DNA of 64,000 nt from positions 124,001 to 188,000 of the IMG/VR virus record IMGVR_UViG_3300017917_003143. One strand, given 5' to 3'. The position numbers and the translations under genes are program-made. Within the stretch, counting starts at the first letter, position 1; each line of letters starts with the position of its first letter. Under the pieces are notes generated by a model. The model saw only the letters and a program-made list of their open reading frames with translations, had not been told where the DNA came from and did not search any database. Of this stretch, positions 1 through 64,000 are shown piece by piece.

Positions 1-45
1 TATTTTTCCCAAGGCCATAAGAAAAACCCTAAAACTCGTACGCGA

Positions 46-51
46 TAAATA
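46..51 (+). promoter_or_regulatory. late-type promoter TAAATA
   Basis: core of T4 late consensus TATAAATA, just upstream of ATG. Confidence 0.55.
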
Positions 52-58
52 ATTGACT

Positions 59-223
59 ATGGCAAAATTACACGAAGAAATCATTGTAGTCAAAGTCAGC
101 AAATTGCTCAAGGACAGTGAACAAGCCGCACCCATCATGAGTCCAGAAACAGTGGCCAGTTTAGAAGCAGTAATTCAAGAACTAGCTGGGCAAGCGGTGC
201 TGGTTGAGATTGCGACAGAATGA
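59..223 (+). CDS. small hypothetical protein (54 aa, MAKLHEEII...)
   Basis: ATG at 59, 7 nt after TAAATA; stop overlaps next start (ATGA); not in ORF track. Confidence 0.7.
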   Translation: MAKLHEEIIVVKVSKLLKDSEQAAPIMSPETVASLEAVIQELAGQAVLVEIATE

Positions 224-582
224 AAACCACAGATTTAACTCTGTTACCCTTGACCGTTTATGGAACACCTTCGGGCAACTATGACGGCAGTTCCGACACG
301 GATTTCGCAGGCGAACGTCAAAAAGCAGTGGACTACTATCGTAGACGCACAGGATTGCAGTCTGTGAGATTTATCACAGCTGGATTCGAAGGCACTATCA
401 CCATACAAGCCACATTAGACGCTGATCCACAGGATGACGCAGATTGGTTTGATGTTTATGAATTATCAGGGCCTGTTACCACGGATGTTAGTTATCCTAT
501 CAAGGGCAACTTTACTTGGATACGAGCGTCAGTATCAGGATTCGTCGGCGGCGAAATCACTTCAGTCACTGTCACATATTAA
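220..582 (+). CDS. hypothetical protein, beta-rich, possibly virion-associated
   Basis: 120 aa ORF coupled to upstream gene. Confidence 0.7.
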   Translation: MKTTDLTLLPLTVYGTPSGNYDGSSDTDFAGERQKAVDYYRRRTGLQSVRFITAGFEGTITIQATLDADPQDDADWFDVYELSGPVTTDVSYPIKGNFTWIRASVSGFVGGEITSVTVTY

Positions 583-585
583 CAC

Positions 586-1020
586 ATGGAAAAAGTAAAA
601 TTAAGTCTGGATGTCATCAATTCCTCAGAATTCCATAATATAGGTATAGAATTGTGGCTGGACAAAACAAAATTTTTTGATAATACTGTGAGTCCAGGCA
701 CACATCATATCATACACGAATTTGAAAGCGACAACAGCGATCATTATCTTAAAATAACACTCAAAAATAAAACCGACCAGCACACTAAAATCAACGAATC
801 AGGAGAAATCATTTCTGATGCGCTGATCAATATTTCCAACTTAAACTTAGATGAAATAAACATCGATCAGCTCCTGTACGACAAAGGCGAATATATCCAC
901 AATGGTAACGGTAGTAAAACCATCGCCATACATCCATTTTATGGGGACATGGGGTGCAACGGTCATGTACAACTGAAATTTTCTACTCCAGTGTATCTCT
1001 GGTTGTTAGAGAATATGTAA
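586..1020 (+). CDS. hypothetical protein
   Basis: 144 aa ORF in operon. Confidence 0.7.
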   Translation: MEKVKLSLDVINSSEFHNIGIELWLDKTKFFDNTVSPGTHHIIHEFESDNSDHYLKITLKNKTDQHTKINESGEIISDALINISNLNLDEINIDQLLYDKGEYIHNGNGSKTIAIHPFYGDMGCNGHVQLKFSTPVYLWLLENM

Positions 1021-1025
1021 ATCCA

Positions 1026-1031
1026 TAAATA
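1026..1031 (+). promoter_or_regulatory. late-type promoter TAAATA
   Basis: intergenic, 5 nt before ATG 1037. Confidence 0.6.
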
Positions 1032-1036
1032 CTGGT

Positions 1037-2248
1037 ATGAAAAAATTAGTGATCATCCCTGGTGGATTCCACCCCTATCATGCAGGGCACAAAGCACTGT
1101 ATGATGCCGCACGTGAAGCATTTCCGTCTGCTGATGTCTATGTGGCAGCCACAGATGATACCACAGGACGTCCGTTCCCATTTCGAACAAAGAAATTCTT
1201 GGCCCAGCAGGCAGGCATTCCGGGCAATAGATTTATCCAGGTAAAATCACCTTTCAGTGCTGAAGAAATCACACAGCATTTTGACCCTACGGAAACACAG
1301 TTGATTTTTGTGCGTTCAGAAAAAGATCGCGACCAGAATCCACAGCCTGGACAACCAGGACAGATCGTCACCCGTGGACCACGCAAGGGCATGGCTCCTT
1401 ATTTGCAGCCATACAAGCGCAACGGACTACAACCCATGAAAGATCATGCTTACATGACTTACTTGCCCACTGTGCAGTTTGGTCCTGGCATGACATCGGC
1501 CACAGAAATACGTGCCAAATGGCCTACCATGGATGCCAAACAAAAGGCCGCACTAGCTGGAGTTTTGTATCCTTTGGCTGCCGACAACGAAGCCAAGATA
1601 GCCAAGATAGTAGAAATACTGGACACAGTCATGGGCGGAACTCCAGAAAAAACAGTAGACGAAGCTGTGTTGGTAAATGATCCTGACGCAGGACACCAAA
1701 TCATACCTGATGGTGGCATGGGTACCTGGGACGAAGCTTCCATGGTTTCTAATCTTTCTCGCAAGTTCGCCGACATGGTCAACATGGTCAAGAACAAAAA
1801 CTACACCGGACTACAGTATGTACTGTACAAGGGCGGTGTGGTCAAGAGCTTGGTAGATGCCCTAGCTGAATACGAAGTGTTCATGCAAAAACAAGGCCGC
1901 AGACCCATAGCACGTGGTCGTGAAATAGACATGGGCAAAACTGGAGTGGCCGAGCGTGTGCGTATGCGCATGCCCGTGGACGAAGCTCCGGACTATATCG
2001 AAGAAGGTGATGTGGTCCAATTCCCTGGAGATCGTGCCGCACCACCCGATGTAGCTCAAGCACATCAGTTGGCTACCCAGATCATTGACATAGCCAAAGA
2101 CGAAAAGATCCAGGATCCTGGCCCAAGATTGGCACCGCTACGCCAACAGCTACAACGCCTGGGTTACAGACTGCGCTTGGACAATGGCGGTATGCGATTG
2201 ATCCATAATACTACAAATTGGAATACCATCGTTGACCCAATGAAATAA
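1037..2248 (+). CDS. HxGH (cytidylyltransferase-like) nucleotidyltransferase with modular C-terminal extension
   Basis: PGGFHPYHAGH and TSATEIR motifs; tail punctuated by VDE/VAE/IEE. Confidence 0.7.
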   Translation: MKKLVIIPGGFHPYHAGHKALYDAAREAFPSADVYVAATDDTTGRPFPFRTKKFLAQQAGIPGNRFIQVKSPFSAEEITQHFDPTETQLIFVRSEKDRDQNPQPGQPGQIVTRGPRKGMAPYLQPYKRNGLQPMKDHAYMTYLPTVQFGPGMTSATEIRAKWPTMDAKQKAALAGVLYPLAADNEAKIAKIVEILDTVMGGTPEKTVDEAVLVNDPDAGHQIIPDGGMGTWDEASMVSNLSRKFADMVNMVKNKNYTGLQYVLYKGGVVKSLVDALAEYEVFMQKQGRRPIARGREIDMGKTGVAERVRMRMPVDEAPDYIEEGDVVQFPGDRAAPPDVAQAHQLATQIIDIAKDEKIQDPGPRLAPLRQQLQRLGYRLRLDNGGMRLIHNTTNWNTIVDPMK

Positions 2249-2274
2249 TCTGTCGTATAATAGTGAACTAAATA
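2232..2274 (+). promoter_or_regulatory. sigma70-like (TTGACC-18-TATAAT) plus late TAAATA
   Basis: direct reading. Confidence 0.55.
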
Positions 2275-2299
2275 TACGCACATTATTTCAGAGGAAAAC

Positions 2300-3262
2300 A
2301 TGTCCGAACAACAAAACCCACAACAGCCTGAACAGGCCCAACAAGAGCAGGCTCAGCCTGGTCAACAACAAATCCAAGTCAATATCGACTATCTGCGCCA
2401 ACAGCGTGTGCATATCTGTATGCCTTGTTATGGTGGCATGCTCACTGAATCCACATTCATGAGCTATATCAAATGGTCAAACACTTGCCGACAATTGGGC
2501 CTGGATTGGACCATTGAAACCATGACCAACGAGTCATTGATTTCACGTGCGAGAAATACCTTGGTCGCTAAATTCCTCAATACACCAACATCCACGCACC
2601 TCATGTTCATCGACGCTGACATTGGCTGGGAACCCTGGCATCTCTTGGTCATGCTCAACGCAGACAAAGACGTCATTGGTGGCTTGTACCCAATGAAGAC
2701 CATGCCCGTTAAGTGGGTAGTAAATGGCTTTGAAGGTGCCAAAGAAGAAGGTCCTCTACAGGAAGTTTCCAAGACCGGCACAGGCTTTATGTTGATCAAG
2801 CGCCATGTGTTTGAGAAACTAGCCCGTCATCCTGCGGTAAAAACCTTTGCCAATGACATCGGCTTGCCAAGAGAACTTGATCCACACATGAAGACCTACT
2901 TCGACACAGCAGTACGTGAAAACCGCTACTACTCAGAAGACTGGACTTTCTGTGAAAACTGGCGCGACTTTGGTGGTGAAGTCTGGGTAGACAAGCGTGT
3001 GTTGCTCAAGCATACAGGAACCTATGTGTTTGATTATGCCGCACAGCCTGCCTTGTACGAAGCACTGAAACGCGAACACGATGCTGGACAAGCAGTGATC
3101 GCCGCACAGCAACAGTCTGAACAAGCACAGCAGGCCAATCAGCCCATGACCAGTGATTTTTCAAACTATGAAACAGTCAAGGTCGCGGCTCCACAACCTG
3201 CAGCCAAAGTGGTGGCTAAAACCAACCCTTCAACAAAAAAGGCTAAAGCAAAGTCTAAATAA
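2300..3262 (+). CDS. GT-A fold glycosyltransferase-like protein with Gln-rich termini
   Basis: HLMFIDADIGW (DxD), GTGFMLIKR, YSEDWTFC; SD GAGGA. Confidence 0.7.
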   Translation: MSEQQNPQQPEQAQQEQAQPGQQQIQVNIDYLRQQRVHICMPCYGGMLTESTFMSYIKWSNTCRQLGLDWTIETMTNESLISRARNTLVAKFLNTPTSTHLMFIDADIGWEPWHLLVMLNADKDVIGGLYPMKTMPVKWVVNGFEGAKEEGPLQEVSKTGTGFMLIKRHVFEKLARHPAVKTFANDIGLPRELDPHMKTYFDTAVRENRYYSEDWTFCENWRDFGGEVWVDKRVLLKHTGTYVFDYAAQPALYEALKREHDAGQAVIAAQQQSEQAQQANQPMTSDFSNYETVKVAAPQPAAKVVAKTNPSTKKAKAKSK

Positions 3263-3265
3263 ATA
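3256..3265 (+). promoter_or_regulatory. late-type promoter (overlapping TAAATA x2)
   Basis: 8 nt before ATG 3274. Confidence 0.55.
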
Positions 3266-3273
3266 GATGTACG

Positions 3274-6200
3274 ATGGACATCTATGAATTAGACAGCTAC
3301 CGCCTGTCAGACGCGGTAAAGTTTCACACTGAACTCAATCCTGCACTTTGGGACGGCAAAACCATGCGTCCCGAAGTGCGCGAGGCCCTGCTTAAAATCG
3401 CTGATGATTTTAAGACCTTCATGGGCATCGATGATCTTGCCATAGAAGACATCACTGTTTCAGGCTCCAACACCGCGTTCTCATACACACCACATTCAGA
3501 CATTGATCTACATTTACTGGTTGATTTCAGCAAGCTCAATCCCGACGAAGTTTACCAAGAGCTTTTCAATGCTAAAAAATATCAATACAACGATCAACAC
3601 GATATAAAAATCAGAGGCTATGACGTCGAGCTCTATGTTCAAGACTCGAACAAACCTGTGCGTAGCCTTGGCGAATACAGTATCATCAACAATGACTGGA
3701 CTCGTATTCCAGTACAGCGCCGAGGCAATCTCGACGAAAAATCTACACAATCAAAATATGAAAAATTAAAAGGTTTGATTGAGCTTGCTACCAACAGCGA
3801 TGATCTACAACAAGTCACAGCAGTCACAGACACACTGAAAAAATATCGCCAGGCTGGGTTGGATGAGCATGGTGAATTTGGCCCAGAGAATCTGGCTTAT
3901 AAGATATTGCGAACACAGGGCTATGTAGAAAGATTATTCAAGCACAAGGCCAATCTCGAAGATGCGAAATTGAGCTTGGCTGAACGCAAAAAGAAGAAAA
4001 CAAAATCTAAAAAGAAATTCCGTTATGGTGCCTTTGGCGGATATTATTATCCCGGATACGGTTATTACGGACAGACTGATGCCGTGGCTGACGGTGGTGG
4101 CGATGGCGGTGGTGAATCAGTAAAAGAATCCACAGTCAATGTTGAAAAGAAATCGATTCCATTGGACAAAGTCGTGCGTCGTTTTGTACACTTTGCTGCC
4201 AAGCATCTTAAATTAAAACAATTACCAAAGATTAAATTACGAAAAGGTGAGCTCAGCCACGACATACATTCCATGGGACACTATGTGGATGATAAAAAGA
4301 CCGTGGAAGTAGAAACCAAGGATCGCCATGTCATGGATATCCTGCGTACCCTGGCACACGAACTCACACACTATAGACAGCATGAACGCTTGGGCAAAGA
4401 CATGCCTGACACAGCAGGACGCACAGGCAGTCCCTATGAGAATGAAGCCAACACATTGGCTGGCATCATCATGCGTCATTTCCAGAACAAGTATCCAGAA
4501 TTCTTTGCCAGCACTGTGAGCGAAGATGGTGACAGCGTGGCCGCCCAATACGGAGATCAGACTCCACCTGGACCAGAGTCCAAACCTACCATGCCCAAGG
4601 GAACGGTGCGGGTTGATGTGTCAGACGTTTACGACTGGTATAAACTGGGACAAAATATCAGCAACCTCGATAGAGTGGATCCTAAAATTTTTGGTAAAGG
4701 ACCACCCAGCACTATCGTCAGTTTTGGTGATGAAGAAACTGAACACAAGTACATCGACCATTTAAAAAAATTAGGGTTGACGACCACTGATATCGATCCT
4801 GTTGATCCCAATCAACCTCCTGGTATGCCGCGTCAAAAAGTTGATCCTACCTACAATGTAGACGAAACCATTGATGCTCCTGTGAGCAAAGATGCCAAGG
4901 CCAACCTTGACTACTACAAATTTATCCGTGGCAAACAGCAGTTGGGTCGCCCGCTGACCAAATCAGAAATGCAGTTCCTTAGCAAGTATCAACTCGCACA
5001 GCATCTTAAGAAACAAGTTGGTGAACAAGAACTCGAAGAAGGGATAGGTCGGGCATTGGGCACAGCCGCTGTGGCCGGTGCCATGGCCCTGGGGTCACCT
5101 GCTGCCAAAGCACAAAGCCCACTGCAAACAGCACACAACATTGGCAGTATAATTTACAACAAGAACATCACCCGAGCTGGCGCTGAAGAAGAGATCAAAG
5201 GCATGGCCAGAGATTTGGCACGTGGCGATCAAGAAATACGTGTGGGTGGCAAACGCATCTGGGGAGGCCCTCAAGCACAGGGTGAGCGAGTGGCAGCCAA
5301 TGGTGTAGGTGCCACTCCCGAAGCCGCATTCCAAGATGCGCTGAACAGAGCCTACACAGATGCCAATCGTCGTTACGGTCCTATCTCTGTAGGAGACTGG
5401 CGACCCATTGACCGAGAAAAAGAATTAGAACAAGTGGGTGGACAATATCGTGCGGCTGTGGTCATACAAGGTCCAGCACCTGTAAAAGAAGATGCGTCAG
5501 GTTATATTCCTACAAAAAAGCAGGCCAAGGATCCACGATTTAAAACAGCACTCACAGTGGATATCAAGCCTGGACAGTTAGGCAAAGAAGCCAACAAGCT
5601 GGGATTACAAACAGACAGCCAAGGTCGTCCTGATCTCTTGATGAAAAACTTGGCCAATGCGTTGAAAGAATACAAAGAGACCGGAGTGTTTGAAGCTGTC
5701 AAACCTGTTGCTCCTGTCATACCATCACGAGCACCCAAGACAGAATACCCACCCATGGTCAAGCAAAAGACCAGTCTACCTCAAGATAAACCGACACCGC
5801 GTCCAGACGGCACAGGTCGTATCATCAACTATGAAATACGAGAAGAAGAAGACTTGTTAGAAGTCAAAATGTCACCATCTTCTCTGGAAGCCTGGGCTCG
5901 TAGTCCCGAAGCTGAAGGCATACGTGCTGGATTTGAAGCCGAAATGATCTTCCGTGACACCAAGCGTGAAGACGATGAAGAGGAAATGGAGCCCGACTAC
6001 GACTATGACGAGCGTCCGGATGACATTGATCATGTCGTAGACTTCTTCTCTAATGACGATTATGGTTATGGCTTGAGCTCACGTGGTGCTAGAAGCCTGC
6101 GCGAAGATCTATTCAACGAATTTATTGAATGGGCTGATGAACAAATAGCAGAATCATGGGACAACAATGCTGAGGACCAAGTCAAGGACTACATGGAAAA

Positions 6201-8301
6201 CAACGTCTGGGGCGATGACGAAGAACGTGAAAAACGCATCGCTGACAAAATAGACGAACTGTTTCCTGACGAAGATCCAGAACCAATATTGGCAGCTGGC
6301 GCAGGTGCTCCAAGATTTACCCGTAGTTCAGACCAAACAGCATATACACAAGAAAACGATTTATATGCCAAATACCGAGAAGCTTCAGATGCGGCCTATG
6401 AAGAGTTTGAAGCTGAAGCCGAGAGCGAATACGAAAACCAAGGGCACTACTACGACGAAGCTCGCGACTACTACTTTGAAATGATGCGAGAAGGCGGCGA
6501 CTACGATGAACGAGAGTTCTTGCGTGACAAGTATGGTTACATGAGCGAGATCGCCAGCAGTTTCACTCTTGATTGGCCTTATTGGACCGGGGGTGGTAAT
6601 TCAGGCTACGGCAGTAGAGATTGGGAAGATATCGCCACCAGCTTAGAACGTGCTGTGAGAATGGATGTCAAAGTAGGATCAGGCTATCACTCTGTGACCC
6701 GCCGAGACGATCGTTATATCATAGAACCTGACGGATCGTTAGACCCTGATGACTACGAGGATGCCGGTCTTGAAATCGTAAGTCCGCCAATGCCATTGCC
6801 CACGGCCTTGGACCAGTTGCAGAAAGTCATAGAGTGGGGCAACAATACAGCCGACGCCTATACCAATGATTCAACAGGTCTTCACATGGGCGTGAGCATA
6901 CCTTATGTGGGCGGTGATGTTGACTATGTCAAGCTGGTGTTGTTCATGGGCGACGAATATGTGCTAGAAAAATTTGGCCGTGCGTCAAACACCTACACAG
7001 CATCGGCCATGCAGAAGCTACGTCAAAACATGGCAGGTGCCAGAAACCGTGGCGAACTCACAGAAGCCAAGTTAGACCCCTTGGGTGCATTAGAGTTAGT
7101 ACAAAAGAATCTCATTGAGCTGGCCGCAAGATATGTGCAGAATGGTGTAGGTAATTCAAAATACACTTCAGCCCACATCAAAGATGGCTACATCGAGTTC
7201 CGTAGCCCCGGTGGAGACTACTTGGCCATGGAGAGCCGTGGCGAGTTTGATGACATCAAGAACACCATGTTGCGTTTTGCTCGTGCCATGCAGATCGCTG
7301 GCAACCCTGCTCTTGAGCGCAAAGAGTATGCCAAGAAACTCTACAAATTGATCTCACCAGGCGCACAAGACGATGGGTTAAAACTGTTTTCCCAATACGC
7401 CGCAGGTACTATCAGCCCTGAACAGCTCAAGAAGCAGTGGGCCGACGCTGTGCTACAGAAAGAGCTACCCACCACAGGCAAAGAAGAATACGAAGTCTAT
7501 AGCATGGATAAAAAGAATAGCCCCGACGGCATCATTGATACATTCTATGCCAGAGACTACGACAGTGCCTATGACCAGTACAGGAAGAAATACAGCAATG
7601 ATCCACGCTGGAACCAACTTGATGTGCGTTTAAAGATGCCTTGGTTTGATGTGTATGGACCCGACGGTGAGGAAGTCGCGACCATAAGATCTCGAGATAT
7701 CAATCAAGCCAAAGAAAAGGCCATGAACCAGTTTGAATACTGGTCAGACGATTGGAAAATATATCGCAGGCCCGATAACACACCCGAACCAAAGTTAAGT
7801 GTACGAGCTCAAGTGGCCAAGCGTATCAAAGAGCCTAAAGTAAGCCCAGCACAGGCCGCAGACAATGCCCGGGATTCCCAACAGCTACAAGCTCGCATAG
7901 GAGAACCACGACCCGCTGGTGCTGTGGGCGACACTGGCTACTATCGCGTGACTTGGGATGAACGCAGGGACGGTGAGATACGCAGTGATGCACTGAACAT
8001 AGATGCACCCAACGCCACAGCGGCCATGGATCGTGTGCGTGATGCACTGCAACTGCAAGGTCGAGATATCGTACAGATATCAGCTGATGCACAACAACCT
8101 CCAGCTTGGCGAGATCAATTGGCCCAACAAGTTCGTACAGCATCACCTCGCGCCAACTATGAATTGTATCAATACGATGATCCAACACGAGTAATAGGCG
8201 TGATGCATCATGCCACAGCTGATGAAGTACGTGCATACATTGATCAACAAGAACAAGAAGGCATGCCTCCAGGATTTTTACGAGTAAGACAGGTATCATG
8301 A
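3274..8301 (+). CDS. 1675 aa polyvalent protein: Pol-beta-type nucleotidyltransferase + HExxH zincin + amidoligase-like domain + repeats
   Basis: GS..SDIDLH (DID at 3499-3507); AHELTH (4357-4371); GFEAE/DGSL/GLEIVSPP/STGLHMGVS/IEFR. Confidence 0.75.
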   Translation: MDIYELDSYRLSDAVKFHTELNPALWDGKTMRPEVREALLKIADDFKTFMGIDDLAIEDITVSGSNTAFSYTPHSDIDLHLLVDFSKLNPDEVYQELFNAKKYQYNDQHDIKIRGYDVELYVQDSNKPVRSLGEYSIINNDWTRIPVQRRGNLDEKSTQSKYEKLKGLIELATNSDDLQQVTAVTDTLKKYRQAGLDEHGEFGPENLAYKILRTQGYVERLFKHKANLEDAKLSLAERKKKKTKSKKKFRYGAFGGYYYPGYGYYGQTDAVADGGGDGGGESVKESTVNVEKKSIPLDKVVRRFVHFAAKHLKLKQLPKIKLRKGELSHDIHSMGHYVDDKKTVEVETKDRHVMDILRTLAHELTHYRQHERLGKDMPDTAGRTGSPYENEANTLAGIIMRHFQNKYPEFFASTVSEDGDSVAAQYGDQTPPGPESKPTMPKGTVRVDVSDVYDWYKLGQNISNLDRVDPKIFGKGPPSTIVSFGDEETEHKYIDHLKKLGLTTTDIDPVDPNQPPGMPRQKVDPTYNVDETIDAPVSKDAKANLDYYKFIRGKQQLGRPLTKSEMQFLSKYQLAQHLKKQVGEQELEEGIGRALGTAAVAGAMALGSPAAKAQSPLQTAHNIGSIIYNKNITRAGAEEEIKGMARDLARGDQEIRVGGKRIWGGPQAQGERVAANGVGATPEAAFQDALNRAYTDANRRYGPISVGDWRPIDREKELEQVGGQYRAAVVIQGPAPVKEDASGYIPTKKQAKDPRFKTALTVDIKPGQLGKEANKLGLQTDSQGRPDLLMKNLANALKEYKETGVFEAVKPVAPVIPSRAPKTEYPPMVKQKTSLPQDKPTPRPDGTGRIINYEIREEEDLLEVKMSPSSLEAWARSPEAEGIRAGFEAEMIFRDTKREDDEEEMEPDYDYDERPDDIDHVVDFFSNDDYGYGLSSRGARSLREDLFNEFIEWADEQIAESWDNNAEDQVKDYMENNVWGDDEEREKRIADKIDELFPDEDPEPILAAGAGAPRFTRSSDQTAYTQENDLYAKYREASDAAYEEFEAEAESEYENQGHYYDEARDYYFEMMREGGDYDEREFLRDKYGYMSEIASSFTLDWPYWTGGGNSGYGSRDWEDIATSLERAVRMDVKVGSGYHSVTRRDDRYIIEPDGSLDPDDYEDAGLEIVSPPMPLPTALDQLQKVIEWGNNTADAYTNDSTGLHMGVSIPYVGGDVDYVKLVLFMGDEYVLEKFGRASNTYTASAMQKLRQNMAGARNRGELTEAKLDPLGALELVQKNLIELAARYVQNGVGNSKYTSAHIKDGYIEFRSPGGDYLAMESRGEFDDIKNTMLRFARAMQIAGNPALERKEYAKKLYKLISPGAQDDGLKLFSQYAAGTISPEQLKKQWADAVLQKELPTTGKEEYEVYSMDKKNSPDGIIDTFYARDYDSAYDQYRKKYSNDPRWNQLDVRLKMPWFDVYGPDGEEVATIRSRDINQAKEKAMNQFEYWSDDWKIYRRPDNTPEPKLSVRAQVAKRIKEPKVSPAQAADNARDSQQLQARIGEPRPAGAVGDTGYYRVTWDERRDGEIRSDALNIDAPNATAAMDRVRDALQLQGRDIVQISADAQQPPAWRDQLAQQVRTASPRANYELYQYDDPTRVIGVMHHATADEVRAYIDQQEQEGMPPGFLRVRQVS

Positions 8302-9074
8302 GAGCATCTGAATTTTCAAACTCCAAGCTGGTGATCTTTGACATTGATGATACCTTGGTCAACACAGATACACGGGTAAATGTCGTGCGAGATGGCGAAG
8401 TGATCAAGCAACTCAACAGCCACGATTTTACACACTATAAATTAGGCCCTGGTGAAGAGTTTGACTTTGGTGCGTTCAAAGACGCCAGAGAATTCTTTAC
8501 CAAGGCCAAGCCAATACCTGGTATGATTCGACAACTAAAGCATGACATCGACACAGGAAATAAAGTTATCATGCTCACTGCCCGTAGTGATTTCAATGAC
8601 CGAGACATATTCTTAGATACTTTCCGACGCTTTGGTATAGAAATGGATCGTGTGCATGTGTATCGTGCCGGCAACTTGACCATCAAAGCTGCCACAGAAG
8701 AAAAGAAAAAGATCATGTTGCGTCATTTGTTGGGCAAGACGCACTATGACAAAATTATAATGTATGATGACAGTGTGCCTAATTTAAATGCATTTATAAG
8801 TCTTAAACAAGAATACCCTTGGAGCAAATTTTATGCTTGGCATGTGGATCCCAATGGGCAAGCCAGTGAATACCACAGAACAGATATGGAAGAAAACTTT
8901 CACGATGGCCGAGTAAAAGGCAAAAGTCGCCCAGGACGTGTCAAACGTGCAGGTGCCAGCTGTGCAGGAAGTGTCACGGACCTACGAGCAAAAGCCCGTA
9001 AATATGGCGGCGAGCGAGGCAAGATGTATCACTGGTGTGCCAACATGAAGAGTGGTCGCAAAAAGAATAAGTAA
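8298..9074 (+). CDS. HAD-superfamily phosphatase (PNK-phosphatase-like) plus basic Cys-containing tail
   Basis: LVIFDIDDTLV, MLTAR, MYDD motifs. Confidence 0.75.
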   Translation: MRASEFSNSKLVIFDIDDTLVNTDTRVNVVRDGEVIKQLNSHDFTHYKLGPGEEFDFGAFKDAREFFTKAKPIPGMIRQLKHDIDTGNKVIMLTARSDFNDRDIFLDTFRRFGIEMDRVHVYRAGNLTIKAATEEKKKIMLRHLLGKTHYDKIIMYDDSVPNLNAFISLKQEYPWSKFYAWHVDPNGQASEYHRTDMEENFHDGRVKGKSRPGRVKRAGASCAGSVTDLRAKARKYGGERGKMYHWCANMKSGRKKNK

Positions 9075-9080
9075 TACATT

Positions 9081-9263
9081 ATGCGAGCACAAGAACTCAC
9101 TGGACACAAATGGATCTCCAAGATCACCATCAAGAACCCTAACTACACAGGCAGGGTTGAAGTGTCGGTGTATGCTCACAATCAAAGTGAAGCACGACAA
9201 CTGTTAAAAGCACAGTACGGCATAGAAGATCATCACATTGGCGCCATCAGGAGAGCTCAATGA
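9081..9263 (+). CDS. small MRAxE-type protein
   Basis: 60 aa, starts MRAQEL. Confidence 0.7.
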   Translation: MRAQELTGHKWISKITIKNPNYTGRVEVSVYAHNQSEARQLLKAQYGIEDHHIGAIRRAQ

Positions 9264-9577
9264 GAGCCACTGAATTTGTCGCTGAAGATCTCAATGCCGG
9301 TGGATTCCGTATCCGTGTGAGTCCGCACTTGGAAAACCGCGCAGAGAAGCGTGGCATATCCATGCCCGTGATTGTAGGCATACTCAATAGGCTGGATCGT
9401 GCCCGTAGACATATCAAAGAGTTGGATCCTAACACACAATTTAATATTTTTGATAGCCATCACAACATACACCTTGGCATGATGCGTTCAGCATTTGATC
9501 CCAACAAACTGTTGTTGAACACAGTGTATCAAAATGAAAACTATCACGGGCGTAATCCTGTGTTGAAGGTACGGTAA
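9260..9577 (+). CDS. MRAxE-type protein, possible DUF4258/BECR-like nuclease
   Basis: VSPHLENRAEKRGIS resembles H-x3-R-x3-R-x-I motif. Confidence 0.4.
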   Translation: MRATEFVAEDLNAGGFRIRVSPHLENRAEKRGISMPVIVGILNRLDRARRHIKELDPNTQFNIFDSHHNIHLGMMRSAFDPNKLLLNTVYQNENYHGRNPVLKVR

Positions 9578-10179
9578 TGAGAGCATGGGAGTTGGGTGAG
9601 GTGCAGATACTACGCAAGGTCCAGAAAAAAGGCCGCAATCTCTATCAATTGCCTCGCCGTGGAAAGCCTATACCACAGGGTTGGGAATCTGAATATCTTG
9701 GTTTTCCAGTGGGTCGTACCAGCGGGCTAGAAATATGGCAGTTCAATGAAGGTCCTGTGACATCATACACTGTGTTTGATCCTGAGTCACGCAGAGCCAC
9801 CCTGACTATCAGTGGAAGCAAGTACCCTGACAATCCTGACAGTTTCATCGTGTTTGGTCTATATGCCGCACCTGGCAATCCTGTGCGAGCCGCAGACTTT
9901 TACCGATATCTTATTACCAAGCAAGGCTTGACCATGATATCTGATCGACTGCAGAGTCCAGGTGGATTGCGAGTGTGGCAAGAGTTGGAACGTAGATTTC
10001 CACAGAGCGTCACTGTATACGGGTTTGATACCAAGACCGATGAACCCATAAACATTTCAACACAAGACACATCAGACACACACGTAGAACCCGATGAGGT
10101 AGATCAAGCCGCACCTGGCATGAAGCGAGATCTACAGCATAAAGCACGTTACATTAGATTGGTAGCCACAGCAAGATGA
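9577..10179 (+). CDS. MRAxE-type protein, possible GNAT-like fold
   Basis: FYRYL...SDRLQSPGGLRVWQEL pattern. Confidence 0.35.
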   Translation: MRAWELGEVQILRKVQKKGRNLYQLPRRGKPIPQGWESEYLGFPVGRTSGLEIWQFNEGPVTSYTVFDPESRRATLTISGSKYPDNPDSFIVFGLYAAPGNPVRAADFYRYLITKQGLTMISDRLQSPGGLRVWQELERRFPQSVTVYGFDTKTDEPINISTQDTSDTHVEPDEVDQAAPGMKRDLQHKARYIRLVATAR

Positions 10180-10814
10180 GAGCACAAGATTTTATTCCTA
10201 CCAATCGAGAGTTTATACTCTATATCAACGGACGACCTGCAGTAAAGTATCAGCACGAAGGTGATGCCTTGCGAGACATGGATCACCTACGAAGAAAAGA
10301 TCCTAACACACGATTAGAGCTCAAACATGAAGTGTGTGGCATTGAAACTCTCCGCAAGATCAACGAATACAAGATTAACAATCAATCAGGCATCGGTTCT
10401 GTGCCCAAGAATCAAGACATTGATTATTTTGGACTGCGTGTGGCCATGCGCCCTAGCACGTTCCTTAAGCTCAGTCTGCCTTTGCCCAATACGCCTCAAG
10501 ATCAGCAGTCTATCGAATATGTCAAACAACACAAAGACACCGAAGGTATAGGCGCACCTTTCCTGGAAATAGACGTTCCTCAAGGCTGGGAGTCCGGTGA
10601 TTTATCTAAACCTGCCAGGGTGGTAGGGCACGATGGACGACACAGGATGGCTGCTATATTGCAGAGCGAAGGCGACGATCCTGTGGAAACACACATATTC
10701 CCTTTGGGACTGCGCCGCCGTCATTTTGATGCCAATCCTGAATGGGCCAAAGAACTCAATCAAGTCATCATTGGCCAGCGCGGCAACACTGTGCCAGGCC
10801 CTATTTTTAAGTAA
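10176..10814 (+). CDS. ParB/Srx-like domain protein
   Basis: VVGHDGRHRMAAI (DGxHR). Confidence 0.6.
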   Translation: MRAQDFIPTNREFILYINGRPAVKYQHEGDALRDMDHLRRKDPNTRLELKHEVCGIETLRKINEYKINNQSGIGSVPKNQDIDYFGLRVAMRPSTFLKLSLPLPNTPQDQQSIEYVKQHKDTEGIGAPFLEIDVPQGWESGDLSKPARVVGHDGRHRMAAILQSEGDDPVETHIFPLGLRRRHFDANPEWAKELNQVIIGQRGNTVPGPIFK

Positions 10815-11862
10815 AGTAATCCTCGAGAGTACCTTTGCGTTTCACGTCTAACGTGACACAGTGGAATCCACCGCTGAGGGTGCGGCTCTGGCGCATGGGC
10901 AATCCAATGCTTTCAATACCCCAACGCTGTAGTTCTCGCATGAGTTCTGTTTGATTTTCATCCACTATGACCAAGCGTTCGTTGACGCTGAGCAAGTTCA
11001 ATCCTATGTACTTGCTACAAGGACTGATGCCACCAGCAAGATTGCTGCCAACATCAGGAACTTTTTCTCCGGGCCAAAAGATCTTGTCCCAGGATTCAAA
11101 GATCGGTGGATACCAGTCGGGTGTGCAACGGTCGCCATTGAACAACACCAGGCCTGGACGCAAAGGAATCACTGTAGAGTCAAAGTGTGCGAAACTGTAA
11201 TACTTTTCTGCCAAGTGTATGCGATACTTGTCTCCGATGATGCTCTTGAGCCATTGATAACCTAACAAGTTTCCGCTGTTGCTGACTTGGTACAGCAGGT
11301 CTCGGCCCAGTCGCACGATGTTGGGAGCATCAAACACTATCTCTCGATTGAGCAAAGTTGGATCTTCGAGATTGTCCAGCTGATAGCTGTCATCAGCCAA
11401 GACAGGTTTGGGTGCTGAAATCCATTTGGTACCATCGGCCATCCACTCATACAGCATGTCTCGATAGATGCGTGTTTCAAAATATCGACTGCGCATAGGG
11501 CTTGGACATTCAATGATCATGCCGTCCAATGGCAACAGCAAGTCTCGCGGACAGTAGCTATACCAACCCGACGTGGTCCACTCAGGAGTGGAAAATTTCG
11601 CGCTGTGATCTTGAGGTATGGGCCTGCGTACTTTGACGCCCAATTTTTTGAGCTCATCGCTGAGACGATCAAGATCCTCATTGGCTTCATCGATGATGCG
11701 CCGATCATGTGGTCCTTCGAGATGTTGGATATTTTCCCAAGGTTCGTTGGCATAGCAAAAGCTGTGTGTGCTTTTGTTCAAGGTGGGCAACTGTGCATGG
11801 TCAGCGATTCCGACCACTATTTCTTCCAAGGGATCCCAGTCATTGTGACTGCATACGGGCAT
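10807..11862 (-). CDS. amidinotransferase (glycine/inosamine-phosphate amidinotransferase family)
   Basis: DPLEEIVVG, CPRD, FDAPN, HFDST, GGFHC (Asp/His/Cys triad). Confidence 0.9.
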   Translation of the reverse strand: MPVCSHNDWDPLEEIVVGIADHAQLPTLNKSTHSFCYANEPWENIQHLEGPHDRRIIDEANEDLDRLSDELKKLGVKVRRPIPQDHSAKFSTPEWTTSGWYSYCPRDLLLPLDGMIIECPSPMRSRYFETRIYRDMLYEWMADGTKWISAPKPVLADDSYQLDNLEDPTLLNREIVFDAPNIVRLGRDLLYQVSNSGNLLGYQWLKSIIGDKYRIHLAEKYYSFAHFDSTVIPLRPGLVLFNGDRCTPDWYPPIFESWDKIFWPGEKVPDVGSNLAGGISPCSKYIGLNLLSVNERLVIVDENQTELMRELQRWGIESIGLPMRQSRTLSGGFHCVTLDVKRKGTLEDYFT

Positions 11863-12691
11863 AACGTTCTCCTATTTCTTGTGATATACAAACACGGTTC
11901 CATTGGCTACCGCGGTTAAATTCTTGATATTGTTCTCCCCCGAGCCCAAACAAAATACATTTGGTAGGTTCAAGGTCCAATTCTTTGACTACTTGATCAT
12001 AGATATCTTCGTAGGTTTTCCAGTTCCAATCTATGCTGTGATTCTCCATGAAATCTATGGCACAAGCCATGCTGTGTCCGGGTACTTGATGATTTTTATT
12101 AAAAAAATCAATTCCATCATCGATGTCTTCCCGTTGCCATCTGATGCCTGCACGTAAAAACTGTGCTCCATGGAATGCTTTGCTGATGCTGGATGCCACG
12201 GTTTCGATACAAGCATGAGATAGATCCACTGAGAGATCTTTGCTGATAGCGATGTAAGCCATGTCTACCAACACAGGAATACCCAACTGTGTACATTTCC
12301 TCATGAGTGCATCCATGTCAGGATGCACATCGCCGAGGTCGCTGAATGGGCAACTGATTACCACAGCATCATTTTCGTGCAAAGGTTCATCATCGATATA
12401 ACACCAGTCAATGGCATTTTTCAAGCAGACCTGGTGATACATAAATTCCCCACGGAAAAATCTCATCCTGCGAGTGTGGTGTTTGAGATAAAAATGATCA
12501 AAGGCCTGCACGGATCCGTGGCAAAATGATGCATGGGTGAACTGATCAAAACCGTGGAGTTGGAACGACCCTCCTTTGACCCATGATGTAAAAGTTTTGG
12601 TATAAATTCCCAATAAATCTTCGTGCTGTACCGGCACTGGATTTAATTTTACCGAATCATTTTGTATGGGAAAGGCGCTACGGAGTGGCAT
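11840..12691 (-). CDS. PLP-dependent (fold type I) transferase-like enzyme
   Basis: VLVDMAY and SSISKAF motifs. Confidence 0.65.
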   Translation of the reverse strand: MPLRSAFPIQNDSVKLNPVPVQHEDLLGIYTKTFTSWVKGGSFQLHGFDQFTHASFCHGSVQAFDHFYLKHHTRRMRFFRGEFMYHQVCLKNAIDWCYIDDEPLHENDAVVISCPFSDLGDVHPDMDALMRKCTQLGIPVLVDMAYIAISKDLSVDLSHACIETVASSISKAFHGAQFLRAGIRWQREDIDDGIDFFNKNHQVPGHSMACAIDFMENHSIDWNWKTYEDIYDQVVKELDLEPTKCILFGLGGEQYQEFNRGSQWNRVCISQEIGERYARMQSQ

Positions 12692-12694
12692 GAT

Positions 12695-12731
12695 GATTTA
12701 TATATGGTTATTGTGCTTGCGGACTTAAATA
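12695..12731. promoter_or_regulatory. divergent late-type promoters
   Basis: TATAAATC on minus (12695-12702); TTAAATA on plus (12725-12731). Confidence 0.55.
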
Positions 12732-12735
12732 TATC

Positions 12736-13293
12736 ATGACAAAAGAATACGGATTTTTCAAAAATATCCCCGGCGACTATCAACAAGTGATAGAAAATCT
12801 GCCCTGGAATTTTTCCGATCATTGCATGTGGCCCAGAGAAACATACAAAAAAGATCACGATGGAGAGATCGCTCCATTCTATGACACAGGATATTACACT
12901 CCTGAAAACACACAGCTATGGCAGACCAGATTGGATGAAACCAGCATCGACGTCGCATCATCCGCACAACAAGTTCCCATACTGGATCACACCGTGACTT
13001 TTATCAAGTTGGATCCAGGGCACACTCTACCTTGGCATCGAGACGCATTCTATTTGCTCAAACAAAAACGTCCCAATTGGAAAGAACAAAATCTCAAGCC
13101 CATACGCTATCTGATCTTTCTTGAAGACTGGAAATTGGGCCATTTCGTGCAGTTGGAAGATCAGGTGGTAACACATTGGAAATCCGGTGACTGCTGGTAT
13201 TTCTGCAATGACACTTATCATTTGGGCACCAATGCAGGATTAGAACCATTTGTCAGCATGCAAGTCAGCGGATTCAAACAAACTGCCATTTAG
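12736..13293 (+). CDS. 2OG-Fe(II)/cupin-type hydroxylase-like protein
   Basis: LPWHRD...YHLGTN triad; paralog of 33922..34464. Confidence 0.6.
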   Translation: MTKEYGFFKNIPGDYQQVIENLPWNFSDHCMWPRETYKKDHDGEIAPFYDTGYYTPENTQLWQTRLDETSIDVASSAQQVPILDHTVTFIKLDPGHTLPWHRDAFYLLKQKRPNWKEQNLKPIRYLIFLEDWKLGHFVQLEDQVVTHWKSGDCWYFCNDTYHLGTNAGLEPFVSMQVSGFKQTAI

Positions 13294-13326
13294 ATTAAAT
13301 ACGTTATACCAAACAGCGAGGGTATC

Positions 13327-13590
13327 ATGTACAACTATCAAGCCCTGTTCGAACAGCTCGTTCCAGAGGATTTTGAAAGCTCAGTGGCACCAAGATCTAA
13401 ATCGATCAACACCAAACACAAAGCCGCTGCCTACCTTGGCAAGGACATCGACGAAACGATGAATCCCACAGATTTTAAACGTCTGCGAGCCAAGGCCAAT
13501 AAAATGAAAAAGTCTCAAAACAAAGCCATCCGGGCACGTGGGGCCAAACTCAGTAGACAGCTATCGTGGTACAACAATTTCCATAATTGA
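13327..13590 (+). CDS. small basic hypothetical protein
   Basis: 87 aa, upstream TAAATA and GAGGG. Confidence 0.6.
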   Translation: MYNYQALFEQLVPEDFESSVAPRSKSINTKHKAAAYLGKDIDETMNPTDFKRLRAKANKMKKSQNKAIRARGAKLSRQLSWYNNFHN

Positions 13591-13609
13591 CCAGTCATTA
13601 AACACGCGG

Positions 13610-13623
13610 TAAATATCTTTATG
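13610..13623 (+). promoter_or_regulatory. late promoter/start unit TAAATATCTTTATG
   Basis: identical 14-mer at 63569-63582. Confidence 0.6.
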
Positions 13624-13920
13624 AAAAATAAATTTGTCAAGGTCAATTTTGATTTGCACTGCGACTGGAATAAAGCGCCGCCTGTTTATCGAGTCTATGT
13701 TGGGCATGAGCTTTTTACAGAACGCACTTATATCTGGGGCGTGACACAGTTCCTCCAGGAAATATTACAGTTAAATGCTCCTCCAGGAAAATACACTATC
13801 AGGGTGGATAATCTCGGTGATCCTGAGTGCCAATTTAAAATACGCAACTTGACAGCGTCGCACGGTCCTGTGCGTATACTTGACAGCAAAACCTTTGAGA
13901 TTACCAATGAGAGCGCATGA
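13621..13920 (+). CDS. hypothetical protein
   Basis: 99 aa; TAAATA 5 nt before ATG. Confidence 0.7.
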   Translation: MKNKFVKVNFDLHCDWNKAPPVYRVYVGHELFTERTYIWGVTQFLQEILQLNAPPGKYTIRVDNLGDPECQFKIRNLTASHGPVRILDSKTFEITNESA

Positions 13921-14089
13921 ATTCATAGTGGAAACCACGGTTAGCGGCGGCATAGCCCCTGTGGTCATGCCCATAGGAGACATGCTGTCAAGAACCCAGC
14001 CTACAGCGCCCGTAGATAAATATAAAAAGAATTCAAGAAAGAAGAAACCCAATGCTGTCAGACGATTTGAAAACTCTATTAGCCAGTAA
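13907..14089 (+). CDS. small MRAxE-type protein (MRAHEFIVE)
   Basis: start moved to ATG 13907 on the motif. Confidence 0.65.
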   Translation: MRAHEFIVETTVSGGIAPVVMPIGDMLSRTQPTAPVDKYKKNSRKKKPNAVRRFENSISQ

Positions 14090-14492
14090 CTTTGCTTACT
14101 ACATCAAAGCACAGATGTTCCACTGGAACGTGGAAGGTCCTGATTTCGTGCAACTGCACGAACTCTTTGCCAATGTCTACGAGTTTGCTTACAGTGGACA
14201 TGACAAAGTGGCAGAGTACATCCGTACCATGGATGATTATGCTCCTGGCAGTCTTGAGCGTTTTTCCGAATTAAGTCAGATTCCTGGACAAACAAAGATT
14301 CCACGTGCCCGACTCATGATTGAAGAGCTGTTAAACGATACCGAAACATTGAAGGGCATCGTCATGCAGACTTTCCAGTCAGCACAAGCAGAAGGACGCG
14401 AAGACATCGCCAACTTCATGGCCGAGCGCCAAGATGGTCTGGGCAAATACACATGGCAGATACGTGCCACGCTAAAAGATTCGAGAGCATGA
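14052..14492 (+). CDS. dps: Dps/ferritin-like protein
   Basis: FHWNVEGPDFVQLHELF, DKVAE ferroxidase-type motifs. Confidence 0.9.
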   Translation: MLSDDLKTLLASNFAYYIKAQMFHWNVEGPDFVQLHELFANVYEFAYSGHDKVAEYIRTMDDYAPGSLERFSELSQIPGQTKIPRARLMIEELLNDTETLKGIVMQTFQSAQAEGREDIANFMAERQDGLGKYTWQIRATLKDSRA

Positions 14493-14493
14493 C

Positions 14494-15348
14494 ATGGCTG
14501 ATTTACGCAAGATCCTTGAATCCTTCTCCCGTATAGAACAAGAAAGCCTCAGCTCTCAGCAAAAGAGCGTGAAGCAACTGCCTGCCCTGTTCAAGCCACA
14601 AAAAACATCTCCACAGTTATCAGGCCCATATCCTGGCAAGAATGCCACCTTGGGTTATCTAGTGGGCGAAGGTGATGAGCAAGGTTATGGCAGTGAAGTT
14701 GGGGATACTGGCGCAGATGAAACACCAGATGGCGTAGATCCAGACACCAAATCATTCCTTGAAGGTAGATTAACAAATCCAGGTGAGCAAGACACTCCTG
14801 TGGCACAGGCTATAATACGTCGCATACTCACACAGAGACTTGACCTATTGTCTAAATACGGCCCTGAGTTGGTTGGCAGTGCTGTTGACGATGTCGCTGA
14901 CTGGGTTGGTGATGTAGAAGAAATAGGTACCAGTGATGTCAGTGGGTGGGTCAATCAAGTTGAACGCATGCTCAAAGAAAATCCACCTGAAGCGTTTGGT
15001 CTGTCAGAAGCACAAGCCACCGAAGACGTCATCTCTACAGTAAAGAAAAAGCTGGGCGACTATCTGTCCGACTTATCAAAAGAAATCAAATCAGACTCTG
15101 ACTTAAAAGACAAAATTCCGCAGGATGTAGATAAAATTTCTCCTGCTGTAAAGACCATTACAACTGATGATGGTAAAGAAATCAAGATACACGGCAACGA
15201 AGATGATGGTTTCCGTATCACCATACGAAATAAACCACACTCGGCAACTTTTGAAAGCCTGGACCATGCTGTCATGGCCTGTGAGATGTATTTGAATCGC
15301 CGCAGAATGCGCATGCCACACAACGAAGATTACTTGGAAGAACAATAA
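14494..15348 (+). CDS. modular hypothetical protein
   Basis: 284 aa; segments bounded by VGE/FLE/LSE/LEE. Confidence 0.7.
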   Translation: MADLRKILESFSRIEQESLSSQQKSVKQLPALFKPQKTSPQLSGPYPGKNATLGYLVGEGDEQGYGSEVGDTGADETPDGVDPDTKSFLEGRLTNPGEQDTPVAQAIIRRILTQRLDLLSKYGPELVGSAVDDVADWVGDVEEIGTSDVSGWVNQVERMLKENPPEAFGLSEAQATEDVISTVKKKLGDYLSDLSKEIKSDSDLKDKIPQDVDKISPAVKTITTDDGKEIKIHGNEDDGFRITIRNKPHSATFESLDHAVMACEMYLNRRRMRMPHNEDYLEEQ

Positions 15349-18300
15349 TGAATTTACTGAACTTGATCGAAGACACTACCACAGGTTACGATAACTTACG
15401 AGCCTTGATGCAAGCCTCGCAATCAGGGCAGGATGCTGTGCTTACAGTGGGTGGCGAAACTGTTACCTTGGATCCAATGGAAACACGTTGGATGTTTGGC
15501 AAATACAAAGCGTTCAACAAAGCCGGCCGCCAAGAAGAATTCTTGAATCACTTGGCTGATCCTGTGAAATTTGATCAGCACATGAAACAACTGCGCCAAC
15601 TCATTGACAAACAAAAGAACTTCCGTGGCTCAGTGCCCGGTGAGCGTGGTGTGGAAGAAAACATAGTGGCCGGCATCGTTGGCCATGAGATTAAAAAATT
15701 CCTTGACGAGCCTACCCCCAACAATAATGTAGCAGAAGAAGAAGCAGTAGAAGAAATTGCCATGAACAATCCCGATCAACCCACTGCGCAAACAGCAGGT
15801 AAGATCAACTGGGAACGCATGATCAAAGATTACATGGACAATAAACCCTACAGTGAATTTGAATTCCCTAGTGATCGTCCACTCACACTTTATCGTTCGC
15901 AAGTCTATGCCATACTCAAAGACTTTGGACGCATGAAGCCGCAACAAAAAGTCAACTTGATTCTTAATACCTTTGGTGACAAGTATGCCATGGTTGATTA
16001 CATCGACAAACTGCGTAGCAAAGGCATGATGCCCAAGAAAGTTCCTGCGTACAAAGCTCCCGGTGTTGAAGCGCCAGCTCCTGGTCAGATGACGTTGCCT
16101 GGTATGGATGTTCCCAAGATCAAAGAAGCCCAGGCTCAAAAAAAAAATTCTGACAAAGCAGGTTTAGACCGCGATACCGCGATAAACCCCAGAGTAGCTC
16201 GTGCTCTACAGTTGGCCCGAGCTCGACAGAGCGCAGCCGGCAGTGACATTGAAGCCTTTGTACAAGACGAACTAGAAAAAGCTCAGTCTGCACAGGCGCA
16301 GATCGATCAACTTGAAAAAGACAATCAACAACAGGCTGATCAGATATCACGCTTGTCGTCACAGCTATCTCAGCAAGATCAGGAAATACAACAGATCAAG
16401 AGCCAGCCAGAGCCAGAACCTCAATCACCTGCTCCAGCAGTGCAACCGGCACCTACACCAGCACCTGCTGAGCCTGATGCCAAGGCTCAACCAGCTCCTA
16501 AATCCACCGAGCCTGCCAAGACTGAACCCACAGCAGAACCACAACCCGTGCCTGTGCCACAACGGCAACCTGCGCCCAAGGCCAAGAAAACACCCAAAAA
16601 ACGTACCACTCGTAAAAAGGCTCCAGCAACTACGCCTGACAATGTCATACCATTTCCAGGCAAGAAAAAAACACCCGCAGATGATGAATTGTCAGCGGCC
16701 TTGCAAGGTGTTGACATGGATTCCGACGATCTGTTTGCCCGAGCAGTGGGTATGAACGAAGACACTGGCGATCTGAATGTTGGCGATCCTGTGATCATCC
16801 GTGGCAACGTAGAGTTTGAAGGCAAGACCGGCGATGTCGCAGGTTTTGGACGAGACAAACACTTTGTCATAGTGGATCTGTATAACTTTGGCAAACATGC
16901 GTTCCATGCTTCCAATGTCAAGTACAACGAATATGCTGATCAAGAAGTAGACGAAGGACGTTTAAAAAACGATGAACTCGAGCGCCAGTGGCAAGCTGGA
17001 CAACAGGCCACACGCAGTTTCCAGAATCGCGAACGCACTGCTGGTGAAGAAGAACCAGTAGGTGACTTCCGTGTGGTACGCCGCAAAGATGGTGTAGTAG
17101 GCGATCTCAAACAGCACTACAGTTCCAACGAAGCATTCCGTCATGCACGAGCACTCAAGAAAAAATATCCCAGCATGGAAGTAGGTGTGAAGTGGCCTAC
17201 AGGACAAATCAACTGGGTAGGACTGACCTTTGAGGACGATGTCACAGAGATGCAGACCAAGCTGGACAGATACAATGTCAATCAGCCTCCTCCGGGCGGT
17301 ACCAACAAGCAACGTGAACAGTTTTTAGATGCTCGAGACAAGTTGTTCCGATTGATGAAAAATGCTTCTACAGCAGACAAAGAAGTTATCAGACTCAAGA
17401 TAGCAGATCTAGAAGCCAAGGCACAGGCCAAAGGTATCAAGATACGAGAAGCTGGAGAGTTTAATCGTAGTGGATACAATGCCATCAAAGATGTCAGCGA
17501 CTGGCGTGAAAAAATCCGTGTGATGCAAGAGCTTATGAAGGATCGTGCTCTTATGAGCGATCCCGAAGCCAAAGCGGCCATTGAACAACGCATTGGAGAT
17601 CTGATCCGTGTGGGCCAAGAACAAGGCTATGTCACAGAAGCTCTCAGCGATAAAGCTATGTCTGTATTACGTGGACTCAAGAGCCAACCACAAGCCACCC
17701 AACCTGCCGCAATGGATCCTGCTAAACAAGCAGAGGTTGATGCTTGGGCACGAGATGTTGAGCGCAATCTTGCTCCTAAACTAAAACCACAAGCAGTCGC
17801 AAAGCCTGCGATTGACCTCAATGTTCCTCAACCAAAAAACATTGAAGATACGTTGCCTGATGATTTGCCAACCTTGCAACGTCGCATCAAGCAGTTGGAC
17901 GAGTTGATCAAAATGAAAGAGATGATCGACAAGTTATTCTTGAAAGCACAGAATGTGCGTGGTGGCATCTATCCAGGCTTGCAAAGTGACATCGAAGACG
18001 AAGAGATGTACGGTGTTCCAACCAATGATCAAGACTTTGAGGAATTGAAAAACAAGTACACACGAGACTTGGCAGCACTGCAAAAGTTTTTGGCCATGAA
18101 GAAGGCTGTGTATCGTGAAGATGAAGAACTCGTCGGCGAAAGCGCCGCTCTTGTAAGACTACAACGAGCACGTCAGCAGTTGGCACAGCAAGGCGTGGCA
18201 GAAGCACAAACAGATTATCAAAAGCGTAGACAGCGTGAGCGTGATGTAGACGCAGGTAAGCCTGTGAGCCGTCAACCCAAGAATCCACAGAATGACTATT

Positions 18301-18653
18301 TTGCTCGCCGCAAAAAAGAAAAAAAGCATGACATGGAAGAGCAGAAAGACAAAGCCGGCAATCCAATGTATCGCCGTGAAGAAGTCTACATGGTAGTACA
18401 CAATGGCAAGGAAGTAGCATTCTACAAACCCGAAAGCATGGCACGAGCCTACAGCGATGCCGAAGATCTCGTCAAGCGTTTTGGTGGCGAAGCTCATGTA
18501 AAGAAAGTCATGCGCGAAGCAAAAAAGAAAGATCGCAGTCCAGGTAAGATAACCAAGAGCGAAGATCCTTGCTGGTCAGGTTATCACATGGTAGGCAAGA
18601 AAATAAAGAACGGTCGTGAAGTTCCTAACTGCGTACCGGGTAAGAAAGGTTAA
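15348..18653 (+). CDS. 1101 aa modular protein: coiled coil, Pro/Ala/Gln-rich linker, KOW/SH3-like module, basic C-terminal modules
   Basis: ORF track; VGDPVII..G..G.V pattern; PAP-rich tract about 16390-16630. Confidence 0.75.
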   Translation: MNLLNLIEDTTTGYDNLRALMQASQSGQDAVLTVGGETVTLDPMETRWMFGKYKAFNKAGRQEEFLNHLADPVKFDQHMKQLRQLIDKQKNFRGSVPGERGVEENIVAGIVGHEIKKFLDEPTPNNNVAEEEAVEEIAMNNPDQPTAQTAGKINWERMIKDYMDNKPYSEFEFPSDRPLTLYRSQVYAILKDFGRMKPQQKVNLILNTFGDKYAMVDYIDKLRSKGMMPKKVPAYKAPGVEAPAPGQMTLPGMDVPKIKEAQAQKKNSDKAGLDRDTAINPRVARALQLARARQSAAGSDIEAFVQDELEKAQSAQAQIDQLEKDNQQQADQISRLSSQLSQQDQEIQQIKSQPEPEPQSPAPAVQPAPTPAPAEPDAKAQPAPKSTEPAKTEPTAEPQPVPVPQRQPAPKAKKTPKKRTTRKKAPATTPDNVIPFPGKKKTPADDELSAALQGVDMDSDDLFARAVGMNEDTGDLNVGDPVIIRGNVEFEGKTGDVAGFGRDKHFVIVDLYNFGKHAFHASNVKYNEYADQEVDEGRLKNDELERQWQAGQQATRSFQNRERTAGEEEPVGDFRVVRRKDGVVGDLKQHYSSNEAFRHARALKKKYPSMEVGVKWPTGQINWVGLTFEDDVTEMQTKLDRYNVNQPPPGGTNKQREQFLDARDKLFRLMKNASTADKEVIRLKIADLEAKAQAKGIKIREAGEFNRSGYNAIKDVSDWREKIRVMQELMKDRALMSDPEAKAAIEQRIGDLIRVGQEQGYVTEALSDKAMSVLRGLKSQPQATQPAAMDPAKQAEVDAWARDVERNLAPKLKPQAVAKPAIDLNVPQPKNIEDTLPDDLPTLQRRIKQLDELIKMKEMIDKLFLKAQNVRGGIYPGLQSDIEDEEMYGVPTNDQDFEELKNKYTRDLAALQKFLAMKKAVYREDEELVGESAALVRLQRARQQLAQQGVAEAQTDYQKRRQRERDVDAGKPVSRQPKNPQNDYFARRKKEKKHDMEEQKDKAGNPMYRREEVYMVVHNGKEVAFYKPESMARAYSDAEDLVKRFGGEAHVKKVMREAKKKDRSPGKITKSEDPCWSGYHMVGKKIKNGREVPNCVPGKKG

Positions 18654-18658
18654 TAATA

Positions 18659-18757
18659 ATGAGAACATATAACTTTACTGTCAACGGTGTCATACATACT
18701 ATACTGGCAGAGAACTTCAATGCCGCACTAGATAAACTCAAGCAGTTGATAAAATAA
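18659..18757 (+). CDS. 32 aa microprotein MRTYNFTVNGVIHTILAENFNAALDKLKQLIK
   Basis: fills the gap exactly; stop abuts ATG 18758. Confidence 0.6.
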   Translation: MRTYNFTVNGVIHTILAENFNAALDKLKQLIK

Positions 18758-19165
18758 ATGAGAAACTATATCAATTTGATGGAAGCTCTGGAAAAAGGTT
18801 GTCCACCAGCAACACAGAGCATCAAACTCAATCTTGAAAATCGCCAAAAGGCCATAGATGAGTATGGCCACGGTCCATTGAATCCCAATGAGCCCAATGA
18901 AGAGTTTTGGCAAGCCAAGGCTGACGAGTGGAACATATCTAATCCTGAAGATGCTAAATCAGCACGTTGCGGAAACTGTGCGGCGTTTGACATGAGTGAT
19001 GACATGATGGACTGTATCGCTAAAGGCATTGGTGCAGAACCTGGAAGTGATCCTCATGACACCATTGATGCTGGACATTTAGGTTATTGTAAGTTTCTCA
19101 AGTTTAAGTGTGCGGCCAAACGTACCTGCGATGCTTGGGTAGAAGGCGGACCTGTAACAAAATGA
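18758..19165 (+). CDS. Cys-rich protein, HiPIP-like Fe-S motif
   Basis: CGNCAAF...GYC...CDAW. Confidence 0.5.
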   Translation: MRNYINLMEALEKGCPPATQSIKLNLENRQKAIDEYGHGPLNPNEPNEEFWQAKADEWNISNPEDAKSARCGNCAAFDMSDDMMDCIAKGIGAEPGSDPHDTIDAGHLGYCKFLKFKCAAKRTCDAWVEGGPVTK

Positions 19166-19692
19166 GAGCTCAAGAATTTGTCAGCGAAAAGTGGAGCGAG
19201 AAATACAAACGCTCTATCAACTGTGCCAATCCCAAAGGATTCAGTCAACGAGCCCACTGTCAAGGTCGCAAAAAGAATGAAGATTTAAATGAATTCGCTC
19301 CAAGTGACAGCGGCGATGGTGATGACGGATTCAGTGATGACATGTTAAAACATCTTGCCGCACAGTGGTGGCACGGTGATGAAGACCCTAGAGTAGAACA
19401 AATACTGGCTGCGGCTGGTTGGGAAATAGGTCAAGACGAAGGCTACGACAATGGCGGAGTGTTTGTTGTACGAGCAGGAGATGTCAATGGCAACAGTTTT
19501 ATAAGTTGGCCAGCAGAAGAACTTGAAGTTGATCTGGAAGAACAGTTGACTTTCAAGGGCTCTCCTTGTACAGTAGATTGTTCAGGGCACAGAGCAGGTT
19601 ATGATTGGAGCCGCCGCAAAGGCATGCGTGTTCCAAATTCTTGGAGCCAGAGTTTCAACAACGGCGCCGCACTACACAGAGCAGGCAAATGA
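19162..19692 (+). CDS. MRAxE-type modular protein (MRAQEFVSE)
   Basis: start moved to ATG 19162; three modules split at NE/EE. Confidence 0.7.
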   Translation: MRAQEFVSEKWSEKYKRSINCANPKGFSQRAHCQGRKKNEDLNEFAPSDSGDGDDGFSDDMLKHLAAQWWHGDEDPRVEQILAAAGWEIGQDEGYDNGGVFVVRAGDVNGNSFISWPAEELEVDLEEQLTFKGSPCTVDCSGHRAGYDWSRRKGMRVPNSWSQSFNNGAALHRAGK

Positions 19693-19760
19693 ACGAATAC
19701 CCAGTGTACCCCGAAGATGACGGTTCGGATCGTCCAAGAAATCCCTACAGCCCAGTATGA
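19689..19760 (+). CDS. 23 aa microprotein MNEYPVYPEDDGSDRPRNPYSPV
   Basis: ATGA overlaps at both ends. Confidence 0.55.
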   Translation: MNEYPVYPEDDGSDRPRNPYSPV

Positions 19761-20296
19761 GATTAAACGAGATACAACTAGGTCGTAGCGTAACCTACAA
19801 TTTCTACGATATCTACAAATTAGTACAACAACGACAAGGTCGCCCTGGCTTGACCATACGTCTGCGCGATGACCGTCCGGCAGAAACTCGCAAGAGTGGC
19901 ATCTATGTTTGGAAGCATCCTGACTGGGGTTACTTCTACGTGGGCATTGCCGCTGCCGACAACTTCACAGCACGTTGGCACAAGCACATACAAAAACTCC
20001 TGGATCAATGCACATCGGCCGCACAGATGCACAACTGGAAACAGTTTGCTGACCGGTTTGCCGCGGCTGGTTACGGCATCAATGATTTAAAAGATGTACA
20101 ACTGAGATTCTATCCCATTACCACTGTAGCACAACACGGCAACAAAGAATTGTTAAAACAAGAACTCAAAGCCATAGAGGATCGATTGACTGCTTGGCTC
20201 AACCCGGCATGCAACTATCAGCACGATCCTTCTCGACCCAGTGCTACTAAGTACCCACAACCAAGAAATGTTACACCTGACCAACAACAAGTTTAA
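19757..20296 (+). CDS. GIY-YIG family endonuclease
   Basis: SGIYVW...FYVG...RW..H. Confidence 0.75.
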   Translation: MRLNEIQLGRSVTYNFYDIYKLVQQRQGRPGLTIRLRDDRPAETRKSGIYVWKHPDWGYFYVGIAAADNFTARWHKHIQKLLDQCTSAAQMHNWKQFADRFAAAGYGINDLKDVQLRFYPITTVAQHGNKELLKQELKAIEDRLTAWLNPACNYQHDPSRPSATKYPQPRNVTPDQQQV

Positions 20297-20903
20297 CTCC
20301 GACGGATATTGGCATTCAGCAACAGATTCTATGTTGTTTATTCCGTTGGTTGAAGACTTTGCGCTGTTTGATCAGAATGGATTTGATCTCTGTCCATTGG
20401 AGAAAAGATTTGCCAATGCCAATCGCACACAATTCTTCAATCATAGAGAACACAGACATGCCATCAAAACACCTTGGTTCGAACAAGGTTATCGAATAGA
20501 AGGTGCTGTGTTGAATCACAGTTATCTATTTGAACGCAAAGGCTACACTGATCGGGCCCGCGAACAATTACTACAGTGGAGCCGGGAAATGCCCTTGTGC
20601 CACAAGCTCGTACAACTGCGACCCAAGTGGGGATTAGACTTTTCTATGGATTGGGTAGACCGTGCAGGCAATGCATTTGAAGTCCTGCACTGGGAATACG
20701 ATGGATTTGACTTTGAAGAAGTTGACGCTGTAAGGCAGTACATGGAAGAAAAGATAAAAAGCATAGACTGGCAACAGGCCGGACACGACATACTAAAGAA
20801 CAAAGACCAGTGGCATCATTTGGATTTCTTTGCGCAGAGTGATTGGAAGTGTGATTACTTTGGCGTACCCAAAGAAAGATTTAAAATGGTGGCGTGGGCA
20901 TGA
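20268..20903 (+). CDS. hypothetical protein
   Basis: ATG start within ORF 20241..20903. Confidence 0.7.
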   Translation: MLHLTNNKFNSDGYWHSATDSMLFIPLVEDFALFDQNGFDLCPLEKRFANANRTQFFNHREHRHAIKTPWFEQGYRIEGAVLNHSYLFERKGYTDRAREQLLQWSREMPLCHKLVQLRPKWGLDFSMDWVDRAGNAFEVLHWEYDGFDFEEVDAVRQYMEEKIKSIDWQQAGHDILKNKDQWHHLDFFAQSDWKCDYFGVPKERFKMVAWA

Positions 20904-20904
20904 A

Positions 20905-20985
20905 CACACCTTAGGACCGCTATGGTGCGTGGCCGGCTGCTGGCCTGACTGACGGATTCGCTACCCCTAGGTCAAAAGTGAGCAT
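20905..20985 (+). ncRNA. candidate structured RNA (three hairpins, two possible pseudoknots)
   Basis: GC-rich intergenic island with complementary segments (see findings). Confidence 0.4.
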
Positions 20986-20994
20986 AATTACTGG

Positions 20995-21999
20995 ATGCAA
21001 CAGATTATCAAATTTTCCAATCTCAAACCTGTTCCCAAACCCCACCTCAAAGGAAAATTTTGTCCTGTACCCTTTACTGATATTTCTGTAGATCCTGATG
21101 GAAATTTCACCATGTGCAAATGCCAACTGCACATGCCATTTGTAGTAGGCAACACCAAGTCGACTACTATAGAACAAGCATGGAATTCAGATCTTGCCAA
21201 TGCTGTGCGAGATTCTGTGTTGACCGGAACATTCGATTACTGTAGTTGGAAGTGCCCTGGGCTCAAGGAATTACAAGACAGCGTACCGCCCGGAGTAAAG
21301 TCGTCAGGCTATCCAAAATGGATCAACATCAGCAACGATCTTTCTTGCAATCTAAAATGTCCTAGCTGTAGAGAACAAGTGATCATCGAAAAAGATCCTG
21401 CGGTGCTGGAAAAACAAAATCGACTCATTGATCAGATAGTTGGATTCAAAGAACCAGTGATAGTCAATCCCTGCAACAACGGTGAACCCTTGGTCAGCCC
21501 GTCTACCATGTATCTACTGAAGAACATAGACCAGATGGATCTCAAGCACGTGAAGCTGTACCTATCTACCAATGGTACATTGATCTATCGATATCGAGAG
21601 TTGATAGAATCGATCAGCGATCGCATAGTAGGCTTTGGCATCAGTATCGATGCGGCCACGGAACAAACCTATCAAAAGGTAAGAGGAGACTTGTGGAACG
21701 ATCTGATGCAAGGCATACGATGGTTGGGTACGCTGAACAAACCATTGCATCTGACTGCACGATTTGTAGTGCAAGGAAAGAACTATCACGAAATGCGAGA
21801 TTTTGTGCTCATGGTCAAAGAATTAGGATTCAAGGACGTGCATTTCCAATTGATAAGAGATTGGGGCCATTGGTCCGATCAGTGGTGGAATGAAAATCGA
21901 TTGTCTTTGGAAGAAATGCGATGTGTACAGCAACAGTCTCAGGCCATGAAAGAAGAATTTGGCAATTTTATCACGTTCGATTCGGAGTTTTTGATCTAA
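20995..21999 (+). CDS. radical SAM protein with N-terminal SPASM/Twitch-like Cys cluster
   Basis: CNLKCPSC; GEPL; STNG; CPVPF..DG...C. Confidence 0.8.
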   Translation: MQQIIKFSNLKPVPKPHLKGKFCPVPFTDISVDPDGNFTMCKCQLHMPFVVGNTKSTTIEQAWNSDLANAVRDSVLTGTFDYCSWKCPGLKELQDSVPPGVKSSGYPKWINISNDLSCNLKCPSCREQVIIEKDPAVLEKQNRLIDQIVGFKEPVIVNPCNNGEPLVSPSTMYLLKNIDQMDLKHVKLYLSTNGTLIYRYRELIESISDRIVGFGISIDAATEQTYQKVRGDLWNDLMQGIRWLGTLNKPLHLTARFVVQGKNYHEMRDFVLMVKELGFKDVHFQLIRDWGHWSDQWWNENRLSLEEMRCVQQQSQAMKEEFGNFITFDSEFLI

Positions 22000-22034
22000 A
22001 TAGTGTTGCATATTATCAAAACATAGTGTACAAT
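21997..22034 (+). promoter_or_regulatory. late TAAATA plus sigma70-like TTGCAT-17-TACAAT for replication operon
   Basis: direct reading. Confidence 0.55.
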
Positions 22035-22059
22035 AATTAAACTTTACGGAGAGTATCAA

Positions 22060-22317
22060 ATGGACAAAACATTCAACAACGAACAAAAAATCAAACTCAC
22101 ACAGATCATCAATGAAGGCATGCAGGTCATGCACGAGATTGAAACACTCAACGGTGGACTTAATGATACCATCAAAGCCGTGGCAGAGGAAATGGAAATC
22201 AAGCCTTCGATCCTCAAGAAAGCCATCAAGCTGGCACACAAAGCAGAGTTTGGTCGTGAGCAACAGGATCATGCCTTGCTTGAAACAATTTTGACCACTG
22301 TTGGCAAAACTCTATAA
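22060..22317 (+). CDS. small DNA-binding protein, T4 DsbA/GapR-like
   Basis: 85 aa helical protein upstream of pol; SD GGAG. Confidence 0.5.
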   Translation: MDKTFNNEQKIKLTQIINEGMQVMHEIETLNGGLNDTIKAVAEEMEIKPSILKKAIKLAHKAEFGREQQDHALLETILTTVGKTL

Positions 22318-22398
22318 TTACTGTTATCTCAACAGCGTCTCGCCCACGTCACGGGCATGAAGAACGGTATGTGTGGGCCATAAGCCACCGGGAGAACA

Positions 22399-25059
22399 AT
22401 GAGTTACGTAGACGCACTATTTGATCGTGAACACGATCGCATACATGTAGTAGAACGCAAGAATGGTCTTCGCGAGTATCGCGAATATCCAGCAACTTAT
22501 GTGTTCTACTATGATGATCCTCGAGGCAAGTTCCGTAGTATCCACGGCAATCCTGTTTCGAGATTTTCCACCCGCAACAACAAAGAGTTCCGCAAAGAAC
22601 TACGCATCCAATCAGGTAAAGGTATCTATGAGTCAGATATCAACCCTGTGTTCCGGTGCTTTGAAGAAAACTACAAAGGACAGGACGCACCTCGACTGCA
22701 GACATGCTTCTTCGACATTGAGGTAGACTTTGATCCTGTGCGTGGATTCAGCCGCCCAGAAGATCCTTTCAACCCTATCACAGCTATTTCTGTGTATCTT
22801 GACTGGCTTGACCAACTCGTGACCTTGGTCATACCGCCCAAGTCAATGAGCCGAGAAACTGCCCAAGAGATCGCTGGCCAGTTTGAAAATACCATGATCT
22901 TTGATCGAGAAGAGGACATGCTCAACACATTCCTGGATCTCATCGATGACGCTGATGTGCTGTCGGGTTGGAACTCAGAGGGTTTCGATATTCCATATAC
23001 GGTACAACGTATCACTCGTGTGCTGAGCAAGGATGACACACGGCGCATGTGTTTGTGGAATCAGTTTCCCAAGCAAAGAACTTTTGAACGTTTTGGTGCA
23101 GAGAACTTGACCTTTGATTTGATTGGTCGGGTACACATGGACTATATGCAACTTTATAGGAAGTACACATATGAAGAACGACACAGTTACTCGCTGGATG
23201 CCATCGGCGATCATGAGCTTGGAGAGAGAAAAACTCAGTTTGAGGGAACGCTTGATCAGTTATACAATCAAAACTTCAAGACGTTCATCGACTACAACCG
23301 GCAGGACACCATGTTGCTTGCCCGCTTGGACAAAAAGTTACGATTTTTAGATCTTGCCAATGAACTGGCACATGCCAATACTGTGTTGTTGCAGACCACC
23401 ATGGGTGCTGTGGCAGTGACAGAGCAGGCCATCATCAATGAAGCCCACGAACGTGGCTTGGTAGTTCCCAACCGTAAAGAGAGACTCACAGATGAAGACA
23501 CGCAAGCCGCAGGTGCCTATGTTGCTTATCCCAAAAAAGGCATCCACGAATGGGTCGGTGCCATTGACATCAACTCGCTGTATCCCTCGGCTATTAGAGC
23601 CCTCAACATGGCTCCAGAAACAATCATTGGACAACTCCGTCCAACAATGACTGATAGGTACATCCGAGAGAAAATGAACTCTGGTGCCAGCTTCGCGGCC
23701 GCCTGGGAAGGTTTGTTTGGTAGCCTTGAGTACACAGCCGTGATGGAACAACAGCGTGGCACAGAGATCACTATAGACTGGCAAGATGGAGAAGAGACTG
23801 TACATTCTGCTCCTGAAGTTTGGAAGATGATATTTGATAGCAATCAACCTTGGATCCTATCAGCCAATGGCACGATATTCACATTTGAAAAAGAAGGTGT
23901 GATCCCTGGCTTGCTGGCACGTTGGTATAGAGAGCGCAAAGAGCTACAGGCCAAACTTAAAGAAGCTACCAGCAAGGCCGACCAGGAGTTCTGGGACAAG
24001 CGACAACTGGTCAAGAAGATTAACTTGAACTCATTGTATGGCGCTATTCTTAATCCTGGCTGCCGCTTTTTTGATAAGCGCATTGGACAGTCAACTACGC
24101 TAACTGGTCGTGCCATTGCATATCACATGGATGCCTATGTCAACGAGTGTATCACTGGCAAATATGATCATGTAGGCGAAGCTATCATCTATGGTGACAC
24201 AGACTCTGTGTACTTCAGTGCTTGGCCAGTGTTGGCCAAAGAAGTCAAAGAAGGCCGCATGGAATGGTCAAAAGAGATGTGCGTACAACTCTACGACAAC
24301 ATAGCTGATCAGGTCAATGACAGTTTTCCTGGCTTCATGGAGCGAGCGTTCCATTGTCCTAGAGAGATGGGTTCTATCATCAAGGGCGGTCGTGAACTGG
24401 TAGCAGATCGCAGTCTGTTTATCACCAAGAAGCGTTACGCTGTCAACATCTATGACAAAGAAGGCAAGCGCAAGGACACCGAAGGCAAGACTGGTTCGAT
24501 CAAGGCCATGGGCTTGGACTTGAAACGCAGTGATACACCCAAGGTCATCCAAGACTTCTTGTGGGACTTGCTGGAACGTGTGCTAAATGGTAGCCAGAAG
24601 GACGAGATTGTAGAACGCATCCGTGAATTCAAGTATGAGTTCAAGGAGCGACCAGGTTGGGAGAAAGGTAGTCCCAAGCGTGTAAACAACTTGACTACCT
24701 ATCAGAAGAAAGAAGAACGTGAAGGACGTGCCAACATGCCAGGGCATGTGCGAGCCGCACTGAACTGGAACAACATGCGTCGCATGAACAGCGATAACTA
24801 TTCATTGCAGATTGTTGATGGTATGAAGACCATTGTGTGTAAGTTAAAGTCTAATGCGTTAGGATGGACATCAATTGGTTATCCCACTGACGAAATGCAT
24901 CTTCCGCAATGGTTCAAAGACTTGCCGTTTGACGATGCAGAAATGGAAGCCACTGTAGTAGATCAGAAGATCGACAACTTGTTGGGTGTGCTGGGTTGGG
25001 ATCTGCAATCAGCAACGAATACCACTAACACTTTCCAATCTCTATTTGATTTCGAATGA
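22399..25059 (+). CDS. polB: family B DNA polymerase (T4 gp43-like)
   Basis: FDIE, GWNSEGFDIPY, YNRQD, DINSLYPS, KINLNSLYG, YGDTDS. Confidence 0.97.
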   Translation: MSYVDALFDREHDRIHVVERKNGLREYREYPATYVFYYDDPRGKFRSIHGNPVSRFSTRNNKEFRKELRIQSGKGIYESDINPVFRCFEENYKGQDAPRLQTCFFDIEVDFDPVRGFSRPEDPFNPITAISVYLDWLDQLVTLVIPPKSMSRETAQEIAGQFENTMIFDREEDMLNTFLDLIDDADVLSGWNSEGFDIPYTVQRITRVLSKDDTRRMCLWNQFPKQRTFERFGAENLTFDLIGRVHMDYMQLYRKYTYEERHSYSLDAIGDHELGERKTQFEGTLDQLYNQNFKTFIDYNRQDTMLLARLDKKLRFLDLANELAHANTVLLQTTMGAVAVTEQAIINEAHERGLVVPNRKERLTDEDTQAAGAYVAYPKKGIHEWVGAIDINSLYPSAIRALNMAPETIIGQLRPTMTDRYIREKMNSGASFAAAWEGLFGSLEYTAVMEQQRGTEITIDWQDGEETVHSAPEVWKMIFDSNQPWILSANGTIFTFEKEGVIPGLLARWYRERKELQAKLKEATSKADQEFWDKRQLVKKINLNSLYGAILNPGCRFFDKRIGQSTTLTGRAIAYHMDAYVNECITGKYDHVGEAIIYGDTDSVYFSAWPVLAKEVKEGRMEWSKEMCVQLYDNIADQVNDSFPGFMERAFHCPREMGSIIKGGRELVADRSLFITKKRYAVNIYDKEGKRKDTEGKTGSIKAMGLDLKRSDTPKVIQDFLWDLLERVLNGSQKDEIVERIREFKYEFKERPGWEKGSPKRVNNLTTYQKKEEREGRANMPGHVRAALNWNNMRRMNSDNYSLQIVDGMKTIVCKLKSNALGWTSIGYPTDEMHLPQWFKDLPFDDAEMEATVVDQKIDNLLGVLGWDLQSATNTTNTFQSLFDFE

Positions 25060-26000
25060 AGCTCAGCAGACTAATCACTTACAAACACATGGTTGATGGA
25101 TTAACTGTCAATCATATACACGACGAGATTGAAACTTTGCTCGGTCATGTCAGCACGGATTTGGCCATACAAAAAATAGACTTTGACAATCTTAAAAATA
25201 AAATAGATCAAAACAGCCAGTTAGTGCTTGACAAATTACAAGAGATCAATGCTGATCTATTATCGTTCAAAGAAAAGTTACAAGAGTTTGTTACTGGCAT
25301 AGAGGCTCCCTATTACGCAAAGAGTCATACTATCTATCAAGAAGGTCTCAAGGATTCTGCTGACTATATCTTAGATCGTCACAATTTTAAAAAGTTACTG
25401 TATCAAGAAGAAACACTGGACTTTTTCAAGAGCCGTGTCTTGATGCATTCCAGCTGGAAATGGCCTGCCTTGGAAATACGTCCATGCTATGGCGAGATCA
25501 CTGACAGCTTGATAGCCTGTGATCCATTGTACCTTGTCGACACTGACAAAGACATGTTCAAGCAGGTAAAGCAAAAATGGACTCCCGAGTATCAGCAAAG
25601 ATTGAGATACTATACCGTCAATGAGACAGATAAAAAAATATTACATCAACTACCACTCATGCAGTTTGGCGTTGTAGTAGCAGTTGATTTCTTCAACTTC
25701 AGACCTTTGGAACTCATAAAACGTTATCTCGAAGAGATATTTGGAGTGCTGAGACCCGGAGGAGTAGCGATCTTTACTTACAATAATTGTGATCACCCGA
25801 TAGGGGTTGACAATTTTGAGAATTCGTATTATTGTTATACACCAGGCCGTGAAATCAAAGCCATGTGTGAACAGATAGGATTCAGAGTGGCTGCCAGTTT
25901 CGATCTTGAAAACAACGTGAGTTGGTTGGAAATACAAAGACCAGGAACAAGAAACAGTTTGCGTGGCGGACAAACATTAGGCAAAATACAACACATTTAA
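25056..26000 (+). CDS. class I SAM-dependent methyltransferase-like protein with N-terminal coiled coil
   Basis: YLEEIFGVLRPGGVAIFTY. Confidence 0.6.
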   Translation: MKLSRLITYKHMVDGLTVNHIHDEIETLLGHVSTDLAIQKIDFDNLKNKIDQNSQLVLDKLQEINADLLSFKEKLQEFVTGIEAPYYAKSHTIYQEGLKDSADYILDRHNFKKLLYQEETLDFFKSRVLMHSSWKWPALEIRPCYGEITDSLIACDPLYLVDTDKDMFKQVKQKWTPEYQQRLRYYTVNETDKKILHQLPLMQFGVVVAVDFFNFRPLELIKRYLEEIFGVLRPGGVAIFTYNNCDHPIGVDNFENSYYCYTPGREIKAMCEQIGFRVAASFDLENNVSWLEIQRPGTRNSLRGGQTLGKIQHI

Positions 26001-26012
26001 ACGGAGAAAAAG

Positions 26013-26744
26013 ATGAGAGATTATTTGTTAGATTTGGTAGAACACAGCTACGATCTTGGCTGTATTGATTTGATCAAGATCACAGGCACAGACAAAGAAA
26101 CCACAGTGGATGGTTTGGCCGAAGACAAGAGCGTGGTATTACAGGCCAAGTTCGCTACTCCAGTGGCAGAATTTATTGGTACCTTTGGTATGCCAAACTT
26201 GAGCAAACTCAAAATCTTATTGAACCTACAAGAGTACAAGGAAGATGCACAGATCACTGTGTTGCGCCAGGATCGCAACGGAGTAGACTCGCCAGTGGGC
26301 TTGCACTTTGAAAACAAGACAGGCGACTTTAAAAACGATTATCGTTTCATGGTTTCTGAAATCGTCAGTGAAAAACTCAAGACAGCCAAGATGAAACCTT
26401 TGACTTGGCACGTGGAATTTGAACCCACTGTGGCAGCCATCCAGCGTCTCAAGATGCAGGCACAGGCCAATGCTGAAGAAGTCAATTTCATGGCCAAGAC
26501 TGAAAACGGTGACTTGAAGTTCTTCTTTGGTGATCATTCCACACATGCTGGTAACTTTGTGTTCCACCCAGGCACCACAGGCAAACTGAGCCGCTCATGG
26601 TTATGGCCTGTGTCGCAGTTTATCGCTATCATGAATCTCACAGGAGATAAAACTGTCCGCATCAGCGATGACGGGGCAGCCAAGATCACCGTGAATTCGG
26701 GCATAGCTGTCTATGACTATATCCTGCCAGCCTTGACCAAGTGA
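26013..26744 (+). CDS. probable DNA polymerase sliding clamp (gp45-like)
   Basis: 243 aa beta-rich protein next to pol; size and position fit. Confidence 0.55.
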   Translation: MRDYLLDLVEHSYDLGCIDLIKITGTDKETTVDGLAEDKSVVLQAKFATPVAEFIGTFGMPNLSKLKILLNLQEYKEDAQITVLRQDRNGVDSPVGLHFENKTGDFKNDYRFMVSEIVSEKLKTAKMKPLTWHVEFEPTVAAIQRLKMQAQANAEEVNFMAKTENGDLKFFFGDHSTHAGNFVFHPGTTGKLSRSWLWPVSQFIAIMNLTGDKTVRISDDGAAKITVNSGIAVYDYILPALTK

Positions 26745-27391
26745 TTAGAGACGTCGTCCGATACAAGGCACCCCCGGTATGGGGAGTGCTTTGCATTGAC
26801 GTTTGGCACCGAGATGGCGCAAATGAACAGTTTTACCAAACTGCCATAGACCATCTATCTAAATACAATGTACAGGCAGTGGTAAACTGCACCATGGACT
26901 TGCGTCTTGACTATCAAGACAAAAGTGTGTATAATACACTTAATCAATATCTTTGGACAGATGGTGGCATCGTAGAAGAGCAGAAACGCAGAGTACTATC
27001 AGAGTTGATACATTCTGCAGGACATCAAGAAACTTCCCATGTGTTGCATGAAAAATTATTTGATTCCAACACAGTGCATCTAAGTAGTAGATTCACTTTC
27101 CTTGAACACTGCCATACGTTTTTTCCAACAGTCAAAGATTGGATCATGTTAGGCAGTGCCTGGGGCATGTGTTTCCATAGAGGTCCTATGGGTGTTGACA
27201 CAGTGGTTGACGTTGGAGACATGAAGTTCCATATGTTTCCTGAGTGGAGTGTGCAGACTGAAACCGGTTCGCCGCCTACGCTACAACAACTGCATGATGA
27301 TTTTTATGTATGGGCCCCCATAGATGATGGTGGATATAGATTGATAACGAGAGCACAAAATCACAAATGGTTCGAGAACAAGACGATTTAA
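26741..27391 (+). CDS. isochorismatase/cysteine hydrolase-like protein
   Basis: VLCIDVW and LGSAWGMC patterns. Confidence 0.4.
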   Translation: MIRDVVRYKAPPVWGVLCIDVWHRDGANEQFYQTAIDHLSKYNVQAVVNCTMDLRLDYQDKSVYNTLNQYLWTDGGIVEEQKRRVLSELIHSAGHQETSHVLHEKLFDSNTVHLSSRFTFLEHCHTFFPTVKDWIMLGSAWGMCFHRGPMGVDTVVDVGDMKFHMFPEWSVQTETGSPPTLQQLHDDFYVWAPIDDGGYRLITRAQNHKWFENKTI

Positions 27392-28896
27392 CTTCTAAAC
27401 AAAGCGACTATGCTGTGTTCCTTCCGGCTATCAGCAGTTTCTATGCTGGCTATATTGGACGAGAGCGCCACGGTGTAGGACTTGATCCAGGCCGATTGCC
27501 ACAAGGCATCGGTGACATGGAAGCCATGAACTGGCTCGACCCACAGAAAGCATTGTTTCCCTATCGCTGGAGCCTGTATTCAGCAGGACACGCTAACTTG
27601 GATCTTACCAAGTTTGATGCCAAAGAGGACATGCTACGCAATCGAGATCCTAACACTGTTATGTTAGCCGACTCCGGCGGATTCCAGATTGCCAAGGGTG
27701 TATGGCCCGGTCGTTGGGCAGACCCCACAGATAAAAAAGCCGAAGCACAACGAGAAAAAGTGCTCAAATGGCAGATGGGCATAGCCACATACGGTATGAC
27801 CATGGATATCCCTACCTGGACATTCCGTGACCCCAAAGCCGCCGAAGCATCAGGTATCCATAGCTACGATGATGCTGTGACAGCGACACAATACAACAAC
27901 GAATATTGGATCAACAACCGTTATGGTGACACCAAGATCCTAAACGTGCTACAGGGCGGTAATCACGCCGAAGCAGATCACTGGTATGACTTGATGAAGC
28001 ACTACTGCGATCCTGCCAAGTATCCAGATCGACATTTCAACGGTTGGGGCATGGGAGGTCAGAACATGTGTGACGTACACTTGGTGCTGAAACGCTTGGT
28101 GACCTTGATCCACGATGGCTTGTTGGAAAAAGGTGTACATGATTGGATGCACTTCTTGGGCACATCAAAGCTGGAGTGGGCATGTTTGCTCACTGATGTA
28201 CAACGTGCCATCCGCAAGTATCATAACTCAAACTTCACTATCTCCTTTGATTGTGCATCGCCATTCTTGGCCACTGCCAACGGACAGATCTACACACAGT
28301 TGAGAACAGAAGATCGAGGCAAATGGTCTTACATGATGAGTCCCACCGCTGATGATAAAAAGTATGCCACCGATTCAAGATCTTTCCGTGATGCTGTGCT
28401 ACAAGATCGGATACATGACATTTTTGAAGACAGTCCAATTTCATCTAGGATGGCTATCAAGGATGTGTGCATATACAAACCGGGCGATCTAAACAAAATC
28501 GGTAAAGAAGGAAAAACCTCTTGGGACTCATTCTCTTATGCTCTAATGATGGGCCATAATGTTTGGCACCATATCCGGGCAGTACAAGAAGCAAATCGGA
28601 GATATGACCAAGGTTTAGTGCCCGGAATGCTTGTACAAGAAACCTTTGATCGTGTATACTTTAGAGACTTAGTAGATACAATCTTCAAACAGCAAGATCG
28701 AGCAAAGAGTTTGAGCATCATTGACAACAATTCTAAATTTTGGGATCAGATCATTGGCACACGTGGGTTCACTGGCAAGAAAACTACCAACGCTCATACC
28801 CAATACAACAACTTGTTCGAAGTCGATGACGAAGAAACCGAAACAGAAGAATTTGACGAATCATTGTTAGATCAACTGGAGAATCAAAATGTATGA
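27367..28896 (+). CDS. dpdA: tRNA-guanine transglycosylase-like protein (DpdA-like)
   Basis: DSGGFQ (27670-27687), MTMD, VLQGG, HFLG, SFDCASP. Confidence 0.85.
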   Translation: MVREQDDLTSKQSDYAVFLPAISSFYAGYIGRERHGVGLDPGRLPQGIGDMEAMNWLDPQKALFPYRWSLYSAGHANLDLTKFDAKEDMLRNRDPNTVMLADSGGFQIAKGVWPGRWADPTDKKAEAQREKVLKWQMGIATYGMTMDIPTWTFRDPKAAEASGIHSYDDAVTATQYNNEYWINNRYGDTKILNVLQGGNHAEADHWYDLMKHYCDPAKYPDRHFNGWGMGGQNMCDVHLVLKRLVTLIHDGLLEKGVHDWMHFLGTSKLEWACLLTDVQRAIRKYHNSNFTISFDCASPFLATANGQIYTQLRTEDRGKWSYMMSPTADDKKYATDSRSFRDAVLQDRIHDIFEDSPISSRMAIKDVCIYKPGDLNKIGKEGKTSWDSFSYALMMGHNVWHHIRAVQEANRRYDQGLVPGMLVQETFDRVYFRDLVDTIFKQQDRAKSLSIIDNNSKFWDQIIGTRGFTGKKTTNAHTQYNNLFEVDDEETETEEFDESLLDQLENQNV

Positions 28897-29074
28897 ATCT
28901 CGCATCAAGCATCTTGAAGAAGCACACCATGCCTTGGACAAACAGATCAAAGGTCTGGAACTCACAGGTGTTTTTGAAGATGAACGCTTGCATGAACTCA
29001 AAAAACTCAAGCTCAAACTAAAAGACGACATCGAATCTTTGCGCCGTAAACAACAAGAAGAAAATGAAAACTGA
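28889..29074 (+). CDS. DUF465/YdcH-like coiled-coil protein
   Basis: LKKLKLKLKDDI. Confidence 0.6.
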   Translation: MYESRIKHLEEAHHALDKQIKGLELTGVFEDERLHELKKLKLKLKDDIESLRRKQQEENEN

Positions 29075-29453
29075 TCTCGATCAACTGCTGTGTGAGAAAT
29101 ATCCTAAAATCTTTGCCGACAGGCACAAGACAATGACAGAAACCTGTATGTGTTGGGGCTTTGAGCACGGAGACGGTTGGTACAACATCATCGATCAACT
29201 ATGCTCCAACATCCAACATCACATTGATTGGAAAGAAAAGCAAGGACATGTTGTACCTCAAGTAGTGGCTGAACAGGTCAAAGAAAAGTTTGGCACACTA
29301 CGATTTTATTATCGTGGCGGCGATGATGCTATTGACGGTATGGTGCGTATGGCCGAATCCATGAGTGGTGTGACTTGTGAAGAGTGCGGAGCACCAGGCA
29401 CCACAGGCGGTCAAGGTTGGATCTCAACTCTTTGTGAAACTCATAGGAAATAA
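29064..29453 (+). CDS. conserved phage protein with CxxC
   Basis: QVKEKFGTLRFYY...CEECG. Confidence 0.7.
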   Translation: MKTDLDQLLCEKYPKIFADRHKTMTETCMCWGFEHGDGWYNIIDQLCSNIQHHIDWKEKQGHVVPQVVAEQVKEKFGTLRFYYRGGDDAIDGMVRMAESMSGVTCEECGAPGTTGGQGWISTLCETHRK

Positions 29454-29454
29454 C

Positions 29455-29970
29455 ATGGATAGACCCGGACACGAAACTGTTAAGTTTTTTATTGGTACTG
29501 AAGTAGAGCATACTCCAGCGTTTGGTCTTAAAACCTTGTTCGTGGTGGGTGTACATGATCACGACACTATCATGGACATAGCATTAGCCAATGATTGCAC
29601 ACATATCTATTTTGGTGCCAACCAGAGTTTTCCTCGACTGCCAGTTAATGATGCCGAAGGGTGGCGTCAGTGGGAAACCATGATCGATCAATGCTTGGAC
29701 GGAGGATTCTTGTGTACCTTGGATCTTGATGTATCCTGTGCCGAAGGCTTGCTGGAATCATTCCTGGTTGAAAAAAATAACTTTATTCCCATGCTGTCGG
29801 TCAAGCTCCCTTATATCCGGCAGTTCAATTACAATGCCACACTGAAGATCGATGACCGTGATTTCCAAGCTACCAATCCTGGAGTCTGGTGCCACAGTCT
29901 ACAAGATTTACAAAAAAGGTCAGTATTCACTGACTGGTCTAAATACACCCAAGACAAGGTAATAGAATAA
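29455..29970 (+). CDS. hypothetical protein in dpdA cluster
   Basis: ATG 29455 right after upstream stop. Confidence 0.7.
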   Translation: MDRPGHETVKFFIGTEVEHTPAFGLKTLFVVGVHDHDTIMDIALANDCTHIYFGANQSFPRLPVNDAEGWRQWETMIDQCLDGGFLCTLDLDVSCAEGLLESFLVEKNNFIPMLSVKLPYIRQFNYNATLKIDDRDFQATNPGVWCHSLQDLQKRSVFTDWSKYTQDKVIE

Positions 29971-30488
29971 TGGCACAACTATATCGTATCACACCGCTGG
30001 AAAAAAAGTCAATGGAATATTTCGTTGACGTGTTTGAGCGTCGAGAGGACGGTAGCATCCGTGGATTCCAAGTCACCGAAACCTGGCGTTGGGGTCAAGC
30101 GTTCCGTGAACTCGACGATCCTGTGTATGAAACAGAAATGGACCGTGTGCATTGCCGACCTGAAATTGGTTGGGGGTGCGAGCTTGACGATCTCTGTGCT
30201 GTCTGGGTAGAGTTCGACGAAGATGAGTTTACCGAAGAAGAAATGGACGAAATCCGCAGTATCCTGAATTGGGAGTCTGAAGACGAAGATGGACGTTGTG
30301 GCACTGCTTGGTTATACGATGGCGATCACAATTGGGAAATCGAAGATGATCATGTTGCTGTTTTGGGCCCAGTAAAGATTGACCTTATCGACGAAGATTC
30401 GTATAATGAGATTATTGAAGAAAATGTAAAACCTACCAAACTGGAACCATCCACTGGATGGCCGTTTAAGCCCAAGGAATCAGAATGA
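29970..30488 (+). CDS. acidic hypothetical protein
   Basis: 172 aa coupled ORF. Confidence 0.7.
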   Translation: MAQLYRITPLEKKSMEYFVDVFERREDGSIRGFQVTETWRWGQAFRELDDPVYETEMDRVHCRPEIGWGCELDDLCAVWVEFDEDEFTEEEMDEIRSILNWESEDEDGRCGTAWLYDGDHNWEIEDDHVAVLGPVKIDLIDEDSYNEIIEENVKPTKLEPSTGWPFKPKESE

Positions 30489-30934
30489 ATCAAGAACAAA
30501 GAGCCACAGTAGACCGTATCATAGAATCAGCAGATCGCAAGATCTGGGTCACATTCCGTAGAGAAGGCATCCATAAATATCCTGCGGCGCTGACGGATCC
30601 TGCGCTGGCCACAGGAGATGAATATGATGTATCGTTTTTGGGTTATCCTCATCGCCACATCTTTCATTTCAGGGTGTGGATCGATGTGTTCCACAATGAT
30701 CGGGACATCGAGTTCATCCAGTTCAAACGATGGATCGAGTCGCTGTATAATGGTCAAGGTTCCGTTTTAAGCCTTGATTACAAGTCTTGCGAAATGATCG
30801 CAGACGATCTGTATCTACAAATAGCCGGTCGTTATCCAGGCCGTGCTGTGTGGATTGAAGTAGCCGAAGATGGTGAGAACGGCTGCCTCATTAAGTATGA
30901 AACTCACCGTCCCTATAATTCAATCGTTATCTAA
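30485..30934 (+). CDS. QueD-like T-fold protein, DpdL-like (putative CDG decarboxylase)
   Basis: LGYPHRHIF = LxxxHRHxF (30638-30664); SCEMIA; EDGENG. Confidence 0.7.
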   Translation: MNQEQRATVDRIIESADRKIWVTFRREGIHKYPAALTDPALATGDEYDVSFLGYPHRHIFHFRVWIDVFHNDRDIEFIQFKRWIESLYNGQGSVLSLDYKSCEMIADDLYLQIAGRYPGRAVWIEVAEDGENGCLIKYETHRPYNSIVI

Positions 30935-30945
30935 AGGAAATCATC

Positions 30946-31215
30946 ATGGGCCGAACCTTGTTCAAACCCAATCCTCGCAGTCGTCAGGTCTGGGAAGACC
31001 TCGATCGTTATCTCAACTTTTGTGTGGACTATGGCTATCGCTATGATCCAGCAGATCTCTATAACAACCGGAGTTATCCATTCCAGCAGTTCCGTAAATT
31101 AGAAGCTGGCAAGGATCCTAAAGACATGTGGACTGAAGACAGCCGCAGATTTGCAGGCTATCGTCCAGATTTCAAGCGTGACGATCGCCGCCCTCGTGGA
31201 GATCGCCGTGCGTAA
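30946..31215 (+). CDS. hypothetical protein
   Basis: 89 aa, SD AAGGA. Confidence 0.7.
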   Translation: MGRTLFKPNPRSRQVWEDLDRYLNFCVDYGYRYDPADLYNNRSYPFQQFRKLEAGKDPKDMWTEDSRRFAGYRPDFKRDDRRPRGDRRA

Positions 31216-32401
31216 ACTATACTACATGGGCCTTGAGTCATACGAGGCTCGTTATACACTACAACTCACAGAATGGAATCGACGTGTTTTTGACCGCCGT
31301 GGCCTAGATGTTGTGTATGTGCCTGGATCAACTATTGACAATACCAAGAGTATTTCAGTAGGTCAGGTTTTAGACGCACACGGTCGCAGTTATTTTGGCA
31401 TGAGCCAGATGATGAATCTTGTACAGATGATGCGAAATGGAGAGGTCACAAATGAAGATGTCATTTATTTCGAAGATATGTTCCAGCCCGGTATCGAGAG
31501 CTTACCTTACATTATGGATCAGATCCCTGCAAATGATCGCCCTCGCATTTACGTTCGCTGTCTTGCTCAATCCATTGATCCTGATGATTTCGTACATGTA
31601 TGGGGTATGGCGAAATGGATGGGACTCTACGAACAAATGGTTAACGAGTTTGTTACAGGAGTTCTCGCCACAAACGAAGAGATGGTTGCTCATATGCGGA
31701 TTGCTGGATGGACTGCTCCTATATACAATATTAGTGGTCTAGCATTTGGCAAAGATGAAGTTCTCAGTCGAGTACAACTTCCTACTCCTTTTGAACAAAG
31801 ACCCAAGCGTGTGGGTTTTGCCGCGAGATTCGATCAAGAAAAGCAACCAGGATTCTTCATGGACTTGGTAGAAGAATATCAAAAGGTCTACCCAGATGTA
31901 CAGTTTGCTATCTATCAGGGCGGACCATTGCGTTCGAACAATCCTGAATACATCGATCGCGCTCGTCGATTAGAGTCCGAAGGTAAACTTTTGATTTTTG
32001 AAAATCTAAGCAAGAACGAATACTACCATCATCTGGCACACAACACTCGAGTGTTGTTTAACTGTGCCTTGCAAGACTGGGTTTCAAACACTGTCAGCGA
32101 AGCAGATACCTTGGGCTGTAATGTGCTGTATCCTGCTTATCGTAGTTTCCCAGAAACCTTTGCCAATGATCCTGATCGTTTGTATATTCCTTGGAGCGAA
32201 GACGATGCCTTCAACAAGTTGACAAATCTCTTGCGCACTCCACATCACAACATGGGATTGATTTCTGAATGGAACAATCGAACCATCGATCGTATCGTAG
32301 ATATCATCGAAGGCAATGGTGAACAATGGAATCGTAGCGGTAATCGTTACAGAGATCACGTTCCATACGCCAAATACCCAGTGGTCAAGATTGAAGAATG
32401 A
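31208..32401 (+). CDS. GT-B fold glycosyltransferase
   Basis: ARFDQEKQP; SEADTLGCNVLYP; likely GTG start 31208. Confidence 0.75.
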   Translation: MRKLYYMGLESYEARYTLQLTEWNRRVFDRRGLDVVYVPGSTIDNTKSISVGQVLDAHGRSYFGMSQMMNLVQMMRNGEVTNEDVIYFEDMFQPGIESLPYIMDQIPANDRPRIYVRCLAQSIDPDDFVHVWGMAKWMGLYEQMVNEFVTGVLATNEEMVAHMRIAGWTAPIYNISGLAFGKDEVLSRVQLPTPFEQRPKRVGFAARFDQEKQPGFFMDLVEEYQKVYPDVQFAIYQGGPLRSNNPEYIDRARRLESEGKLLIFENLSKNEYYHHLAHNTRVLFNCALQDWVSNTVSEADTLGCNVLYPAYRSFPETFANDPDRLYIPWSEDDAFNKLTNLLRTPHHNMGLISEWNNRTIDRIVDIIEGNGEQWNRSGNRYRDHVPYAKYPVVKIEE

Positions 32402-33351
32402 GTAGAATAATTGTAACAGGCGCAGGTGGATACATCGGAGGCCAGACAGTATTGAAACTGTTAGATCAAGGTCATAGTGTATATGCAGTTGATCAAACAC
32501 TTCCGCCACCTCATCTAATGGACGTCGGATGCAAATGGCTCACAGGTGACTTTGCCGGAGAAGTATTTTTAAGCTCTATCAAAAGTTTCAATCCAGAAGC
32601 CATCATCCATTGCGCCGGGACCAGTCTAGTAGGCCCTAGTGTAACCAATCCAATGTTGTACTATGACAATAACTTTGTCAAAACTAAAACAATGTTGGAT
32701 TACTTGATCCAAAACAAACTCACTGACATTCGTGTGATTTTTAGTTCTTCAGCGGCTACATATGGAGAACCGATAATGACTCCGTGCCAAGAAGAAGATC
32801 CAGCATTGCCGATCAGTCCTTATGGTGAAAGCAAACTCATGATCGAAATGATGATGAAAGCCTACGCCAATGCTTACGACTTGGATTTTGTTGCCTTCCG
32901 TTACTTCAATGCTTGCGGTGCTGATAGCCAAGCTCGTCATGGGCAAGCACCAGGTGCCACGCATATCATTGCTCGGGTACTTGAAAGTATTAGAGACGGC
33001 AAAGATTTTACTTTGTATGGCGATAACTATCCCACTCCTGATGGAACATGTATAAGAGATTACATACACGTGGAAGACATCGCTAATGCACACATCATGG
33101 CGATAAACTCGTCCGTTCCTGCAGGTGTTTATAACCTTGGCACGAATCAAGGCGCCAGCAATCGAGAAATCATTGCCATGTCTGAAAAAGTAACAGGACA
33201 ACAGGTTGATCTTGCAGTGGGTCCTATCCGTGCTGGAGATCCTGCTGTGCTCACTGCGTCAGCTGAACGATTTAACTCTATCAGTGGGTGGGCACCACAG
33301 TTTAATCTCGAAGACATGGTCCGACATGCCTGGACTTGGTATGTTCGATAA
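32398..33351 (+). CDS. galE: UDP-glucose 4-epimerase
   Basis: TGAGGYIG, SSSAATYG, YGESK, FRYFNACG, RDYIHVED. Confidence 0.92.
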   Translation: MSRIIVTGAGGYIGGQTVLKLLDQGHSVYAVDQTLPPPHLMDVGCKWLTGDFAGEVFLSSIKSFNPEAIIHCAGTSLVGPSVTNPMLYYDNNFVKTKTMLDYLIQNKLTDIRVIFSSSAATYGEPIMTPCQEEDPALPISPYGESKLMIEMMMKAYANAYDLDFVAFRYFNACGADSQARHGQAPGATHIIARVLESIRDGKDFTLYGDNYPTPDGTCIRDYIHVEDIANAHIMAINSSVPAGVYNLGTNQGASNREIIAMSEKVTGQQVDLAVGPIRAGDPAVLTASAERFNSISGWAPQFNLEDMVRHAWTWYVR

Positions 33352-33919
33352 GATACTAAAGTTTGAAAATGAGTTGGCAGAGTACACAGGTGCTCCCTAT
33401 GCCATCATGACTGACTGCTGTACACATGCCATCGAACTGTGTTTGCGGCATGACAAGATCAGAGAATGCCAGTTCACTGCTTATACATATCTTTCAATAC
33501 CCATGCTCATGCACAAGTTGGGCATAGAGTATCAATTGATAGATCAGACTTGGACTGGCGAATATCATTTTATCAATACCAGAGTCTGGGATAGTGCTCG
33601 CAGATTAGAAAGAGGAATGTATCGCCCTGGATCCATGCAGTGCTTGAGCTTTGGTTACGGAAAACCCCTGGAGATTGGCCGTGGCGGAGCGATATTGTTG
33701 GATGATCAACGAGCTTACGAAATCATGATAAAGCAACGCTATGATGGGCGAGACTTGTCTATCATGCCCTGGCAAGATCAGCGAGAATTCAGTGTTGGAT
33801 ATCATTACAAACCCACCATCGAAGAAGCCGTGCGAGGTTCAGAATTATTGCCTCTGGTCAATGAGGAACCTAAATATGTACAGTACCCAGACTGTAGAAA
33901 TTTTATAATTAAGGATTAA
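33341..33919 (+). CDS. short DegT/DnrJ-type PLP aminotransferase
   Basis: CTHAIEL, DSA, SFGYGKPLEIGRGGAI; 192 aa only. Confidence 0.7.
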   Translation: MFDKILKFENELAEYTGAPYAIMTDCCTHAIELCLRHDKIRECQFTAYTYLSIPMLMHKLGIEYQLIDQTWTGEYHFINTRVWDSARRLERGMYRPGSMQCLSFGYGKPLEIGRGGAILLDDQRAYEIMIKQRYDGRDLSIMPWQDQREFSVGYHYKPTIEEAVRGSELLPLVNEEPKYVQYPDCRNFIIKD

Positions 33920-33921
33920 AA

Positions 33922-34464
33922 ATGTTTAACGCGGTTCATCTCGATTTTGATTTTAAACCCCTGCTCGATGCTGACTATTCAGTACACATGGGCAGTTGTA
34001 TCAAGCACCAGGTCTACGAACTAACTGATATACACGAAAAGTATGGCGGTTTTCCTGACAGCTATAATATACACAATACCAAGATACACCAACTATGGTG
34101 GGACAAGACACAGGTGGATTACGACGAGCTTGGCCGACAGCTGGGCATGGAAGTGATCACAGTGTCAACCATCAAGCAACCACCAGGGTGCGTGGTTCCG
34201 TTCCATAGAGATACCTTTTTCCAGATCGGCAAACAATACCCAGATCGTACTGAAACCAAAGTCCGAGCCAACATCTATATGGAAGACTATCGCATGGGAC
34301 AGTTTATACAGTACGAGCTCAATGGTAAATTTGAAACCAGTACCAATTGGAAAGCTGGCGATGGATTCATATGGGGTAGTGATGTACTACATGTGAGTTC
34401 AAACGCTGGATTTCAGGACAAGTACACCATGCAGGTTTCTGGATTTCTATTGACAACGGCCTAA
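33922..34464 (+). CDS. 2OG-Fe(II)/cupin-type hydroxylase-like protein
   Basis: VPFHRD...LHVSSN; paralog of 12736..13293. Confidence 0.6.
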   Translation: MFNAVHLDFDFKPLLDADYSVHMGSCIKHQVYELTDIHEKYGGFPDSYNIHNTKIHQLWWDKTQVDYDELGRQLGMEVITVSTIKQPPGCVVPFHRDTFFQIGKQYPDRTETKVRANIYMEDYRMGQFIQYELNGKFETSTNWKAGDGFIWGSDVLHVSSNAGFQDKYTMQVSGFLLTTA

Positions 34465-34478
34465 ATAAACTTTACAAT
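34450..34478 (+). promoter_or_regulatory. folE promoter TTGACA-17-TACAAT with TAAATA in spacer
   Basis: direct reading. Confidence 0.65.
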
Positions 34479-34521
34479 AGCAACAAGACTGGTCATCCTC
34501 GACCCTAACTCGGAGAAAAAA

Positions 34522-35355
34522 TTGACAACATTTACATCAGAAGATCTAGAAAATTCTAAAAAATTAGTAGCAGAAGCACCATACCATCCCGGCTATGAAG
34601 ATGCAGTGATAGACAATGTCCTTGTCGGAGCAGAGCAACAAGGCGATGACGACAAAAATTATCAAGAAGCCTATCTCGGTGATGCTATCCGTTTCAAGAT
34701 GAAGCGTGATCGCAAACGTTTCTGGGCAGGAGACAACATCAGCGACTATGTCAGCGAAGAAGATAAAAAAATCTTGATCGACGAAGCCGCAGAGGCGTTT
34801 GAACTGGTTCTTGATCGTTTGCTGATCGATCGTGAAAACGACCCCAACTCCAAAGGCACAGCACGACGCTTGGCCAAGATGTACTTCAATGAAATAATGG
34901 CAGGACGTTATGACCCAGCACCCAGTGCCACAGCATTTCCAAATGATTCGGAGGACCGTTACGAAGGTATGTTGGTTGTCCGTAGTGAGCTTCGCAGTAT
35001 GTGTAGCCATCATCACCAGCCCGTTAGTGGTGTTGCTTATATTGGTATTATTGCCGCTCATAAACTTATCGGTCTATCAAAGTACACACGCATCGCACAG
35101 TGGTGTGCCCGACGTGGTACTCTCCAGGAGGAACTTGCTAATGATATTTGCAGGGAAATCAGCAAAGCAACCGACAGTCAAAACGTAGGGGTGTATATCC
35201 AAGCAATACATGGTTGCTGTGAGAATCGTGGTATCATGGCACACTCAAGTCTTACACAGACCACTGTGCTCACAGGAGTATTCAAAACAGATCCTGCTGT
35301 GAAAAAAGAGTTCATGGATAATATCAAACTGCAACAAGAGTTTGCACCACGATGA
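34522..35355 (+). CDS. folE: GTP cyclohydrolase I
   Basis: SMCSHHHQP, GLSK, QEEL, HGCCENRG; TTG start with GGAG. Confidence 0.93.
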   Translation: MTTFTSEDLENSKKLVAEAPYHPGYEDAVIDNVLVGAEQQGDDDKNYQEAYLGDAIRFKMKRDRKRFWAGDNISDYVSEEDKKILIDEAAEAFELVLDRLLIDRENDPNSKGTARRLAKMYFNEIMAGRYDPAPSATAFPNDSEDRYEGMLVVRSELRSMCSHHHQPVSGVAYIGIIAAHKLIGLSKYTRIAQWCARRGTLQEELANDICREISKATDSQNVGVYIQAIHGCCENRGIMAHSSLTQTTVLTGVFKTDPAVKKEFMDNIKLQQEFAPR

Positions 35356-36026
35356 CATATTGTCTGAGTCCAATGACCACAAAAGAAATTAGCACCCTGG
35401 TTGGTGCTAATTTTGTTTCTACTTTCCAAACAGAGATGGATGCTGTGTTGGCACCACTGAGAAAATATATTGCGTTGGGCCGACCGTTGAGCTTAGGCAA
35501 AGAACTTTGGGAATACGCAGTAAGCGATAGTATACCCGGTGCTGTTTGGAATGGTGCAGGACACAGTCTCATCGATGTTAAAATTGGATCAGACATTGGC
35601 ATCGACGTTAAAAGTGTGAGCAAACAAGAAAAGTCAAAATTGACCACTGAAGCCAGCATATTCCAAAATTTTAATCAAGATGCCAAGACACATTTTTCTA
35701 ACAAGAATACCCAAGGTGTTTGGGACATACATGTCCAGGGGTGGCTTGATAAAATATCCACGATCAAAAAATACTATATGCTAGGCATTATTCGAGACAA
35801 AGCCACATTGGATTGTTGTCTCTGTGGATTTAAAGTAGTCAGTACTTCTGCCATTTTGTCTGAGTGTCAGCATAGATACACAGGGGCTACTATCAAGTTC
35901 CATGATTTGGTAGATCCAGATTTTGCCGATGTACACTACTACAACAGCAAAAGCCGGTTGGAAATCAAATTTAAAAAACGGTGCTGGTCCGATCCAAATT
36001 ATCATCTCCCAATTTACCAATTTTGA
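35352..36026 (+). CDS. putative PD-(D/E)XK restriction-like endonuclease
   Basis: ELWE...IDVKIGSDIGIDVKS. Confidence 0.45.
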   Translation: MTYCLSPMTTKEISTLVGANFVSTFQTEMDAVLAPLRKYIALGRPLSLGKELWEYAVSDSIPGAVWNGAGHSLIDVKIGSDIGIDVKSVSKQEKSKLTTEASIFQNFNQDAKTHFSNKNTQGVWDIHVQGWLDKISTIKKYYMLGIIRDKATLDCCLCGFKVVSTSAILSECQHRYTGATIKFHDLVDPDFADVHYYNSKSRLEIKFKKRCWSDPNYHLPIYQF

Positions 36027-36042
36027 TTTGGACAGTTAGAAT

Positions 36043-36071
36043 TTGACTTATAATCGGTTTTCACGTATTAT
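36043..36071 (+). promoter_or_regulatory. sigma70 promoter TTGACT-17-TATTAT for subtilase
   Basis: intergenic, optimal spacing. Confidence 0.6.
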
Positions 36072-36100
36072 ATTAAAAGTCATATCGTCTTGGAGAAACT

Positions 36101-38005
36101 ATGCGTAAAACCATTTTGGCTGTCATTGCAATGGCCGCCTTTCCGGTTTATAGCCAAACACCACAGTCCTTTTTAGATATAGAAACCAATAGGACTTCGG
36201 CCGCGGCTGTGGGTGCCAATTGGGCTTGGAGCCGTGGATATACCGGCAAGGGTGCCACTATCTTGATCATGGACTCGGGTATCGATGTCAACAATCGAGA
36301 GTTTGCAGGGCGTATCAAATATTCCATTGACTATACTGCAACAGGATTACAAGACAAAGTAGGACACGGTACCCATGTGGCCGGTATTGCGGCCGCAGCC
36401 AACAATGGATTGGGCACACAAGGTATCGCATATGATGCCAACATCGCAGTGGCCAAGATAACCAATACCAGTTCCGTGAGCATGCAATCAGCGCAGAGAG
36501 CATTGGTCTGGGCCGGACAGTACAGTGATATAGTAGTAGCCAATCTTTCTGCCAACGTCAACTATAGCACCGCATATCTATCAGCCATGCGCCAAGTGGC
36601 ACCAGGCATGTTTGTCAACACAGACAGGATCTATGGCGGTAAAAATTATTACAATCTTGAAAATCCAGGCTCGTGGAAGCTACCAGCCGAAATGGTTCTC
36701 ACGGTGTCTGCTGGTAACAGCCGAGCTGGATTTGTACAAAGTCCGGCAGTATTCGCCACAGCAACAGATGCCTCAGGTAACTTGGTCTTGGGCGGTCGCA
36801 TGTTGGTAGTAGGCAACTGGAACACCAGCCTCAATGTAGTAGAAGGTGCCCAGGCAGGGCATATATGTAAAGACTTTGTCAACAACACTTGCCAAGATCG
36901 TTATCGTACCAGTGATTTTTATATCCTAGCACCAGGATCTGGTATCGTCAGCACTGGTATCGGAGATACCACCCGTACTATGAGTGGTACCAGCCAAGCC
37001 GCGCCTACTGTGGCCGGAGCAGTGGCGGTGATCAATCAAATGTGGCCTTATATGAAAGGTGAGCAGATCGCACAGTTATTGCTCAAGACTGCCAACAAAA
37101 ATCTTCCTGGATATCGTGTTGAAGTCATGGGACAAGGTCTTTTAGATCTTAACAGAGCAACTCAACCCATAGGCAACCTAGGTATCTCAACTACAGGACG
37201 CACTGGTCCTGCTAGACCCATCACAGGATCGATCAGTGTGGCTAATGTGGGTGCTGTAGCTGGTAAATTAAGCTCAGTCACTGTGGTCGATGAATTCCAG
37301 AGAGATTACCGCGTAGACATCAGCAGTATGGCCACTAAAAACATGTGGACGCAGTCAGCGTTCCTACTTGATGCCGCTCCAGGACAAAGCTGGTCAAGTC
37401 GTTGGACCGGAGTTCCAGTGGCATCAAACATGGGTGTATATGGTCAAACATTAGGAAACAATTCTACAGTGACTATTGACACAAGGCATCTCAACCCTAC
37501 TGCACAGTTCAGTCATCAAGTCACTGTGACCAACACAGAAGTCAATCCATTTATACAATTTTCAGGCATGTGGGGCACTGTGCAAGGGGCGACTACATTT
37601 GAATACTCTACAATGTATCGTCCCAAACCCGAAGGGTGGTATGGTCAGATGGGAGTTATGCAAACTTCCACCCGATATCAACCAGGCATGATCGAACGGG
37701 TAGATCCAATTTACAGCGTTCACGCCATGGCCGGTTACCAGATACAAGGTTGGAACCTATTTGGCGGAATCAAACCCACAGTGATCCACGGAAATATAAC
37801 CATGCGATTACCGGGCGATGTTGACAGTGATGGCAATTTACAGTATAATACTACAAAAGTAAGTCTGGCAGGTGCCCGACCAGTGAGTTACATTGGTACC
37901 GGTTGGCAACATCAGTGGCGAGGCGGTCATGGATTTGCTTTCCGTACCATGCTTGCCGAAGACAAATCTAACATGACCCGGGTCAACTATACATATAGGT
38001 TTTAA
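36101..38005 (+). CDS. S8 subtilase with signal peptide and autotransporter-like C-terminal barrel
   Basis: MDSG, HGTHVAG, GTSQAAP; ends VNYTYRF. Confidence 0.85.
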   Translation: MRKTILAVIAMAAFPVYSQTPQSFLDIETNRTSAAAVGANWAWSRGYTGKGATILIMDSGIDVNNREFAGRIKYSIDYTATGLQDKVGHGTHVAGIAAAANNGLGTQGIAYDANIAVAKITNTSSVSMQSAQRALVWAGQYSDIVVANLSANVNYSTAYLSAMRQVAPGMFVNTDRIYGGKNYYNLENPGSWKLPAEMVLTVSAGNSRAGFVQSPAVFATATDASGNLVLGGRMLVVGNWNTSLNVVEGAQAGHICKDFVNNTCQDRYRTSDFYILAPGSGIVSTGIGDTTRTMSGTSQAAPTVAGAVAVINQMWPYMKGEQIAQLLLKTANKNLPGYRVEVMGQGLLDLNRATQPIGNLGISTTGRTGPARPITGSISVANVGAVAGKLSSVTVVDEFQRDYRVDISSMATKNMWTQSAFLLDAAPGQSWSSRWTGVPVASNMGVYGQTLGNNSTVTIDTRHLNPTAQFSHQVTVTNTEVNPFIQFSGMWGTVQGATTFEYSTMYRPKPEGWYGQMGVMQTSTRYQPGMIERVDPIYSVHAMAGYQIQGWNLFGGIKPTVIHGNITMRLPGDVDSDGNLQYNTTKVSLAGARPVSYIGTGWQHQWRGGHGFAFRTMLAEDKSNMTRVNYTYRF

Positions 38006-38006
38006 T

Positions 38007-38387
38007 ATGACAGCAACACTAAAACAAGCCCAAGAACAAGGCATCGCTCCCTGGGACGATGTTTACTTCGAAGACAAAACACTTTGGATTTTCCGAGATC
38101 GGTATCCAGTGAGCCCAGGGCATTTGCTCTTTGTCCCTAAGATCAACAACGACGATAACATCCTGGACTGTTTCCGGTTGGCTCGTAGATACGGTGAATG
38201 GGCAGTACTCAAAGGCGAAGCTGATGGTTACAATGTTGGAATCAACTCAGGTGAGGCAGGCGGACAGACTGTGATGTATCCGCACGTACACATGATTCCT
38301 CGACGGCACGGCGACTGTGAAGATCCTGTGGGCGGTGTGCGTAATGTGATCCCAGGACAAGGAAATTATCGTAAATGGAAATCTTGA
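38007..38387 (+). CDS. HIT family hydrolase
   Basis: PVSPGHLLFVPK, GQTVMYPHVHMIPR. Confidence 0.88.
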   Translation: MTATLKQAQEQGIAPWDDVYFEDKTLWIFRDRYPVSPGHLLFVPKINNDDNILDCFRLARRYGEWAVLKGEADGYNVGINSGEAGGQTVMYPHVHMIPRRHGDCEDPVGGVRNVIPGQGNYRKWKS

Positions 38388-38563
38388 CCGCACTCATGGT
38401 TGTGTTATTGGGCTACCAGGTGACCATGCCTGCGGTAGACAATGCCAAATACACATTCACGGTACACAATGGACAAATCATACGCATGAATACTCAGAAC
38501 GGTTCGTTCGAACGATGCGACGAAGAGCTGAAATGCACACCAGTAAAAGACAACAATAAATAA
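38375..38563 (+). CDS. small exported/membrane protein
   Basis: hydrophobic N-terminus, two Cys. Confidence 0.6.
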   Translation: MEILTALMVVLLGYQVTMPAVDNAKYTFTVHNGQIIRMNTQNGSFERCDEELKCTPVKDNNK

Positions 38564-38617
38564 TGACCTCGACAGCGGCCTTCCTGGCACTTCATCCCGC
38601 TATACAAATTCTGCAGG

Positions 38618-38642
38618 CCTATGCTATAATCTAACATAGGAG
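38618..38642 (+). promoter_or_regulatory. queD extended -10 (TGCTATAAT) inside an SD-occluding hairpin
   Basis: CCTATG 38618-23 / CATAGG 38635-40; SD AGGAG 38638-42. Confidence 0.5.
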
Positions 38643-38649
38643 AATTAAC

Positions 38650-39189
38650 ATGGCAAAATATCTTTCTACAAAAACATATGGCAACGATCGTGGACTATCA
38701 TGCTGTTTCCGCCAATGGCGTTCAACACATAGTCACTGCTCATTGCTACATGGATATTCCATCGGTATCAAACTAATCTTTGAAAGTGAAACACTAGACG
38801 ACCGTAATTGGGTCATGGACTTCGGTGGACTCAAAGCATTCAAAGAATGGAGCGAATACATGTTCGATCACACACTGGTCATTGCTGAAGATGATCCTCA
38901 TCGTGAAATGTTTGAAAAAATGGCCGAGCTTGGTTTACAAGATCAAGGCGGAGTATGTGACATTCGTATTGTGCCAGCTGTAGGTTGTGAAAAGTTTAGT
39001 GAACTGGCTTACAAAACTATGGAAAATATTCTCCGAGCATTCCAAGCAGGCAATTCTTGGTTCCTTGTAGCACAAGATGGAATTACCTTAAAAGAATTCA
39101 ATTGCCGTTACCCTGTTGGTCAAGGTGTCAAGTTACGTTCTGTAGAAGTATTCGAACACAACGCAAACTCAGCAGTCTACGAAGGTTAA
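38650..39189 (+). CDS. queD: 6-carboxy-5,6,7,8-tetrahydropterin synthase
   Basis: CSLLHGY, MDFGG, FDH, E..ANSA; SD AGGAG. Confidence 0.9.
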   Translation: MAKYLSTKTYGNDRGLSCCFRQWRSTHSHCSLLHGYSIGIKLIFESETLDDRNWVMDFGGLKAFKEWSEYMFDHTLVIAEDDPHREMFEKMAELGLQDQGGVCDIRIVPAVGCEKFSELAYKTMENILRAFQAGNSWFLVAQDGITLKEFNCRYPVGQGVKLRSVEVFEHNANSAVYEG

Positions 39190-39191
39190 TC

Positions 39192-40049
39192 ATGAGCACA
39201 ACGCCAAAAGTAGGTATCAACAAAATATGGTCTCAACCAGCCACTCATCAAATATCAGTTTTGCTCCCCACTCGGGGCAGGACTGACATGCTGAAAAGAA
39301 GCCTAATGAGTTTGCTTGATTTGGCCAGCGATCCTACCGAGATAGAGTTGATGATGGCGTTTGACAACGATGACAAAGAGTCTCTTGCATGGTGTCAACA
39401 AAACATTTTTCCTGAATTAGAAAAACGTGGAGTTGACGCCATGGTAATCGAGTTTACTCCGTTAGGGTATCTTAGATTGCATGAATATCTCAATGCCTTG
39501 GCCGGATTGGCCAATGGCGGTTGGTTGATGTTTTGGAACGATGATGCAGTGATGCAAACCCAAGACTGGGATAAAAAAATTACCGAGCACAATGGAAAGT
39601 TCTTGTGTTTGCGTATGCCCACACACAATCAACATCCTTATGCTATCTTTCCTATCGTACCTAGAGACTGGTACTACTTGTTGGGACATCTCAGCAATCA
39701 TCAGCTCACTGATGCCACTATCAGCCAAATATCCTATGTGCTGAATATCATGAAAAACATTGATGTCGAAGTTTTGCATGATAGATTTGACATCACTGGC
39801 AACAACGGTGATACAACATTTAAAAATCGTCCAATGCTGGAAGGGAATCATGAGGATCCTCGAGACTTCAATCATGTGATTTTCCGCAACAAACGCATAG
39901 CAGATGCCAATCGCATCGCATGGTATCTCGAGCGCATCGGTCAGCCCAGCGAATGGTTTACGGAAGTGATGACAGGAAAAAAAGACCCCTGGGAATACAT
40001 GCTCAGTGAAGAACAAGATCCAAATGGACAAGTAAGAATACATGCTTAA
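39192..40049 (+). CDS. GT2 family glycosyltransferase
   Basis: ISVLLPTRGR, MFWNDD. Confidence 0.75.
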   Translation: MSTTPKVGINKIWSQPATHQISVLLPTRGRTDMLKRSLMSLLDLASDPTEIELMMAFDNDDKESLAWCQQNIFPELEKRGVDAMVIEFTPLGYLRLHEYLNALAGLANGGWLMFWNDDAVMQTQDWDKKITEHNGKFLCLRMPTHNQHPYAIFPIVPRDWYYLLGHLSNHQLTDATISQISYVLNIMKNIDVEVLHDRFDITGNNGDTTFKNRPMLEGNHEDPRDFNHVIFRNKRIADANRIAWYLERIGQPSEWFTEVMTGKKDPWEYMLSEEQDPNGQVRIHA

Positions 40050-40830
40050 TATCGATCAACACTTATTAGATAAAATCAAGGCTTACTGGAATCGCCAGCC
40101 TTGTAACATATTACACGGTCGTAGCGAGCTTGGGACTCCTGAGTTTTATCAAGAAGTGTCCGAGCGCCGTTATCGTGTAGAACCACACATCAGAGAGTTT
40201 GCTGGATTCCATCTATGGGCTGGCAAGCGAGTGCTGGAGATTGGCTCAGGCATCGGCAGTGATGCTGAAGAGTTTGCCAAGCGTGGTGCTGAATACGTAG
40301 GTGTGGACTACAGCGATCAGAGTGTAGAGATTTCCCGACAACGGTTCCAAGTCCTTGAACTTGATGGCGAGTTCCACAATATTGACGCCAGCGATACCTC
40401 GGCTTTAGAGTCATTGGGACAGTTCGATCTTGTGTACAGTTATGGTGTGATACATCACTTTCCTGCCATTGACACCATCATCGACAATGTACATCGTGTG
40501 CTCAAACCCGATGGAGAATTCCGATTCATGGTGTATGCCAAGAACTCTTGGAAATATGCTATGATACAAAAAGGTCTGGATCAATTTGAAGCACAAAGCG
40601 GTTGTCCTTATGCACAGGCATATACCAGAGAAGATATCTATCGCATGCTGGAAGGTCAATTCCATGTGGAACGACTACGCCAGGATCATTGCTTTATGTA
40701 CAATGTACCTGCGTACAAACGTGGTGAATATGAACTAGAACCGTGGTTTGAAGCCATGCCTGAAGATGTTCGACAAGCAGTAAAAGAATACTTGGGATGG
40801 CATTTGCTGGTCAAGGCTAAAAAGATATAA
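40042..40830 (+). CDS. class I SAM methyltransferase
   Basis: VLEIGSGIG, FDLVYSYGVIHH, LKPDG. Confidence 0.85.
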   Translation: MLNIDQHLLDKIKAYWNRQPCNILHGRSELGTPEFYQEVSERRYRVEPHIREFAGFHLWAGKRVLEIGSGIGSDAEEFAKRGAEYVGVDYSDQSVEISRQRFQVLELDGEFHNIDASDTSALESLGQFDLVYSYGVIHHFPAIDTIIDNVHRVLKPDGEFRFMVYAKNSWKYAMIQKGLDQFEAQSGCPYAQAYTREDIYRMLEGQFHVERLRQDHCFMYNVPAYKRGEYELEPWFEAMPEDVRQAVKEYLGWHLLVKAKKI

Positions 40831-41573
40831 TGAGAAACTTACAACGATACCTACAAGATGTTGCCAACGCCAGGAGGCAAGAACTACTTCCTTATATGTT
40901 CCATGTCACTGATGCCCAGGTACAGACTGGGCCATTCGCTGGGATCACTCTTATACCCAGATACATGTGGGGCGATGGAGACACAGCGGCCAAGCTCATG
41001 GGCGTCTATGAAGATGAACTACATGACTTTGTTGAACAAGCGATCAAACAAGATCCGGACACTGTGATCAATGTTGGCTGTGCCGAAGGTTATTACAGCG
41101 TGGGATTCGCAAAGCGTTTGCCCAAGGCCAAAGTGCTGGCAGTAGACATCGATCTAAGAGCGGCGCTGATAGTGAGAGACACAGCATCGGCTAACCAGCT
41201 TACGAATCTTGAAGCTGTAACTTATACTGTAGATCATTCTTGGTTGGAACAAAAATGCCAACCTACAACAAATCCTTTGTTGGTATTTGACTGTGAAGGT
41301 GCCGAGTTGGATCTGCTTGATCCTGTCAAAGTTCCTTCCTTGACCAAGTGTTCGATCATGGTTGAGTGTCATGACTGCATGAATCTGCCAATCACATCTA
41401 CACTGCTGTCACGATTTGGATCTACACACGACATCCAGCAAGTGTCTCAGACCTACAAAGATTCTTACCAATTTGAGTTTTTAAAACATCTCAGTGACTG
41501 CGACAAGTGGGCCTTGGTCCATGAAGGAAGACCCAGCACTATGAGTTGGTTATACATGGTGCCCAAACAATGA
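40830..41573 (+). CDS. FkbM-like methyltransferase
   Basis: INVGCAEGYY, FDCEGAE. Confidence 0.7.
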   Translation: MRNLQRYLQDVANARRQELLPYMFHVTDAQVQTGPFAGITLIPRYMWGDGDTAAKLMGVYEDELHDFVEQAIKQDPDTVINVGCAEGYYSVGFAKRLPKAKVLAVDIDLRAALIVRDTASANQLTNLEAVTYTVDHSWLEQKCQPTTNPLLVFDCEGAELDLLDPVKVPSLTKCSIMVECHDCMNLPITSTLLSRFGSTHDIQQVSQTYKDSYQFEFLKHLSDCDKWALVHEGRPSTMSWLYMVPKQ

Positions 41574-42295
41574 AAAACTATCTATTCAAAAGTTTGTTCC
41601 AAGTACGCGATCCAAACTGGCATTTCAAAGACCGCAGTGGCGAACAAGATCTACATAAAAAATATGTAGAGATGCATCAAATTTCCGTTGGCAGTTACAC
41701 ACGTCATCTCAAAGGCAACTGGGAACTAAAATTCATACAAGGCACGGTTGACAACATCAATGATGCGTTCAAACGAACCTTTAGAGAAATTTACGACCTG
41801 TGGCGGCAAGGCAACACAAACATCTTTTATACAGATCCTGATACCATTGCTATCAAAGACATTGATCCTTGGCAAATATCTGATCAGTTTATGATGTTTA
41901 ATTTTACAGATCCTAAGAGTTTGGGAACCAACAATCAATACGGTCGCAAGTTTCCACACTTTTTCAATGCTGGTGTAAGATTCTTCCCTGCAGGCATGGA
42001 ACAGCGGATCTGGGACATTGGGCTAGAAATGCTTGACAACTGGGAAGAAGGCACATATAACACAGAACAAACCATACTCAATGCCATGCTTTGGGATCAA
42101 GGAGTCACCTTAGATCAAGTGTTGCGCCCCGAATGGGCATACCAAGCGCAATGGTTGCCTAATCAAGCACCGCTGTGGGTACAGGATACATGGAATGGTG
42201 TTGATATCAATCGAAGCTTGATCATACACACCCATAGCAGTAGAGACATCGATGAGAAGCTGGCCTTCATGAAACAACTGTCTGGACAGGCATGA
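41570..42295 (+). CDS. nucleotide-diphospho-sugar transferase (GT-A)
   Basis: FYTDPD, FNAGV, EQTILN. Confidence 0.6.
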   Translation: MKNYLFKSLFQVRDPNWHFKDRSGEQDLHKKYVEMHQISVGSYTRHLKGNWELKFIQGTVDNINDAFKRTFREIYDLWRQGNTNIFYTDPDTIAIKDIDPWQISDQFMMFNFTDPKSLGTNNQYGRKFPHFFNAGVRFFPAGMEQRIWDIGLEMLDNWEEGTYNTEQTILNAMLWDQGVTLDQVLRPEWAYQAQWLPNQAPLWVQDTWNGVDINRSLIIHTHSSRDIDEKLAFMKQLSGQA

Positions 42296-42897
42296 AAGAT
42301 ATATTCACCAACATCGTTGAGCACGGACAGTGGAGAGCAGGCCACACAGTGTGTGGTAATGGTAGCACCATGCACTACACTGATTATCTGCGCCAACACC
42401 TCAGCGCATTCCTAGAGAAGCACCAAATCAGTTCGATGTTTGATGCACCTTGTGGGGATTACACATGGATGAGCCAAATCCAGCTTTCAGCTAACTTACG
42501 TTATATCGGCGGGGACATTGTTGACAGTTTGATTGAAAAAAACAAGCAATCTTATCCAACTGTAGATTTTCGTGTAGTTGACATAGCCCAAGATGATTTA
42601 CCTGATGTAGATTTGCTTTTTTGTCGAGATTGTTTGATACATTTTAGTCATGCTGATATACGCAGAGTGTTTGAAAATATCTCTCGTAGCAGTATAAAAT
42701 ATGTGTTGATGACTAACTATGCTCATTCAGACAACTCAGACATTGCCACCGGAGGATTCCGTGGAGTTAATTTTCTTCAGGCACCGTACGAATTTGAAGC
42801 ACCCATAGACAGTATCGAAGATTGGGTACCAGGGTATGCACCAAGAAGTATGTGCCTTTGGAACCGTGAAACCATTATTGGATATTTAGAAAAATGA
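42292..42897 (+). CDS. class I SAM methyltransferase
   Basis: FDAPCGD, YIGGDIV, CRDCLIH. Confidence 0.8.
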   Translation: MKDIFTNIVEHGQWRAGHTVCGNGSTMHYTDYLRQHLSAFLEKHQISSMFDAPCGDYTWMSQIQLSANLRYIGGDIVDSLIEKNKQSYPTVDFRVVDIAQDDLPDVDLLFCRDCLIHFSHADIRRVFENISRSSIKYVLMTNYAHSDNSDIATGGFRGVNFLQAPYEFEAPIDSIEDWVPGYAPRSMCLWNRETIIGYLEK

Positions 42898-43472
42898 AAA
42901 AAGTTTATGTAAGCTGGACCGATGTACAAAGACAAACACAAGAAATCATAAGACAGATGTATCTAGATGAGTGGCGCCCAGACTACATCGTAGGTATCAC
43001 TCGAGGAGGCTTGGTACCGGCCAATCTTATCAGTCAATATCTTGACGTACCAATGTATGCTCTGCAAGTACGATTAAGAGATGGCGGCGATGAAGATTGT
43101 GAAAGCAATCTCTGGATGAGCGAAGAAGCATTTGGATATCACAGAACCGATGACTTGCCTGGGGCAAGCAATCCTACCCTTAGGAAAAATATTCTCATCG
43201 TAGACGATATAAACGACTCAGGCGCCACTATAAACTGGATACGCCAAGACTGGCAAACAACTTGCTTGCCCGACGACCCGGCCTGGGCCAATATCTGGGG
43301 CAACAATGTACGTATAGCCACACTGTATGACAACGAGACCAGTGCCGCGGAAATTTATGTAAATTACACAGCCGAAACAGTAAACAAATTCGAAGATCCG
43401 CAGTGGATAGTATTCCCCTGGGAAGAGTGGTGGAAGAAATGGCATCCCAATGAAGAACACATCAAGTCCTGA
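42894..43472 (+). CDS. purine phosphoribosyltransferase (Gpt-like)
   Basis: GITRGGLVP, LIVDDINDSGAT, WIVFPWE. Confidence 0.85.
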   Translation: MKKVYVSWTDVQRQTQEIIRQMYLDEWRPDYIVGITRGGLVPANLISQYLDVPMYALQVRLRDGGDEDCESNLWMSEEAFGYHRTDDLPGASNPTLRKNILIVDDINDSGATINWIRQDWQTTCLPDDPAWANIWGNNVRIATLYDNETSAAEIYVNYTAETVNKFEDPQWIVFPWEEWWKKWHPNEEHIKS

Positions 43473-43941
43473 AATACTTTTGGTCATGGTGCATGTTTGG
43501 CAGGACATGCCCGAATTAGAAAACATACGCTGGCAAGAATTTAGCCAATTGATAGTAGACAAGGCCAACAGTATCAATTGGCCAAAAATTTGGCAATTTG
43601 ATTTTATCGATAAAAATACATTCAATTCGTTGAAACAAAACAAGATCGTTCAAAACAGCCAGGTGATGCCTCAAGGAAAAGTACCACACACCGATATCGT
43701 ATATGGACCCAATGATTGGATCTCTACTTCAGATTCGCAAACTGCCCAGATCATAAAATCGATAAATCCCACGATAGTCATCTTCGGCGGGCTACACAAA
43801 GATCTATGTGTGACCGGAGTAAAACTGGCTGTAGAGGATGATCAAAGAGAATATTTTGTTAGTGACAGACTGGCGTACACTTGGAAAGAAACCGCAGCCG
43901 CTGTTTACAAGGATTGGGGAAATGATACAACCGTTACGTGA
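43450..43941 (+). CDS. isochorismatase-like (possibly degenerate) protein
   Basis: IVIFGGLHKDLCV. Confidence 0.35.
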   Translation: MKNTSSPEILLVMVHVWQDMPELENIRWQEFSQLIVDKANSINWPKIWQFDFIDKNTFNSLKQNKIVQNSQVMPQGKVPHTDIVYGPNDWISTSDSQTAQIIKSINPTIVIFGGLHKDLCVTGVKLAVEDDQREYFVSDRLAYTWKETAAAVYKDWGNDTTVT

Positions 43942-44347
43942 TGACTTGATGGTACAGCAACAGCTACCAAAGATAACCGATTGGACGCATCGTTGGTTAC
44001 ACATGGTGGCTGTGATAATGCTCAATCAAACAGGACGCAAGCCCGTGAAAACAGTGTTTCCAGTATTTGCCGAACGCTGGCCACATCCACTGAATTTCCT
44101 GGAAGCTACCGAAACTGAAGTCAAAGATGTGATCTGGCCCTTGGGCATGGTCAATGTTCGGTACAATAGGTTAAGAAGAATGACCCAAGACTACTTTACT
44201 TGGGACGGAGAAGATGCTACAATGTTATATGGTATTGGCAAATATGGGTCGGACAGCTATGAGATATTCTTCAAACAGAACTATGCTGTTGAGCCCACAG
44301 ACAAAGAACTAAAAAGGTACTTAGATGAAGAAGTATTCGTTTCATGA
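43922..44347 (+). CDS. MBD4-like HhH-GPD DNA glycosylase
   Basis: IMLNQT, PLG...R, LYGIGKYGSDSYEIF. Confidence 0.85.
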   Translation: MIQPLRDDLMVQQQLPKITDWTHRWLHMVAVIMLNQTGRKPVKTVFPVFAERWPHPLNFLEATETEVKDVIWPLGMVNVRYNRLRRMTQDYFTWDGEDATMLYGIGKYGSDSYEIFFKQNYAVEPTDKELKRYLDEEVFVS

Positions 44348-44666
44348 TGTTGGTGGCGAGATAGTCAAAGACAACGAAGTTTATTTGTTGAAAGACAATC
44401 ACGATCTAAATAATCTCGTGCTGAGCTCTACCAAGCTCTACAGGCATCAACAAACTCGTGGGCACAGGCACCCTGGACAAGAAGAAGTATATTTCTTTAT
44501 ACAAGGCACAGGAAAGATGATCGTAGGCGAAGAAACCGATGAACCTTTTTCTGTCAGTGCTGGAGATATTGTGTTGATCCCTGATGGTGCATTTCATCGT
44601 GTGATCAACGATGGAGAGACACATTTAATTTTTAATTGCGTATTTGATGGCAAAAGGAATCATTGA
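44325..44666 (+). CDS. cupin domain protein
   Basis: GHRHPGQEEVY...G; GDIVLIP.G.FH. Confidence 0.85.
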   Translation: MKKYSFHDVGGEIVKDNEVYLLKDNHDLNNLVLSSTKLYRHQQTRGHRHPGQEEVYFFIQGTGKMIVGEETDEPFSVSAGDIVLIPDGAFHRVINDGETHLIFNCVFDGKRNH

Positions 44667-45547
44667 TGGAAAAGATTACATACACAGAGATATTTTACAG
44701 CATCCAAGGTGAAGGACGTTGGGCAGGTGTGCCCAGTGTATTCTTCCGCACATATGGATGCAACTTCCGCTGTCGTAAGTTTGGTCGTCCGCGAGACGAA
44801 CAGCTGGAAGGACACAATCCTGAAGTGATCGAGATCATCAAGAACATCGATCAATACAAAAAGTTTGAAGACTTGCCTTTGGCCAAAACTGGCTGTGACA
44901 GCTATGCCAGCATTTACCCTGAGTTCAAGCGATTCAACGAACAAGACAGCGTAGAAACTATCGTAGACAAGATGCATGCTCTCATACCCAACAATCGTTG
45001 GGATCAAGGCATAGGTGATGACGTGCATCTCGTGATTACAGGTGGTGAGCCATTGCTGGGTTATCAGCAACTGTATCCTGATCTCATCGAATACTGTCGT
45101 CGAGCTGGTCTACGCAATCTAACATTCGAGACCAACGGCAGCCAGCCTTTGCATCCAGAAGTGTATGAATATTTGTTTGAAGAGTTTACACGTCATGGCA
45201 GAGACTACGACAAGCTGACATTCAGTGTGAGCCCAAAACTACCTTGCTCGGGCGAAGCATGGGATGTAGCAATCAATCCCAAAGTGGTCAAGAGCTATGA
45301 AATGGTAGGCATGACTTATCTCAAGTTTGTTGTGGCCACACCACAGGATGTGGCAGATGCTGAACGTGCTGTGGAAGAATATCGAGAAGCCGGTTTTGGC
45401 GGCCCTGTGTATCTCATGCCCATGGGCGGTGTACCTGATGTATACAATCTCAACACACAGCAAGTGGCAACATTGGCCATGGAACGTGGATGGCGTTACA
45501 GTCCTAGACTACAAGTGGATATCTGGCGTAATGCTTGGGGTACCTGA
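44663..45547 (+). CDS. queE: 7-carboxy-7-deazaguanine synthase (radical SAM)
   Basis: SIQGEG, FRTYGCNFRC...CDS, ITGGEP, ETNG, SPK, YSPRLQ. Confidence 0.9.
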   Translation: MMEKITYTEIFYSIQGEGRWAGVPSVFFRTYGCNFRCRKFGRPRDEQLEGHNPEVIEIIKNIDQYKKFEDLPLAKTGCDSYASIYPEFKRFNEQDSVETIVDKMHALIPNNRWDQGIGDDVHLVITGGEPLLGYQQLYPDLIEYCRRAGLRNLTFETNGSQPLHPEVYEYLFEEFTRHGRDYDKLTFSVSPKLPCSGEAWDVAINPKVVKSYEMVGMTYLKFVVATPQDVADAERAVEEYREAGFGGPVYLMPMGGVPDVYNLNTQQVATLAMERGWRYSPRLQVDIWRNAWGT

Positions 45548-45548
45548 C

Positions 45549-45785
45549 ATGGGTGACGTGATGGCAGCCCCACGTGAAGAAGACTGGGGTCTGCAACAAG
45601 CACGTGGTTGGAAGTTGAAGCTATGCTGGCGGCCACAGACATGTTTCTTGACTGGAAAACAGTTATGGGGACGTCGTGCCTATCACGGTGTACGTATGAT
45701 CACAGGCCCGGGTGAACCGGTGTTTGATCATTATTGGGTCGAGCGTGATCAGTTCTTGTTGTGGAACTTAATGCGTGGAAAATAA
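45549..45785 (+). CDS. hypothetical protein
   Basis: ATG after queE stop within ORF 45327..45785. Confidence 0.6.
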   Translation: MGDVMAAPREEDWGLQQARGWKLKLCWRPQTCFLTGKQLWGRRAYHGVRMITGPGEPVFDHYWVERDQFLLWNLMRGK

Positions 45786-46257
45786 CAACGCCAAAGGCCG
45801 AAACAGTTTTGATGTTACTACCGGTAATGTAGTAGTTCAGTTCTTTAACAGAAACATAACTCCCTACCCTACAGAAGCTGGCGGGCCTAAGTTTGACCTC
45901 ATACCAGTTGAAAAACAAAAAGACATCATGGTCAATGTGGCCAGGATGCATGCCCAACAAGAATACGACCGCATACTTGAACTGGTTGCAGTGCTACAGC
46001 GTCAGGCGGCCGGAATTAAACGACGTCTAGACATCACTGACATGGTACATTCGGCTCAATATCAATTCCAAACTTACCATGGACAGGTCTATTGGTTAGT
46101 ACAAGACACACGACACAATAAAATTATACTGTCACATCTTGGTCCCAGCGACTGGAGCACTGGTTCTCCAGAAAACTATCAATACATCGCCAGAGTAAAA
46201 TGGCTGGGTGATTATACATGGTGTGAAGTAGATGAATATGGAAATCCAGTAGAATGA
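45775..46257 (+). CDS. DUF2452-like protein
   Basis: IKRR...YQFQ..GQVYWL...LS..P.DW. Confidence 0.55.
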   Translation: MENNNAKGRNSFDVTTGNVVVQFFNRNITPYPTEAGGPKFDLIPVEKQKDIMVNVARMHAQQEYDRILELVAVLQRQAAGIKRRLDITDMVHSAQYQFQTYHGQVYWLVQDTRHNKIILSHLGPSDWSTGSPENYQYIARVKWLGDYTWCEVDEYGNPVE

Positions 46258-46964
46258 CAGTGATGTTTAACGGTTGCAGTTTTGTAGAACAAAGCCATCT
46301 TGAACTGGAAAGCGATCAGTGGAGGCAACAATACTGGCCTGCACTGCTGTTTGATCATCACGACAACATATCAGCATCAGGAGCATCAAACACTAGGATC
46401 TTCCGCACCACGATAGATTATTTGTACACCCATTCTCCCAGTGTTGTTTTTATTGGGTGGACTGGTTTAGATCGAGAAGAACTACCCTGTGCCAATGGCG
46501 ATCGCATGCGATTGAGAGCTGACTGCACCAGCTTTGAAAATGACCAGGATTCCATCTCTCGAGAAGTACACAAGACATGGTATGTGGAAAACCACAATGA
46601 GTGGTTGAGTTTTGAGCAACTGCTAAGACAAATATTGATCATCCAAGATCTATGTAGCATGCGAGGCATCACGTGTTGGATGTTCAATGCGTTCCATCAC
46701 AATTACATCGCTTACCCTGGACAACTGCTACAGCACAATTTCAATGTAAAGAATGAAAAATGGTTCCATAAGAGAATAGATGATCTCGAGCATGTAAAAC
46801 AGTTGATATCAAACATCAATCAGGACCAGTGGATATGGCCGTTTAAATCTTCCCTGGGTGGCTGGGCAAGACAACAGAATCTTGAGTTTGAATCTGCTGG
46901 GCACCCTGCACTGTCTGCACAAGCATCAATCGCTAATTTTATAAAAAGTCGAATCAATGAGTAA
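46254..46964 (+). CDS. SGNH/GDSL-like protein
   Basis: GCSF, GASNTRIFR, GHP. Confidence 0.6.
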   Translation: MTVMFNGCSFVEQSHLELESDQWRQQYWPALLFDHHDNISASGASNTRIFRTTIDYLYTHSPSVVFIGWTGLDREELPCANGDRMRLRADCTSFENDQDSISREVHKTWYVENHNEWLSFEQLLRQILIIQDLCSMRGITCWMFNAFHHNYIAYPGQLLQHNFNVKNEKWFHKRIDDLEHVKQLISNINQDQWIWPFKSSLGGWARQQNLEFESAGHPALSAQASIANFIKSRINE

Positions 46965-47322
46965 AGTCTATATAGAACCACCGGATCATCGAGCAAAGAT
47001 AGTTTACGAAATTGAAGAGCCCGATGGAGGTTGGCGTAGAGTATTTACTGACGAAGAAAAGCGAAAGCTCAAACCCATAGCCGAAACCTTGGCCATGCTG
47101 GATGGCAATGCTTTTTTTGGTATCAGCATAGATCACTATGAAGGCTACTTGGCCGAGGCCGATGCTGTATATCGTAACAATGGTGGAGATGACGGTTGGG
47201 CATCAACAGCGAGTTGGGTGCAGGATTTTAAGATGATCCAAGAAGATCCTACTCTCAAGGATGCATATGATAAATTACAAGTGCTATTAGAACTTAAAAG
47301 GAAAGAAAATGGGGATATTTGA
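46957..47322 (+). CDS. hypothetical protein
   Basis: coupled ORF. Confidence 0.7.
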   Translation: MSKVYIEPPDHRAKIVYEIEEPDGGWRRVFTDEEKRKLKPIAETLAMLDGNAFFGISIDHYEGYLAEADAVYRNNGGDDGWASTASWVQDFKMIQEDPTLKDAYDKLQVLLELKRKENGDI

Positions 47323-47725
47323 TCTATTCAAAAGAAAAGAAAAAGTTGGCAAAACCGCGGATTCTAAAGAAAAAGTAGAAGAAGGTACGAAAAAGTCTGC
47401 AGAACCAACAAAAAGTAAGAAAAAGTCTGACAAGGACTTGGCCACAGAACGCGGCGAACCTTACATCGCCATACTCAGCATGGATGTAGACCCTAACGAT
47501 ATCAACTCAGGTGCATTTGAGTTCGACTGGAACGATAAATTTATCGCTAATCTTTCACGTGCAGGTTACCAAGGTAAAACTGATGCTGACTTGGTAGATC
47601 AATGGTTCCAGGCTGTGTGCCGCAACGTGGTCTTGGAAACCTATGAGCAAGCCGAAGCCATCAACAACTCCATGCGTTTTACACAAAGCAGAGACATCGG
47701 CGACGGACGTAGAGAACATTCCTGA
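47309..47725 (+). CDS. hypothetical protein
   Basis: coupled ORF. Confidence 0.7.
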   Translation: MGIFDLFKRKEKVGKTADSKEKVEEGTKKSAEPTKSKKKSDKDLATERGEPYIAILSMDVDPNDINSGAFEFDWNDKFIANLSRAGYQGKTDADLVDQWFQAVCRNVVLETYEQAEAINNSMRFTQSRDIGDGRREHS

Positions 47726-47728
47726 TCG

Positions 47729-48433
47729 ATGTATAAACAGATCCTGGTTTTTGGTGACAGCGTTGTTTTTGGTGATGAGCTCACTGATCACTACGATCCA
47801 CCTACACAAAACTCTTTGGCTTTTCCCGGTGTGCTTGGACAAGCACTGGACATACCTGTGATCAACTGTGCCATGATCGGTGGTAGTAATGTGCGCAGTC
47901 TTAGATTACTGCCCGAGATGCTGTTGAGTTACCCTGACAGCTTGGTACTGTTTTGTTATACATCCTTTGACAGATCTGAATTCTATCTGCCCACTGCCGG
48001 CAGAGACATACCCAATGATCGTTTCCATGTTCCATTGGGCATCAATTTTTCACATGTTGATGTAGGGCAAGAACATCGCACCTACAATGATGTTTACCTT
48101 AAATACTTTTGTCATCCAGTGCATGAAAAATTCAACTGGAGAGAGTACAATGCTTTGTTTACTGTGCAGACTTTCTGCGATCAGTATGCCATTGACTATA
48201 GACACATATTCCTCTATAATGATATGATATACCAACACAACAGCGAACAGCGCATTGTTTTAGAAAACATCAACAAAGAAAAAATAGTTAAGTTTGGAAA
48301 CTTTGAAGACAATCTTGGCAAGGGCAGTGTATACGGCTGGTTGCAACAACAACAGGCAGGATTCTGCCCTGGCGGCCATCCTGACCAGCGATCACATGAA
48401 TTGATAGCAAAACACATACAACAACAATTATGA
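47729..48433 (+). CDS. SGNH/GDSL-like protein
   Basis: FGDS, GGSNVRSLR, GHP. Confidence 0.6.
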   Translation: MYKQILVFGDSVVFGDELTDHYDPPTQNSLAFPGVLGQALDIPVINCAMIGGSNVRSLRLLPEMLLSYPDSLVLFCYTSFDRSEFYLPTAGRDIPNDRFHVPLGINFSHVDVGQEHRTYNDVYLKYFCHPVHEKFNWREYNALFTVQTFCDQYAIDYRHIFLYNDMIYQHNSEQRIVLENINKEKIVKFGNFEDNLGKGSVYGWLQQQQAGFCPGGHPDQRSHELIAKHIQQQL

Positions 48434-48891
48434 TATTCAACCACATCAAAGAACTTAAACAACAAGGTAAAAAAGTAGGTATCACCTTCTCTACCTTTGA
48501 CATGCTACATGCTGGACACATAGCCATGCTGAGTGAAGCCAAGAATCACTGCGACTATCTCATCGCAGGGTTACAAACAGATCCTACCATAGATCGTCCT
48601 GACACCAAGAACAAACCCATACAGAGCATCGTGGAACGCCAGATACAGTTGGCCGCTTGTCGCTATGTGGACGAAGTAGTGGTGTATTCCACAGAGCAAG
48701 ACCTACGTGACTTGTTGTTGATCCTACCTGTGGATGTGCGTATCCTGGGTATAGAATATCAAGGTACCAACTTCTCGGGTCAAGCCGAGTGCGAAAAACG
48801 CAACATCGACATAGTGTTCAACGGCAGAGATCACTCTTTTTCAAGCTCAAGTTTACGCAAACGTGTGGCCGAATCGGAATCTAAAAAATGA
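48430..48891 (+). CDS. cytidylyltransferase (TagD/RfaE-like)
   Basis: FDMLHAGH, CRYVDEV, SSSSLR. Confidence 0.85.
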   Translation: MIFNHIKELKQQGKKVGITFSTFDMLHAGHIAMLSEAKNHCDYLIAGLQTDPTIDRPDTKNKPIQSIVERQIQLAACRYVDEVVVYSTEQDLRDLLLILPVDVRILGIEYQGTNFSGQAECEKRNIDIVFNGRDHSFSSSSLRKRVAESESKK

Positions 48892-50813
48892 CAAAGAAAA
48901 AAGTAAGTTTCGTGCAGGTCAATTTCCAAATGGGGCCGAAGTCCTGTAACTCATTCCATTTGCCTTACAGCGTGGGATGTCTATGGGCGTATGCATCAAG
49001 CCATGATTCGATAAAAGAAAATTTCCAGTTGGAGCATATCTTTTGGCGCAGAGGATCTGTGGAAGAAGTAGCACATCAGCTCAAAGATTCTCATGTGGTA
49101 GGATTCAGCACATACATCTGGAACAGGAATTACAATGCTGGCGTGGCCAAACGACTCAGAGAGCTCAATCCCAACTGTGTGATCATATTTGGAGGCCCTG
49201 AACCTGCCATCAGCGATCCAGAAATCTTCAAAAAGAACCCTTGGATCACTGCCATCATCAAAAACGAAGGCGAGATTACTTTCAAGAATGTGCTGGAAAA
49301 TCTCGACGACCTTTATTCTGTGCCCGGCCTGTTGATCAACCAAGATGGCGCAGTCAAAGACACAGGCGATGCCGAACGCATCACAGACTTGTCTATATTG
49401 CCGAGTCCGTATCTCACTGGATTGTTTGATCACTTGATCGAGCAACATCCTGAAGTCGAGTGGACTGCCACTGTAGAAACCAATCGCGGGTGCCCATATC
49501 AGTGTACCTTCTGCGACTGGGGCAGTCTTACCTACAGTAAAGTCAAAGTATTCCCCATGGAGAGAGTGTTCGCAGAGCTTGAGTGGGCGTCTGAAAAGCG
49601 TGTGGCTTTCTTGAGCTTGGCCGATGCTAACTTTGGTATTTTTCCTGATCGAGATCCTCTCATAGCAGAAAAGTTCGTTGAGCTACAGAACAAACACGAT
49701 TTCCCTTATGGGTTCGTCACCAGCTTTGCTAAGAATCAAAAGAAAGAAGTGGTTGACATCATTGAAACCCTGATCAAGAAAAGCAAGAACTACAACACTG
49801 GTCTCATGGTCAGCCTGCAGACCTTGGACGAAAACACCCTGGACATCATCAAGAGGAAGAATCTTGAAACCAACAAGATCGAACAGATATTAAAGATAGC
49901 TAGAGAGCGTGACCTACCAGTGGGCACAGAACTCATACTTGGATTGCCCGGAGAGACATTACAGACCTGGAGCCGCAACATCTGGAAACTGCTTGAACTA
50001 AACATGCACGACGGTGTGGATATCTACTACAGCCAGATGCTGGAAAATTCAGAACTCAATCAAGTACAAAAACAAATCTATGACATCAAGGCCGTGGAGA
50101 TATATGATTATTTCAGCCCGTCCACAGATGAAAACGTCGGTGAATATGCTGAATCTATATTGGTGACCAAACAGACTGCCGATCTTCCCTTTGAAGACAT
50201 GCTCAAGGCCAGCATACTGAACTGGTTTATTTTTACTTGGCACGTGGGTGGTCTCAGCGACATAGTCAGCAGATTCTTGCGCCGCTATCTTGATGTAGAA
50301 TATGAAAAGTTTTACACAGATCTATTCGCCGAGCTAGAACAACAGGCATGGTATCAAGATCTCAAACACAATCAAGAACAGATGATCATTGACTGGTTCG
50401 ATCATGGTCGTGTGACCAAGCCCAACGAGCTGGGTATAAAGGTCTATGGTAACAGCATTATTTTTTACACACGACAGTTGCTACATGCCCGTCCTGAAAA
50501 GCGAGAGCAATGGTATGTGTTCCTTGATCAGTATCTAAAAAAGTATCAGCTCGACGATCAGCTACATCAAGAACTGGTCAGGCTACAGAGAGAACAGATA
50601 ATCGACATGCCCAACAGAGATCAGTATCCTGTACACAGTGAGTACAGCTACAACCTCTGGAACTATGTCATGAAAGATCAAGAGCTCAAACAAGGATCAT
50701 TCAAGCTGGAATACTACTATCCTGAAAAGGCCATGAGTGACAGCGAGTACATAGATCGTCTGTTCTGGAATCGCAAACGCAAGTTTGGTCGTGTGTGGGT
50801 AAACGTGCTATGA
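48888..50813 (+). CDS. cobalamin-binding radical SAM protein
   Basis: GFSTYIWN, IFGGP, ETNRGCPYQCTFC, LGLPGET. Confidence 0.9.
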   Translation: MTKKKVSFVQVNFQMGPKSCNSFHLPYSVGCLWAYASSHDSIKENFQLEHIFWRRGSVEEVAHQLKDSHVVGFSTYIWNRNYNAGVAKRLRELNPNCVIIFGGPEPAISDPEIFKKNPWITAIIKNEGEITFKNVLENLDDLYSVPGLLINQDGAVKDTGDAERITDLSILPSPYLTGLFDHLIEQHPEVEWTATVETNRGCPYQCTFCDWGSLTYSKVKVFPMERVFAELEWASEKRVAFLSLADANFGIFPDRDPLIAEKFVELQNKHDFPYGFVTSFAKNQKKEVVDIIETLIKKSKNYNTGLMVSLQTLDENTLDIIKRKNLETNKIEQILKIARERDLPVGTELILGLPGETLQTWSRNIWKLLELNMHDGVDIYYSQMLENSELNQVQKQIYDIKAVEIYDYFSPSTDENVGEYAESILVTKQTADLPFEDMLKASILNWFIFTWHVGGLSDIVSRFLRRYLDVEYEKFYTDLFAELEQQAWYQDLKHNQEQMIIDWFDHGRVTKPNELGIKVYGNSIIFYTRQLLHARPEKREQWYVFLDQYLKKYQLDDQLHQELVRLQREQIIDMPNRDQYPVHSEYSYNLWNYVMKDQELKQGSFKLEYYYPEKAMSDSEYIDRLFWNRKRKFGRVWVNVL

Positions 50814-51514
50814 TATTGTATGTCAATGGTGACAGCCATGCCGCGGCAGCCGAAGCAGTGAATCCTCATGCATTTGCCGAGGATGATCCCAAGCTGGCAC
50901 ATCTAAAGAGATTGCCTCATCCAGACAATCTGGCTGTGAGCTGGGGCAAAATCCTGAGTGATCTTTTCAAAGCTATTTTTATATGCCATGCAGAATCTGC
51001 ATCCAGTAACACACGGATCCTTCGCACCACCCGTGCCTGGGTTGAACAAAACAAACACGAGTGGCATCGTGCATTCATCGTCATTGGTTGGAGCACATGG
51101 GAGCGAGAAGAGTGGTTACACAACGGTACTTACTATCAAGTCGGATCTAGTGGCATCGACGATGTACCAGCAGAACTGCAAGAAAAATATCGCAACTTTG
51201 TCATAGGAACCGACTGGCGATTCAAGACCGAACAAGCACACAAAGAGATCTGGGAATTACATCAGGAACTGTCTGAAAAAGGAATCAAGCATTTCTTCTT
51301 CAACTGCAACAACGACTTTTCAAAAATAACGGAACGACAGGACTGGGCAGGCTGTTACTTGGATCCCTACGATCCTGGTATGACCTATCACAGCTTGTTA
51401 AAAACCTCTGGGCATGACACAGTGTCTACTGACAGCTGGCACTATGATCAACATGCGCACAGCTGGTGGGCGAGATACGTCCTCAATCACTTGTTAAAAA
51501 CAAAAATGGTATGA
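50810..51514 (+). CDS. SGNH/GDSL-like protein
   Basis: NGDS, ASSNTRILR, WH. Confidence 0.6.
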   Translation: MILYVNGDSHAAAAEAVNPHAFAEDDPKLAHLKRLPHPDNLAVSWGKILSDLFKAIFICHAESASSNTRILRTTRAWVEQNKHEWHRAFIVIGWSTWEREEWLHNGTYYQVGSSGIDDVPAELQEKYRNFVIGTDWRFKTEQAHKEIWELHQELSEKGIKHFFFNCNNDFSKITERQDWAGCYLDPYDPGMTYHSLLKTSGHDTVSTDSWHYDQHAHSWWARYVLNHLLKTKMV

Positions 51515-52614
51515 TAACCGTCTGTGATCCGAAAAATTGGATGAGGGATCATCAATTCAATGTCAAGGGTCAAATATTATCAAACCCAGTTGACATACAT
51601 CGCTTTACTGGACCCAGGGTACTGATCAACAGATACATCGAGCCCTTTGACTACGAACCCAGAGACTATGATCTAACAATCTGGACTGGGCTGGAAAACT
51701 TAGATGTACATTTAAAGAATTTGTTGCCGTATCTGTGTGCAGGAAAACATGTGTTTGTCAGTGATTCTTATATCGAAAAACTGGAGACCATTTGCCATCC
51801 TGGATATCTTTATCCCTTGGCCAGCATGCCTGACATACCACGACCTCGTGCCAATTATCAAGCCAAATACACAGCAGACGTGCTGATAGGACGCATCGAT
51901 GCATGGCACAAGATAAACCGAGCTTGGTGCTACTACGAGATCAAGAAAAGGAATCTACAATCCAAGATGCTGATGCCAGTGAGACAAGACATCAGGCTAT
52001 GGGATCTGCTGGGCACGATAAAACATCCTGACATAGCCAGCGATCTTAAAAATTCTTTGGAAATGTTTGGAGATATAAAAGCATCATACGATCAAGACAT
52101 TGATTCTTTGGAACACCCGCAAGTCATGACAGAATTCCGCCAGGGACTTGACCCGCACGACGTGTTTGGATCAGTGTTTGAACACAGCGCACAAAAAAAC
52201 ATCCCCGAGGGCATATACCAGCAGGCAGCCTACAGCCTGGTCATGCCTGACTGGAATGTGCCCATGATCTGCGAAAAAGTATCTAAGGCACTGATCATGG
52301 GCAGGCCATTTATCGCAGTGGGTCCACAAGGATATCTGGCTAACTTACGAGACTTAGGGTTCCAGACTTTCCATCCGATAATCGATGAGAGTTACGACAA
52401 CGAACCAGATCATCTGAAACGCTGGCAACAGGCCATGGACTCTTTGGAAGAACTCTCCCAAAAATCGGTCCAAAGTGTGTACGATAGGTTGAAAAAAAGG
52501 TTGAAACACAACCGGAAAATGTCGTATAATAACTTATATTGGATCAATCGATTGAAAACTTGGTTGAATTTTAAAATAGAAAAATACACAGGAATCGAAT
52601 GCGCTATCTACTGA
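51511..52614 (+). CDS. glycosyltransferase-like protein (paralog of 54898..55890)
   Basis: EKVSKAL..GRPF...LRDLGFQTF..IDESYD. Confidence 0.5.
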   Translation: MITVCDPKNWMRDHQFNVKGQILSNPVDIHRFTGPRVLINRYIEPFDYEPRDYDLTIWTGLENLDVHLKNLLPYLCAGKHVFVSDSYIEKLETICHPGYLYPLASMPDIPRPRANYQAKYTADVLIGRIDAWHKINRAWCYYEIKKRNLQSKMLMPVRQDIRLWDLLGTIKHPDIASDLKNSLEMFGDIKASYDQDIDSLEHPQVMTEFRQGLDPHDVFGSVFEHSAQKNIPEGIYQQAAYSLVMPDWNVPMICEKVSKALIMGRPFIAVGPQGYLANLRDLGFQTFHPIIDESYDNEPDHLKRWQQAMDSLEELSQKSVQSVYDRLKKRLKHNRKMSYNNLYWINRLKTWLNFKIEKYTGIECAIY

Positions 52615-53600
52615 TTGACACTGCCAACATGTTCTTCCGTGCCCGACATGTGGCATTCCGTGCTGAAGATCCTTGGGAAAAAGTAGGCTATGCCCTACAC
52701 ATTACCTTGAGTGCTGTAAACAAGGTATTCAATAAATTCCAAGCAGACCATGTGGTGTTTGCCTTGGAAGGTCGTAGCTGGCGAAAAGATTTTTACACAC
52801 CTTACAAAAAGAATCGCAGTGATGCCCGTGCCGCGCATACAGAAAAAGAAGCCGAAGAAGACAAGCTGTTCTGGGAAACATTTGACATGTTCAAAGAGTA
52901 TCTAGAAAAGCGCACCAACTGCTCTGTGATCCGTGAGCCCAATGCTGAAGCTGATGACATCATCGCCCGCTGGATCGCCTTGCATCCGCAAGATGAACAC
53001 TATATTATTTCGTCAGACACAGATTTTGTGCAACTCCTGGCAGAAAATGTGCATCAATACAATGGCATCACAGATGAGCTACTCACTGTCAAGGGTATCT
53101 TTGATGCCCGGGGCAAAGCAGTGATCGACAAAAAGACCAAAGAGCCCAAGATCATTCCTGATCCTGAATGGCTACTTTTTGAGAAGTGTATGCGTGGCGA
53201 TACATCAGACAATGTATTTTCAGCATATCCTGGAGTGCGTACCAAGGGTACCAAAAACAAAGTGGGTCTGCTGGAAGCCTTTGCTGATCGCAATGCCAAG
53301 GGCTATAACTGGAACAATTTGATGCTACAACGCTGGACTGATCACAATGGCGAAGAGCACCGTGTGCTGGACGATTATCTGCGCAATCGCAGCCTCATTG
53401 ATCTAACAGCACAGCCCGAGCCTGTAAAAGCGGCTGTAGACGGTGCTATCCGCGAGCAGATCAGCCACAAAGATGTAGGGCAAGTTGGTAGCCACTTCAT
53501 GAAATTCTGCGGTAAATACGAACTTAACCGCGCGAGCGAAAACGCTGAACAATTTGGGCGATGGCTCAACAAAACGTACCAAGGAGTGTTGAATAAATGA
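52599..53600 (+). CDS. rnh: 5'-3' exonuclease / T4-type RNase H
   Basis: LIDTAN, YKKNR, EADDII, SSDTDF, GDTSDN. Confidence 0.9.
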   Translation: MRYLLIDTANMFFRARHVAFRAEDPWEKVGYALHITLSAVNKVFNKFQADHVVFALEGRSWRKDFYTPYKKNRSDARAAHTEKEAEEDKLFWETFDMFKEYLEKRTNCSVIREPNAEADDIIARWIALHPQDEHYIISSDTDFVQLLAENVHQYNGITDELLTVKGIFDARGKAVIDKKTKEPKIIPDPEWLLFEKCMRGDTSDNVFSAYPGVRTKGTKNKVGLLEAFADRNAKGYNWNNLMLQRWTDHNGEEHRVLDDYLRNRSLIDLTAQPEPVKAAVDGAIREQISHKDVGQVGSHFMKFCGKYELNRASENAEQFGRWLNKTYQGVLNK

Positions 53601-54040
53601 TTTTAGCTAAACCCGTAGTAGCAAACAAATATTGGATCCTTAAAGAAAATGATCAGAAAATTGGAACAGTAGAAGCCAGTTCCAGCGGATTTACTGTTCG
53701 CATGTACAATGATGCAGTGGAATTTAAAACCATCCGCACCATAAAGAACAAAACAAAAATCACTTTCGAAGAACCACCTGCACGAAAGAAAGAAAAGAAA
53801 GAGCACTCAGTAAATGGGTTTGCCACTGATGCCACACCATACAATGCCATTTACGATGTGCAACGCAGATTGCCCATTTATACCAAACAAAAGAAATCTA
53901 AATCATGGTTTGCCGCAGGTTGGTATCAGATCAATGCCAATGGGCACTGGACCACTGAGTTCTGCCCCAAGCTGATTTTATTGCAGAGATATGAATATCG
54001 CGGTCCTGCTCACTCTGCTGATTCGTTCACATTCCAATAA
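53597..54040 (+). CDS. hypothetical protein
   Basis: coupled ORF. Confidence 0.7.
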   Translation: MILAKPVVANKYWILKENDQKIGTVEASSSGFTVRMYNDAVEFKTIRTIKNKTKITFEEPPARKKEKKEHSVNGFATDATPYNAIYDVQRRLPIYTKQKKSKSWFAAGWYQINANGHWTTEFCPKLILLQRYEYRGPAHSADSFTFQ

Positions 54041-54246
54041 TGAGTGGACTTTACATAAAGAAATTCGTGGATCGACTGCAACATTTTGAAAGTCGTGGCA
54101 CCAAGGACTTTTCTTGTCCTTTGCACGATGCCAAAATGTTGCACAGCGAGATAACTAAATTGTTGTTAGATATCGAGCAGTTACGCACCCAACCTCAACC
54201 AACATCTGAGGTCATCACAGTGGAAATGCAAGGAGGATCATTTTAA
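54040..54246 (+). CDS. hypothetical protein
   Basis: coupled ORF. Confidence 0.65.
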   Translation: MSGLYIKKFVDRLQHFESRGTKDFSCPLHDAKMLHSEITKLLLDIEQLRTQPQPTSEVITVEMQGGSF

Positions 54247-54284
54247 TCTACGTAGTTTATCATAAATAAACTGGAGAGATTATT

Positions 54285-54581
54285 ATGAGCCGACCAAAAC
54301 CTAAAGTTCTTGTAGAACTCACAAACAAAAGCACTTACAAAACTGAACAGGTATTAGCCAGCGAAGGTATCTGGGCTGTGTTCTTTGATGACAAGCCCAT
54401 CAACCTCAAGACTTCCAACTATCTGGTACAGTACCCAGGTCCCAAGTACAAAAAGGTTTCCTTCTCCAATCCTGGACATGCCATCAACTTGGCTAAAAAA
54501 TTAAACACACAATTCAAGACCGACAAGTTTTCGGTAGTGTTACTCAAAAGCGGGGATCGTATCTACCCCGATGAGAAATAA
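54285..54581 (+). CDS. hypothetical basic protein
   Basis: TAAATA and GGAG upstream. Confidence 0.75.
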   Translation: MSRPKPKVLVELTNKSTYKTEQVLASEGIWAVFFDDKPINLKTSNYLVQYPGPKYKKVSFSNPGHAINLAKKLNTQFKTDKFSVVLLKSGDRIYPDEK

Positions 54582-54927
54582 GTTAGAACTCACCCGCACC
54601 ATAATGGAACTGTTGCCCGACGGGCACGGACAGACCATTGAAGCTGTGATGAAACTGTGGTGGATGAACATACGCAGTACCGGCGGCTTGAGATTGACCA
54701 GCATAGGATATCAGGTACTCAAGACCTTGGACATGCAGAGTTGGATGATCAACATCGATGACCCTCGCAAAATAAACAAACGTGTGATCTTGGAACTGGA
54801 TCACAAACTACAGTACCCCTACTATCTGGATACCAAGAAGCGTCAGTTGATATTGTTCAGCAGTCGCGAAGCCATGATGGCCACGCTGTACGGGGACTTA
54901 GAAGCGTGGCTCAAAAATCTTCCTTAG
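54571..54927 (+). CDS. hypothetical protein
   Basis: coupled ORF. Confidence 0.7.
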   Translation: MRNKLELTRTIMELLPDGHGQTIEAVMKLWWMNIRSTGGLRLTSIGYQVLKTLDMQSWMINIDDPRKINKRVILELDHKLQYPYYLDTKKRQLILFSSREAMMATLYGDLEAWLKNLP

Positions 54928-55890
54928 ATCATCTTCGGCCCGCTGGCGTATGCTCTCAGCATAACCGCCCATGAGCCAGTCAAAATTCTCATTGATTTTT
55001 TCTTGTACATGATCCACGTTGACCAAGTCAGCTAGGTTCTTTTTGTTTTTCTCTATGGCTGAATACATCCTGGTAGCACGGTCTTCTGAATCATAGTTGA
55101 GATCAAACACATCACTGTAGTTTTTGAATCCCAAGCGAGCCACATCCTCGTGACAGTATCTATGTCCGATGCACATGAATGGATGTCGTGCCGCTATGGC
55201 CAGCAGGGTTTTTTCTGTGACTATGCCGCCCACATCTTGATACAGGCTTTCTGTTATGACAGAAGCATGGGCTGATTGATAAACCGGTTGGAGTTTGATG
55301 AAATTATCTACGTTGTTGAAATTGTAGTCTTGATATGGGTGTATGGGTATAGGGTTGAATATAGAATGGCTACAAAATCCCTGCGGTTCATGACGCAACA
55401 TATTGTAGACTTCCTGGCGATATTCCCTGGCTCGTCCATTCAGACAGATCCAATTATATTGTATGTTCTTTTTGTGTACGTCCTTCCACTCACTCCAGCG
55501 GGCTTTTAATTGATGCACCAGTTCATAACTGTGGCTGGCAAAGTTCACTATCTTGATATTGCCTTCATATATTTCTCCCAGCCTGTGATCCCAACACACA
55601 AAAATGATCTTGCTCTGTTGCTCGGGCGTGAACTGTTGTTCCAGCCAATGTAGTTCCACACAAAGATTATCATAAAAATGGATAAAATCCTGTGCGTGTA
55701 TGACCAAGCGAAAATTCTTCTGATTCCAGCGATAGGCAGGAATATCGGGCAGATTGATGTTCCAGCGACTGCTGACTATGGGTCGGCCCAGAGCACAGGG
55801 CAAGAACTCAAAATCCAGCCCTCGTGCTTTTAACAGCAATATCATTTCTTTGTTGAAGTTGGGTTCTGTGTAATTGGGCACGGTTGACAA
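54898..55890 (-). CDS. glycosyltransferase-like protein (paralog of 51511..52614)
   Basis: TEKTLLAI..RHPF...LGFKNY..FDLNYD; start uncertain. Confidence 0.55.
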   Translation of the reverse strand: MSTVPNYTEPNFNKEMILLLKARGLDFEFLPCALGRPIVSSRWNINLPDIPAYRWNQKNFRLVIHAQDFIHFYDNLCVELHWLEQQFTPEQQSKIIFVCWDHRLGEIYEGNIKIVNFASHSYELVHQLKARWSEWKDVHKKNIQYNWICLNGRAREYRQEVYNMLRHEPQGFCSHSIFNPIPIHPYQDYNFNNVDNFIKLQPVYQSAHASVITESLYQDVGGIVTEKTLLAIAARHPFMCIGHRYCHEDVARLGFKNYSDVFDLNYDSEDRATRMYSAIEKNKKNLADLVNVDHVQEKINENFDWLMGGYAESIRQRAEDDLRKIFEPRF

Positions 55891-55912
55891 GTAATTCAGA
55901 ATTTCGTATAAT
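55884..55912 (+). promoter_or_regulatory. consensus sigma70 promoter TTGACA-17-TATAAT
   Basis: perfect consensus. Confidence 0.75.
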
Positions 55913-55987
55913 TGTGGCGAAAATACAACACCAAAAACCCCCTAAAATACAGGGTTAGTACGCACTAACTTACAGGATTTTTGCTGG

Positions 55988-56016
55988 TTGACCAGAAACG
56001 CCATTTCGGTTATAAT
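55988..56016 (+). promoter_or_regulatory. sigma70 early promoter TTGACC-17-TATAAT
   Basis: shares GGTTGACCAGAAA with 56520. Confidence 0.75.
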
Positions 56017-56022
56017 ATATGT

Positions 56023-56364
56023 ATGGAAAGTAAAAAAGCAACCCGCAAAAAACGAGTAGATCGCTTGCATATCATCTATGTGATACGCTCGGGCGAGGAC
56101 TTCTACATTGGTGTCACTGCTAAAACAGAAAGCACTGTGGCCAAAAGTCTACGAGTCCGAATGAACAAGCATCTCTATCGTAGCCGTTCAGAAGACAAAT
56201 CCTGGGCACTCTACGAAGCCTTGCGTGAGCGTGGTACTGAGTCGTTCAACTACGGTATTCTAGAAGTGGTGCGCGGCAAGGCAGATGCTCACCGATTAGA
56301 GCGTGAACTGATCCGCACTCACCGCCCAAACCTGAACACCGATGTACGTGAAAGGAAAGCATGA
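56023..56364 (+). CDS. GIY-YIG-like nuclease
   Basis: IIYVI...FYIGVT...R...H...E; ATG 6 nt after TATAAT. Confidence 0.7.
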   Translation: MESKKATRKKRVDRLHIIYVIRSGEDFYIGVTAKTESTVAKSLRVRMNKHLYRSRSEDKSWALYEALRERGTESFNYGILEVVRGKADAHRLERELIRTHRPNLNTDVRERKA

Positions 56365-56525
56365 TGGGATATTTTTCAAACTTGGCCCTGGACATCGAAG
56401 AGGCCTTTTGTCAAGGTGCCACTGTAGATCAACTGGCCAGACAGTTCAATCTCAGCAGGGAAGATGTACGAGAGTTCATTGATCAGCTGGACGAGTGTGA
56501 TCGCGACCCTGCGGAATTGGGTTGA
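56361..56525 (+). CDS. small hypothetical protein (54 aa), possible HTH
   Basis: VDQLARQFNLSREDV; ATGA overlap. Confidence 0.6.
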   Translation: MMGYFSNLALDIEEAFCQGATVDQLARQFNLSREDVREFIDQLDECDRDPAELG

Positions 56526-56550
56526 CCAGAAATGGCCCATTTGTTATAAT
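56522..56550 (+). promoter_or_regulatory. sigma70 early promoter TTGACC-17-TATAAT
   Basis: second GGTTGACCAGAAA copy. Confidence 0.75.
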
Positions 56551-56571
56551 AAAGAAAATAAAGGAGCAGAC

Positions 56572-56799
56572 ATGTATAGATCAGACATTGAAGAATACGA
56601 CACACGGCACGGTGGTGCATTTGATCGTGGTAGTGCAGACAGTTATTATGGCCGTCCACGCCGTCCTCACCTGTATCTAGGTGGCACTGGCAACAGTCCC
56701 GAAATCACAGCAGACGTCATGGACCCTGCAGACATCGAAGCCTACAATGCAGGCTACGATTGGAACGAGCGTTATGGTGACAAAAAGAATTGGGATTGA
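56572..56799 (+). CDS. hypothetical early protein
   Basis: SD AAGGAG, promoter upstream. Confidence 0.75.
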   Translation: MYRSDIEEYDTRHGGAFDRGSADSYYGRPRRPHLYLGGTGNSPEITADVMDPADIEAYNAGYDWNERYGDKKNWD

Positions 56800-56800
56800 A

Positions 56801-56989
56801 ATGACAGAAGTAAATTCATTGGAAGCCATGTTGGTCCACAAGGACATGCAGGACAAAGGATATACCAATTTTAGCATCCGTCCAGGCAACGATTGTGTCT
56901 GGGCCAGTGTAAGTCGTGGCAACGGCATTTGGTTGGATTTTTATTATATTTTCCGTGAAGGGCGGATCGTAGACATACAGGTGGACTAA
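56801..56989 (+). CDS. hypothetical protein
   Basis: ATG right after upstream stop. Confidence 0.6.
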   Translation: MTEVNSLEAMLVHKDMQDKGYTNFSIRPGNDCVWASVSRGNGIWLDFYYIFREGRIVDIQVD

Positions 56990-56990
56990 A

Positions 56991-57143
56991 ATGGTCAGTG
57001 TGATGAAGCGAGCGAAACAACGCAACTGGGTAGCGAAGAACAACTTCAATCGCCCTGTGCGCCATCGCGACCCTACACAATATCGTCGTAACGAAAAACA
57101 TCGGGTGGACTATGCAAAAGAAGCGAGCAATGACACGAAATAA
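56991..57143 (+). CDS. small Arg/Lys-rich protein (50 aa)
   Basis: RNWVAKNNFNR..RHRD..YRRNEKH; not in ORF track. Confidence 0.55.
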   Translation: MVSVMKRAKQRNWVAKNNFNRPVRHRDPTQYRRNEKHRVDYAKEASNDTK

Positions 57144-57483
57144 ACTCATAGACTGGGATCTTGCAGACGATCGGTTCATGATGATGCAGTTCAGTGAAGA
57201 CTTCAAAGGTAGTACGGAACGCTATTTGTTGAATGGCTATGCTCCAGGTGGATTCGCCACTGCCATGCTGGCCTGCGACATGGAACGTGCATTGTATTCA
57301 GCCGATGTGCATAACCGCAAAGTATTTTGGGCCATAGCCATGTGGGTGCGTGAACGGGCACCTGAGGGTTCGTGGGGTAGTTACGAAGCAGTAGATGCTT
57401 GGTGCCGTGACACAGACGGTCGCCGTAGCAGATTCAAAGAGCAATATGACAAGGAGTCAGTATGGCTGACACTGGTAAAATGA
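57130..57483 (+). CDS. hypothetical protein
   Basis: coupled ORF. Confidence 0.65.
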   Translation: MTRNKLIDWDLADDRFMMMQFSEDFKGSTERYLLNGYAPGGFATAMLACDMERALYSADVHNRKVFWAIAMWVRERAPEGSWGSYEAVDAWCRDTDGRRSRFKEQYDKESVWLTLVK

Positions 57484-57914
57484 GATTCCTAAAACGCTTT
57501 CCCGAAAGCAAGCATGAGCAAATCAAACAGCTCATGAGCTACATCACTATGTGTGGTGTGAGTGGTCGCGACCTTGTGAGCATTGGTGGTTACATTGACC
57601 GCCAACGTGCCAACGAGCAATATCAACTGGCCAAGGCTCGTGTACAAGAATACATTGATCAGAAAACTATCCGACCCATTGGTGCAGATCGTCCTGATCA
57701 GATCGTCAATCGTTTCAAGTTCAAAACCATCAGCGGCGACTATAACTTTAGTGGCGATTGGGGTAGTTGGGAAGTGGTCAGTGCCAAGACCAAGGTACGG
57801 CAACGATACCACTCAACATCTCGCTCATGGCCCAGTCACTTGCATTATAACCGTCGCAGTTTTTACGACATGGTGCTGGATATCATTGAAGGCAACATTC
57901 AACTAAACTTTTAA
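57480..57914 (+). CDS. hypothetical protein
   Basis: ATGA overlap. Confidence 0.65.
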   Translation: MRFLKRFPESKHEQIKQLMSYITMCGVSGRDLVSIGGYIDRQRANEQYQLAKARVQEYIDQKTIRPIGADRPDQIVNRFKFKTISGDYNFSGDWGSWEVVSAKTKVRQRYHSTSRSWPSHLHYNRRSFYDMVLDIIEGNIQLNF

Positions 57915-57922
57915 GGTAGTAT

Positions 57923-58369
57923 ATGAAGATTGGTTTTAGTTATAGCCGTTGTGTTCGTGACATCGTTGATGGTGTAGTCAACATTGATGATGTTCTGGTC
58001 ATTATCTCTCGCACGGATTTTGATCCCAATGATGATGGACAGTGGGCCAGCATCTGGAAGGGCTACGGTGGTGGCGAAGGTGGCAGTGAACTCCGCGGAC
58101 TGTTCAGTGGTAGTCTTCCAGAATGGGGCAAGTATGGTGACGACATGGAGCAACAGGTTCGGGATATTAGCCGGCAACTCTGGAATGAAGGCAAACTACA
58201 TCAGCCTAGAAAGTTTGGTGCCCATCCTCGCCGTAGTTCCTATATTTGGGTAGACACAGGTCCTATTGGACACGAACAATATCAACAACCCGAGGCAGTG
58301 CAACAGGCATGGCAAAACTATCTTGTACTCAATGCCCTGACTCGCAACAAGGAGTATGACCATGGATGA
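57923..58369 (+). CDS. hypothetical protein
   Basis: ORF track. Confidence 0.7.
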   Translation: MKIGFSYSRCVRDIVDGVVNIDDVLVIISRTDFDPNDDGQWASIWKGYGGGEGGSELRGLFSGSLPEWGKYGDDMEQQVRDISRQLWNEGKLHQPRKFGAHPRRSSYIWVDTGPIGHEQYQQPEAVQQAWQNYLVLNALTRNKEYDHG

Positions 58370-58580
58370 CATGCTTTATCGAGTAGTACGCAATCGGTGC
58401 CAGTGCCGTCAATGTGATGATATCATTGAGAGCCGGCATAGGCACGATTTTGTGTCGTGCAAGTGCGGTGCTATCTTTACAGATGGCGGTACTGCCTACA
58501 TCCGTCGTGGTGCCAAGGACTTTGCTGACATTATTGACCTTTCTGAATACGAACTCAAGGAGATTAACCATGGAGTATAA
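58356..58580 (+). CDS. small zinc-finger protein
   Basis: CRQC...HDFVSCKCG..DGG. Confidence 0.7.
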   Translation: MTMDDMLYRVVRNRCQCRQCDDIIESRHRHDFVSCKCGAIFTDGGTAYIRRGAKDFADIIDLSEYELKEINHGV

Positions 58581-58800
58581 GATCGACGGCTTGACCAAAA
58601 AGCAGGTAGCTCTGTTGGACATCATGTGGACTCTAGATGACGAACAATCAGTTGAAAACTTTGTCCGTAGTTTGCCTGTGGCAGATCAGCAACAAGCACA
58701 GAGTCTCAAAACTTTGCTGATACACGAAGCCCTGGAAGAATGGTTGGAAGGCATCACCGAGTTTCCTGATGCCGCAGAAGTGATCGAAAGGGTGAAATAA
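58570..58800 (+). CDS. hypothetical protein
   Basis: SD AAGGAG; internal start. Confidence 0.65.
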   Translation: MEYKIDGLTKKQVALLDIMWTLDDEQSVENFVRSLPVADQQQAQSLKTLLIHEALEEWLEGITEFPDAAEVIERVK

Positions 58801-59471
58801 TGTTGGCCTATGAAAACATCTACGCTATCCGCGATGCAGAAGAACGCCTGCGTGGGAACTATCGATGGGGCACAGGTAATCACACCCGAGACAGCGATAC
58901 TCTGTTGGTGTTTACCATTGGACCCAAAGCCGAAAAGGATGCCACCAACAACTTGGAGTTCTTGATAGCTCTGGGCCAAAAACACAAGGCCAGTCATCTT
59001 GTGTTGCATGGAAACAAGATCCAATATCTAGCTGATCATGCCAACAATGGACTGGAACAAGATCTGTTGCCGCGAGAATGGGTCAAAAAATATCTGGAAT
59101 GGGTGGATTCTAAAAATCTAGAGTTTGGAATACAAGATTCCGGGCAGGGTTTTTGCCACAGTTTCAGACCCTGGCGACGTGCTTTTGCCACACGCAAGAC
59201 ACACGGCATCTATGATTTGGCCACTGGTCGTAGACTGACCAATCGACAAGAAATCATCGAGCGCATGTGGGATCATGGCTTTGCGGCCTGGCGCGGTCGT
59301 CCACTCAGTGTGGCCAATATCAAGTGGTCTGGTTCTAGAGAAGATCTGGAAGATCTTACCCATATCGCTGATCGATACTGGAGTAGGCGCCATAAAAGCG
59401 ACATGGCCAAAAAGATGTGTTCGGCTTATACTTCGATCAATCGCTATTGTGCTTGGCCAGGGGCTTGGTAA
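58800..59471 (+). CDS. hypothetical protein
   Basis: coupled ORF. Confidence 0.65.
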   Translation: MLAYENIYAIRDAEERLRGNYRWGTGNHTRDSDTLLVFTIGPKAEKDATNNLEFLIALGQKHKASHLVLHGNKIQYLADHANNGLEQDLLPREWVKKYLEWVDSKNLEFGIQDSGQGFCHSFRPWRRAFATRKTHGIYDLATGRRLTNRQEIIERMWDHGFAAWRGRPLSVANIKWSGSREDLEDLTHIADRYWSRRHKSDMAKKMCSAYTSINRYCAWPGAW

Positions 59472-59472
59472 C

Positions 59473-59709
59473 ATGAGCATCGTACGCAACACAGATACTT
59501 GGATTCCCAACGAAACAGGACTGTATGAGTTGGCTGAAGATCGAAAAAATACCATAACCTGTTTGGCCGGGTCCGAAGAAATGTTACGCATTGGTCCGGA
59601 TGGGTTTTGGGTACGTGGTGTCAAAGTCGAGCAGGATGACAAGGAAGCTGAAACCGTGTATAATGCTTTCAAAGAGTTCCTAACATGGTCGCAACTGACC
59701 CGTAGATGA
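59473..59709 (+). CDS. hypothetical protein
   Basis: internal ATG after upstream stop. Confidence 0.6.
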   Translation: MSIVRNTDTWIPNETGLYELAEDRKNTITCLAGSEEMLRIGPDGFWVRGVKVEQDDKEAETVYNAFKEFLTWSQLTRR

Positions 59710-60165
59710 ATGACTACACTATACAAAAAAGTCGGACGTAGATATGAGCCCGTTGCCGAATACAGCAACGAAGCCATAGATAGTTTTCCTCGAGGTACGC
59801 ATCTTGTGATGTGTTATCCTGGCGGACAAAGTCGACGTTTCAACATTGATCCTGCCTATGCTCCCTTGATTGCGGCTGGCCGAGTAGCAGAAGATGCTAT
59901 CTGCCGTGCTATCAGTAAAGCCAGCGAACTACGTCCACAAACAACACCGCTGACCAAAAAGCAGAAAGAGGCATGGGAAGCTCTAAAAGAATCGTTCGGA
60001 GACGAGATCAGTACCCTTCGAGGTCTCAGCATACATGACTGCGCCGAAGCAGGTGTGCAGGCCATGATCGCAGAAGCAGAAAAACTCATGACTCATCAAA
60101 GTGTGCGACAAGCATACGATCATTTTTTATTGGTATGCGAATTAGCCCGAAACCCAACGACATGA
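59710..60165 (+). CDS. hypothetical protein
   Basis: ORF track. Confidence 0.7.
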   Translation: MTTLYKKVGRRYEPVAEYSNEAIDSFPRGTHLVMCYPGGQSRRFNIDPAYAPLIAAGRVAEDAICRAISKASELRPQTTPLTKKQKEAWEALKESFGDEISTLRGLSIHDCAEAGVQAMIAEAEKLMTHQSVRQAYDHFLLVCELARNPTT

Positions 60166-60437
60166 TCAAGATGCCACACAGTACGTGGCAAGATATCATG
60201 TTGATCCTTACACAAGAGTACCGGGATGAGCCCAGTGTGCTGTTGATACGCGACAAGATGCGTCGTGTGTTGGGTTTCACTCAACGCTATCACAAGGAAT
60301 GGGTAGAAAAAGGCACCCGAGAAGATGGCCGAAATTATGGCTATTATCGAGAATACACTGTGTTAGACTTTTACAACGAGTCAGCCAAAAGCTGGTTCCT
60401 GATCAAGTTTGCTGAACAACTCAACATTATGAAATAG
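60162..60437 (+). CDS. hypothetical protein
   Basis: ATGA overlap. Confidence 0.65.
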   Translation: MIKMPHSTWQDIMLILTQEYRDEPSVLLIRDKMRRVLGFTQRYHKEWVEKGTREDGRNYGYYREYTVLDFYNESAKSWFLIKFAEQLNIMK

Positions 60438-60443
60438 GATTAA

Positions 60444-60659
60444 GTGAATTTTTGGTCATTGTTAATCGCTCGTGTGATATCAGGTGTGATGAGCATCTTG
60501 GATGCCAGCAACCTTCGCAACCGTGTGTATGACCTACAAGACGAACATGAGCTGATGTGGACTGCCTTGGATGATATCAAGCGCATGTATCCTGATCATG
60601 GGAGTGCCGAATTTGCCCGCAGAACGCTAGAAAAAATAAAAAGGACTTACGGACGATGA
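60444..60659 (+). CDS. hypothetical protein
   Basis: GTG start. Confidence 0.55.
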   Translation: MNFWSLLIARVISGVMSILDASNLRNRVYDLQDEHELMWTALDDIKRMYPDHGSAEFARRTLEKIKRTYGR

Positions 60660-60928
60660 TAGATTACTACTACGAATTTCCGCACGGACATAGTGTGTTT
60701 GGTGAACACACACGCTATGCTCTCATGCGAGGATATCATCCTGAACAAGCATCTACTTCACAACACTTGTTTCATAGCCAGTGTTGCATTGAAGCTACCA
60801 GAGTATGGTTGGAAAACGCCAACGGCGCTGTGTTGGTACGACAGCATGGTCGAGACACTCATGAAAAGATCCAACCCAAGGAGTTGACATGGATCAAACT
60901 ACAAGCCCGAGAGATAGAAATACTCTAA
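60656..60928 (+). CDS. hypothetical protein
   Basis: ATGA overlap. Confidence 0.6.
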   Translation: MIDYYYEFPHGHSVFGEHTRYALMRGYHPEQASTSQHLFHSQCCIEATRVWLENANGAVLVRQHGRDTHEKIQPKELTWIKLQAREIEIL

Positions 60929-61356
60929 AAGGCAAGACACTGCGGCGCAGAGTCATACTGCGTGAGCGTGATTATTTGACCTTACATCGTGAGGCCTTGG
61001 CCTGCGGATATCACAGAACTGACTGGGAACCTGTGACCTACGAGAACATACGTCGAGAAATGACCTGGCAAGTGTTACGTGGTGCGGATTTTGAAAATAC
61101 TTTGTTTTTTAGTACACGAGAACAACGTTACCGAGACAACCTATCTGAGTGGCAAAAGAGCTTGCTCAAAGTCATCGACGATGAAGAAAAGTTTATGCGT
61201 CAGTACATACATTGGCTCAAACAAAACAATCGACTGTATAATAAACGTTGGGATCATTGGTCCTGGCGAGTGCAAGACAGTGGCATTGAAATACGTTGGG
61301 CGCAAAATCGCGAGTATGAACCCTTGGGTGTGGCCACCCTGGAGAGAGATTATTGA
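60889..61356 (+). CDS. hypothetical protein
   Basis: SD AAGGAG. Confidence 0.6.
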   Translation: MDQTTSPRDRNTLKGKTLRRRVILRERDYLTLHREALACGYHRTDWEPVTYENIRREMTWQVLRGADFENTLFFSTREQRYRDNLSEWQKSLLKVIDDEEKFMRQYIHWLKQNNRLYNKRWDHWSWRVQDSGIEIRWAQNREYEPLGVATLERDY

Positions 61357-61610
61357 TGGATCTTGAAAAAGCCATACTTGATGAAATGAGCCAGCAGTTG
61401 GCCAATGAAATGGACCAACACATCCTGATTGGTTTCATGATCGAGCTGGGCTGGTATGAAATCATAGTGGATCCTTGGCAACACGGAAGTTTATCGGCTA
61501 TACAGGGTTGGATCAAAAACAACATCACAAATCCACACATGAATATGGGCAACCGTTGGGTGTTTGAAAATGAAAAAGATGCTACAATGTTTGCATTAAA
61601 GTGGAGTTGA
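61353..61610 (+). CDS. hypothetical protein ending F-x-L-K-W
   Basis: coupled ORF. Confidence 0.65.
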   Translation: MMDLEKAILDEMSQQLANEMDQHILIGFMIELGWYEIIVDPWQHGSLSAIQGWIKNNITNPHMNMGNRWVFENEKDATMFALKWS

Positions 61611-61611
61611 C

Positions 61612-62172
61612 ATGACAGCAGATGAACTACGACAAGGTATCTTTTTATTGAATACAAGACGATTTGGCAAAGTGGCCGAAGTCATGATCAAGCTGATCAA
61701 GCAGTTGGGCAAAGGTAAAAACATCTTCCATGATTTGTACGACGAAACAAAGAAACAGCGAGTAGAAGTCAAGTTCTCCACTGTGCGACAGAGCTTGCCC
61801 CCGATCACAGAAGCAAACATCCTGGAAAGCATACAAGCAGAGATGCTGGCCAATCGTGCTGTAAAGTTTAAGAACTGGAAAAAGCACGATTTCTGGTGCA
61901 ACATACAGCAGGTAAAGAAAACTGAATTTGAAGTCTTGTACTACGGATTGTTTTTTGATGACTGCATCAAGATCTTCCGCATCACACCTGATCGCATTGA
62001 CGCCACCATTGGATACAACAACAAACAGCACAAAGGCAATGTGGGAGAAGGTCAATTCCATATCAACCCGGAAACCTTACAGACTCACTTAGACAACTAC
62101 TTGATACAGACACTGAGCTATCAAGATCTATTAAATCTATTATCACCATGTACACCTCCAACATCCGAGTAG
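61612..62172 (+). CDS. putative PD-(D/E)XK endonuclease
   Basis: FGKVAE...HDLYD...VEVKFS. Confidence 0.55.
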   Translation: MTADELRQGIFLLNTRRFGKVAEVMIKLIKQLGKGKNIFHDLYDETKKQRVEVKFSTVRQSLPPITEANILESIQAEMLANRAVKFKNWKKHDFWCNIQQVKKTEFEVLYYGLFFDDCIKIFRITPDRIDATIGYNNKQHKGNVGEGQFHINPETLQTHLDNYLIQTLSYQDLLNLLSPCTPPTSE

Positions 62173-62429
62173 ATTATGACGATCCTCCAGTGGGTCGTGC
62201 TTACATAGTCAATAAAAAAATTTGGAACGATGACACACAACAATTTGAACCTCGTGTGTTTATACGTATCCATTGTACTTCTGCTGAGCTAAGAACGCAG
62301 AAGGAATGGATGACTGCACAGTTTGGGGAAGCTCGTTATCAAGGATCATGGTGGTACCAAGAACTCACTAATGATCTTTGGATGGCCGATAGTTTGGCTA
62401 CATTTTGGTATCTCAAAAACGGTAAATGA
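62148..62429 (+). CDS. hypothetical protein
   Basis: overlapping ORF. Confidence 0.6.
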   Translation: MYTSNIRVDYDDPPVGRAYIVNKKIWNDDTQQFEPRVFIRIHCTSAELRTQKEWMTAQFGEARYQGSWWYQELTNDLWMADSLATFWYLKNGK

Positions 62430-62443
62430 CGCCAAAAAAATTA

Positions 62444-62472
62444 TTGCTCTCTAAAGATTATTCCAGTATAAT
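62444..62472 (+). promoter_or_regulatory. sigma70-like promoter TTGCTC-17-TATAAT
   Basis: intergenic, A-rich upstream element. Confidence 0.55.
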
Positions 62473-62502
62473 AAAAACATTATTAGTTTCAAAGGTTGTA
62501 CA

Positions 62503-63561
62503 ATGTCCTATTTCCTCAAGTCAGGCAACACTTTCCGAGTAAGTTCCAAAGAAGCCATGGATCTACATGATCGGCTGCCTGCTGGCAACTACGTGATCAA
62601 ACAGGATCCATTCAAAAACTTTTACCTTGAGCAGATCGAATCGTTTGAGATCACGGGCAAGATCTACGGTGACACTTTAAAGAACACCGACCGTATCCTT
62701 ACCACCTTTGCTGATCGTCCCAACTCCACTGGTGTCATGCTCACTGGCGAAAAAGGTTCAGGCAAAACACTCTTGGCCAAGAATATCTGTGCCCAGGCCT
62801 ACCACAATGGTATCCCTACTATCGTGATCAATGCTGATTGGCAGGGAGATGCGTTCAATGCCTTGATCCAAAGCATCGAACAACCCACTATCATCTTGTT
62901 TGATGAATTTGAAAAGGTCTACGATCGCGAAGGCCAAGAAGCTATCCTCACACTATTAGATGGTGTGTTTCCTTCAAAGAAATTGTTCGTGCTGACCTGC
63001 AACGACAAATGGCGTGTTGACAGCCACATGCGTAACCGCCCTGGCCGTATCTTCTACATGCTGGACTTCAAAGGTCTGGATGCAGAGTTCATCCGCGAAT
63101 ACTGCGTTGACAACTTGAAAGAAAAACAGCATACCGAACAGATCTGCCGCATCGCTACCATGTTTGACGAGTTCAACTTTGACATGCTCAAGGCTGTGGT
63201 GGAAGAGATGAATCGTTTCAACGAAACACCGCAGGATGCCATGAAGATGTTGAACGCTCGTCCGGAGTTTGCTAACGAAATCCGGTATTCTGTGGAACTC
63301 ACTGTGGATGGTGAAATCGTACCCAAAGATCGTCTTGAAGACGATGTGTGGCACGGCAATCCTCTGAGCCAGGTCATCAGCACAGATTATCGGGTGCCCG
63401 GACTGGATGGTGATTTTGACTGGGAGAATGTACGTTTCTTCACAGAAGATCTCAAACGTGTAGATGCCAATGGCGGCAATTTTGTGTTTGAGAACGACAG
63501 TGGCAAACGCCTCAAACTAACTAAAATCAAATCCAAGGGCTTTAACTACTGGGCTTTTTAA
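62503..63561 (+). CDS. AAA+ ATPase
   Basis: Walker A GEKGSGKT, Walker B ILFDEFEK, TCN, RPGR. Confidence 0.92.
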   Translation: MSYFLKSGNTFRVSSKEAMDLHDRLPAGNYVIKQDPFKNFYLEQIESFEITGKIYGDTLKNTDRILTTFADRPNSTGVMLTGEKGSGKTLLAKNICAQAYHNGIPTIVINADWQGDAFNALIQSIEQPTIILFDEFEKVYDREGQEAILTLLDGVFPSKKLFVLTCNDKWRVDSHMRNRPGRIFYMLDFKGLDAEFIREYCVDNLKEKQHTEQICRIATMFDEFNFDMLKAVVEEMNRFNETPQDAMKMLNARPEFANEIRYSVELTVDGEIVPKDRLEDDVWHGNPLSQVISTDYRVPGLDGDFDWENVRFFTEDLKRVDANGGNFVFENDSGKRLKLTKIKSKGFNYWAF

Positions 63562-63579
63562 TTTTTGTTAAATATCTTT

Positions 63580-63861
63580 ATGAGCAAAGAAGAAGATAAA
63601 ATCAAACACTCTCGGCGTTTGCTCAAAGATGAAAACGCCATTAAAAAGCAATCCAAGATTGCTAAATCACATGGATTTCCCACTGGTCCTGAGCATAGAT
63701 TATCAAAGATCCATGCTACCACTTGCGGAGATCCCAACTGTGCTATGTGTGGTAATCCTAGAAAGTTTTTCAAAGAGCCCACAGTACAAGAAAAACGTCT
63801 ATTCCAAGACATTGACACACCCACCGACCGCAAGAGCAATGGATTAAAAACTGATGAGTGA
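63580..63861 (+). CDS. small basic Cys/His protein
   Basis: H..TCGDPNCAMCGNPRK; TAAATA 5 nt before ATG. Confidence 0.7.
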   Translation: MSKEEDKIKHSRRLLKDENAIKKQSKIAKSHGFPTGPEHRLSKIHATTCGDPNCAMCGNPRKFFKEPTVQEKRLFQDIDTPTDRKSNGLKTDE

Positions 63862-64000
63862 TTTGTTCGACGATGCAGATGCCGCAACAGAATTTTGGCT
63901 ACAAACAAACTTAAATCGTAGACCCAAGGTGCCAGCCACCACAGGCTACTGTTTGGTATGCGAAGAGCCTACCCCTGGAGCATTTTGTTCCAAAGAATGC
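63854..64000 (+). CDS. TraR/DksA-like C4 zinc-finger protein (partial)
   Basis: DDADAA acidic tip; CLVC...FCSKEC; runs off window. Confidence 0.6.
   Translation, partial: MSDLFDDADAATEFWLQTNLNRRPKVPATTGYCLVCEEPTPGAFCSKEC

What the first reader, a model, noticed from the sequence alone, without database searches (positions are those of the whole stretch)
15348..18653. Second bead-on-string protein of short modules bounded by xxE
Seen: GVEE, AVEE, KIKE, GMNE, EVDE, DVTE, KIRE, YVTE, VYRE, GVAE, DMEE and VMRE separate 40-100 aa blocks. The blocks include a coiled coil, a Pro/Ala linker, a KOW/SH3-like block and basic tails. The same grammar appears in 14494..15348, 19162..19692 and the tails of 1037..2248 and 8298..9074. 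Inference: a pool of mix-and-match peptides released on head maturation, serving as scaffold, DNA-condensing or effector peptides.
Basis: partly seen in the sequence, partly recalled or inferred. Interest (0 to 1): 0.65.

Follow-up and report, generated by a model that had tools for sequence, protein, structure and literature searches.

The report
Mosaic phage polyprotein with protease-site joints
This 1101-residue gene of a 344-kb jumbo phage is one member of a large, undescribed family of proteins built from freely reshuffled small modules, each joined by a short hydrophobic-x-Glu motif that matches the cutting site of the phage's own T4-type head-maturation protease, so it probably is a polyprotein cut into many peptides inside the capsid (cleavage itself is not shown).

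Summary
All 12 tetrapeptides sit at the stated residues of ORF 15348..18653. Their raw number is not above chance (18 [LIVM]xE, 16.7 expected). Their positions are far from chance.

- A scan of 1.84 billion representative proteins gave 1202 relatives at E<=0.001. Most share single blocks.
- Homology stops at the xxE sites: 54% of 491 breakpoints lie within 5 residues of a site, against 20% for random positions.
- 96% of 108 adjacent module pairs carry the motif at the joint (32% expected).
- The top 150 proteins show 75 different module orders (A-L and L-A, S-Q and Q-S, C-S and S-C), so the blocks are not collinear.
- In six close homologs, whole cassettes come and go exactly after [VIL]xE, and the P1 Glu is invariant at six joints.

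The genome is a PA5oct/Rak2-like jumbo phage with a T4-type head module. That module includes a Peptidase_S77 (gp21-like) protease, which cuts after Glu. All 7 near-complete module-bearing genomes tested have S77. T4-like capsid-targeting leaders occur in the genome.

Best reading: a head-packaged polyprotein cut at the joints. Packaging, cleavage and module functions are inferred, not shown. One module is KOW/SH3-like; module A matched no solved structure.

The parts
14017..14023 (+). TAAATAT promoter-like motif, 29 nt upstream of the first gene of the operon that ends with the polyprotein gene
   Evidence: Of 63 copies in the genome, 33 are intergenic, while intergenic DNA is 5.2% of the genome. 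The motif also precedes the prohead-core/protease/scaffold/capsid operon and several large virion-gene operons. Late timing is inferred, not shown.
14052..14492 (+). Ferritin/Dps-like gene (146 aa), conserved first gene of the syntenic block
   Evidence: Pfam Ferritin 1.3e-12, phrog_3636. A 146-aa ORF stands in the same position in L002, L003, L007, L008 and L024.
14494..15348 (+). 284-aa acidic protein carrying module L (about residues 90-180). It ends in ..YLEE-Q and is translationally coupled to the next gene.
   Evidence: Module L occurs in 72 of 149 family proteins, often in the same polypeptide as module A. TAATG overlap.
15348..18653 (+). The mosaic polyprotein gene (P0001, 1101 aa)
   Evidence: No Pfam family. 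1202 relatives at E<=0.001 among 1.84 billion representatives.
15348..15371 (+). N-terminal leader MNLLNLIE (residues 1-8), ending in a site-like LIE
   Evidence: The same leader class, MN[LI]xx[LIM][IFY]E, precedes different first modules in other family members. The prohead-core-position protein of this genome starts MNKFEQLIE. T4 gp21 has LIE-9.
15372..15659 (+). Module A (residues 9-104), ending GERGVEE
   Evidence: 51 copies at N-terminal, internal and C-terminal positions. Motif upstream in 35/38 and downstream in 36/50, against 0.25 in controls. The model (pLDDT 86) is helix, hairpin, three helices with a flexible last 14 residues. No solved fold matched.
15660..15755 (+). Acidic variable linker (residues 105-136) with FLDE, NVAE and AVEE
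   Evidence: Partly absent in close homologs, and the sites are shifted rather than lost.
15756..16127 (+). Module B (residues 137-260), ending PKIKE
   Evidence: Found in 24 of 150 proteins. KIKE/RIKE is conserved in 5 homologs.
16128..16760 (+). Gln/Glu-rich helical stretch, Pro/Ala-rich linker and basic patch (residues 261-471), ending VGMNE
   Evidence: Sequence read directly; 29% Pro+Ala. G[ML]xE is conserved with P2 variable.
16761..16955 (+). Module S (residues 472-536): KOW/SH3-like five-stranded barrel with an acidic tail ending EVDE
   Evidence: 88 copies in 150 proteins. Motif upstream in 56/61. Model pLDDT 85. Foldseek best matches are Spt5/NusG KOW, ribosomal L24 and Tudor domains, TM 0.70-0.73, E about 2e-3.
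16956..17249 (+). Cassette T (residues 537-634), ending DDVTE
   Evidence: Present in P0001, L002 and L003; absent in L004, L007 and L008, with borders right after [VIL]xE.
17250..17450 (+). Module U (residues 635-701), basic, ending KIRE
   Evidence: L004 carries a 116-residue insertion directly after KIRE that itself ends GITE. E701 is invariant.
17451..17639 (+). Module V (residues 702-764), ending GYVTE
   Evidence: P3 varies V/I/L/M and P1 Glu is invariant in the homologs.
17640..18119 (+). Module W with a variable linker (residues 765-924), ending AVYRE
   Evidence: E924 is invariant.
18120..18203 (+). Short helical linker (residues 925-952), ending QGVAE; an insertion hot spot
   Evidence: L002, L007 and L008 carry inserts of 75-190 residues here, each flanked by a repeated QG[VM]AE or DMAE.
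18204..18341 (+). Module Q (residues 953-998), a basic peptide (AQTDYQKRR...), ending HDMEE
   Evidence: 51 copies. Motif upstream in 29/34 and downstream in 37/37. Net charge +5.
18342..18518 (+). Cassette R (residues 999-1057), ending KVMRE
   Evidence: Replaced by unrelated cassettes, or absent, in the five homologs.
18519..18650 (+). Module C (residues 1058-1101): basic two-Cys peptide, PCWxGY...VPNCVP
   Evidence: 29 copies at N-terminal, internal or C-terminal positions, followed by NEGVEE when internal. It is the only block found in cultured viruses: cyanophage S-CREM1 gp219 and the HSTV-1 head maturation protease protein. The five close homologs carry a different last module (DACYxKVK...WPSAYASG).
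19162..19692 (+). Small protein with a T4-CTS-like leader MRAQEFVSE and two modules from the shared pool
   Evidence: Its modules occur in 13 family proteins. Leader compared with T4 IPII/IPIII MKTYQEFIAE.
1037..2248 (+). HxGH nucleotidyltransferase-like protein with an xxE-rich tail
   Evidence: Its N-terminal domain is homologous (6.8e-54) to the first domain of polyprotein P0143, and also matches P0028 and P0103, where it stands behind an MFxxxLFE leader.

Best explanation
P0001 is a mosaic polyprotein of a T4-core jumbo phage. It is an N-terminal leader followed by about a dozen small modules, some folded and some basic peptides, drawn from a pool that related phages recombine freely. Every joint carries a [V/I/L/M]-x-Glu motif in a flexible linker.

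The proposed mechanism, which is inferred: the protein is made late with the head proteins and enters the prohead core, possibly through its leader. When the gp21-type (Peptidase_S77) prohead protease is activated, it cuts the protein after the joint glutamates. The modules are then freed inside the capsid, to stay with the DNA and be ejected into the host, or partly to be expelled like scaffold fragments.

Shown here: modularity, reshuffling, the joint motif, and the presence of the matching protease and of T4-like targeting leaders in the genome.

Inferred: packaging, cleavage, and what the modules do.
For: 1. Joints.
- Homology to 149 relatives ends at the xxE sites.
- 96% of 108 adjacent module pairs have the motif at the joint, against 32% expected.
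- Per-module flanks carry the motif in 85-100% of cases for A, S and Q, against 20-25% in control windows.
- At joints that carry the motif, P3 is L/V/I/M and P2 is free.
- In six close homologs P1 Glu is invariant while P3 varies within hydrophobic residues.
- After the Glu, the sequences diverge completely.
- Sites move rather than disappear (GVEE against GVTGD...QVNE).

2. The linker after module A is predicted flexible.

3. Matching protease.
- Peptidase_S77 scores 94 bits in this genome. It lies in a T4-order head module of portal, protease, scaffold-position protein and major capsid protein.
- The scaffold-position protein has 26 [LIVM]xE in 362 aa.
- S77-family proteases cut C-terminal to Glu after a short motif: T4 ITE-6, LTE-619 and LIE-9.
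- S77 was found in 13 of 16 module-bearing records and in 7 of 7 records that are at least 90% complete.

4. Targeting.
- Family members share short N-terminal leaders ending in the motif, whatever module follows.
- The genome also has near-T4 capsid-targeting leaders, MKTFAEYLTE and MRAQEFVSE, against T4 MKTYQEFIAE. Two of those proteins share modules with the family.

5. The operon is preceded by a TAAATAT motif that also precedes the head and tail operons.

6. Codons at the joint vary synonymously, so conservation acts on the protein.
Against: - There is no direct evidence that the protein is in virions or is cut. No cultured relative with a virion proteome carries modules A, S or Q.
- The gene lies about 146 kb from the head module, among genes that look metabolic or replicative.
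- The overall number of motifs in P0001 equals chance. Motifs also occur inside modules, so not every xxE can be a site.
- The P0001 leader MNLLNLIE is not the T4 capsid-targeting consensus.
- S77 co-occurrence is not independent evidence, because all carriers are related jumbo phages.
- The apparent depletion of the motif inside module A (4 against 60 expected) rests on homologous sequences and amounts to roughly one observation.
Confidence: 0.6

Rival explanations
1. The protein is a genuine reshuffled multi-domain protein, but it works intact. The hydrophobic-x-Glu at the joints would then be a structural linker or domain-capping signature, or a docking motif, not a cleavage site.
For: No cleavage data exist. 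Motifs also occur inside modules. The motif count equals chance. Many polyvalent phage proteins are delivered unprocessed.
Against: The same three-residue pattern flanks unrelated modules, both folded and disordered, with P1 Glu invariant, never Asp in the six homologs, and P2 free. That fits a protease site better than a structural cap. The linker is predicted flexible. The pattern equals the known specificity of the protease family that the genome encodes.
Confidence: 0.15
2. The protein is cut at the joints, but by another enzyme or outside the capsid. Candidates are the subtilase at 36101..38005, the HExxH-bearing 1675-aa protein at 3274..8301, or a host protease. It would then act as a cytoplasmic polyprotein.
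For: The window encodes a Peptidase_S8, and the 1675-aa protein carries an HExxH motif. The gene is far from the head module.
Against: Cutting after Glu with a hydrophobic P3 is the described signature of T4-type prohead proteases. From general knowledge, it is not typical of subtilases or zincins. T4-type leaders and the shared promoter-like motif point to the head.
Confidence: 0.1
3. It is an accessory scaffold or core protein. It is packaged and cut, but the pieces are mostly expelled during head expansion and have no role in the host.
For: T4 core proteins gp22, gp67 and gp68 are cut into short fragments that leave the head. Several linkers are acidic, like the prohead-core-position protein of this genome.
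Against: The modules are well conserved folded units (A, and the KOW-like S) or basic peptides. They are reshuffled at a high rate, and enzyme domains join the same arrays. This is unlike a scaffold, which is conserved and collinear: the genome's scaffold-position protein matches a PHROG family along its whole length.
Confidence: 0.1
4. The xxE pattern is a chance reading of a Glu-rich protein.
For: 18 motifs seen against 16.7 expected. N-terminal xxE is not enriched genome-wide (62 of 423 against 51-66).
Against:: the positions coincide with module borders far beyond chance (96% against 32%; 54% against 20%).
Confidence: 0.02

Closest known systems
T4 internal proteins IPI/IPII/IPIII and Alt (capsid-targeting sequence plus gp21 cleavage)
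   Same: A gp21-type protease is in the genome. Short N-terminal leaders end in hydrophobic-x-Glu. Cargo behind a shared leader varies rapidly. The genome also holds near-identical leader types (MKTFAEYLTE against T4 MKTYQEFIAE).
   Different: T4 proteins are single cargoes with one N-terminal site (Alt also has a C-terminal one). Here up to a dozen or more modules are strung together with a site at every joint. P0001's own leader differs from the T4 consensus. No packaging data exist.
T4 prohead core proteins gp22, gp67 and gp68 (cut into short fragments)
   Same: Many Glu-sites per protein and fragmentation into peptides. This genome's scaffold-position protein has 26 motifs in 362 aa.
   Different: Scaffolds are conserved, collinear and motif-dense (7.2%). 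P0001 has chance-level density (1.6%) with the sites concentrated at module borders, and its modules are shuffled.
Ejection and inner-body proteins of phiKZ, 201phi2-1 and SPN3US
   Same: Jumbo-phage head proteins cut after Glu by a gp21-related protease, with several sites per propeptide.
   Different: There the motif is A/S/G-x-E and cleavage removes an N-terminal propeptide, leaving one mature protein. No sequence similarity. The phage here is of the PA5oct/Rak2-like T4-core group.
Polyvalent proteins of phages and conjugative elements (Iyer et al. 2017, PMC5512222)
   Same: Large multi-domain phage proteins with highly variable domain order, thought to be packaged and delivered with the DNA. 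The paper itself draws the analogy to viral polyproteins.
   Different: Those are defined by known enzymatic and LPD domains, and processing is ascribed to an embedded zincin-like peptidase. P0001 has no Pfam domain at all, mostly very small modules, and joints that match the prohead protease.
Polyproteins of RNA viruses
   Same: One translation product, conserved short protease sites between functional units.
   Different: Unrelated proteases and domains. Here the array itself is combinatorially variable between close relatives.

Membership tests
Substrates of T4-type (Peptidase_S77) prohead proteases | The genome encodes an S77/gp21-type prohead protease | tested here: met
   PF03420 at 94.3 bits (cut-off 27) at G000 285393-285815. 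phrog_207 head maturation protease, 5.9e-56. It lies between the portal and the major capsid protein.
Substrates of T4-type (Peptidase_S77) prohead proteases | Hydrophobic(P3)-x-Glu(P1) motifs at the places where the protein would be cut | tested here: met
   The motif is at 96% of 108 module joints against 32% expected. At those sites P3 is L45 V29 I25 M13. P1 Glu is invariant at six joints in six homologs.
Substrates of T4-type (Peptidase_S77) prohead proteases | Cleavage at those sites demonstrated (semi-specific peptides, fragment sizes, or in vitro digestion) | not testable with these tools
   No proteome exists for this uncultured phage. No cultured phage carries modules A, S or Q.
Substrates of T4-type (Peptidase_S77) prohead proteases | The protein is present in proheads or virions | not testable with these tools
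   Indirect only: a TAAATAT motif shared with head and tail operons, and module sharing with leader-bearing proteins encoded next to virion genes.
T4 capsid-targeting-sequence (CTS) proteins | N-terminal leader of about 10 residues of the MKTYQEFIAE type, ending in the protease site | tested here: inconclusive
   P0001 starts MNLLNLIE. The site-like LIE-8 is present, but the T4 consensus is absent. The leader class is shared by family members with different first modules. True T4-like leaders occur on other genes of the genome.
Polyvalent proteins (Iyer et al. 2017) | Several known conflict-related enzymatic or LPD domains in one polypeptide, often with an embedded MPTase peptidase | tested here: not met
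   No Pfam family at E<=0.01 in P0001. Only chance-level hits (E 0.03-0.4, below the curated cut-offs) in four homologs. No PDB sequence match. The defining features are as described.
KOW / SH3-like barrel (module S only) | Five-stranded small barrel superimposable on KOW domains | tested here: met
   Model pLDDT 84.6. TM 0.70-0.73 and rmsd 1.6-2.0 over 55-59 residues to Spt5/NusG KOW, at E about 2e-3, just above the tool's 0.001 line.
KOW / SH3-like barrel (module S only) | Sequence membership in the Pfam KOW family | tested here: not met
   No Pfam hit for residues 440-540 even at E<=1. The block is fold-like, not a family member.

The most novel reading that the evidence does not exclude
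A clade of T4-core jumbo phages uses a polyprotein strategy that, as far as I could find, has not been described for dsDNA phages. A combinatorial library of small modules (peptides, small folded domains and some enzymes) is strung together behind a capsid-targeting leader, loaded into the prohead, and cut apart by the head-maturation protease at standard hydrophobic-x-Glu joints. This would give each phage lineage its own rapidly exchangeable set of injected peptides, for example counter-defence or DNA-handling factors.
Probability: 0.45. Interest if true: 0.9.

Novelty: new variant of a known kind. Interest (0 to 1): 0.8.

Why it matters
If these proteins are cut at the joints inside the head, then head-packaged cargo in large phages is not limited to single proteins with a targeting leader. 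It would include whole arrays of exchangeable modules, a cheap way to evolve and deliver many small factors at once.

The family is large: 1202 representative clusters at E<=0.001, and one representative stands for each cluster at 50% identity. None of its members seen here carries a Pfam domain or a functional name.

The joint motif gives a simple rule for splitting hundreds of uncharacterised jumbo-phage proteins into testable units. These include candidates for anti-defence peptides and DNA-binding peptides.

It also offers natural design rules (leader plus protease-site linkers) for loading several cargoes into T4-type capsids.

Tried and rejected
- **DNA match to cultured phages:** megablast of the gene and of 20 kb around it found nothing.
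- **Protein match to cultured phages:** tblastn of P0001 found only the last 25-64 residues. tblastn of the upstream 284-aa protein found nothing.
- **Family and structure databases:** Pfam gave nothing usable for P0001 or four homologs. The PDB sequence search gave nothing. The ESM Atlas feature search gave nothing.
- **Paralogs:** none of the P0001 modules recurs in the phage's own proteome.
- **Motif enrichment:** the simple count in P0001 is not enriched. A general enrichment of N-terminal xxE across all 423 ORFs was tested and rejected.
- **Fold of module A:** no convincing match. Foldseek PDB best E 0.85; VIA-align best Z 3.9; BFVD returns only uncharacterised uncultured-phage proteins.
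- **Late promoter:** the T4 late promoter TATAAATA is not used here, with 12 copies and none before head genes. The related TAAATAT is enriched instead.
- **Motif depletion inside module A:** 4 against 60 expected. I set it aside as weak because the 51 sequences are homologous.
- **Recombination linkers at DNA level:** unlikely. The codons vary, and the motif is three residues long.
- **Literature:** searches for a described phage polyprotein of this kind found none. The PA5oct virion paper does not treat proteolysis.
- **Not used:** the reads tools and complex prediction, because neither could show cleavage.

Full report
**What is there**

The window is bases 124001-188000 of a 343,632-bp virus record that is about 99% complete. 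ORF 15348..18653 (+) encodes 1101 residues, held as P0001. Its ATG overlaps the stop codon of the upstream ORF 14494..15348 (TAATG). That ORF follows a ferritin/Dps-like gene at 14052..14492.

The simple count is not a signal: 18 [LIVM]xE against 16.7 expected from shuffles. The question is therefore whether the positions mean anything.

**Close homologs**

Five related loci in IMG/VR keep the same gene order: a 146-aa ferritin-like ORF, a 270-311-aa ORF, then a long ORF. The six long proteins share a collinear core, but whole cassettes are present or absent, and every border falls right after a hydrophobic-x-Glu.

- Residues 537-634 (ending DVTE) are missing in three homologs.
- One homolog has 116 extra residues directly after KIRE, and that insert ends GITE.
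- Three homologs have different inserts at QGVAE, each flanked by a second QG[VM]AE or DMAE.
- After HDM[ED]E the tails differ completely.
- The last module of P0001 (PCWxGY...VPNCVP) is replaced in all five by another two-Cys module.
- The Glu at 471, 536, 701, 764, 924 and 952 is invariant, while P3 varies among V/I/L/M and P2 is free.
- Where a site is lost (GVEE becomes GVTGD), a new one appears a few residues on.

**The wider family**

A full HMMER scan of 1.84 billion representative proteins found 1202 relatives at E<=0.001 and 510 at E<=1e-10. Most match single blocks at varied positions.

- Internal ends of homology pile up at E8, E104, E471, E536, E952, E998 and E1057.
- Of 491 breakpoints, 54% lie within 5 residues of a motif, against 20% for random positions.
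- Module A (residues 9-104) occurs 51 times in the top 150 proteins, at the N-terminus, in the middle or near the C-terminus. It is typically preceded by ..GIKE and followed by GERG[VI]EE, after which the sequences diverge completely.
- For modules A, S and Q, the flanks carry the motif in 85-100% of cases on at least one side, against 20-25% for random windows in the same proteins.
- Across 108 adjacent module pairs, 96% have the motif at the joint against 32% expected. At those sites P3 is L/V/I/M.
- Using only modules known from this window, the 150 proteins show 75 different orders, including inversions: L-A and A-L, S-Q and Q-S, S-C and C-S.

**Neighbouring genes drawn from the same pool**

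- The upstream ORF 14494..15348 contributes a module found in 72 of the relatives.
- ORF 19162..19692 contributes modules found in 13.
- The nucleotidyltransferase domain of 1037..2248 is the first domain of three polyproteins.
- P0001 has no paralogs of its own modules within the genome.

**Structure**

- Module A folds with confidence (pLDDT 86) into a helix, a hairpin and three helices. Its last 14 residues (..GSVPGERGVEE) are flexible. No solved fold matches it.
- Module S (residues 472-536) is a five-stranded barrel whose best matches are KOW domains of Spt5/NusG, ribosomal L24 and Tudor domains, at TM 0.70-0.73.
- Modules U, Q and C are basic. The linkers and module S are acidic.

**The matching protease**

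The genome has a T4-order head module: portal, a small protein, an acidic core-position protein, a Peptidase_S77 protease (94 bits), a scaffold-position protein with 26 [LIVM]xE in 362 residues, and the major capsid protein.

The capsid protein is 67% identical to those of Vibrio phage 2.275.O, Sinorhizobium phage Phosso and Pseudomonas phage PA5oct. That places the phage among the Rak2/PA5oct-like T4-core jumbo phages.

T4-family prohead proteases cut C-terminal to Glu after a short motif. T4 examples are ITE-6 and LTE-619 in Alt and LIE-9 in gp21; phiKZ and SPN3US use S/A/G-x-E and A-x-E.

Of 16 records carrying modules A or S, 13 encode S77. All 7 records that are at least 90% complete do; the three without it are 30-65% complete. 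Because the carriers are all related jumbo phages, this co-occurrence is consistent with the model but is not independent proof.

**Targeting and timing**

- In T4 the first 10 residues of IPIII suffice for encapsidation.
- T4 IPII and IPIII start MKTYQEFIAE, and IPI starts MKTFKEF.
- This genome has MKTFAEYLTE, MKTLREYITE, MRAREF[VI]TE, MRATEFVAE and MRAQEFVSE.
- Two of those proteins share modules with the family.
- Family members carry a few leader classes (MNLLNLIE, MFxxxLFE, MKFF[KQ]E, MFALDLFN...LAE), whatever module follows.
- The core-position protein next to the protease starts MNKFEQLIE.
- A TAAATAT motif is ten-fold enriched in intergenic DNA. It precedes the head operon, several large virion-gene operons and the operon that ends with P0001. 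T4's own TATAAATA is not used.

These points support late, head-directed expression. They are inference.

**Verdict**

- The 'mix-and-match modules bounded by xxE' reading is strongly supported.
- 'Released on head maturation' is the best explanation (about 0.6) but is unproven.
- The proposed peptide functions are open.

**Rivals**

An uncut multi-domain protein, cleavage by another protease, a purely scaffold-like role, and chance are weighed in the Rival explanations section. Chance is excluded by the positional tests.

**Comparison with known systems**

It works like T4 capsid-targeted internal proteins and like the multi-site propeptides of phiKZ and SPN3US. It resembles the 'polyvalent proteins' in idea. 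It differs from all three:

- many shuffled small modules;
- a standard joint at each border;
- no known domains;
- a joint that matches the prohead protease rather than an embedded peptidase.

Literature searches found no description of such a family. That shows only that none is in the searched library.

**Limits of this work**

- The reads tools were not used.
- The T4 gp21 P3 preference for Leu/Ile is stated from the cited examples and from general knowledge of the family.

Noticed in passing
window 8298..10814 and 19162..19692; G000 320444-324464 (L034): A series of small genes starts with T4-like capsid-targeting leaders. Those ending in the site are MRATEFVAE (9260), MRAQEFVSE (19162), MKTFAEYLTE, MKTLREYITE and MRAREF[VI]TE. 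Weaker ones are MRASEF (8298), MRAQEL (9081), MRAWELGE (9577) and MRAQDF (10176). T4 IPII and IPIII start MKTYQEFIAE. These are probably an internal-protein repertoire.
   Followed up: partly
window 14017..14023 and 32 other intergenic places in G000: TAAATAT is about ten-fold enriched in intergenic DNA (33 of 63 copies in 5.2% of the genome). It lies 17-35 nt before the head operon, large virion-gene operons, window genes 2300 and 14052, and others. It is a candidate late promoter. T4's TATAAATA is not used.
   Followed up: partly
window 3274..8301: A 1675-aa protein with an N-terminal phrog_36119 region (SDIDLH, nucleotidyltransferase-like), an HELTH motif (HExxH) and a borderline Amidoligase_2 match (21.8 bits, cut-off 22). 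It looks like a polyvalent protein, and it starts MDIYE.
   Followed up: no
window 1037..2248: An HxGH nucleotidyltransferase-like enzyme. Its domain is also the first module of polyproteins P0143, P0028 and P0103, behind an MFxxxLFE leader. This suggests that enzymes, too, are loaded through these arrays.
   Followed up: partly
G000 285963-287051 (L033:6964-8052): The scaffold-position protein has 26 [LIVM]xE in 362 residues (7.2%, against about 1.5-2.5% in most other proteins of the genome). The capsid protein has four motifs in its first 44 residues (..YLKE-NASAG), consistent with a T4-like propeptide.
   Followed up: partly
L010 (Synechococcus phage S-CREM1 gp219) and L011 (halovirus HSTV-1 gene 13): The small two-Cys module PCWxGY...VPNCVP also sits inside a 783-aa bead-like protein of a T4-like cyanophage. 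It also sits between the protease part and the acidic tail of a haloarchaeal virus 'head maturation protease'. The module is therefore repeatedly tied to capsid-internal proteins.
   Followed up: partly
window 8298..9074, 18758..19165, 19162..19692; G000 322698-323372: Several unrelated short basic segments each have two Cys about 15-35 residues apart: modules C, D and X, the tail of 8298..9074, and RRRSFRARHNC...YWSCRAW. They form a recurring class of small basic two-Cys peptides of unknown role.
   Followed up: no
window 20995..21999, 36101..38005, 48888..50813: Auxiliary genes: a SPASM/radical-SAM protein, a Peptidase_S8 subtilase (634 aa) and a B12-binding radical-SAM protein. Their functions in this phage are unknown.
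   Followed up: no

What the first reader, a model, noticed from the sequence alone, without database searches (positions are those of the whole stretch)
20905..20985. Compact, multiply paired intergenic RNA upstream of a radical SAM gene
Seen: stems CACC 20907-10/GGTG 20924-27; GGCC 20931-34/GGCC 20942-45 (loop GGCTGCT); TGAC 20946-49/GTCA 20971-74. Cross-pairings are TAGG 20912-15/CCTA 20966-69 and TTCGCT 20957-62/AGTGAG 20977-82. A GC-rich spacer of about 90 nt is unusual in a genome of overlapping genes. I do not recognise the family. Inference: a new riboswitch, ribozyme or sRNA.
Basis: partly seen in the sequence, partly recalled or inferred. Interest (0 to 1): 0.65.

Follow-up and report, generated by a model that had tools for sequence, protein, structure and literature searches.

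The report
New pseudoknotted RNA in jumbo phages
The 91-base spacer holds a real, strongly conserved folded RNA that matches no catalogued family and occurs once per genome in a large group of uncultured giant phages, but it does not behave like a switch for the radical SAM gene next to it.

Summary
The three local stems are at the stated coordinates, and comparison across relatives confirms them. The window's own fold energy is unremarkable (z -0.8). At least 120 IMG/VR contigs carry the same element, with invariant blocks (CCUUAGGACC, GGCUGCU, AUUCGCUAC, AAGUGAGCA) between stems that covary heavily.

The 3' tail pairs with the P2 loop, not the P3 loop. The fold is a P1 hairpin plus an H-type pseudoknot (P2 and the loop-tail helix) with P3 in its third loop.

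No Rfam family matches. The element is absent from cultured relatives and from cellular genomes.

There is one intact copy per genome, on the gene strand, starting just after an upstream stop codon. A promoter or terminator signal usually follows within about 30 nt. At least 28 gene families lie upstream and 29 downstream. It usually sits 0.05-5 kb upstream of a DsbA-like/PolB module. In one complete genome the intact copy lies beside the terminase gene and the copy near PolB is decaying.

Best reading: a stand-alone non-coding RNA acting through its invariant loops, partner unknown. A radical-SAM riboswitch is not supported, although radical SAM genes are enriched just downstream. A new RNA family is near certain; its mechanism is open.

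The parts
20904..20985 (+). The whole conserved RNA element as matched by the covariance model. The model hit is 20899-20985 and includes the TGA stop of the upstream ORF at 20901-20903.
   Evidence: Model R1 scores 85.3 bits, E 2.4e-19. 89/89 bases are identical in L002-L005 and 81/81 in L007.
20904..20930 (+). P1 hairpin: ACACACC 20904-10 pairs with GGTGCGT 20924-30 (one A.C mismatch at 20906/20928). The loop carries the invariant block.
   Evidence: Seen in the sequence and in the MFE fold. Partner-swap test z -8.8. P1 sequences differ between relatives (ACUCG/CGAGU, CACAC/GUGUG, AUUUGG/CCGAAU).
20909..20918 (+). L1 block CCTTAGGACC, nearly invariant and mostly unpaired. Many relatives carry an extra hairpin (P1a) inserted after it; the window does not.
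   Evidence: Kept in the model-found divergent members and in most of the protein-selected sample.
20931..20945 (+). P2 hairpin: GGCC 20931-34 / GGCC 20942-45, loop GGCTGCT 20935-41.
   Evidence: All four stem pairs show double compensatory changes and 100% of cells are paired in A3. Also supported.
20936..20941 (+). 5' strand of the pseudoknot (GCTGCT, inside the P2 loop).
   Evidence: Pairs with AGT-G-AGC at 20977-83. RNAduplex picks this register. Compensatory variants are listed.
20946..20974 (+). P3 hairpin: outer TGAC(T) 20946-50 / (G)GTCA 20970-74; inner GG 20954-55 / CC 20965-66; loop ATTCGCTAC 20956-64.
   Evidence: Outer and inner pairs covary. The closing G-C becomes A-U in L252. 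A second subtype has a different tip, GGGAGUCGUGCCCC.
20975..20985 (+). Conserved 3' tail AAAGTGAGCAT. AGTGAGC 20977-83 is the 3' strand of the pseudoknot, with G20980 bulged.
   Evidence: Nearly invariant although the collection scan did not require it. It covaries with the P2 loop.
20983..20990 (+). CATAATTA box directly after the tail, resembling the ATAAATA gene-start motif (T4-late-promoter-like). The radical SAM ATG follows at 20995. This is not part of the RNA fold.
   Evidence: ATAAATA lies within 30 nt of ORF starts in 16 of its 42 genome occurrences, 5 of them 5-8 nt from the ATG. A late-type box sits 0-3 nt after the tail in 36 of 147 contexts. That the box is a promoter is an inference.
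20241..20903 (+). Upstream ORF (about 200 aa from 20301; no Pfam, PHROG or NCBIfam name). Its stop abuts P1.
20995..21999 (+). Downstream radical SAM gene with an N-terminal SPASM/twitch domain. It is an accessory gene inserted between the element and the DsbA-like/PolB module.
   Evidence: Pfam SPASM and Radical_SAM. NCBIfam N_Twi_rSAM is the best match, below its cut-off.
22060..22317 (+). DsbA-like 85-aa double-stranded-DNA-binding protein, the recurring downstream landmark (104 of 137 loci).
22399..25059 (+). Family B DNA polymerase, the second landmark gene of the module.

Best explanation
The spacer encodes a member of a previously uncatalogued family of structured RNAs, about 80-105 nt long. 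The family is confined to an uncultured clade of giant phages of the T4 superfamily, roughly 260-355 kb in size.

The fold:
- a P1 hairpin that displays the nearly invariant CCUUAGGACC, with or without an inserted hairpin P1a;
- an H-type pseudoknot made of P2 and a helix between the P2 loop (GCUGCU) and the 3' tail (AGU-G-AGC);
- the P3 hairpin in the pseudoknot's third loop, with loop AUUCGCUAC or a second subtype.

It is read on the gene strand. No promoter of its own was found, so it is most likely made as the 3' part of the transcript of whatever gene lies upstream. It probably ends, or is cut, just after the pseudoknot.

Each genome keeps one intact copy and its neighbours are interchangeable. 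I therefore read it as a stand-alone non-coding RNA that acts through its invariant loops by binding a protein or RNA partner still to be found. I do not read it as a leader that controls the radical SAM gene.

Shown: the family, the fold, the copy number and the contexts.
Inferred: the transcript ends and action in trans.
Unknown: the partner.
For: Family and fold:
- At least 120 viral contigs hold it, giving 113 distinct sequences.
- P2 and P3 covary.
- In 75 loci chosen through the DsbA-like protein, 58 hold it. 93.8% of cells pair against 69.9% in shuffles, 0 of 500 shuffles reach that, and slid controls give 30-48%.
- The P1 partner-swap test gives z -8.8.

Pseudoknot:
- GGGUGCU goes with GUGACC in L215, L226 and L239.
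- Whole-helix swaps occur: CUCCCUG/CAGGGAG (L189), CCCCCA/UGGGGG (L176), UCCCC/GGGGA (L237), and GCCC..ACU/AGU..GGGC (L194, L196).

Strand: G.U pairs far outnumber A.C (about 178 to 10, or 65 to 10 without the invariant pair). The + strand is therefore the folded one.

Constraint: the element is 89/89 identical where the adjoining gene is 78.7% identical and only 58% at third codon positions.

Copy number: one strong hit in each of 5 large records, two of them complete genomes.

Independence from neighbours:
- At least 28 upstream and 29 downstream gene families.
- In G002 the intact copy lies between an endonuclease gene and TerL, 189 kb from PolB. The copy beside PolB is degenerate (36 bits, no P1) and precedes a truncated ORF.

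3' boundary: a promoter-like box, U-tract or hairpin terminator follows within about 30 nt (40 nt for a few late boxes) in at least 108 of 147 contexts. All four wholesale-swapped pseudoknot types are followed by U-runs.

No sigma-70 promoter lies within 160 nt upstream in any of 121 instances.
Against: - No transcript data exist. The only sequencing run that holds the locus is DNA from a pond metagenome. Expression, RNA ends and stability are therefore all inferred.
- No partner was found. Complements of the conserved loops are not enriched in the phage's own genome.
- Radical SAM genes are enriched in the first position downstream: 18 of 126 loci from 4 clusters, against 2 of 123 upstream. 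The degenerate second copy in G002 also precedes a SPASM ORF. Some cis link to downstream cassettes is therefore not excluded.
- Most copies keep the same landmark position upstream of DsbA-like/PolB. That could reflect a cis role at that boundary.
- A few lineages lack the element at that position.
Confidence: 0.42

Rival explanations
1. It is a transcript-boundary element that acts in cis. The pseudoknot forms the 3' end of the upstream transcription unit by termination, by protection against 3' exonucleases or by processing. It insulates the following promoter and module from read-through.
For: - The element starts 3-20 nt after an upstream stop in 94 of 146 instances.
- The tail is followed by a sigma-70 promoter (-35 at about +9), a late-type box at 0-3 nt, a U-tract, or a textbook terminator at +10.
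- Variants with a G+C-rich loop-tail helix are each followed by a U-run, like a terminator stem.
- It marks the edge between a variable accessory region and the DsbA-like/PolB module.
Against: - A terminator or stabiliser needs neither about 30 invariant loop bases nor a P1 hairpin.
- Only about a quarter of contexts have a U-tract.
- The window itself has none: the tail runs straight into CATAATTACTGGATG.
- Ordinary hairpin terminators exist in these phages and are sometimes placed after the element, so the element does not replace them.
Confidence: 0.2
2. It is a cis-regulatory leader, meaning a riboswitch, a protein-binding operator or an attenuator. It controls the accessory gene directly downstream, here the radical SAM gene, through formation of the pseudoknot next to the start site.
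For: - An ATG follows within about 10-30 nt in roughly half of the loci.
- Radical SAM genes from four unrelated clusters, a ferritin/Dps-like gene and a desaturase recur in the first downstream position.
- The second copy in G002 also precedes a SPASM ORF.
- The many invariant unpaired bases and the optional stems are typical of aptamers.
- Two P3-tip subtypes could reflect changed specificity; this is an inference.
Against: - At least 29 unrelated downstream families.
- In 23 of 58 protein-selected loci the element is followed only by the promoter and SD of the DsbA-like gene.
- Terminators at +10 in 4 loci, with no covarying antiterminator.
- The box between the tail and the ATG resembles a genome-wide gene-start motif. 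That motif sits so close to the ATG that late transcripts would begin at or near the start codon and would not contain the element.
- The GAG of the tail is 12-15 nt from the ATG, too far for a good SD.
- In G002 the intact copy precedes the terminase gene.
Confidence: 0.15
3. It is a self-cleaving ribozyme of a new class that cuts polycistronic phage transcripts between genes.
For: - It is compact, with a conserved unpaired core, an optional inserted stem (P1a), a pseudoknot, and an intergenic, co-directional position in phage genomes.
- The layout of a hairpin loop pairing with a strand 3' of a second hairpin recalls the pistol ribozyme. This comparison is from memory.
Against: - No hit to any ribozyme model in Rfam, even at E up to 10 locally.
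- No obvious cleavage-site dinucleotide context.
- Nothing here tests catalysis.
Confidence: 0.1
4. It is a DNA-level element, such as a replication origin, a recombination hot spot or a homing-endonuclease target. Its hairpins would form in single-stranded DNA, or its sequence identity would be kept by gene conversion.
For: - Single copy, usually beside replication genes.
- A/T-rich sequence follows it.
- Many different genes are swapped in directly after it.
- GIY-YIG endonuclease genes lie nearby in 26 loci.
- 100% identity in otherwise diverged contexts.
Against: - The strong excess of G.U over A.C, including an invariant G.U, and a covarying pseudoknot point to RNA.
- Compensatory evolution over the whole family cannot come from gene conversion.
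- In G002 the intact copy is far from the replication genes.
Confidence: 0.05

Closest known systems
Pistol self-cleaving ribozyme (Rfam RF02679). Architecture recalled from the literature, not tested beyond the Rfam scan.
   Same: A small RNA found in phage and metagenome sequence. A hairpin loop forms a pseudoknot of about 6 bp with a strand that lies 3' of an intervening hairpin.
   Different: No Rfam match. Here there is an extra 5' hairpin with an invariant 10-nt loop. There is no conserved AAA linker, no G-U cleavage context and no conserved hairpin after the pseudoknot. Cleavage was not tested.
H-type pseudoknot riboswitch aptamers (SAM-II/SAM-V, preQ1-II/III, fluoride)
   Same: An H-type pseudoknot whose 3' strand lies next to expression signals. 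Many invariant unpaired bases between covarying stems.
   Different: No Rfam match. No consistent downstream gene class. Promoters usually lie between the element and the next gene. One copy per genome regardless of neighbours.
T4 gene 32 mRNA pseudoknot and T4 gp43 operator (translational operators of T4-type replication genes; from the literature, cf. PMC10690425 section 2.6)
   Same: T4-superfamily phage. A pseudoknotted RNA in the replication-gene region, followed by A/U-rich sequence.
   Different: It is not upstream of gene 32 and not directly upstream of PolB. PolB has its own separate conserved leader. It is larger and has invariant loops. Whole genes are often inserted between it and the module.
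PeSL (promoter-early stem-loop) cassettes of T4-type phages, described as mediating modular gene shuffling (recalled from the literature; not retrieved here)
   Same: A conserved intergenic stem-loop followed by an early sigma-70 promoter, at the edges of variable regions where accessory genes are exchanged.
   Different: PeSLs occur in many copies per genome and are simple stem-loops. This element is single-copy and is a complex pseudoknot with invariant loops and family-wide compensatory evolution.
Small processed phage RNAs such as the c4/CI antisense RNAs of P1 and P4 (Rfam C4) and the T4 stable RNAs C and D (from the literature)
   Same: Phage-encoded RNAs of about 80-140 nt without promoters of their own, released from longer transcripts, with conserved loops used for recognition.
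   Different: No sequence or model similarity. No complementary target sites were found in the phage genome.

Membership tests
Any Rfam 15 family | Score at or above the family's gathering threshold | tested here: not met
   0 matches in the whole window. Around the locus at E up to 10, only a chance 13.9-bit microRNA hit. Across 8 diverse family members at E up to 1, only a terminator hairpin hit.
Riboswitch | Conserved, covarying aptamer-like fold with invariant unpaired bases | tested here: met
Riboswitch | Consistent position in the 5' leader of genes of one pathway or function | tested here: not met
   At least 29 downstream families. Promoter-like signals lie between the element and the next gene. 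In G002 the intact copy precedes the terminase gene. There is partial enrichment of radical SAM genes.
Riboswitch | Expression platform with mutually exclusive pairing (terminator/antiterminator or SD sequestration) | tested here: inconclusive
   The 3' strand of the pseudoknot abuts U-tracts in about a quarter of contexts. No covarying alternative helix was found. The tail GAG lies 12-15 nt from the ATG.
Riboswitch | Specific ligand binding | not testable with these tools
   Needs in-line probing, ITC or SHAPE.
Self-cleaving ribozyme | Match to a known ribozyme class | tested here: not met
Self-cleaving ribozyme | Site-specific self-scission | not testable with these tools
   Needs an in vitro transcription and cleavage assay.
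Intrinsic terminator | G+C-rich stem directly followed by a U-tract | tested here: not met
   The window has no U-tract after the tail and no terminator call at the site. The feature is met in some relatives only: 37 of 147 contexts and the swapped-helix variants.
Stand-alone small RNA gene | Conservation and copy number independent of the flanking genes | tested here: met
Stand-alone small RNA gene | Own promoter, or defined processing sites, and a discrete transcript | tested here: inconclusive
   No sigma-70 promoter within 160 nt upstream in 0 of 121 instances. No RNA data are available. Processing from read-through transcripts is an inference.
tRNA / tmRNA | Cloverleaf or tRNA-like domain detected by ARAGORN | tested here: not met
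   No tRNA or tmRNA in the window.

The most novel reading that the evidence does not exclude
The element is the founding member of a new functional RNA class: either a new self-cleaving ribozyme or a new ligand- or protein-sensing pseudoknot. It would be carried as a single essential copy by a large clade of uncultured giant phages. Its two P3-tip subtypes would reflect two specificities.
Probability: 0.22. Interest if true: 0.85.

Novelty: new member of a known kind. Interest (0 to 1): 0.66.

Why it matters
Giant phages are known almost entirely from their protein genes. This is a compact RNA with about 30 nearly invariant bases and a covariation-proven pseudoknot. It is kept as one intact copy per genome across hundreds of environmental phage contigs and is absent from Rfam, from cultured phages and from cells.

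RNAs with this signature have often turned out to be ribozymes, riboswitches or parts of ribonucleoprotein machines. The element is short enough for direct biochemical tests. It also marks a site where these phages swap accessory genes such as radical SAM enzymes and ferritin-like proteins, which makes it a useful landmark for studying how their genomes are remodelled.

Tried and rejected
1. Fold energy of the single sequence is not significant on either strand.
2. The Rfam scans found nothing.
3. BLAST of the locus and of the element against cultured phages found no real match. The covariance model found no real match (only chance-level hits, E > 1) in the complete records of Phosso, Atu_ph07 and Vibrio phage 2.275.O.
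4. A full-text literature search for the conserved blocks returned only chance matches to primers and the like. The 2023 IMG/VR survey of candidate structured RNAs could not be checked because its supplements are not held.
5. Antisense targets in the phage's own genome: complements of L1, L2, L3 and the tail are not enriched. The apparent excess of ATGCTCACT is internal Met-Leu-Thr codons.
6. RNA evidence: no RNA run holds the locus.
8. An antiterminator between the P2 3' strand and the downstream terminator fits L008, L027 and L034 but does not covary in L082.
9. MAFFT did not align the P1 5' strand in one register. P1 was therefore tested with a partner-swap script instead of a column count.
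10. The shared block between the P3 tip and the PolB leader, GA(G/U)UCG(C/U)U, is only 5-9 nt in common. That is within what chance could give for most pairs, so it is kept only as a lead.
11. The loose pattern in cellular genomes gave 5 hits. Two are phage contigs binned in MAGs and the rest are chance.

Full report
**1. The observation**

The spacer between the TGA at 20901-20903 and the ATG at 20995 is 91 nt long. On its own the sequence is not special. The minimum free energy is -27.8 kcal/mol, against -25.4 +/- 3.0 for shuffles (z -0.80). The opposite strand gives z -0.44. Rfam 15 has no match in the window at gathering thresholds. Around the locus at E up to 10 there is only a chance microRNA hit. 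The spacer is the most GC-rich (56%) of 104 non-coding gaps of at least 70 nt in the genome, whose median is 43%.

**2. Where it comes from**

The window is bases 124001-188000 of a 343.6-kb IMG/VR virus record estimated 99% complete. The only sequencing run that holds it is DNA from a pond metagenome. Its family B DNA polymerase is 42-50% identical to those of Sinorhizobium phage Phosso, Agrobacterium phage Atu_ph07, XaC1, CBB and GAP32. The phage therefore belongs among the giant relatives of T4.

**3. Homologues**

- Relatives were fetched through the two flanking proteins. In four loci the spacer is 89/89 identical although the radical SAM protein is 84% identical and the upstream gene is different.
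- In another locus it is 81/81 identical behind the same upstream gene, but with a different gene downstream.
- At the DNA level the adjoining genes are 79-81% identical, and only 58-62% at third codon positions. The non-shared flanks are unrelated.
- More distant loci hold a shorter version at other positions.
It hit none of 185,579 cellular genomes.
- A looser pattern gave five cellular hits. The model confirms two of them. Both are phage contigs binned with Bacteroidota MAGs, and both carry the same DsbA-like and PolB genes downstream.
- The model finds no real match in the complete records of three cultured relatives, only chance-level hits at E above 1.

**4. Structure**

113 distinct sequences were aligned as A1.

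*P2 and P3.* RNAalifold recovers both, with double compensatory changes in 36-57 sequences per pair. MAFFT mixed the registers of the P1 5' strand, so all three helices were also tested by swapping partners between sequences. Own partners are far more complementary than swapped ones: z -8.8 for P1, -14.4 for P2 and -22 for P3.

*An independent sample.* The pattern scan forces three blocks to be invariant, so I drew a second sample through the neighbouring 87-aa protein (A2).
- The model finds the element in 58 of 75 loci, always on the gene strand and always upstream of that gene.
- Thirteen of the 17 misses have less than 2.6 kb of upstream sequence.
- A few lineages truly lack the element at that position, and one carries a very divergent version.

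*The pseudoknot.* The second sample revealed that the P2 loop and the 3' tail covary.
- The canonical pairing is G[GCUGCU] with [AGU]G[AGC].
- GGGUGCU goes with GUGACC in three sequences.
- Whole helices are swapped in L189 (CUCCCUG/CAGGGAG), L176 (CCCCCA/UGGGGG), L237 (UCCCC/GGGGA) and L194/L196.
- With the pseudoknot written in, 93.8% of cells pair, against 69.9% in shuffles (0 of 500 reach it) and 30-48% when the partners are slid.

*Strand.* G.U pairs outnumber A.C by about 178 to 10, so the + strand is the folded one.

*Subtypes.* A second subtype replaces the P3 tip GGAUUCGCUACC with GGGAGUCGUGCCCC..GGAAU and keeps everything else.

*In window coordinates:*

| Feature | Coordinates |
|---|---|
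| P1 | 20904-10 / 20924-30 |
| L1 block | 20909-18 |
| P2 | 20931-34 / 20942-45 |
| Pseudoknot | 20936-41 with 20977-83 |
| P3 outer stem | 20946-50 / 20970-74 |
| P3 inner stem | 20954-55 / 20965-66 |
| Tail | 20975-85 |

**5. Context**

- *Upstream edge.* The element is co-directional with its neighbours. A long upstream ORF stops 3-20 nt before the CCUUAGG block in 94 of 146 instances, using TAA, TAG or TGA.
- *Variety of neighbours.* At least 28 different families lie immediately upstream and 29 immediately downstream.
- *Constant landmark.* The landmark is an 87-aa DsbA-like DNA-binding protein followed by PolB. In the independent sample, 23 loci have the element 54-76 nt before that gene. 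The rest have 0.13-5.4 kb of inserted genes between.
- *Signals after the tail.* In 147 distinct contexts the counts are: a late-type box at 0-3 nt in 36; a U-tract in 31, plus 6 that also have a sigma-70 promoter; 32 sigma-70 promoters in all, including those 6 (-35 at about +9); a textbook hairpin terminator at +10 in 4; a late box further on in 5; other in 39.
- *The ATAAATA box.* It is a genome-wide gene-start motif. 16 of its 42 occurrences lie within 30 nt of ORF starts, and 5 of these are 5-8 nt from the ATG. The box in the window (CATAATTA, 20983-90) is therefore best read as the radical SAM gene's own start signal. That is an inference.
- *No own promoter found.* No sigma-70 promoter lies within 160 nt upstream of the element in any of 121 instances.

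**6. Copy number and position**

Each of five large records has one strong hit. In four of them it lies 1-3 kb upstream of the DsbA-like gene and PolB. G002 is a complete genome with terminal repeats, and there the picture differs. The intact copy lies 189 kb away, between a non-specific endonuclease gene and the T4-type large terminase gene. The copy beside PolB scores only 36 bits, has lost P1, and precedes a truncated SPASM-only ORF. One intact copy is kept and its position can change.

**7. What it most likely is**

That this is a real, new structured RNA family is close to certain (about 0.95). How it works is not shown. The rough odds are:

| Reading | Odds | Main reason |
|---|---|---|
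| Stand-alone non-coding RNA, made from read-through of the upstream gene, ending just after the pseudoknot, acting through its invariant loops | 0.42 | One intact copy per genome and interchangeable neighbours |
| Cis-acting transcript-boundary element | 0.20 | Explains the signals at its 3' edge, but not the invariant loops or P1 |
| Leader, riboswitch or operator for the downstream cassette | 0.15 | Kept alive by the radical SAM enrichment (18 of 126 downstream against 2 of 123 upstream); opposed by the variety of neighbours, the intervening start signals and the terminase context |
| New self-cleaving ribozyme | 0.10 | Not testable here |
| DNA-level element | 0.05 | Unlikely given G.U usage and pseudoknot covariation |

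**8. Known relatives**

There are none by sequence or model. The nearest by topology are the pistol ribozyme and the H-type pseudoknot aptamers. The nearest by biology are the T4 gene 32 and gp43 operators, the PeSL cassettes of T4-type phages, and small processed phage RNAs. None of their defining features that could be tested here was met. I could not check whether the unnamed candidates of the 2023 IMG/VR survey include this motif.

**9. Limits**

- There are no RNA data.
- The host is unknown.
- Invariance of three blocks in A1 is partly forced by the search pattern; A3 is the fairer sample.
- The counts are not phylogenetically independent.
- The promoter readings rest on consensus matches.

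Noticed in passing
window 22318-22398 (between the DsbA-like gene and PolB); alignment A4: This is a second conserved structured region, the PolB leader. It is the second most GC-rich spacer in the genome. It has a variable first hairpin, a conserved CGAGUC, a covarying hairpin (GCUC/GCCC/GUUC with a loop such as ACGUCAC), and a covarying hairpin CCGG-CCAYAAA-CGG whose 3' strand runs into the GGAG Shine-Dalgarno of PolB. It looks like a translational operator, as known for T4 gp43.
   Followed up: partly
element P3 tip (window 20954-20966) compared with PolB leader columns 27-39 of A4: The P3 tip (GAUUCGCUACC, or GAGUCGUGCC in subtype B) and the PolB leader (GA[G/U/A]UCG[C/U]U...) share a block of 5-9 nt, and both are followed by GAGCAU. 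This might mean a common binding protein, but the match is short enough to be chance.
   Followed up: partly
window 20995-21999: The radical SAM enzyme has its SPASM/twitch domain at the N-terminus (residues 23-88), ahead of the radical SAM core (118-271). The best NCBIfam match is 'N_Twi_rSAM', well below its cut-off. Its substrate is unknown.
   Followed up: partly
window 19757-20296: A free-standing GIY-YIG homing-endonuclease-like ORF lies about 600 nt upstream of the element. Homologues lie within 3 kb upstream of the element in 26 loci, and immediately upstream in 7.
   Followed up: partly
whole genome G000; e.g. window 20983-20990: ATAAATA behaves like a T4-type late promoter: 16 of its 42 occurrences lie within 30 nt upstream of ORF starts. 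The spacing falls into two classes. At 16-21 nt there is room for an SD. At only 5-8 nt the late mRNAs would be leaderless or nearly so.
   Followed up: partly
immediately 3' of the element in all loci (window 20986-22059): This is a hot spot for gene insertion. At least 29 unrelated families occupy the slot between the element and the DsbA-like gene. They include four radical SAM clusters, a ferritin/Dps-like protein, a fatty-acid desaturase, an SGNH-like hydrolase and an FNR-like reductase. Iron and redox enzymes are notably frequent.
   Followed up: partly
L163 1500-2053 (G002:76941-77493): A degenerate second copy of the element (36 bits, P1 lost) is followed by a 154-aa ORF that keeps only the SPASM domain. 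It appears to be a decaying element-plus-radical-SAM cassette, left beside PolB after an intact copy became established next to the terminase gene.
   Followed up: yes
L252 (Haliscomenobacter MAG contig, 183 kb) and L249 (Lishizhenia MAG contig, 14.5 kb): Phage contigs carrying the element, the DsbA-like gene and PolB are binned in two Bacteroidota MAGs. This is a weak hint at the host phylum. It sits oddly with the sigma-70-type promoters and GGAG ribosome sites seen in these phages.
   Followed up: partly
window 20301-20903 and loci L006-L037: The upstream 200-aa protein has no Pfam, PHROG or NCBIfam name, yet it is conserved (43-90% identity) in at least 32 viral contigs, usually within 1 kb of the element.
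   Followed up: no
L243 5832-5908: A very divergent version of the element (12 bits) has L1 as CCUUAGGAUCC, a long P2 loop and a different tail. It suggests the family is wider than the current model can detect.
   Followed up: no

What the first reader, a model, noticed from the sequence alone, without database searches (positions are those of the whole stretch)
27367..45547. 7-deazaguanine DNA modification pathway of the DpdL type, with no QueC in the window
Seen: a TGT-like gene two genes after the clamp, an LxxxHRHxF T-fold protein, folE, queD and queE. Known: FolE-QueD-QueE make CDG; phage DpdA inserts deazaguanines into DNA; DpdL-type QueD paralogs are linked to 7-deazaguanine (dDG). Inference: genomic G is partly or fully replaced by dDG or dCDG for anti-restriction. 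The genes are scattered over 18 kb among sugar enzymes rather than in a compact operon.
Basis: partly seen in the sequence, partly recalled or inferred. Interest (0 to 1): 0.75.

Follow-up and report, generated by a model that had tools for sequence, protein, structure and literature searches.

The report
Phage 7-deazaguanine DNA modification genes
A 344-kb pond phage carries the QueC-less "DpdL-type" genes for replacing guanine in its DNA with a 7-deazaguanine, using a previously unnamed relative of the DpdA2 DNA transglycosylases, and a glycosyltransferase that travels with these genes hints at an extra sugar.

Summary
QueC, QueF and canonical TGT are absent from the window and from the whole 343.6-kb genome. 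QueC was also sought in five relatives, one a complete genome, and is absent there too.

This is the known DpdL-type 7-deazaguanine pathway (Hutinet 2023), so the core is not new.
1. **Transglycosylase.** It matches no Pfam, PHROG, NCBIfam or PADLOC model. Its predicted fold is TGT, the three catalytic Asp are invariant, and its nearest known kin are the validated DpdA2 enzymes, not DpdA3. Its cultured homologue is in phage PA5oct, whose DNA resists G-site restriction enzymes.
2. **Sugar genes.** They are probably not bystanders. A GT4 glycosyltransferase sits beside DpdL or DpdA in 7 of 10 DpdL phage lineages. In a database-wide search it was found in no phage lacking DpdL. Here a bona fide GalE follows it.
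3. **Phosphoribosyltransferase.** A 6-oxopurine enzyme flanks queE in three lineages.

The final base (dDG, dCDG or a sugar-bearing derivative) and the extent of replacement remain untested.

The parts
27367..28896 (+). DpdA-like DNA guanine transglycosylase (509 aa): a divergent relative of DpdA2 with a TGT (beta/alpha)8 barrel and a disordered acidic C-terminal tail (residues about 466-509)
   Evidence: AF2 model pLDDT 89.9, pTM 0.90. The 50 listed Foldseek PDB matches are all Z. mobilis tRNA-guanine transglycosylase, best E 3.5e-7. hhalign against a DpdA2 profile gives 98.1%, E 1e-13, aligning the DSGGxQ, MxxD-xP, HxLG and ISxD motifs. D102, D147 and D295 are invariant in 61 family members.
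29455..29970 (+). Conserved 171-aa protein of unknown function (p197). Its homologue in phage ACP17 is the gene just upstream of ACP17 DpdA2.
   Evidence: BLASTP 1e-14 and jackhmmer 2e-79 to ACP17 ASD50402. Present in 78 of 80 related contigs between the transglycosylase and DpdL. No family match; the Atlas gives leads only.
30485..30934 (+). DpdL (149 aa): QueD-paralogous T-fold protein, the proposed 7-carboxy-7-deazaguanine decarboxylase
   Evidence: Motif LGYPHRHIF at residue 52. 56.6% identical to ACP17 DpdL and 35% to phiST DpdL. PHROG 17812, E 9.5e-36.
30946..31215 (+). Small conserved ORF (89 aa) between DpdL and the glycosyltransferase. Its stop codon overlaps the GTG start of the next gene.
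   Evidence: Found in 73 of 76 related contigs at the same offset. GTGCGTAA overlap read. No family match.
31208..32401 (+). GT-B / GT4-type glycosyltransferase (about 397 aa, probable GTG start at 31208), genomically linked to DpdL and DpdA in many phages
   Evidence: Homologues lie beside DpdL or DpdA in BUCT-ZZ01 (68% identity), X1/BUDD, BCSR5, PA5oct, ACP17 and Phosso. The profile hits GT4 enzymes in the PDB at E 1.8e-5. Atlas neighbours carry PF00534. All Foldseek matches are GT-B, but the model is poor, pLDDT 59.7.
32398..33351 (+). UDP-glucose 4-epimerase GalE (317 aa), a likely supplier of the sugar donor for the adjacent glycosyltransferase
   Evidence: NCBIfam TIGR01179 294.4 bits, above the 262.3 cut-off. 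Pfam Epimerase 5e-48. Present after the GT in 57 of 59 related contigs.
33326..33919 (+). Short DegT/DnrJ-like protein (about 197 aa, roughly half the length of a normal sugar aminotransferase); function uncertain
   Evidence: Pfam DegT_DnrJ_EryC1 2.2e-12, covering only profile positions 24-92 of 360. Only weak NCBIfam matches. Present in 53 of 59 related contigs.
34522..35355 (+). GTP cyclohydrolase I FolE (277 aa): first step, GTP to dihydroneopterin triphosphate
   Evidence: Pfam PF01227 134 bits. PHROG 2197, 3.5e-44. 37% identical to phiST FolE.
38007..38387 (+). HIT-family (HinT-like) nucleotide hydrolase between FolE and QueD; possible accessory gene, role unknown
   Evidence: Pfam HIT 2e-11. 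NCBIfam HinT 2e-13, below cut-off. Present in 26 of 41 related contigs.
38650..39189 (+). QueD (6-carboxy-tetrahydropterin synthase, 179 aa) with a CxxxHGY variant of the CxxxHGH motif
   Evidence: Pfam PTPS 46.7 bits. PHROG QueD-like 6.5e-35. The same CxxLHGY variant occurs in the phiST, ACP17, ZZ01 and BCSR5 QueD proteins.
42894..43472 (+). 6-oxopurine (xanthine/guanine-type) phosphoribosyltransferase (192 aa) with the PRPP motif VDDINDSGAT
   Evidence: Pfam Pribosyltran 53 bits, above the 26.3 cut-off. PDB 1VDM purine PRT 5.3e-12. Homologues lie directly beside QueE in BUCT-ZZ01 and PA5oct.
43838..44347 (+). HhH-GPD-like protein (169 aa; DNA-glycosylase superfamily, below the Pfam cut-off) between the PRT and QueE; membership in the system uncertain
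   Evidence: Pfam HhH-GPD 25.0 bits against a cut-off of 26.2. No homologue found in the other DpdL phage clusters.
44325..44666 (+). Small cupin (113 aa) immediately upstream of QueE; membership uncertain
   Evidence: Pfam Cupin_2 4e-13. phiST also has a cupin near its QueD, but no sequence similarity was detected.
44663..45547 (+). QueE (7-carboxy-7-deazaguanine synthase, radical SAM, 294 aa) with about 40 aa inserted between the second and third cluster cysteines
   Evidence: PHROG QueE-like 3.5e-49. NCBIfam QueE models down to 1.8e-12, below their cut-offs. In the alignment C33, C37 and C78 match the CxxxCxxC of ACP17 QueE.

Best explanation
The region encodes a QueC-less, DpdL-type system that replaces guanine in the phage's own DNA with a 7-deazaguanine.

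**Inferred from well-characterised families.** FolE, QueD and QueE convert GTP to 7-carboxy-7-deazaguanine (CDG).

**Inferred from the literature's own proposal, never shown biochemically.** DpdL, a QueD paralogue whose catalytic Cys is replaced by Leu, removes the carboxyl group to give 7-deazaguanine.

**Shown here.** The 509-aa protein has a TGT barrel and keeps all three catalytic aspartates. Its nearest characterised relatives are the DpdA2 enzymes, which insert deazaguanines into DNA.

**Inferred.** That protein exchanges G in double-stranded phage DNA for the deazaguanine after replication, possibly only in some sequence contexts.

**Accessory genes, inferred from conserved linkage.**
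- The 6-oxopurine phosphoribosyltransferase beside QueE most simply salvages the guanine released by each exchange back into the GTP pool that feeds the pathway.
- The GT4 glycosyltransferase with its GalE may add a sugar to the base or its precursor.

The purpose would be protection from host restriction. The identity of the final base (dDG, or a decorated derivative) is open.
For: **Gene identities:**

**DpdL membership:** exact motif, and 35-57% identity to the two proteins named DpdL in PMC10516641.

**Transglycosylase:**
- Confident TGT-fold model.
- Invariant D102, D147 and D295, aligned to the E. coli Tgt motifs DSGGFQ, IFDE and MFDC.
- 98.1% hhalign probability to a DpdA2 profile that includes the experimentally validated nt-1 and VH7D enzymes.
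- Its family HMM scores all eight DpdA2 references above DpdA3, Tgt and DpdA1.

**No onward pathway:** no QueC, QueF or TGT model reaches its cut-off in the whole genome. QueC was also sought in five relatives, one a complete genome with terminal repeats, and is absent there.

**Conserved order:** PolB, clamp-like, transglycosylase, p197, DpdL, GT, GalE, FolE, QueD in 80 related viral contigs.

**Cultured relative:** PA5oct has the same transglycosylase (36% identity), GT, DpdL, PRT and QueE in one block. [quoted passage not shown]

**Location:** the transglycosylase sits beside the polymerase and the clamp-like gene, as DpdA1 does in phage 9g.
Against: - No chemistry was measured, and the only sequencing run that holds most of this stretch is kept as contigs only.
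- DpdL's decarboxylase activity has never been demonstrated. Co-expressing ACP17 or phiST dpdL with the cognate dpdA gave no dDG in E. coli.
- The transglycosylase is only about 18% identical to DpdA2 over 186 aligned columns and misses every curated model.
- The genome still avoids several G-containing palindromes strongly, which is not expected if every G were replaced and protected.
- A divergent AsnB/QueC-like PP-loop protein lies 4.4 kb beyond the window. It could in principle amidate CDG.
- A phosphoribosyltransferase in a QueC-less CDG pathway has a precedent that works at the nucleotide level.
Confidence: 0.7

Rival explanations
1. Nucleotide-level, pre-replicative route, as in tubercidin biosynthesis. 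The phosphoribosyltransferase joins CDG to PRPP. DpdL decarboxylates the base or the nucleotide. The 7-deaza-GMP is converted to 7-deaza-dGTP, and the phage PolB incorporates it. The TGT-fold protein would then play a secondary role, such as repair or patching, or a different one.
For: - A 6-oxopurine PRT lies beside QueE here and in BUCT-ZZ01 and PA5oct.
- In the QueC-less tubercidin pathway, the PRT TubE was shown to use CDG plus PRPP, with decarboxylation afterwards.
- dpdL plus dpdA alone gave no dDG in E. coli.
- A HIT nucleotide hydrolase is in the block, and a MazG is elsewhere in the genome.
Against: - The PRT was found in only 3 of the 10 DpdL neighbourhoods examined, whereas a DpdA-type gene accompanies DpdL in at least 8.
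- The transglycosylase keeps all catalytic residues under strong conservation.
- Guanine salvage explains the PRT equally well.
- No dedicated kinase or reductase for the analogue was identified.
Confidence: 0.12
2. The TGT-fold enzyme modifies tRNA rather than DNA. It would insert a 7-deazaguanine into the phage's own or the host's GUN-anticodon tRNAs to tune translation.
For: - The genome carries 32 tRNA genes just downstream of the window, including Asp(GUC), Asn(GUU) and His(GUG), the classical TGT substrates.
- The fold and catalytic residues are shared with tRNA-guanine transglycosylases.
Against: - The family profile scores every DpdA2 DNA enzyme above E. coli Tgt.
- PF01702 does not match.
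- The CxCxxC...H zinc motif of tRNA TGTs is absent: the protein has only five scattered Cys.
- The pathway stops before preQ0 and preQ1, the bases that tRNA enzymes use.
- The gene sits among replication genes.
- PA5oct DNA is itself restriction-resistant.
Confidence: 0.05
3. The genes make a free 7-deazapurine metabolite, such as a glycosylated base or a nucleoside of the huimycin or tubercidin type, used against the host or competitors rather than a DNA modification.
For: CDG-core genes combined with a PRT, a GT4 glycosyltransferase and methyltransferases resemble actinomycete 7-deazapurine gene clusters.
Against: - A conserved DpdA-type transglycosylase has no role in those pathways.
- The block is embedded in the replication module.
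- DpdL phages that have been analysed carry the base in DNA (phiST).
- PA5oct DNA behaves as modified.
Confidence: 0.04

Closest known systems
DpdL-type dDG system of Cellulophaga phage phiST (Hutinet et al. 2023, PMC10516641)
   Same: It has FolE, QueD (the same CxxxHGY variant), QueE and DpdL (LxxxHRHxF), no QueC, and a TGT-superfamily transglycosylase. The genes lie near the replicative polymerase.
   Different: - phiST uses the 259-aa DpdA3. The window's 509-aa enzyme shows only marginal similarity to it (hhalign 59%).
- phiST has a MazG and a P-loop ATPase in the cluster, and no GT4, GalE or PRT.
- phiST DNA has been measured, with dDG in place of dG. This phage's DNA has not.
DpdA2 + DpdL clusters of Acidovorax phage ACP17, Xanthomonas phage X1, Burkholderia phage BCSR5 and Synechococcus phage BUCT-ZZ01
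   Same: - They have DpdL, FolE, QueD and QueE, plus the same GT4 glycosyltransferase next to DpdA or DpdL.
- BUCT-ZZ01 also has the PRT beside QueE.
- ACP17 shares the p197 homologue upstream of its DpdA.
   Different: Their transglycosylase is a regular DpdA2, 30-37% identical to the nt-1 and VH7D enzymes. The window's enzyme is a distant sister: about 18% identity over the core, and reciprocal HMM hits only at 1e-3 to 1e-9 in small databases. None of these phages has a published DNA composition that I could find.
Pseudomonas jumbo phage PA5oct (Wroclawvirus) replication-module block
   Same: It has the same transglycosylase family (36% identity over 80% of the length) and the same order: PolB, clamp-like, transglycosylase, GT4, DpdL, then PRT and QueE. 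There is experimental evidence of a modified G.
   Different: PA5oct's cluster is compact. It has an epimerase-family fragment instead of a full GalE. Its DpdL reads HFH rather than HRH. The paper that reports its G modification names only QueE and a PTPS, not the transglycosylase, DpdL or GT.
Tubercidin and huimycin 7-deazapurine pathways of actinomycetes
   Same: - Tubercidin: QueC-less CDG core plus a phosphoribosyltransferase and a decarboxylase.
- Huimycin: a glycosyltransferase that puts a sugar on a nitrogen of a 7-deazapurine base.
   Different: Those pathways make free metabolites and have no transglycosylase. Their decarboxylase is a UbiD-family enzyme, not a T-fold protein.

Membership tests
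DpdL (proposed CDG decarboxylase, QueD paralogue) | Signature LxxxHRHxF replacing the CxxxHGH of QueD | tested here: met
   LGYPHRHIF at residue 52. Motif definition from PMC10516641.
DpdL (proposed CDG decarboxylase, QueD paralogue) | Sequence homology to the proteins named DpdL (phiST CGPG_00067, ACP17) | tested here: met
   56.6% identity, E 7e-46, to ACP17. 34-35% identity to phiST: tblastn against the phage database E 8e-11, pairwise BLASTP E 5e-18.
DpdL (proposed CDG decarboxylase, QueD paralogue) | Genomic context: a DpdA, FolE, QueD and QueE present, QueC absent | tested here: met
DpdL (proposed CDG decarboxylase, QueD paralogue) | Decarboxylation of CDG to 7-deazaguanine | not testable with these tools
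   The activity is unproven even for the founding members.
DpdA superfamily (DNA 7-deazaguanine transglycosylases) | TGT (beta/alpha)8-barrel fold | tested here: met
   Model pLDDT 89.9. All 50 listed Foldseek PDB matches are tRNA-guanine transglycosylase, probability 1.00.
DpdA superfamily (DNA 7-deazaguanine transglycosylases) | Catalytic aspartates, equivalent to Z. mobilis TGT D102, D156 and D280 | tested here: met
   D102, D147 and D295 are invariant in 61 sequences. They align to the DSGGFQ, IFDE and MFDC motifs of E. coli Tgt. The residue roles come from general knowledge of TGT.
DpdA2 subfamily | Recognisable sequence relationship to the validated DpdA2 enzymes (nt-1, VH7D) | tested here: inconclusive
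   - Profile-profile comparison gives 98.1%, E 1e-13, but only 186 columns at 18% identity.
- Pairwise BLASTP to ACP17 DpdA2 is only 2e-4.
- tblastn with ACP17 DpdA2 does not retrieve the PA5oct-type proteins.
- Best read as a sister group rather than a clear member.
DpdA3 subfamily | Homology to phiST CGPG_00065 | tested here: not met
   No BLASTP similarity. hhalign 59% over 82 columns. Lowest-ranked of the DpdA-type structure hits, E 7e-3.
DpdA1 subfamily | Homology to phage 9g DpdA | tested here: not met
   hhalign probability 0.4%. HMM score 0.4 bits.
Bacterial tRNA-guanine transglycosylase (Tgt) | Match to PF01702, and the CxCxxC...H zinc site | tested here: not met
   PF01702 has no hit in the protein or the genome. 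Only 2 of 61 family members reach even E 0.04. The five Cys are at 214, 235, 273, 296 and 368, with no CxCxxC.
DpdA superfamily (DNA 7-deazaguanine transglycosylases) | Base exchange on DNA rather than tRNA | not testable with these tools
   Only indirect support: gene neighbourhood, kinship to DpdA2, and the PA5oct phenotype.
QueE (7-carboxy-7-deazaguanine synthase) | Radical-SAM cysteine triad and a family-model match | tested here: met
   PHROG QueE-like 3.5e-49. C33, C37 and C78 align to the CxxxCxxC of ACP17 QueE, with an insertion of about 40 aa. NCBIfam QueE models match but fall below their curated cut-offs.
QueD (6-carboxytetrahydropterin synthase) | PTPS fold family plus the CxxxHGH motif | tested here: inconclusive
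   Pfam PTPS is above its cut-off, but the motif reads CSLLHGY. The same variant is in the QueD of phiST, which does make dDG.
GT4 (GT-B) nucleotide-sugar glycosyltransferases | Sequence or fold relationship to GT4 enzymes | tested here: met
   The profile hits PDB GT4 enzymes at E 1.8e-5. Atlas neighbours carry PF00534 and PF13692. All Foldseek matches are GT-B, from a low-confidence model. Pfam gives no hit for the single sequence.
GalE (UDP-glucose 4-epimerase) | Score above the curated equivalog cut-off | tested here: met
   TIGR01179 294.4 bits against a cut-off of 262.3.
6-oxopurine phosphoribosyltransferases | Type I PRT domain with a PRPP-binding loop | tested here: met
   PF00156 53 bits against a cut-off of 26.3. 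VDDINDSGAT aligns to the PRPP loop of 1VDM, E 5.3e-12. Base specificity is not testable here.

The most novel reading that the evidence does not exclude
In this phage and in the other DpdL phages that carry the linked GT4 gene (PA5oct, ACP17, X1, BCSR5, BUCT-ZZ01, Phosso), the final DNA base may not be plain 7-deazaguanine. It may be a sugar-bearing 7-deazaguanine. The conserved GT4, fed here by GalE, would glycosylate the deazapurine before or after DpdA inserts it. This would be a class of DNA hypermodification not yet described. It would also explain why dpdL plus dpdA alone failed to give dDG in E. coli.
Probability: 0.3. Interest if true: 0.85.

Novelty: new variant of a known kind. Interest (0 to 1): 0.55.

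Why it matters
7-deazaguanine DNA modifications are a major phage counter-measure to restriction and CRISPR, and the DpdL branch is the least understood. Its decarboxylase is unproven and its reconstitution failed.

- **Abundance.** The DpdL branch is carried by an abundant, uncultivated clade of roughly 340-350-kb phages. At least 599 IMG/VR contigs hold close DpdL relatives, and thousands of metagenomic proteins resemble the transglycosylase.
- **Blind spot in annotation.** Current domain libraries miss this transglycosylase family entirely, so surveys based on Pfam TGT or PADLOC DpdA models will undercount such systems.
- **Concrete candidates.** A GT4 glycosyltransferase and a purine phosphoribosyltransferase emerge as recurrent partners of DpdL. 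They are candidates for the 'unknown enzymes' missing from reconstitution experiments.
- **A testable system.** Cultured PA5oct has the same gene set and already shows a modified-G phenotype of unknown chemistry, so the questions raised here can be tested directly.

Tried and rejected
**Transglycosylase by sequence alone.**
- Single-sequence and profile searches of the 509-aa protein against PDB sequences found nothing.
- Pfam, PHROG, NCBIfam and PADLOC also found nothing.
- Only structure prediction and profile-profile comparison resolved it.
- DpdA3 and DpdA1 membership were rejected.

**QueC candidates.**
- The weak hit at C1:91637-92476 is NadE.
- The 401-aa ORF at C1:192378-193583 is an AsnB/QueC-like PP-loop protein with no homologue in cultured phages, including the DpdL phages. 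It is not a conserved part of the module, but I kept it as a caveat.

**Alternative acceptor for the glycosyltransferase.** No thymidylate-synthase-like hydroxymethylase is present, so a hydroxymethyl-pyrimidine acceptor is unlikely.

**Glycosyltransferase structure.**
- The permitted shallow alignment gave a poor model, pLDDT 59.7. I use it only to say 'GT-B fold'.
- No T4 beta-glucosyltransferase appeared among the top matches.

**Complex prediction.** Transglycosylase plus GT gave no answer. This is not evidence either way.

**Sequencing runs.**
- Four were listed, all kept as assembled contigs.
- Only one, from a pond metagenome, holds most of the stretch.
- No read-level signal of modification could be sought, and read laying was not used.

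**Restriction-site statistics.**
- Hexamer palindromes containing GA are not avoided (median O/E 1.00), while other G-containing ones are (0.88; p 0.016, uncorrected for eight tests).
- This is suggestive of context-specific modification but not significant after correction.

**Other checks.**
- Megablast of the region against cultured phages found no match.
- The clamp identity of the 243-aa protein could not be confirmed.

Full report
**Setting.** The window is bases 124001-188000 of a single 343,632-bp virus record that is rated 99% complete. One pond metagenome run holds 97% of the sampled words of this stretch; an estuary run holds 6%. In the region of the finding every gene is on the + strand. 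It lies directly downstream of a family-B DNA polymerase (22399-25059).

**Checking the observation.**
- FolE (34522-35355) and QueD (38650-39189) pass the Pfam cut-offs.
- QueE (44663-45547) is weak in Pfam but matches the PHROG QueE-like family at 3.5e-49 and five NCBIfam QueE models, all below their cut-offs.
- An alignment with other phage QueE proteins explains the weak Pfam hit. The three cluster cysteines are there (C33, C37, C78), but about 40 residues are inserted before the third.
- The 149-aa T-fold protein (30485-30934) carries LGYPHRHIF, which is exactly LxxxHRHxF. That motif defines DpdL in Hutinet et al. 2023 (PMC10516641).
- It is 56.6% identical to the ACP17 protein and 35% to the phiST protein that the paper names DpdL.
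- The window's QueD has CxxxHGY instead of CxxxHGH. So do the QueD proteins of phiST, ACP17, BUCT-ZZ01 and BCSR5.

**No QueC.**
- PF06508 gives only two sub-threshold hits in the whole genome.
- One is NadE.
- The other is a 401-aa AsnB/QueC-like PP-loop protein 4.4 kb beyond the window. It has no homologue in cultured phages.
- QueF and PF01702 TGT are also absent from the genome.
- Five related virus records were searched for QueC only, including one complete genome with terminal repeats. None has a hit above the cut-off.

**The TGT-like gene.** The 509-aa protein (27367-28896) matches nothing in Pfam, PHROGs, NCBIfam or PADLOC. It also matches nothing in PDB sequences, even as a 61-sequence profile. 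It belongs to a large family:
- more than 7,800 close metagenomic hits;
- 924 clusters at 50% identity.

In 61 diverse members, D102, S103, G105, D147, P149, H262, G265 and D295 are invariant. An AlphaFold model built on that alignment is confident (pLDDT 89.9, pTM 0.90). All 50 listed Foldseek matches in the PDB are Zymomonas tRNA-guanine transglycosylase (best E 3.5e-7, probability 1.00). Among viral models it matches:
- the Achromobacter phage Motura 'TGT';
- a Vibrio phage nt-1 protein;
- much more weakly, the phiST DpdA3.

To place it, I built a DpdA2 reference alignment from nt-1 and VH7D, both shown experimentally to insert preQ0 or preQ1 into DNA, plus ACP17, BUCT-ZZ01, X1, pf16, Moby and BCSR5.

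| Comparison with the window's family profile | Result |
|---|---|
| DpdA2 profile (8 sequences) | 98.1%, E 1e-13, 186 columns, 18% identity |
| nt-1 DpdA2, single sequence | 93% |
| E. coli Tgt, single sequence | 91% |
| phiST DpdA3, single sequence | 59% |
| Phage 9g DpdA1, single sequence | 0.4% |

The DpdA2 alignment runs through the motifs DSGGxQ, MxxD-xP, QG, HxLG and ISxD. The family's HMM scores all eight DpdA2 references (10-31 bits) above DpdA3 (7.3), Tgt (5.3) and DpdA1 (0.4).

The zinc motif of tRNA enzymes is absent. I read this protein as a DpdA-superfamily enzyme that is a distant sister of DpdA2. It is not the DpdA3 found with DpdL in phiST.

**Relatives with a phenotype.**
- By tblastn, the 509-aa protein has homologues in only three groups of cultured phages: the PA5oct-like Pseudomonas jumbo phages (36%), Sinorhizobium phage Phosso (27%) and one Vibrio phage (29%).
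- In PA5oct the order is PolB, clamp-like protein, small ORF, transglycosylase, GT-like, DpdL, three small ORFs including a PRT, then QueE.
- The same preprint reports that END nucleases which sense modified G restrict PA5oct.
- It suggests a modified G in GA and/or GG contexts, and it names only QueE and a PTPS as candidate genes (PMC12191111).
- The chemistry was not determined.

It is support by homology only.

**What else travels with DpdL.** I compared the DpdL neighbourhoods of ten phage lineages: this one, PA5oct, Phosso, ACP17, X1, BCSR5, BUCT-ZZ01, RHph_I1_18, Bakedbeans and phiST. I used BLAST clustering, jackhmmer and profiles.

| Gene family | Lineages where found, of 10 |
|---|---|
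| DpdL | 10 |
| QueE | 9 |
| FolE | 9 |
| GT-B glycosyltransferase homologous to window 31208-32401 | 7 |
| QueD | 6 |

*The glycosyltransferase.*
- In each of the seven lineages, the gene lies within a few genes of DpdL or the transglycosylase.
- A tblastn of the window's GT against 50,697 phage records returns six records from four lineages. Every one is also in the DpdL hit list.
- The PA5oct and Phosso copies were detected by pairwise and profile comparison.
- The protein is a GT4-type enzyme:
  - its profile finds GT4 structures in the PDB (E 1.8e-5);
  - its Atlas neighbours carry Glycos_transf_1;
  - even the poor model (pLDDT 59.7) matches only GT-B folds.
- Its probable GTG start overlaps the stop codon of the preceding small ORF.

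*Further sugar-related genes.*
- In this genome the GT is followed by a GalE that passes NCBIfam's equivalog cut-off, and then by a short DegT-like protein.
- BUCT-ZZ01 has a second GT4 in its cluster, and PA5oct has an epimerase-family fragment.

*The phosphoribosyltransferase.*
- A 6-oxopurine enzyme (42894-43472) has an intact PRPP loop and matches PDB 1VDM at 5e-12.
- It has homologues immediately beside QueE in BUCT-ZZ01 and PA5oct.

*p197.* This conserved protein corresponds to the gene just upstream of ACP17's DpdA2.

**Within the clade.** At least 599 IMG/VR contigs encode close DpdL relatives. In the 80 I fetched, the following order is kept:

PolB, methyltransferase-like, clamp-like, transglycosylase, p197, DpdL, p89, GT, GalE, DegT-like, FolE, (HIT), QueD, GT2.

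Six ORFs of this genome are absent from most of them: p216, p129, p172, p180, p224 and the subtilase.

**Mechanism.** The best-supported reading runs as follows.
1. FolE, QueD and QueE make CDG from GTP (established biochemistry of these families).
2. DpdL converts CDG to 7-deazaguanine. This is the literature's proposal and is unproven.
3. The DpdA2-like enzyme exchanges G in phage DNA for that base (inferred).
4. The PRT is most simply a salvage enzyme. It returns the released guanine to the GTP pool that feeds FolE (my inference).

The GT4 plus GalE suggest a further step that involves a sugar. Chemical precedent exists: HuiG in huimycin biosynthesis glycosylates a nitrogen of a free 7-deazapurine using UDP-GlcNAc. 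Hutinet et al. could not obtain dDG from ACP17 or phiST dpdL plus dpdA in E. coli. They suspected missing enzymes. The GT4 (ACP17) and the PRT are concrete candidates.

**Rivals.**
- *Nucleotide-level route.* It is modelled on tubercidin biosynthesis, where the PRT TubE joins CDG to PRPP in a QueC-less pathway and decarboxylation follows. It cannot be excluded. It is less economical, because the transglycosylase is conserved with intact catalytic residues and the PRT is present in only 3 of 10 neighbourhoods.
- *tRNA target.* The genome encodes tRNA-Asp, -Asn and -His with GUN anticodons, so this is conceivable. Kinship to DNA enzymes, the missing zinc motif, the truncated pathway and the PA5oct phenotype all argue against it.
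- *Free metabolite.* This is unlikely for the same reasons.

**An indirect look at the extent of modification.** The genome still strongly avoids some G-containing palindromes.

| Palindrome | Observed | Expected | Note |
|---|---|---|---|
| AGCGCT | 0 | 35 | avoided |
| GTGCAC | 5 | 44 | avoided |
| AAGCTT | 20 | 71 | avoided |
| TGCA | 1128 | 1782 | avoided, z -22 |
| GATC | 2390 | 2254 | not avoided |
| GAATTC | 81 | 69 | not avoided |
| GATATC | 184 | 172 | not avoided |
| AGATCT | 182 | 170 | not avoided |

Hexamer palindromes containing GA have a median O/E of 1.00, against 0.88 for other G-containing ones (p 0.016). Those containing GC are the most avoided (p 0.006). Neither figure is corrected for the eight tests run. 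This fits a context-dependent modification like the one proposed for PA5oct, but it is only suggestive.

**Verdict.** Three things go beyond the published picture:
- the unnamed DpdA2-related transglycosylase family;
- the recurrent GT4 and PRT partners of DpdL;
- the abundance of this gene set in an uncultivated jumbo-phage clade.

The identity of the base and its extent in DNA need mass spectrometry. PA5oct is the obvious place to do it.

Noticed in passing
genome C1:188959-208566 (starts 959 bases beyond the window's end): An array of 32 tRNA genes. It includes a CUA-anticodon tRNA that ARAGORN calls 'Pyl', a potential amber suppressor. It also includes Asp, Asn and His tRNAs with GUN anticodons.
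   Followed up: partly
genome C1:192378-193583 (outside the window): A 401-aa PP-loop protein that resembles asparagine-synthase and QueC-type ATP-pyrophosphatases only distantly. It is common in uncultivated viruses but has no homologue among 50,697 cultured phage records. Its substrate is unknown.
   Followed up: partly
whole genome; e.g. AGCGCT, GTGCAC, ATTAAT, AAGCTT, TGCA: Several palindromes are strongly avoided: AGCGCT 0 seen against 35 expected, ATTAAT 0 against 32, GTGCAC 5 against 44. GA-containing palindromes such as GATC and GAATTC are not avoided. This may reflect context-specific protection, or the host's restriction enzymes.
   Followed up: partly
window 36101-38005: A 634-aa subtilase (Peptidase_S8) sits between FolE and QueD. 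It is found in only 5 of 41 related contigs, so it looks like an insertion specific to this genome.
   Followed up: no
window 40042-42897 and 25056-26000: Three SAM-dependent methyltransferase-like genes lie in a row (40042-40830, 40830-41573, 42292-42897), separated by an unassigned 249-aa ORF (41546-42295). Another sits between PolB and the clamp-like gene. Their targets are unknown. The one beside PolB is conserved in position but only about 34% identical in relatives.
   Followed up: no
window 28762-28896 (residues about 466-509 of the transglycosylase): The transglycosylase ends in a disordered, very acidic tail (EVDDEETETEEFDESLLDQLENQNV). It is reminiscent of the tails that replication proteins use to dock on partners.
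   Followed up: no
L096 (Vibrio phage Bakedbeans) 11179-12360: The DpdL homologue is the C-terminal third of a 383-aa annotated protein, so DpdL may be fused to another domain in this phage.
   Followed up: no
L007 (Xanthomonas phage X1) 5365-6977 and L008 (Burkholderia phage BCSR5) 5915-7993: X1 and BCSR5 share three further genes just upstream of the GT4 in their DpdL clusters. The first is a PAPS-reductase-type PP-loop protein in X1.
   Followed up: no
genome C1:91637-92476 and C1:109796-109999 (outside the window): The phage encodes a NadE-type NAD synthase and a MazG pyrophosphohydrolase.
   Followed up: no
window 45775-46257: A DUF2452 protein lies about 230 bases downstream of QueE. PA5oct and Phosso share a different conserved gene with the window further downstream, at 47291-47722.
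   Followed up: no
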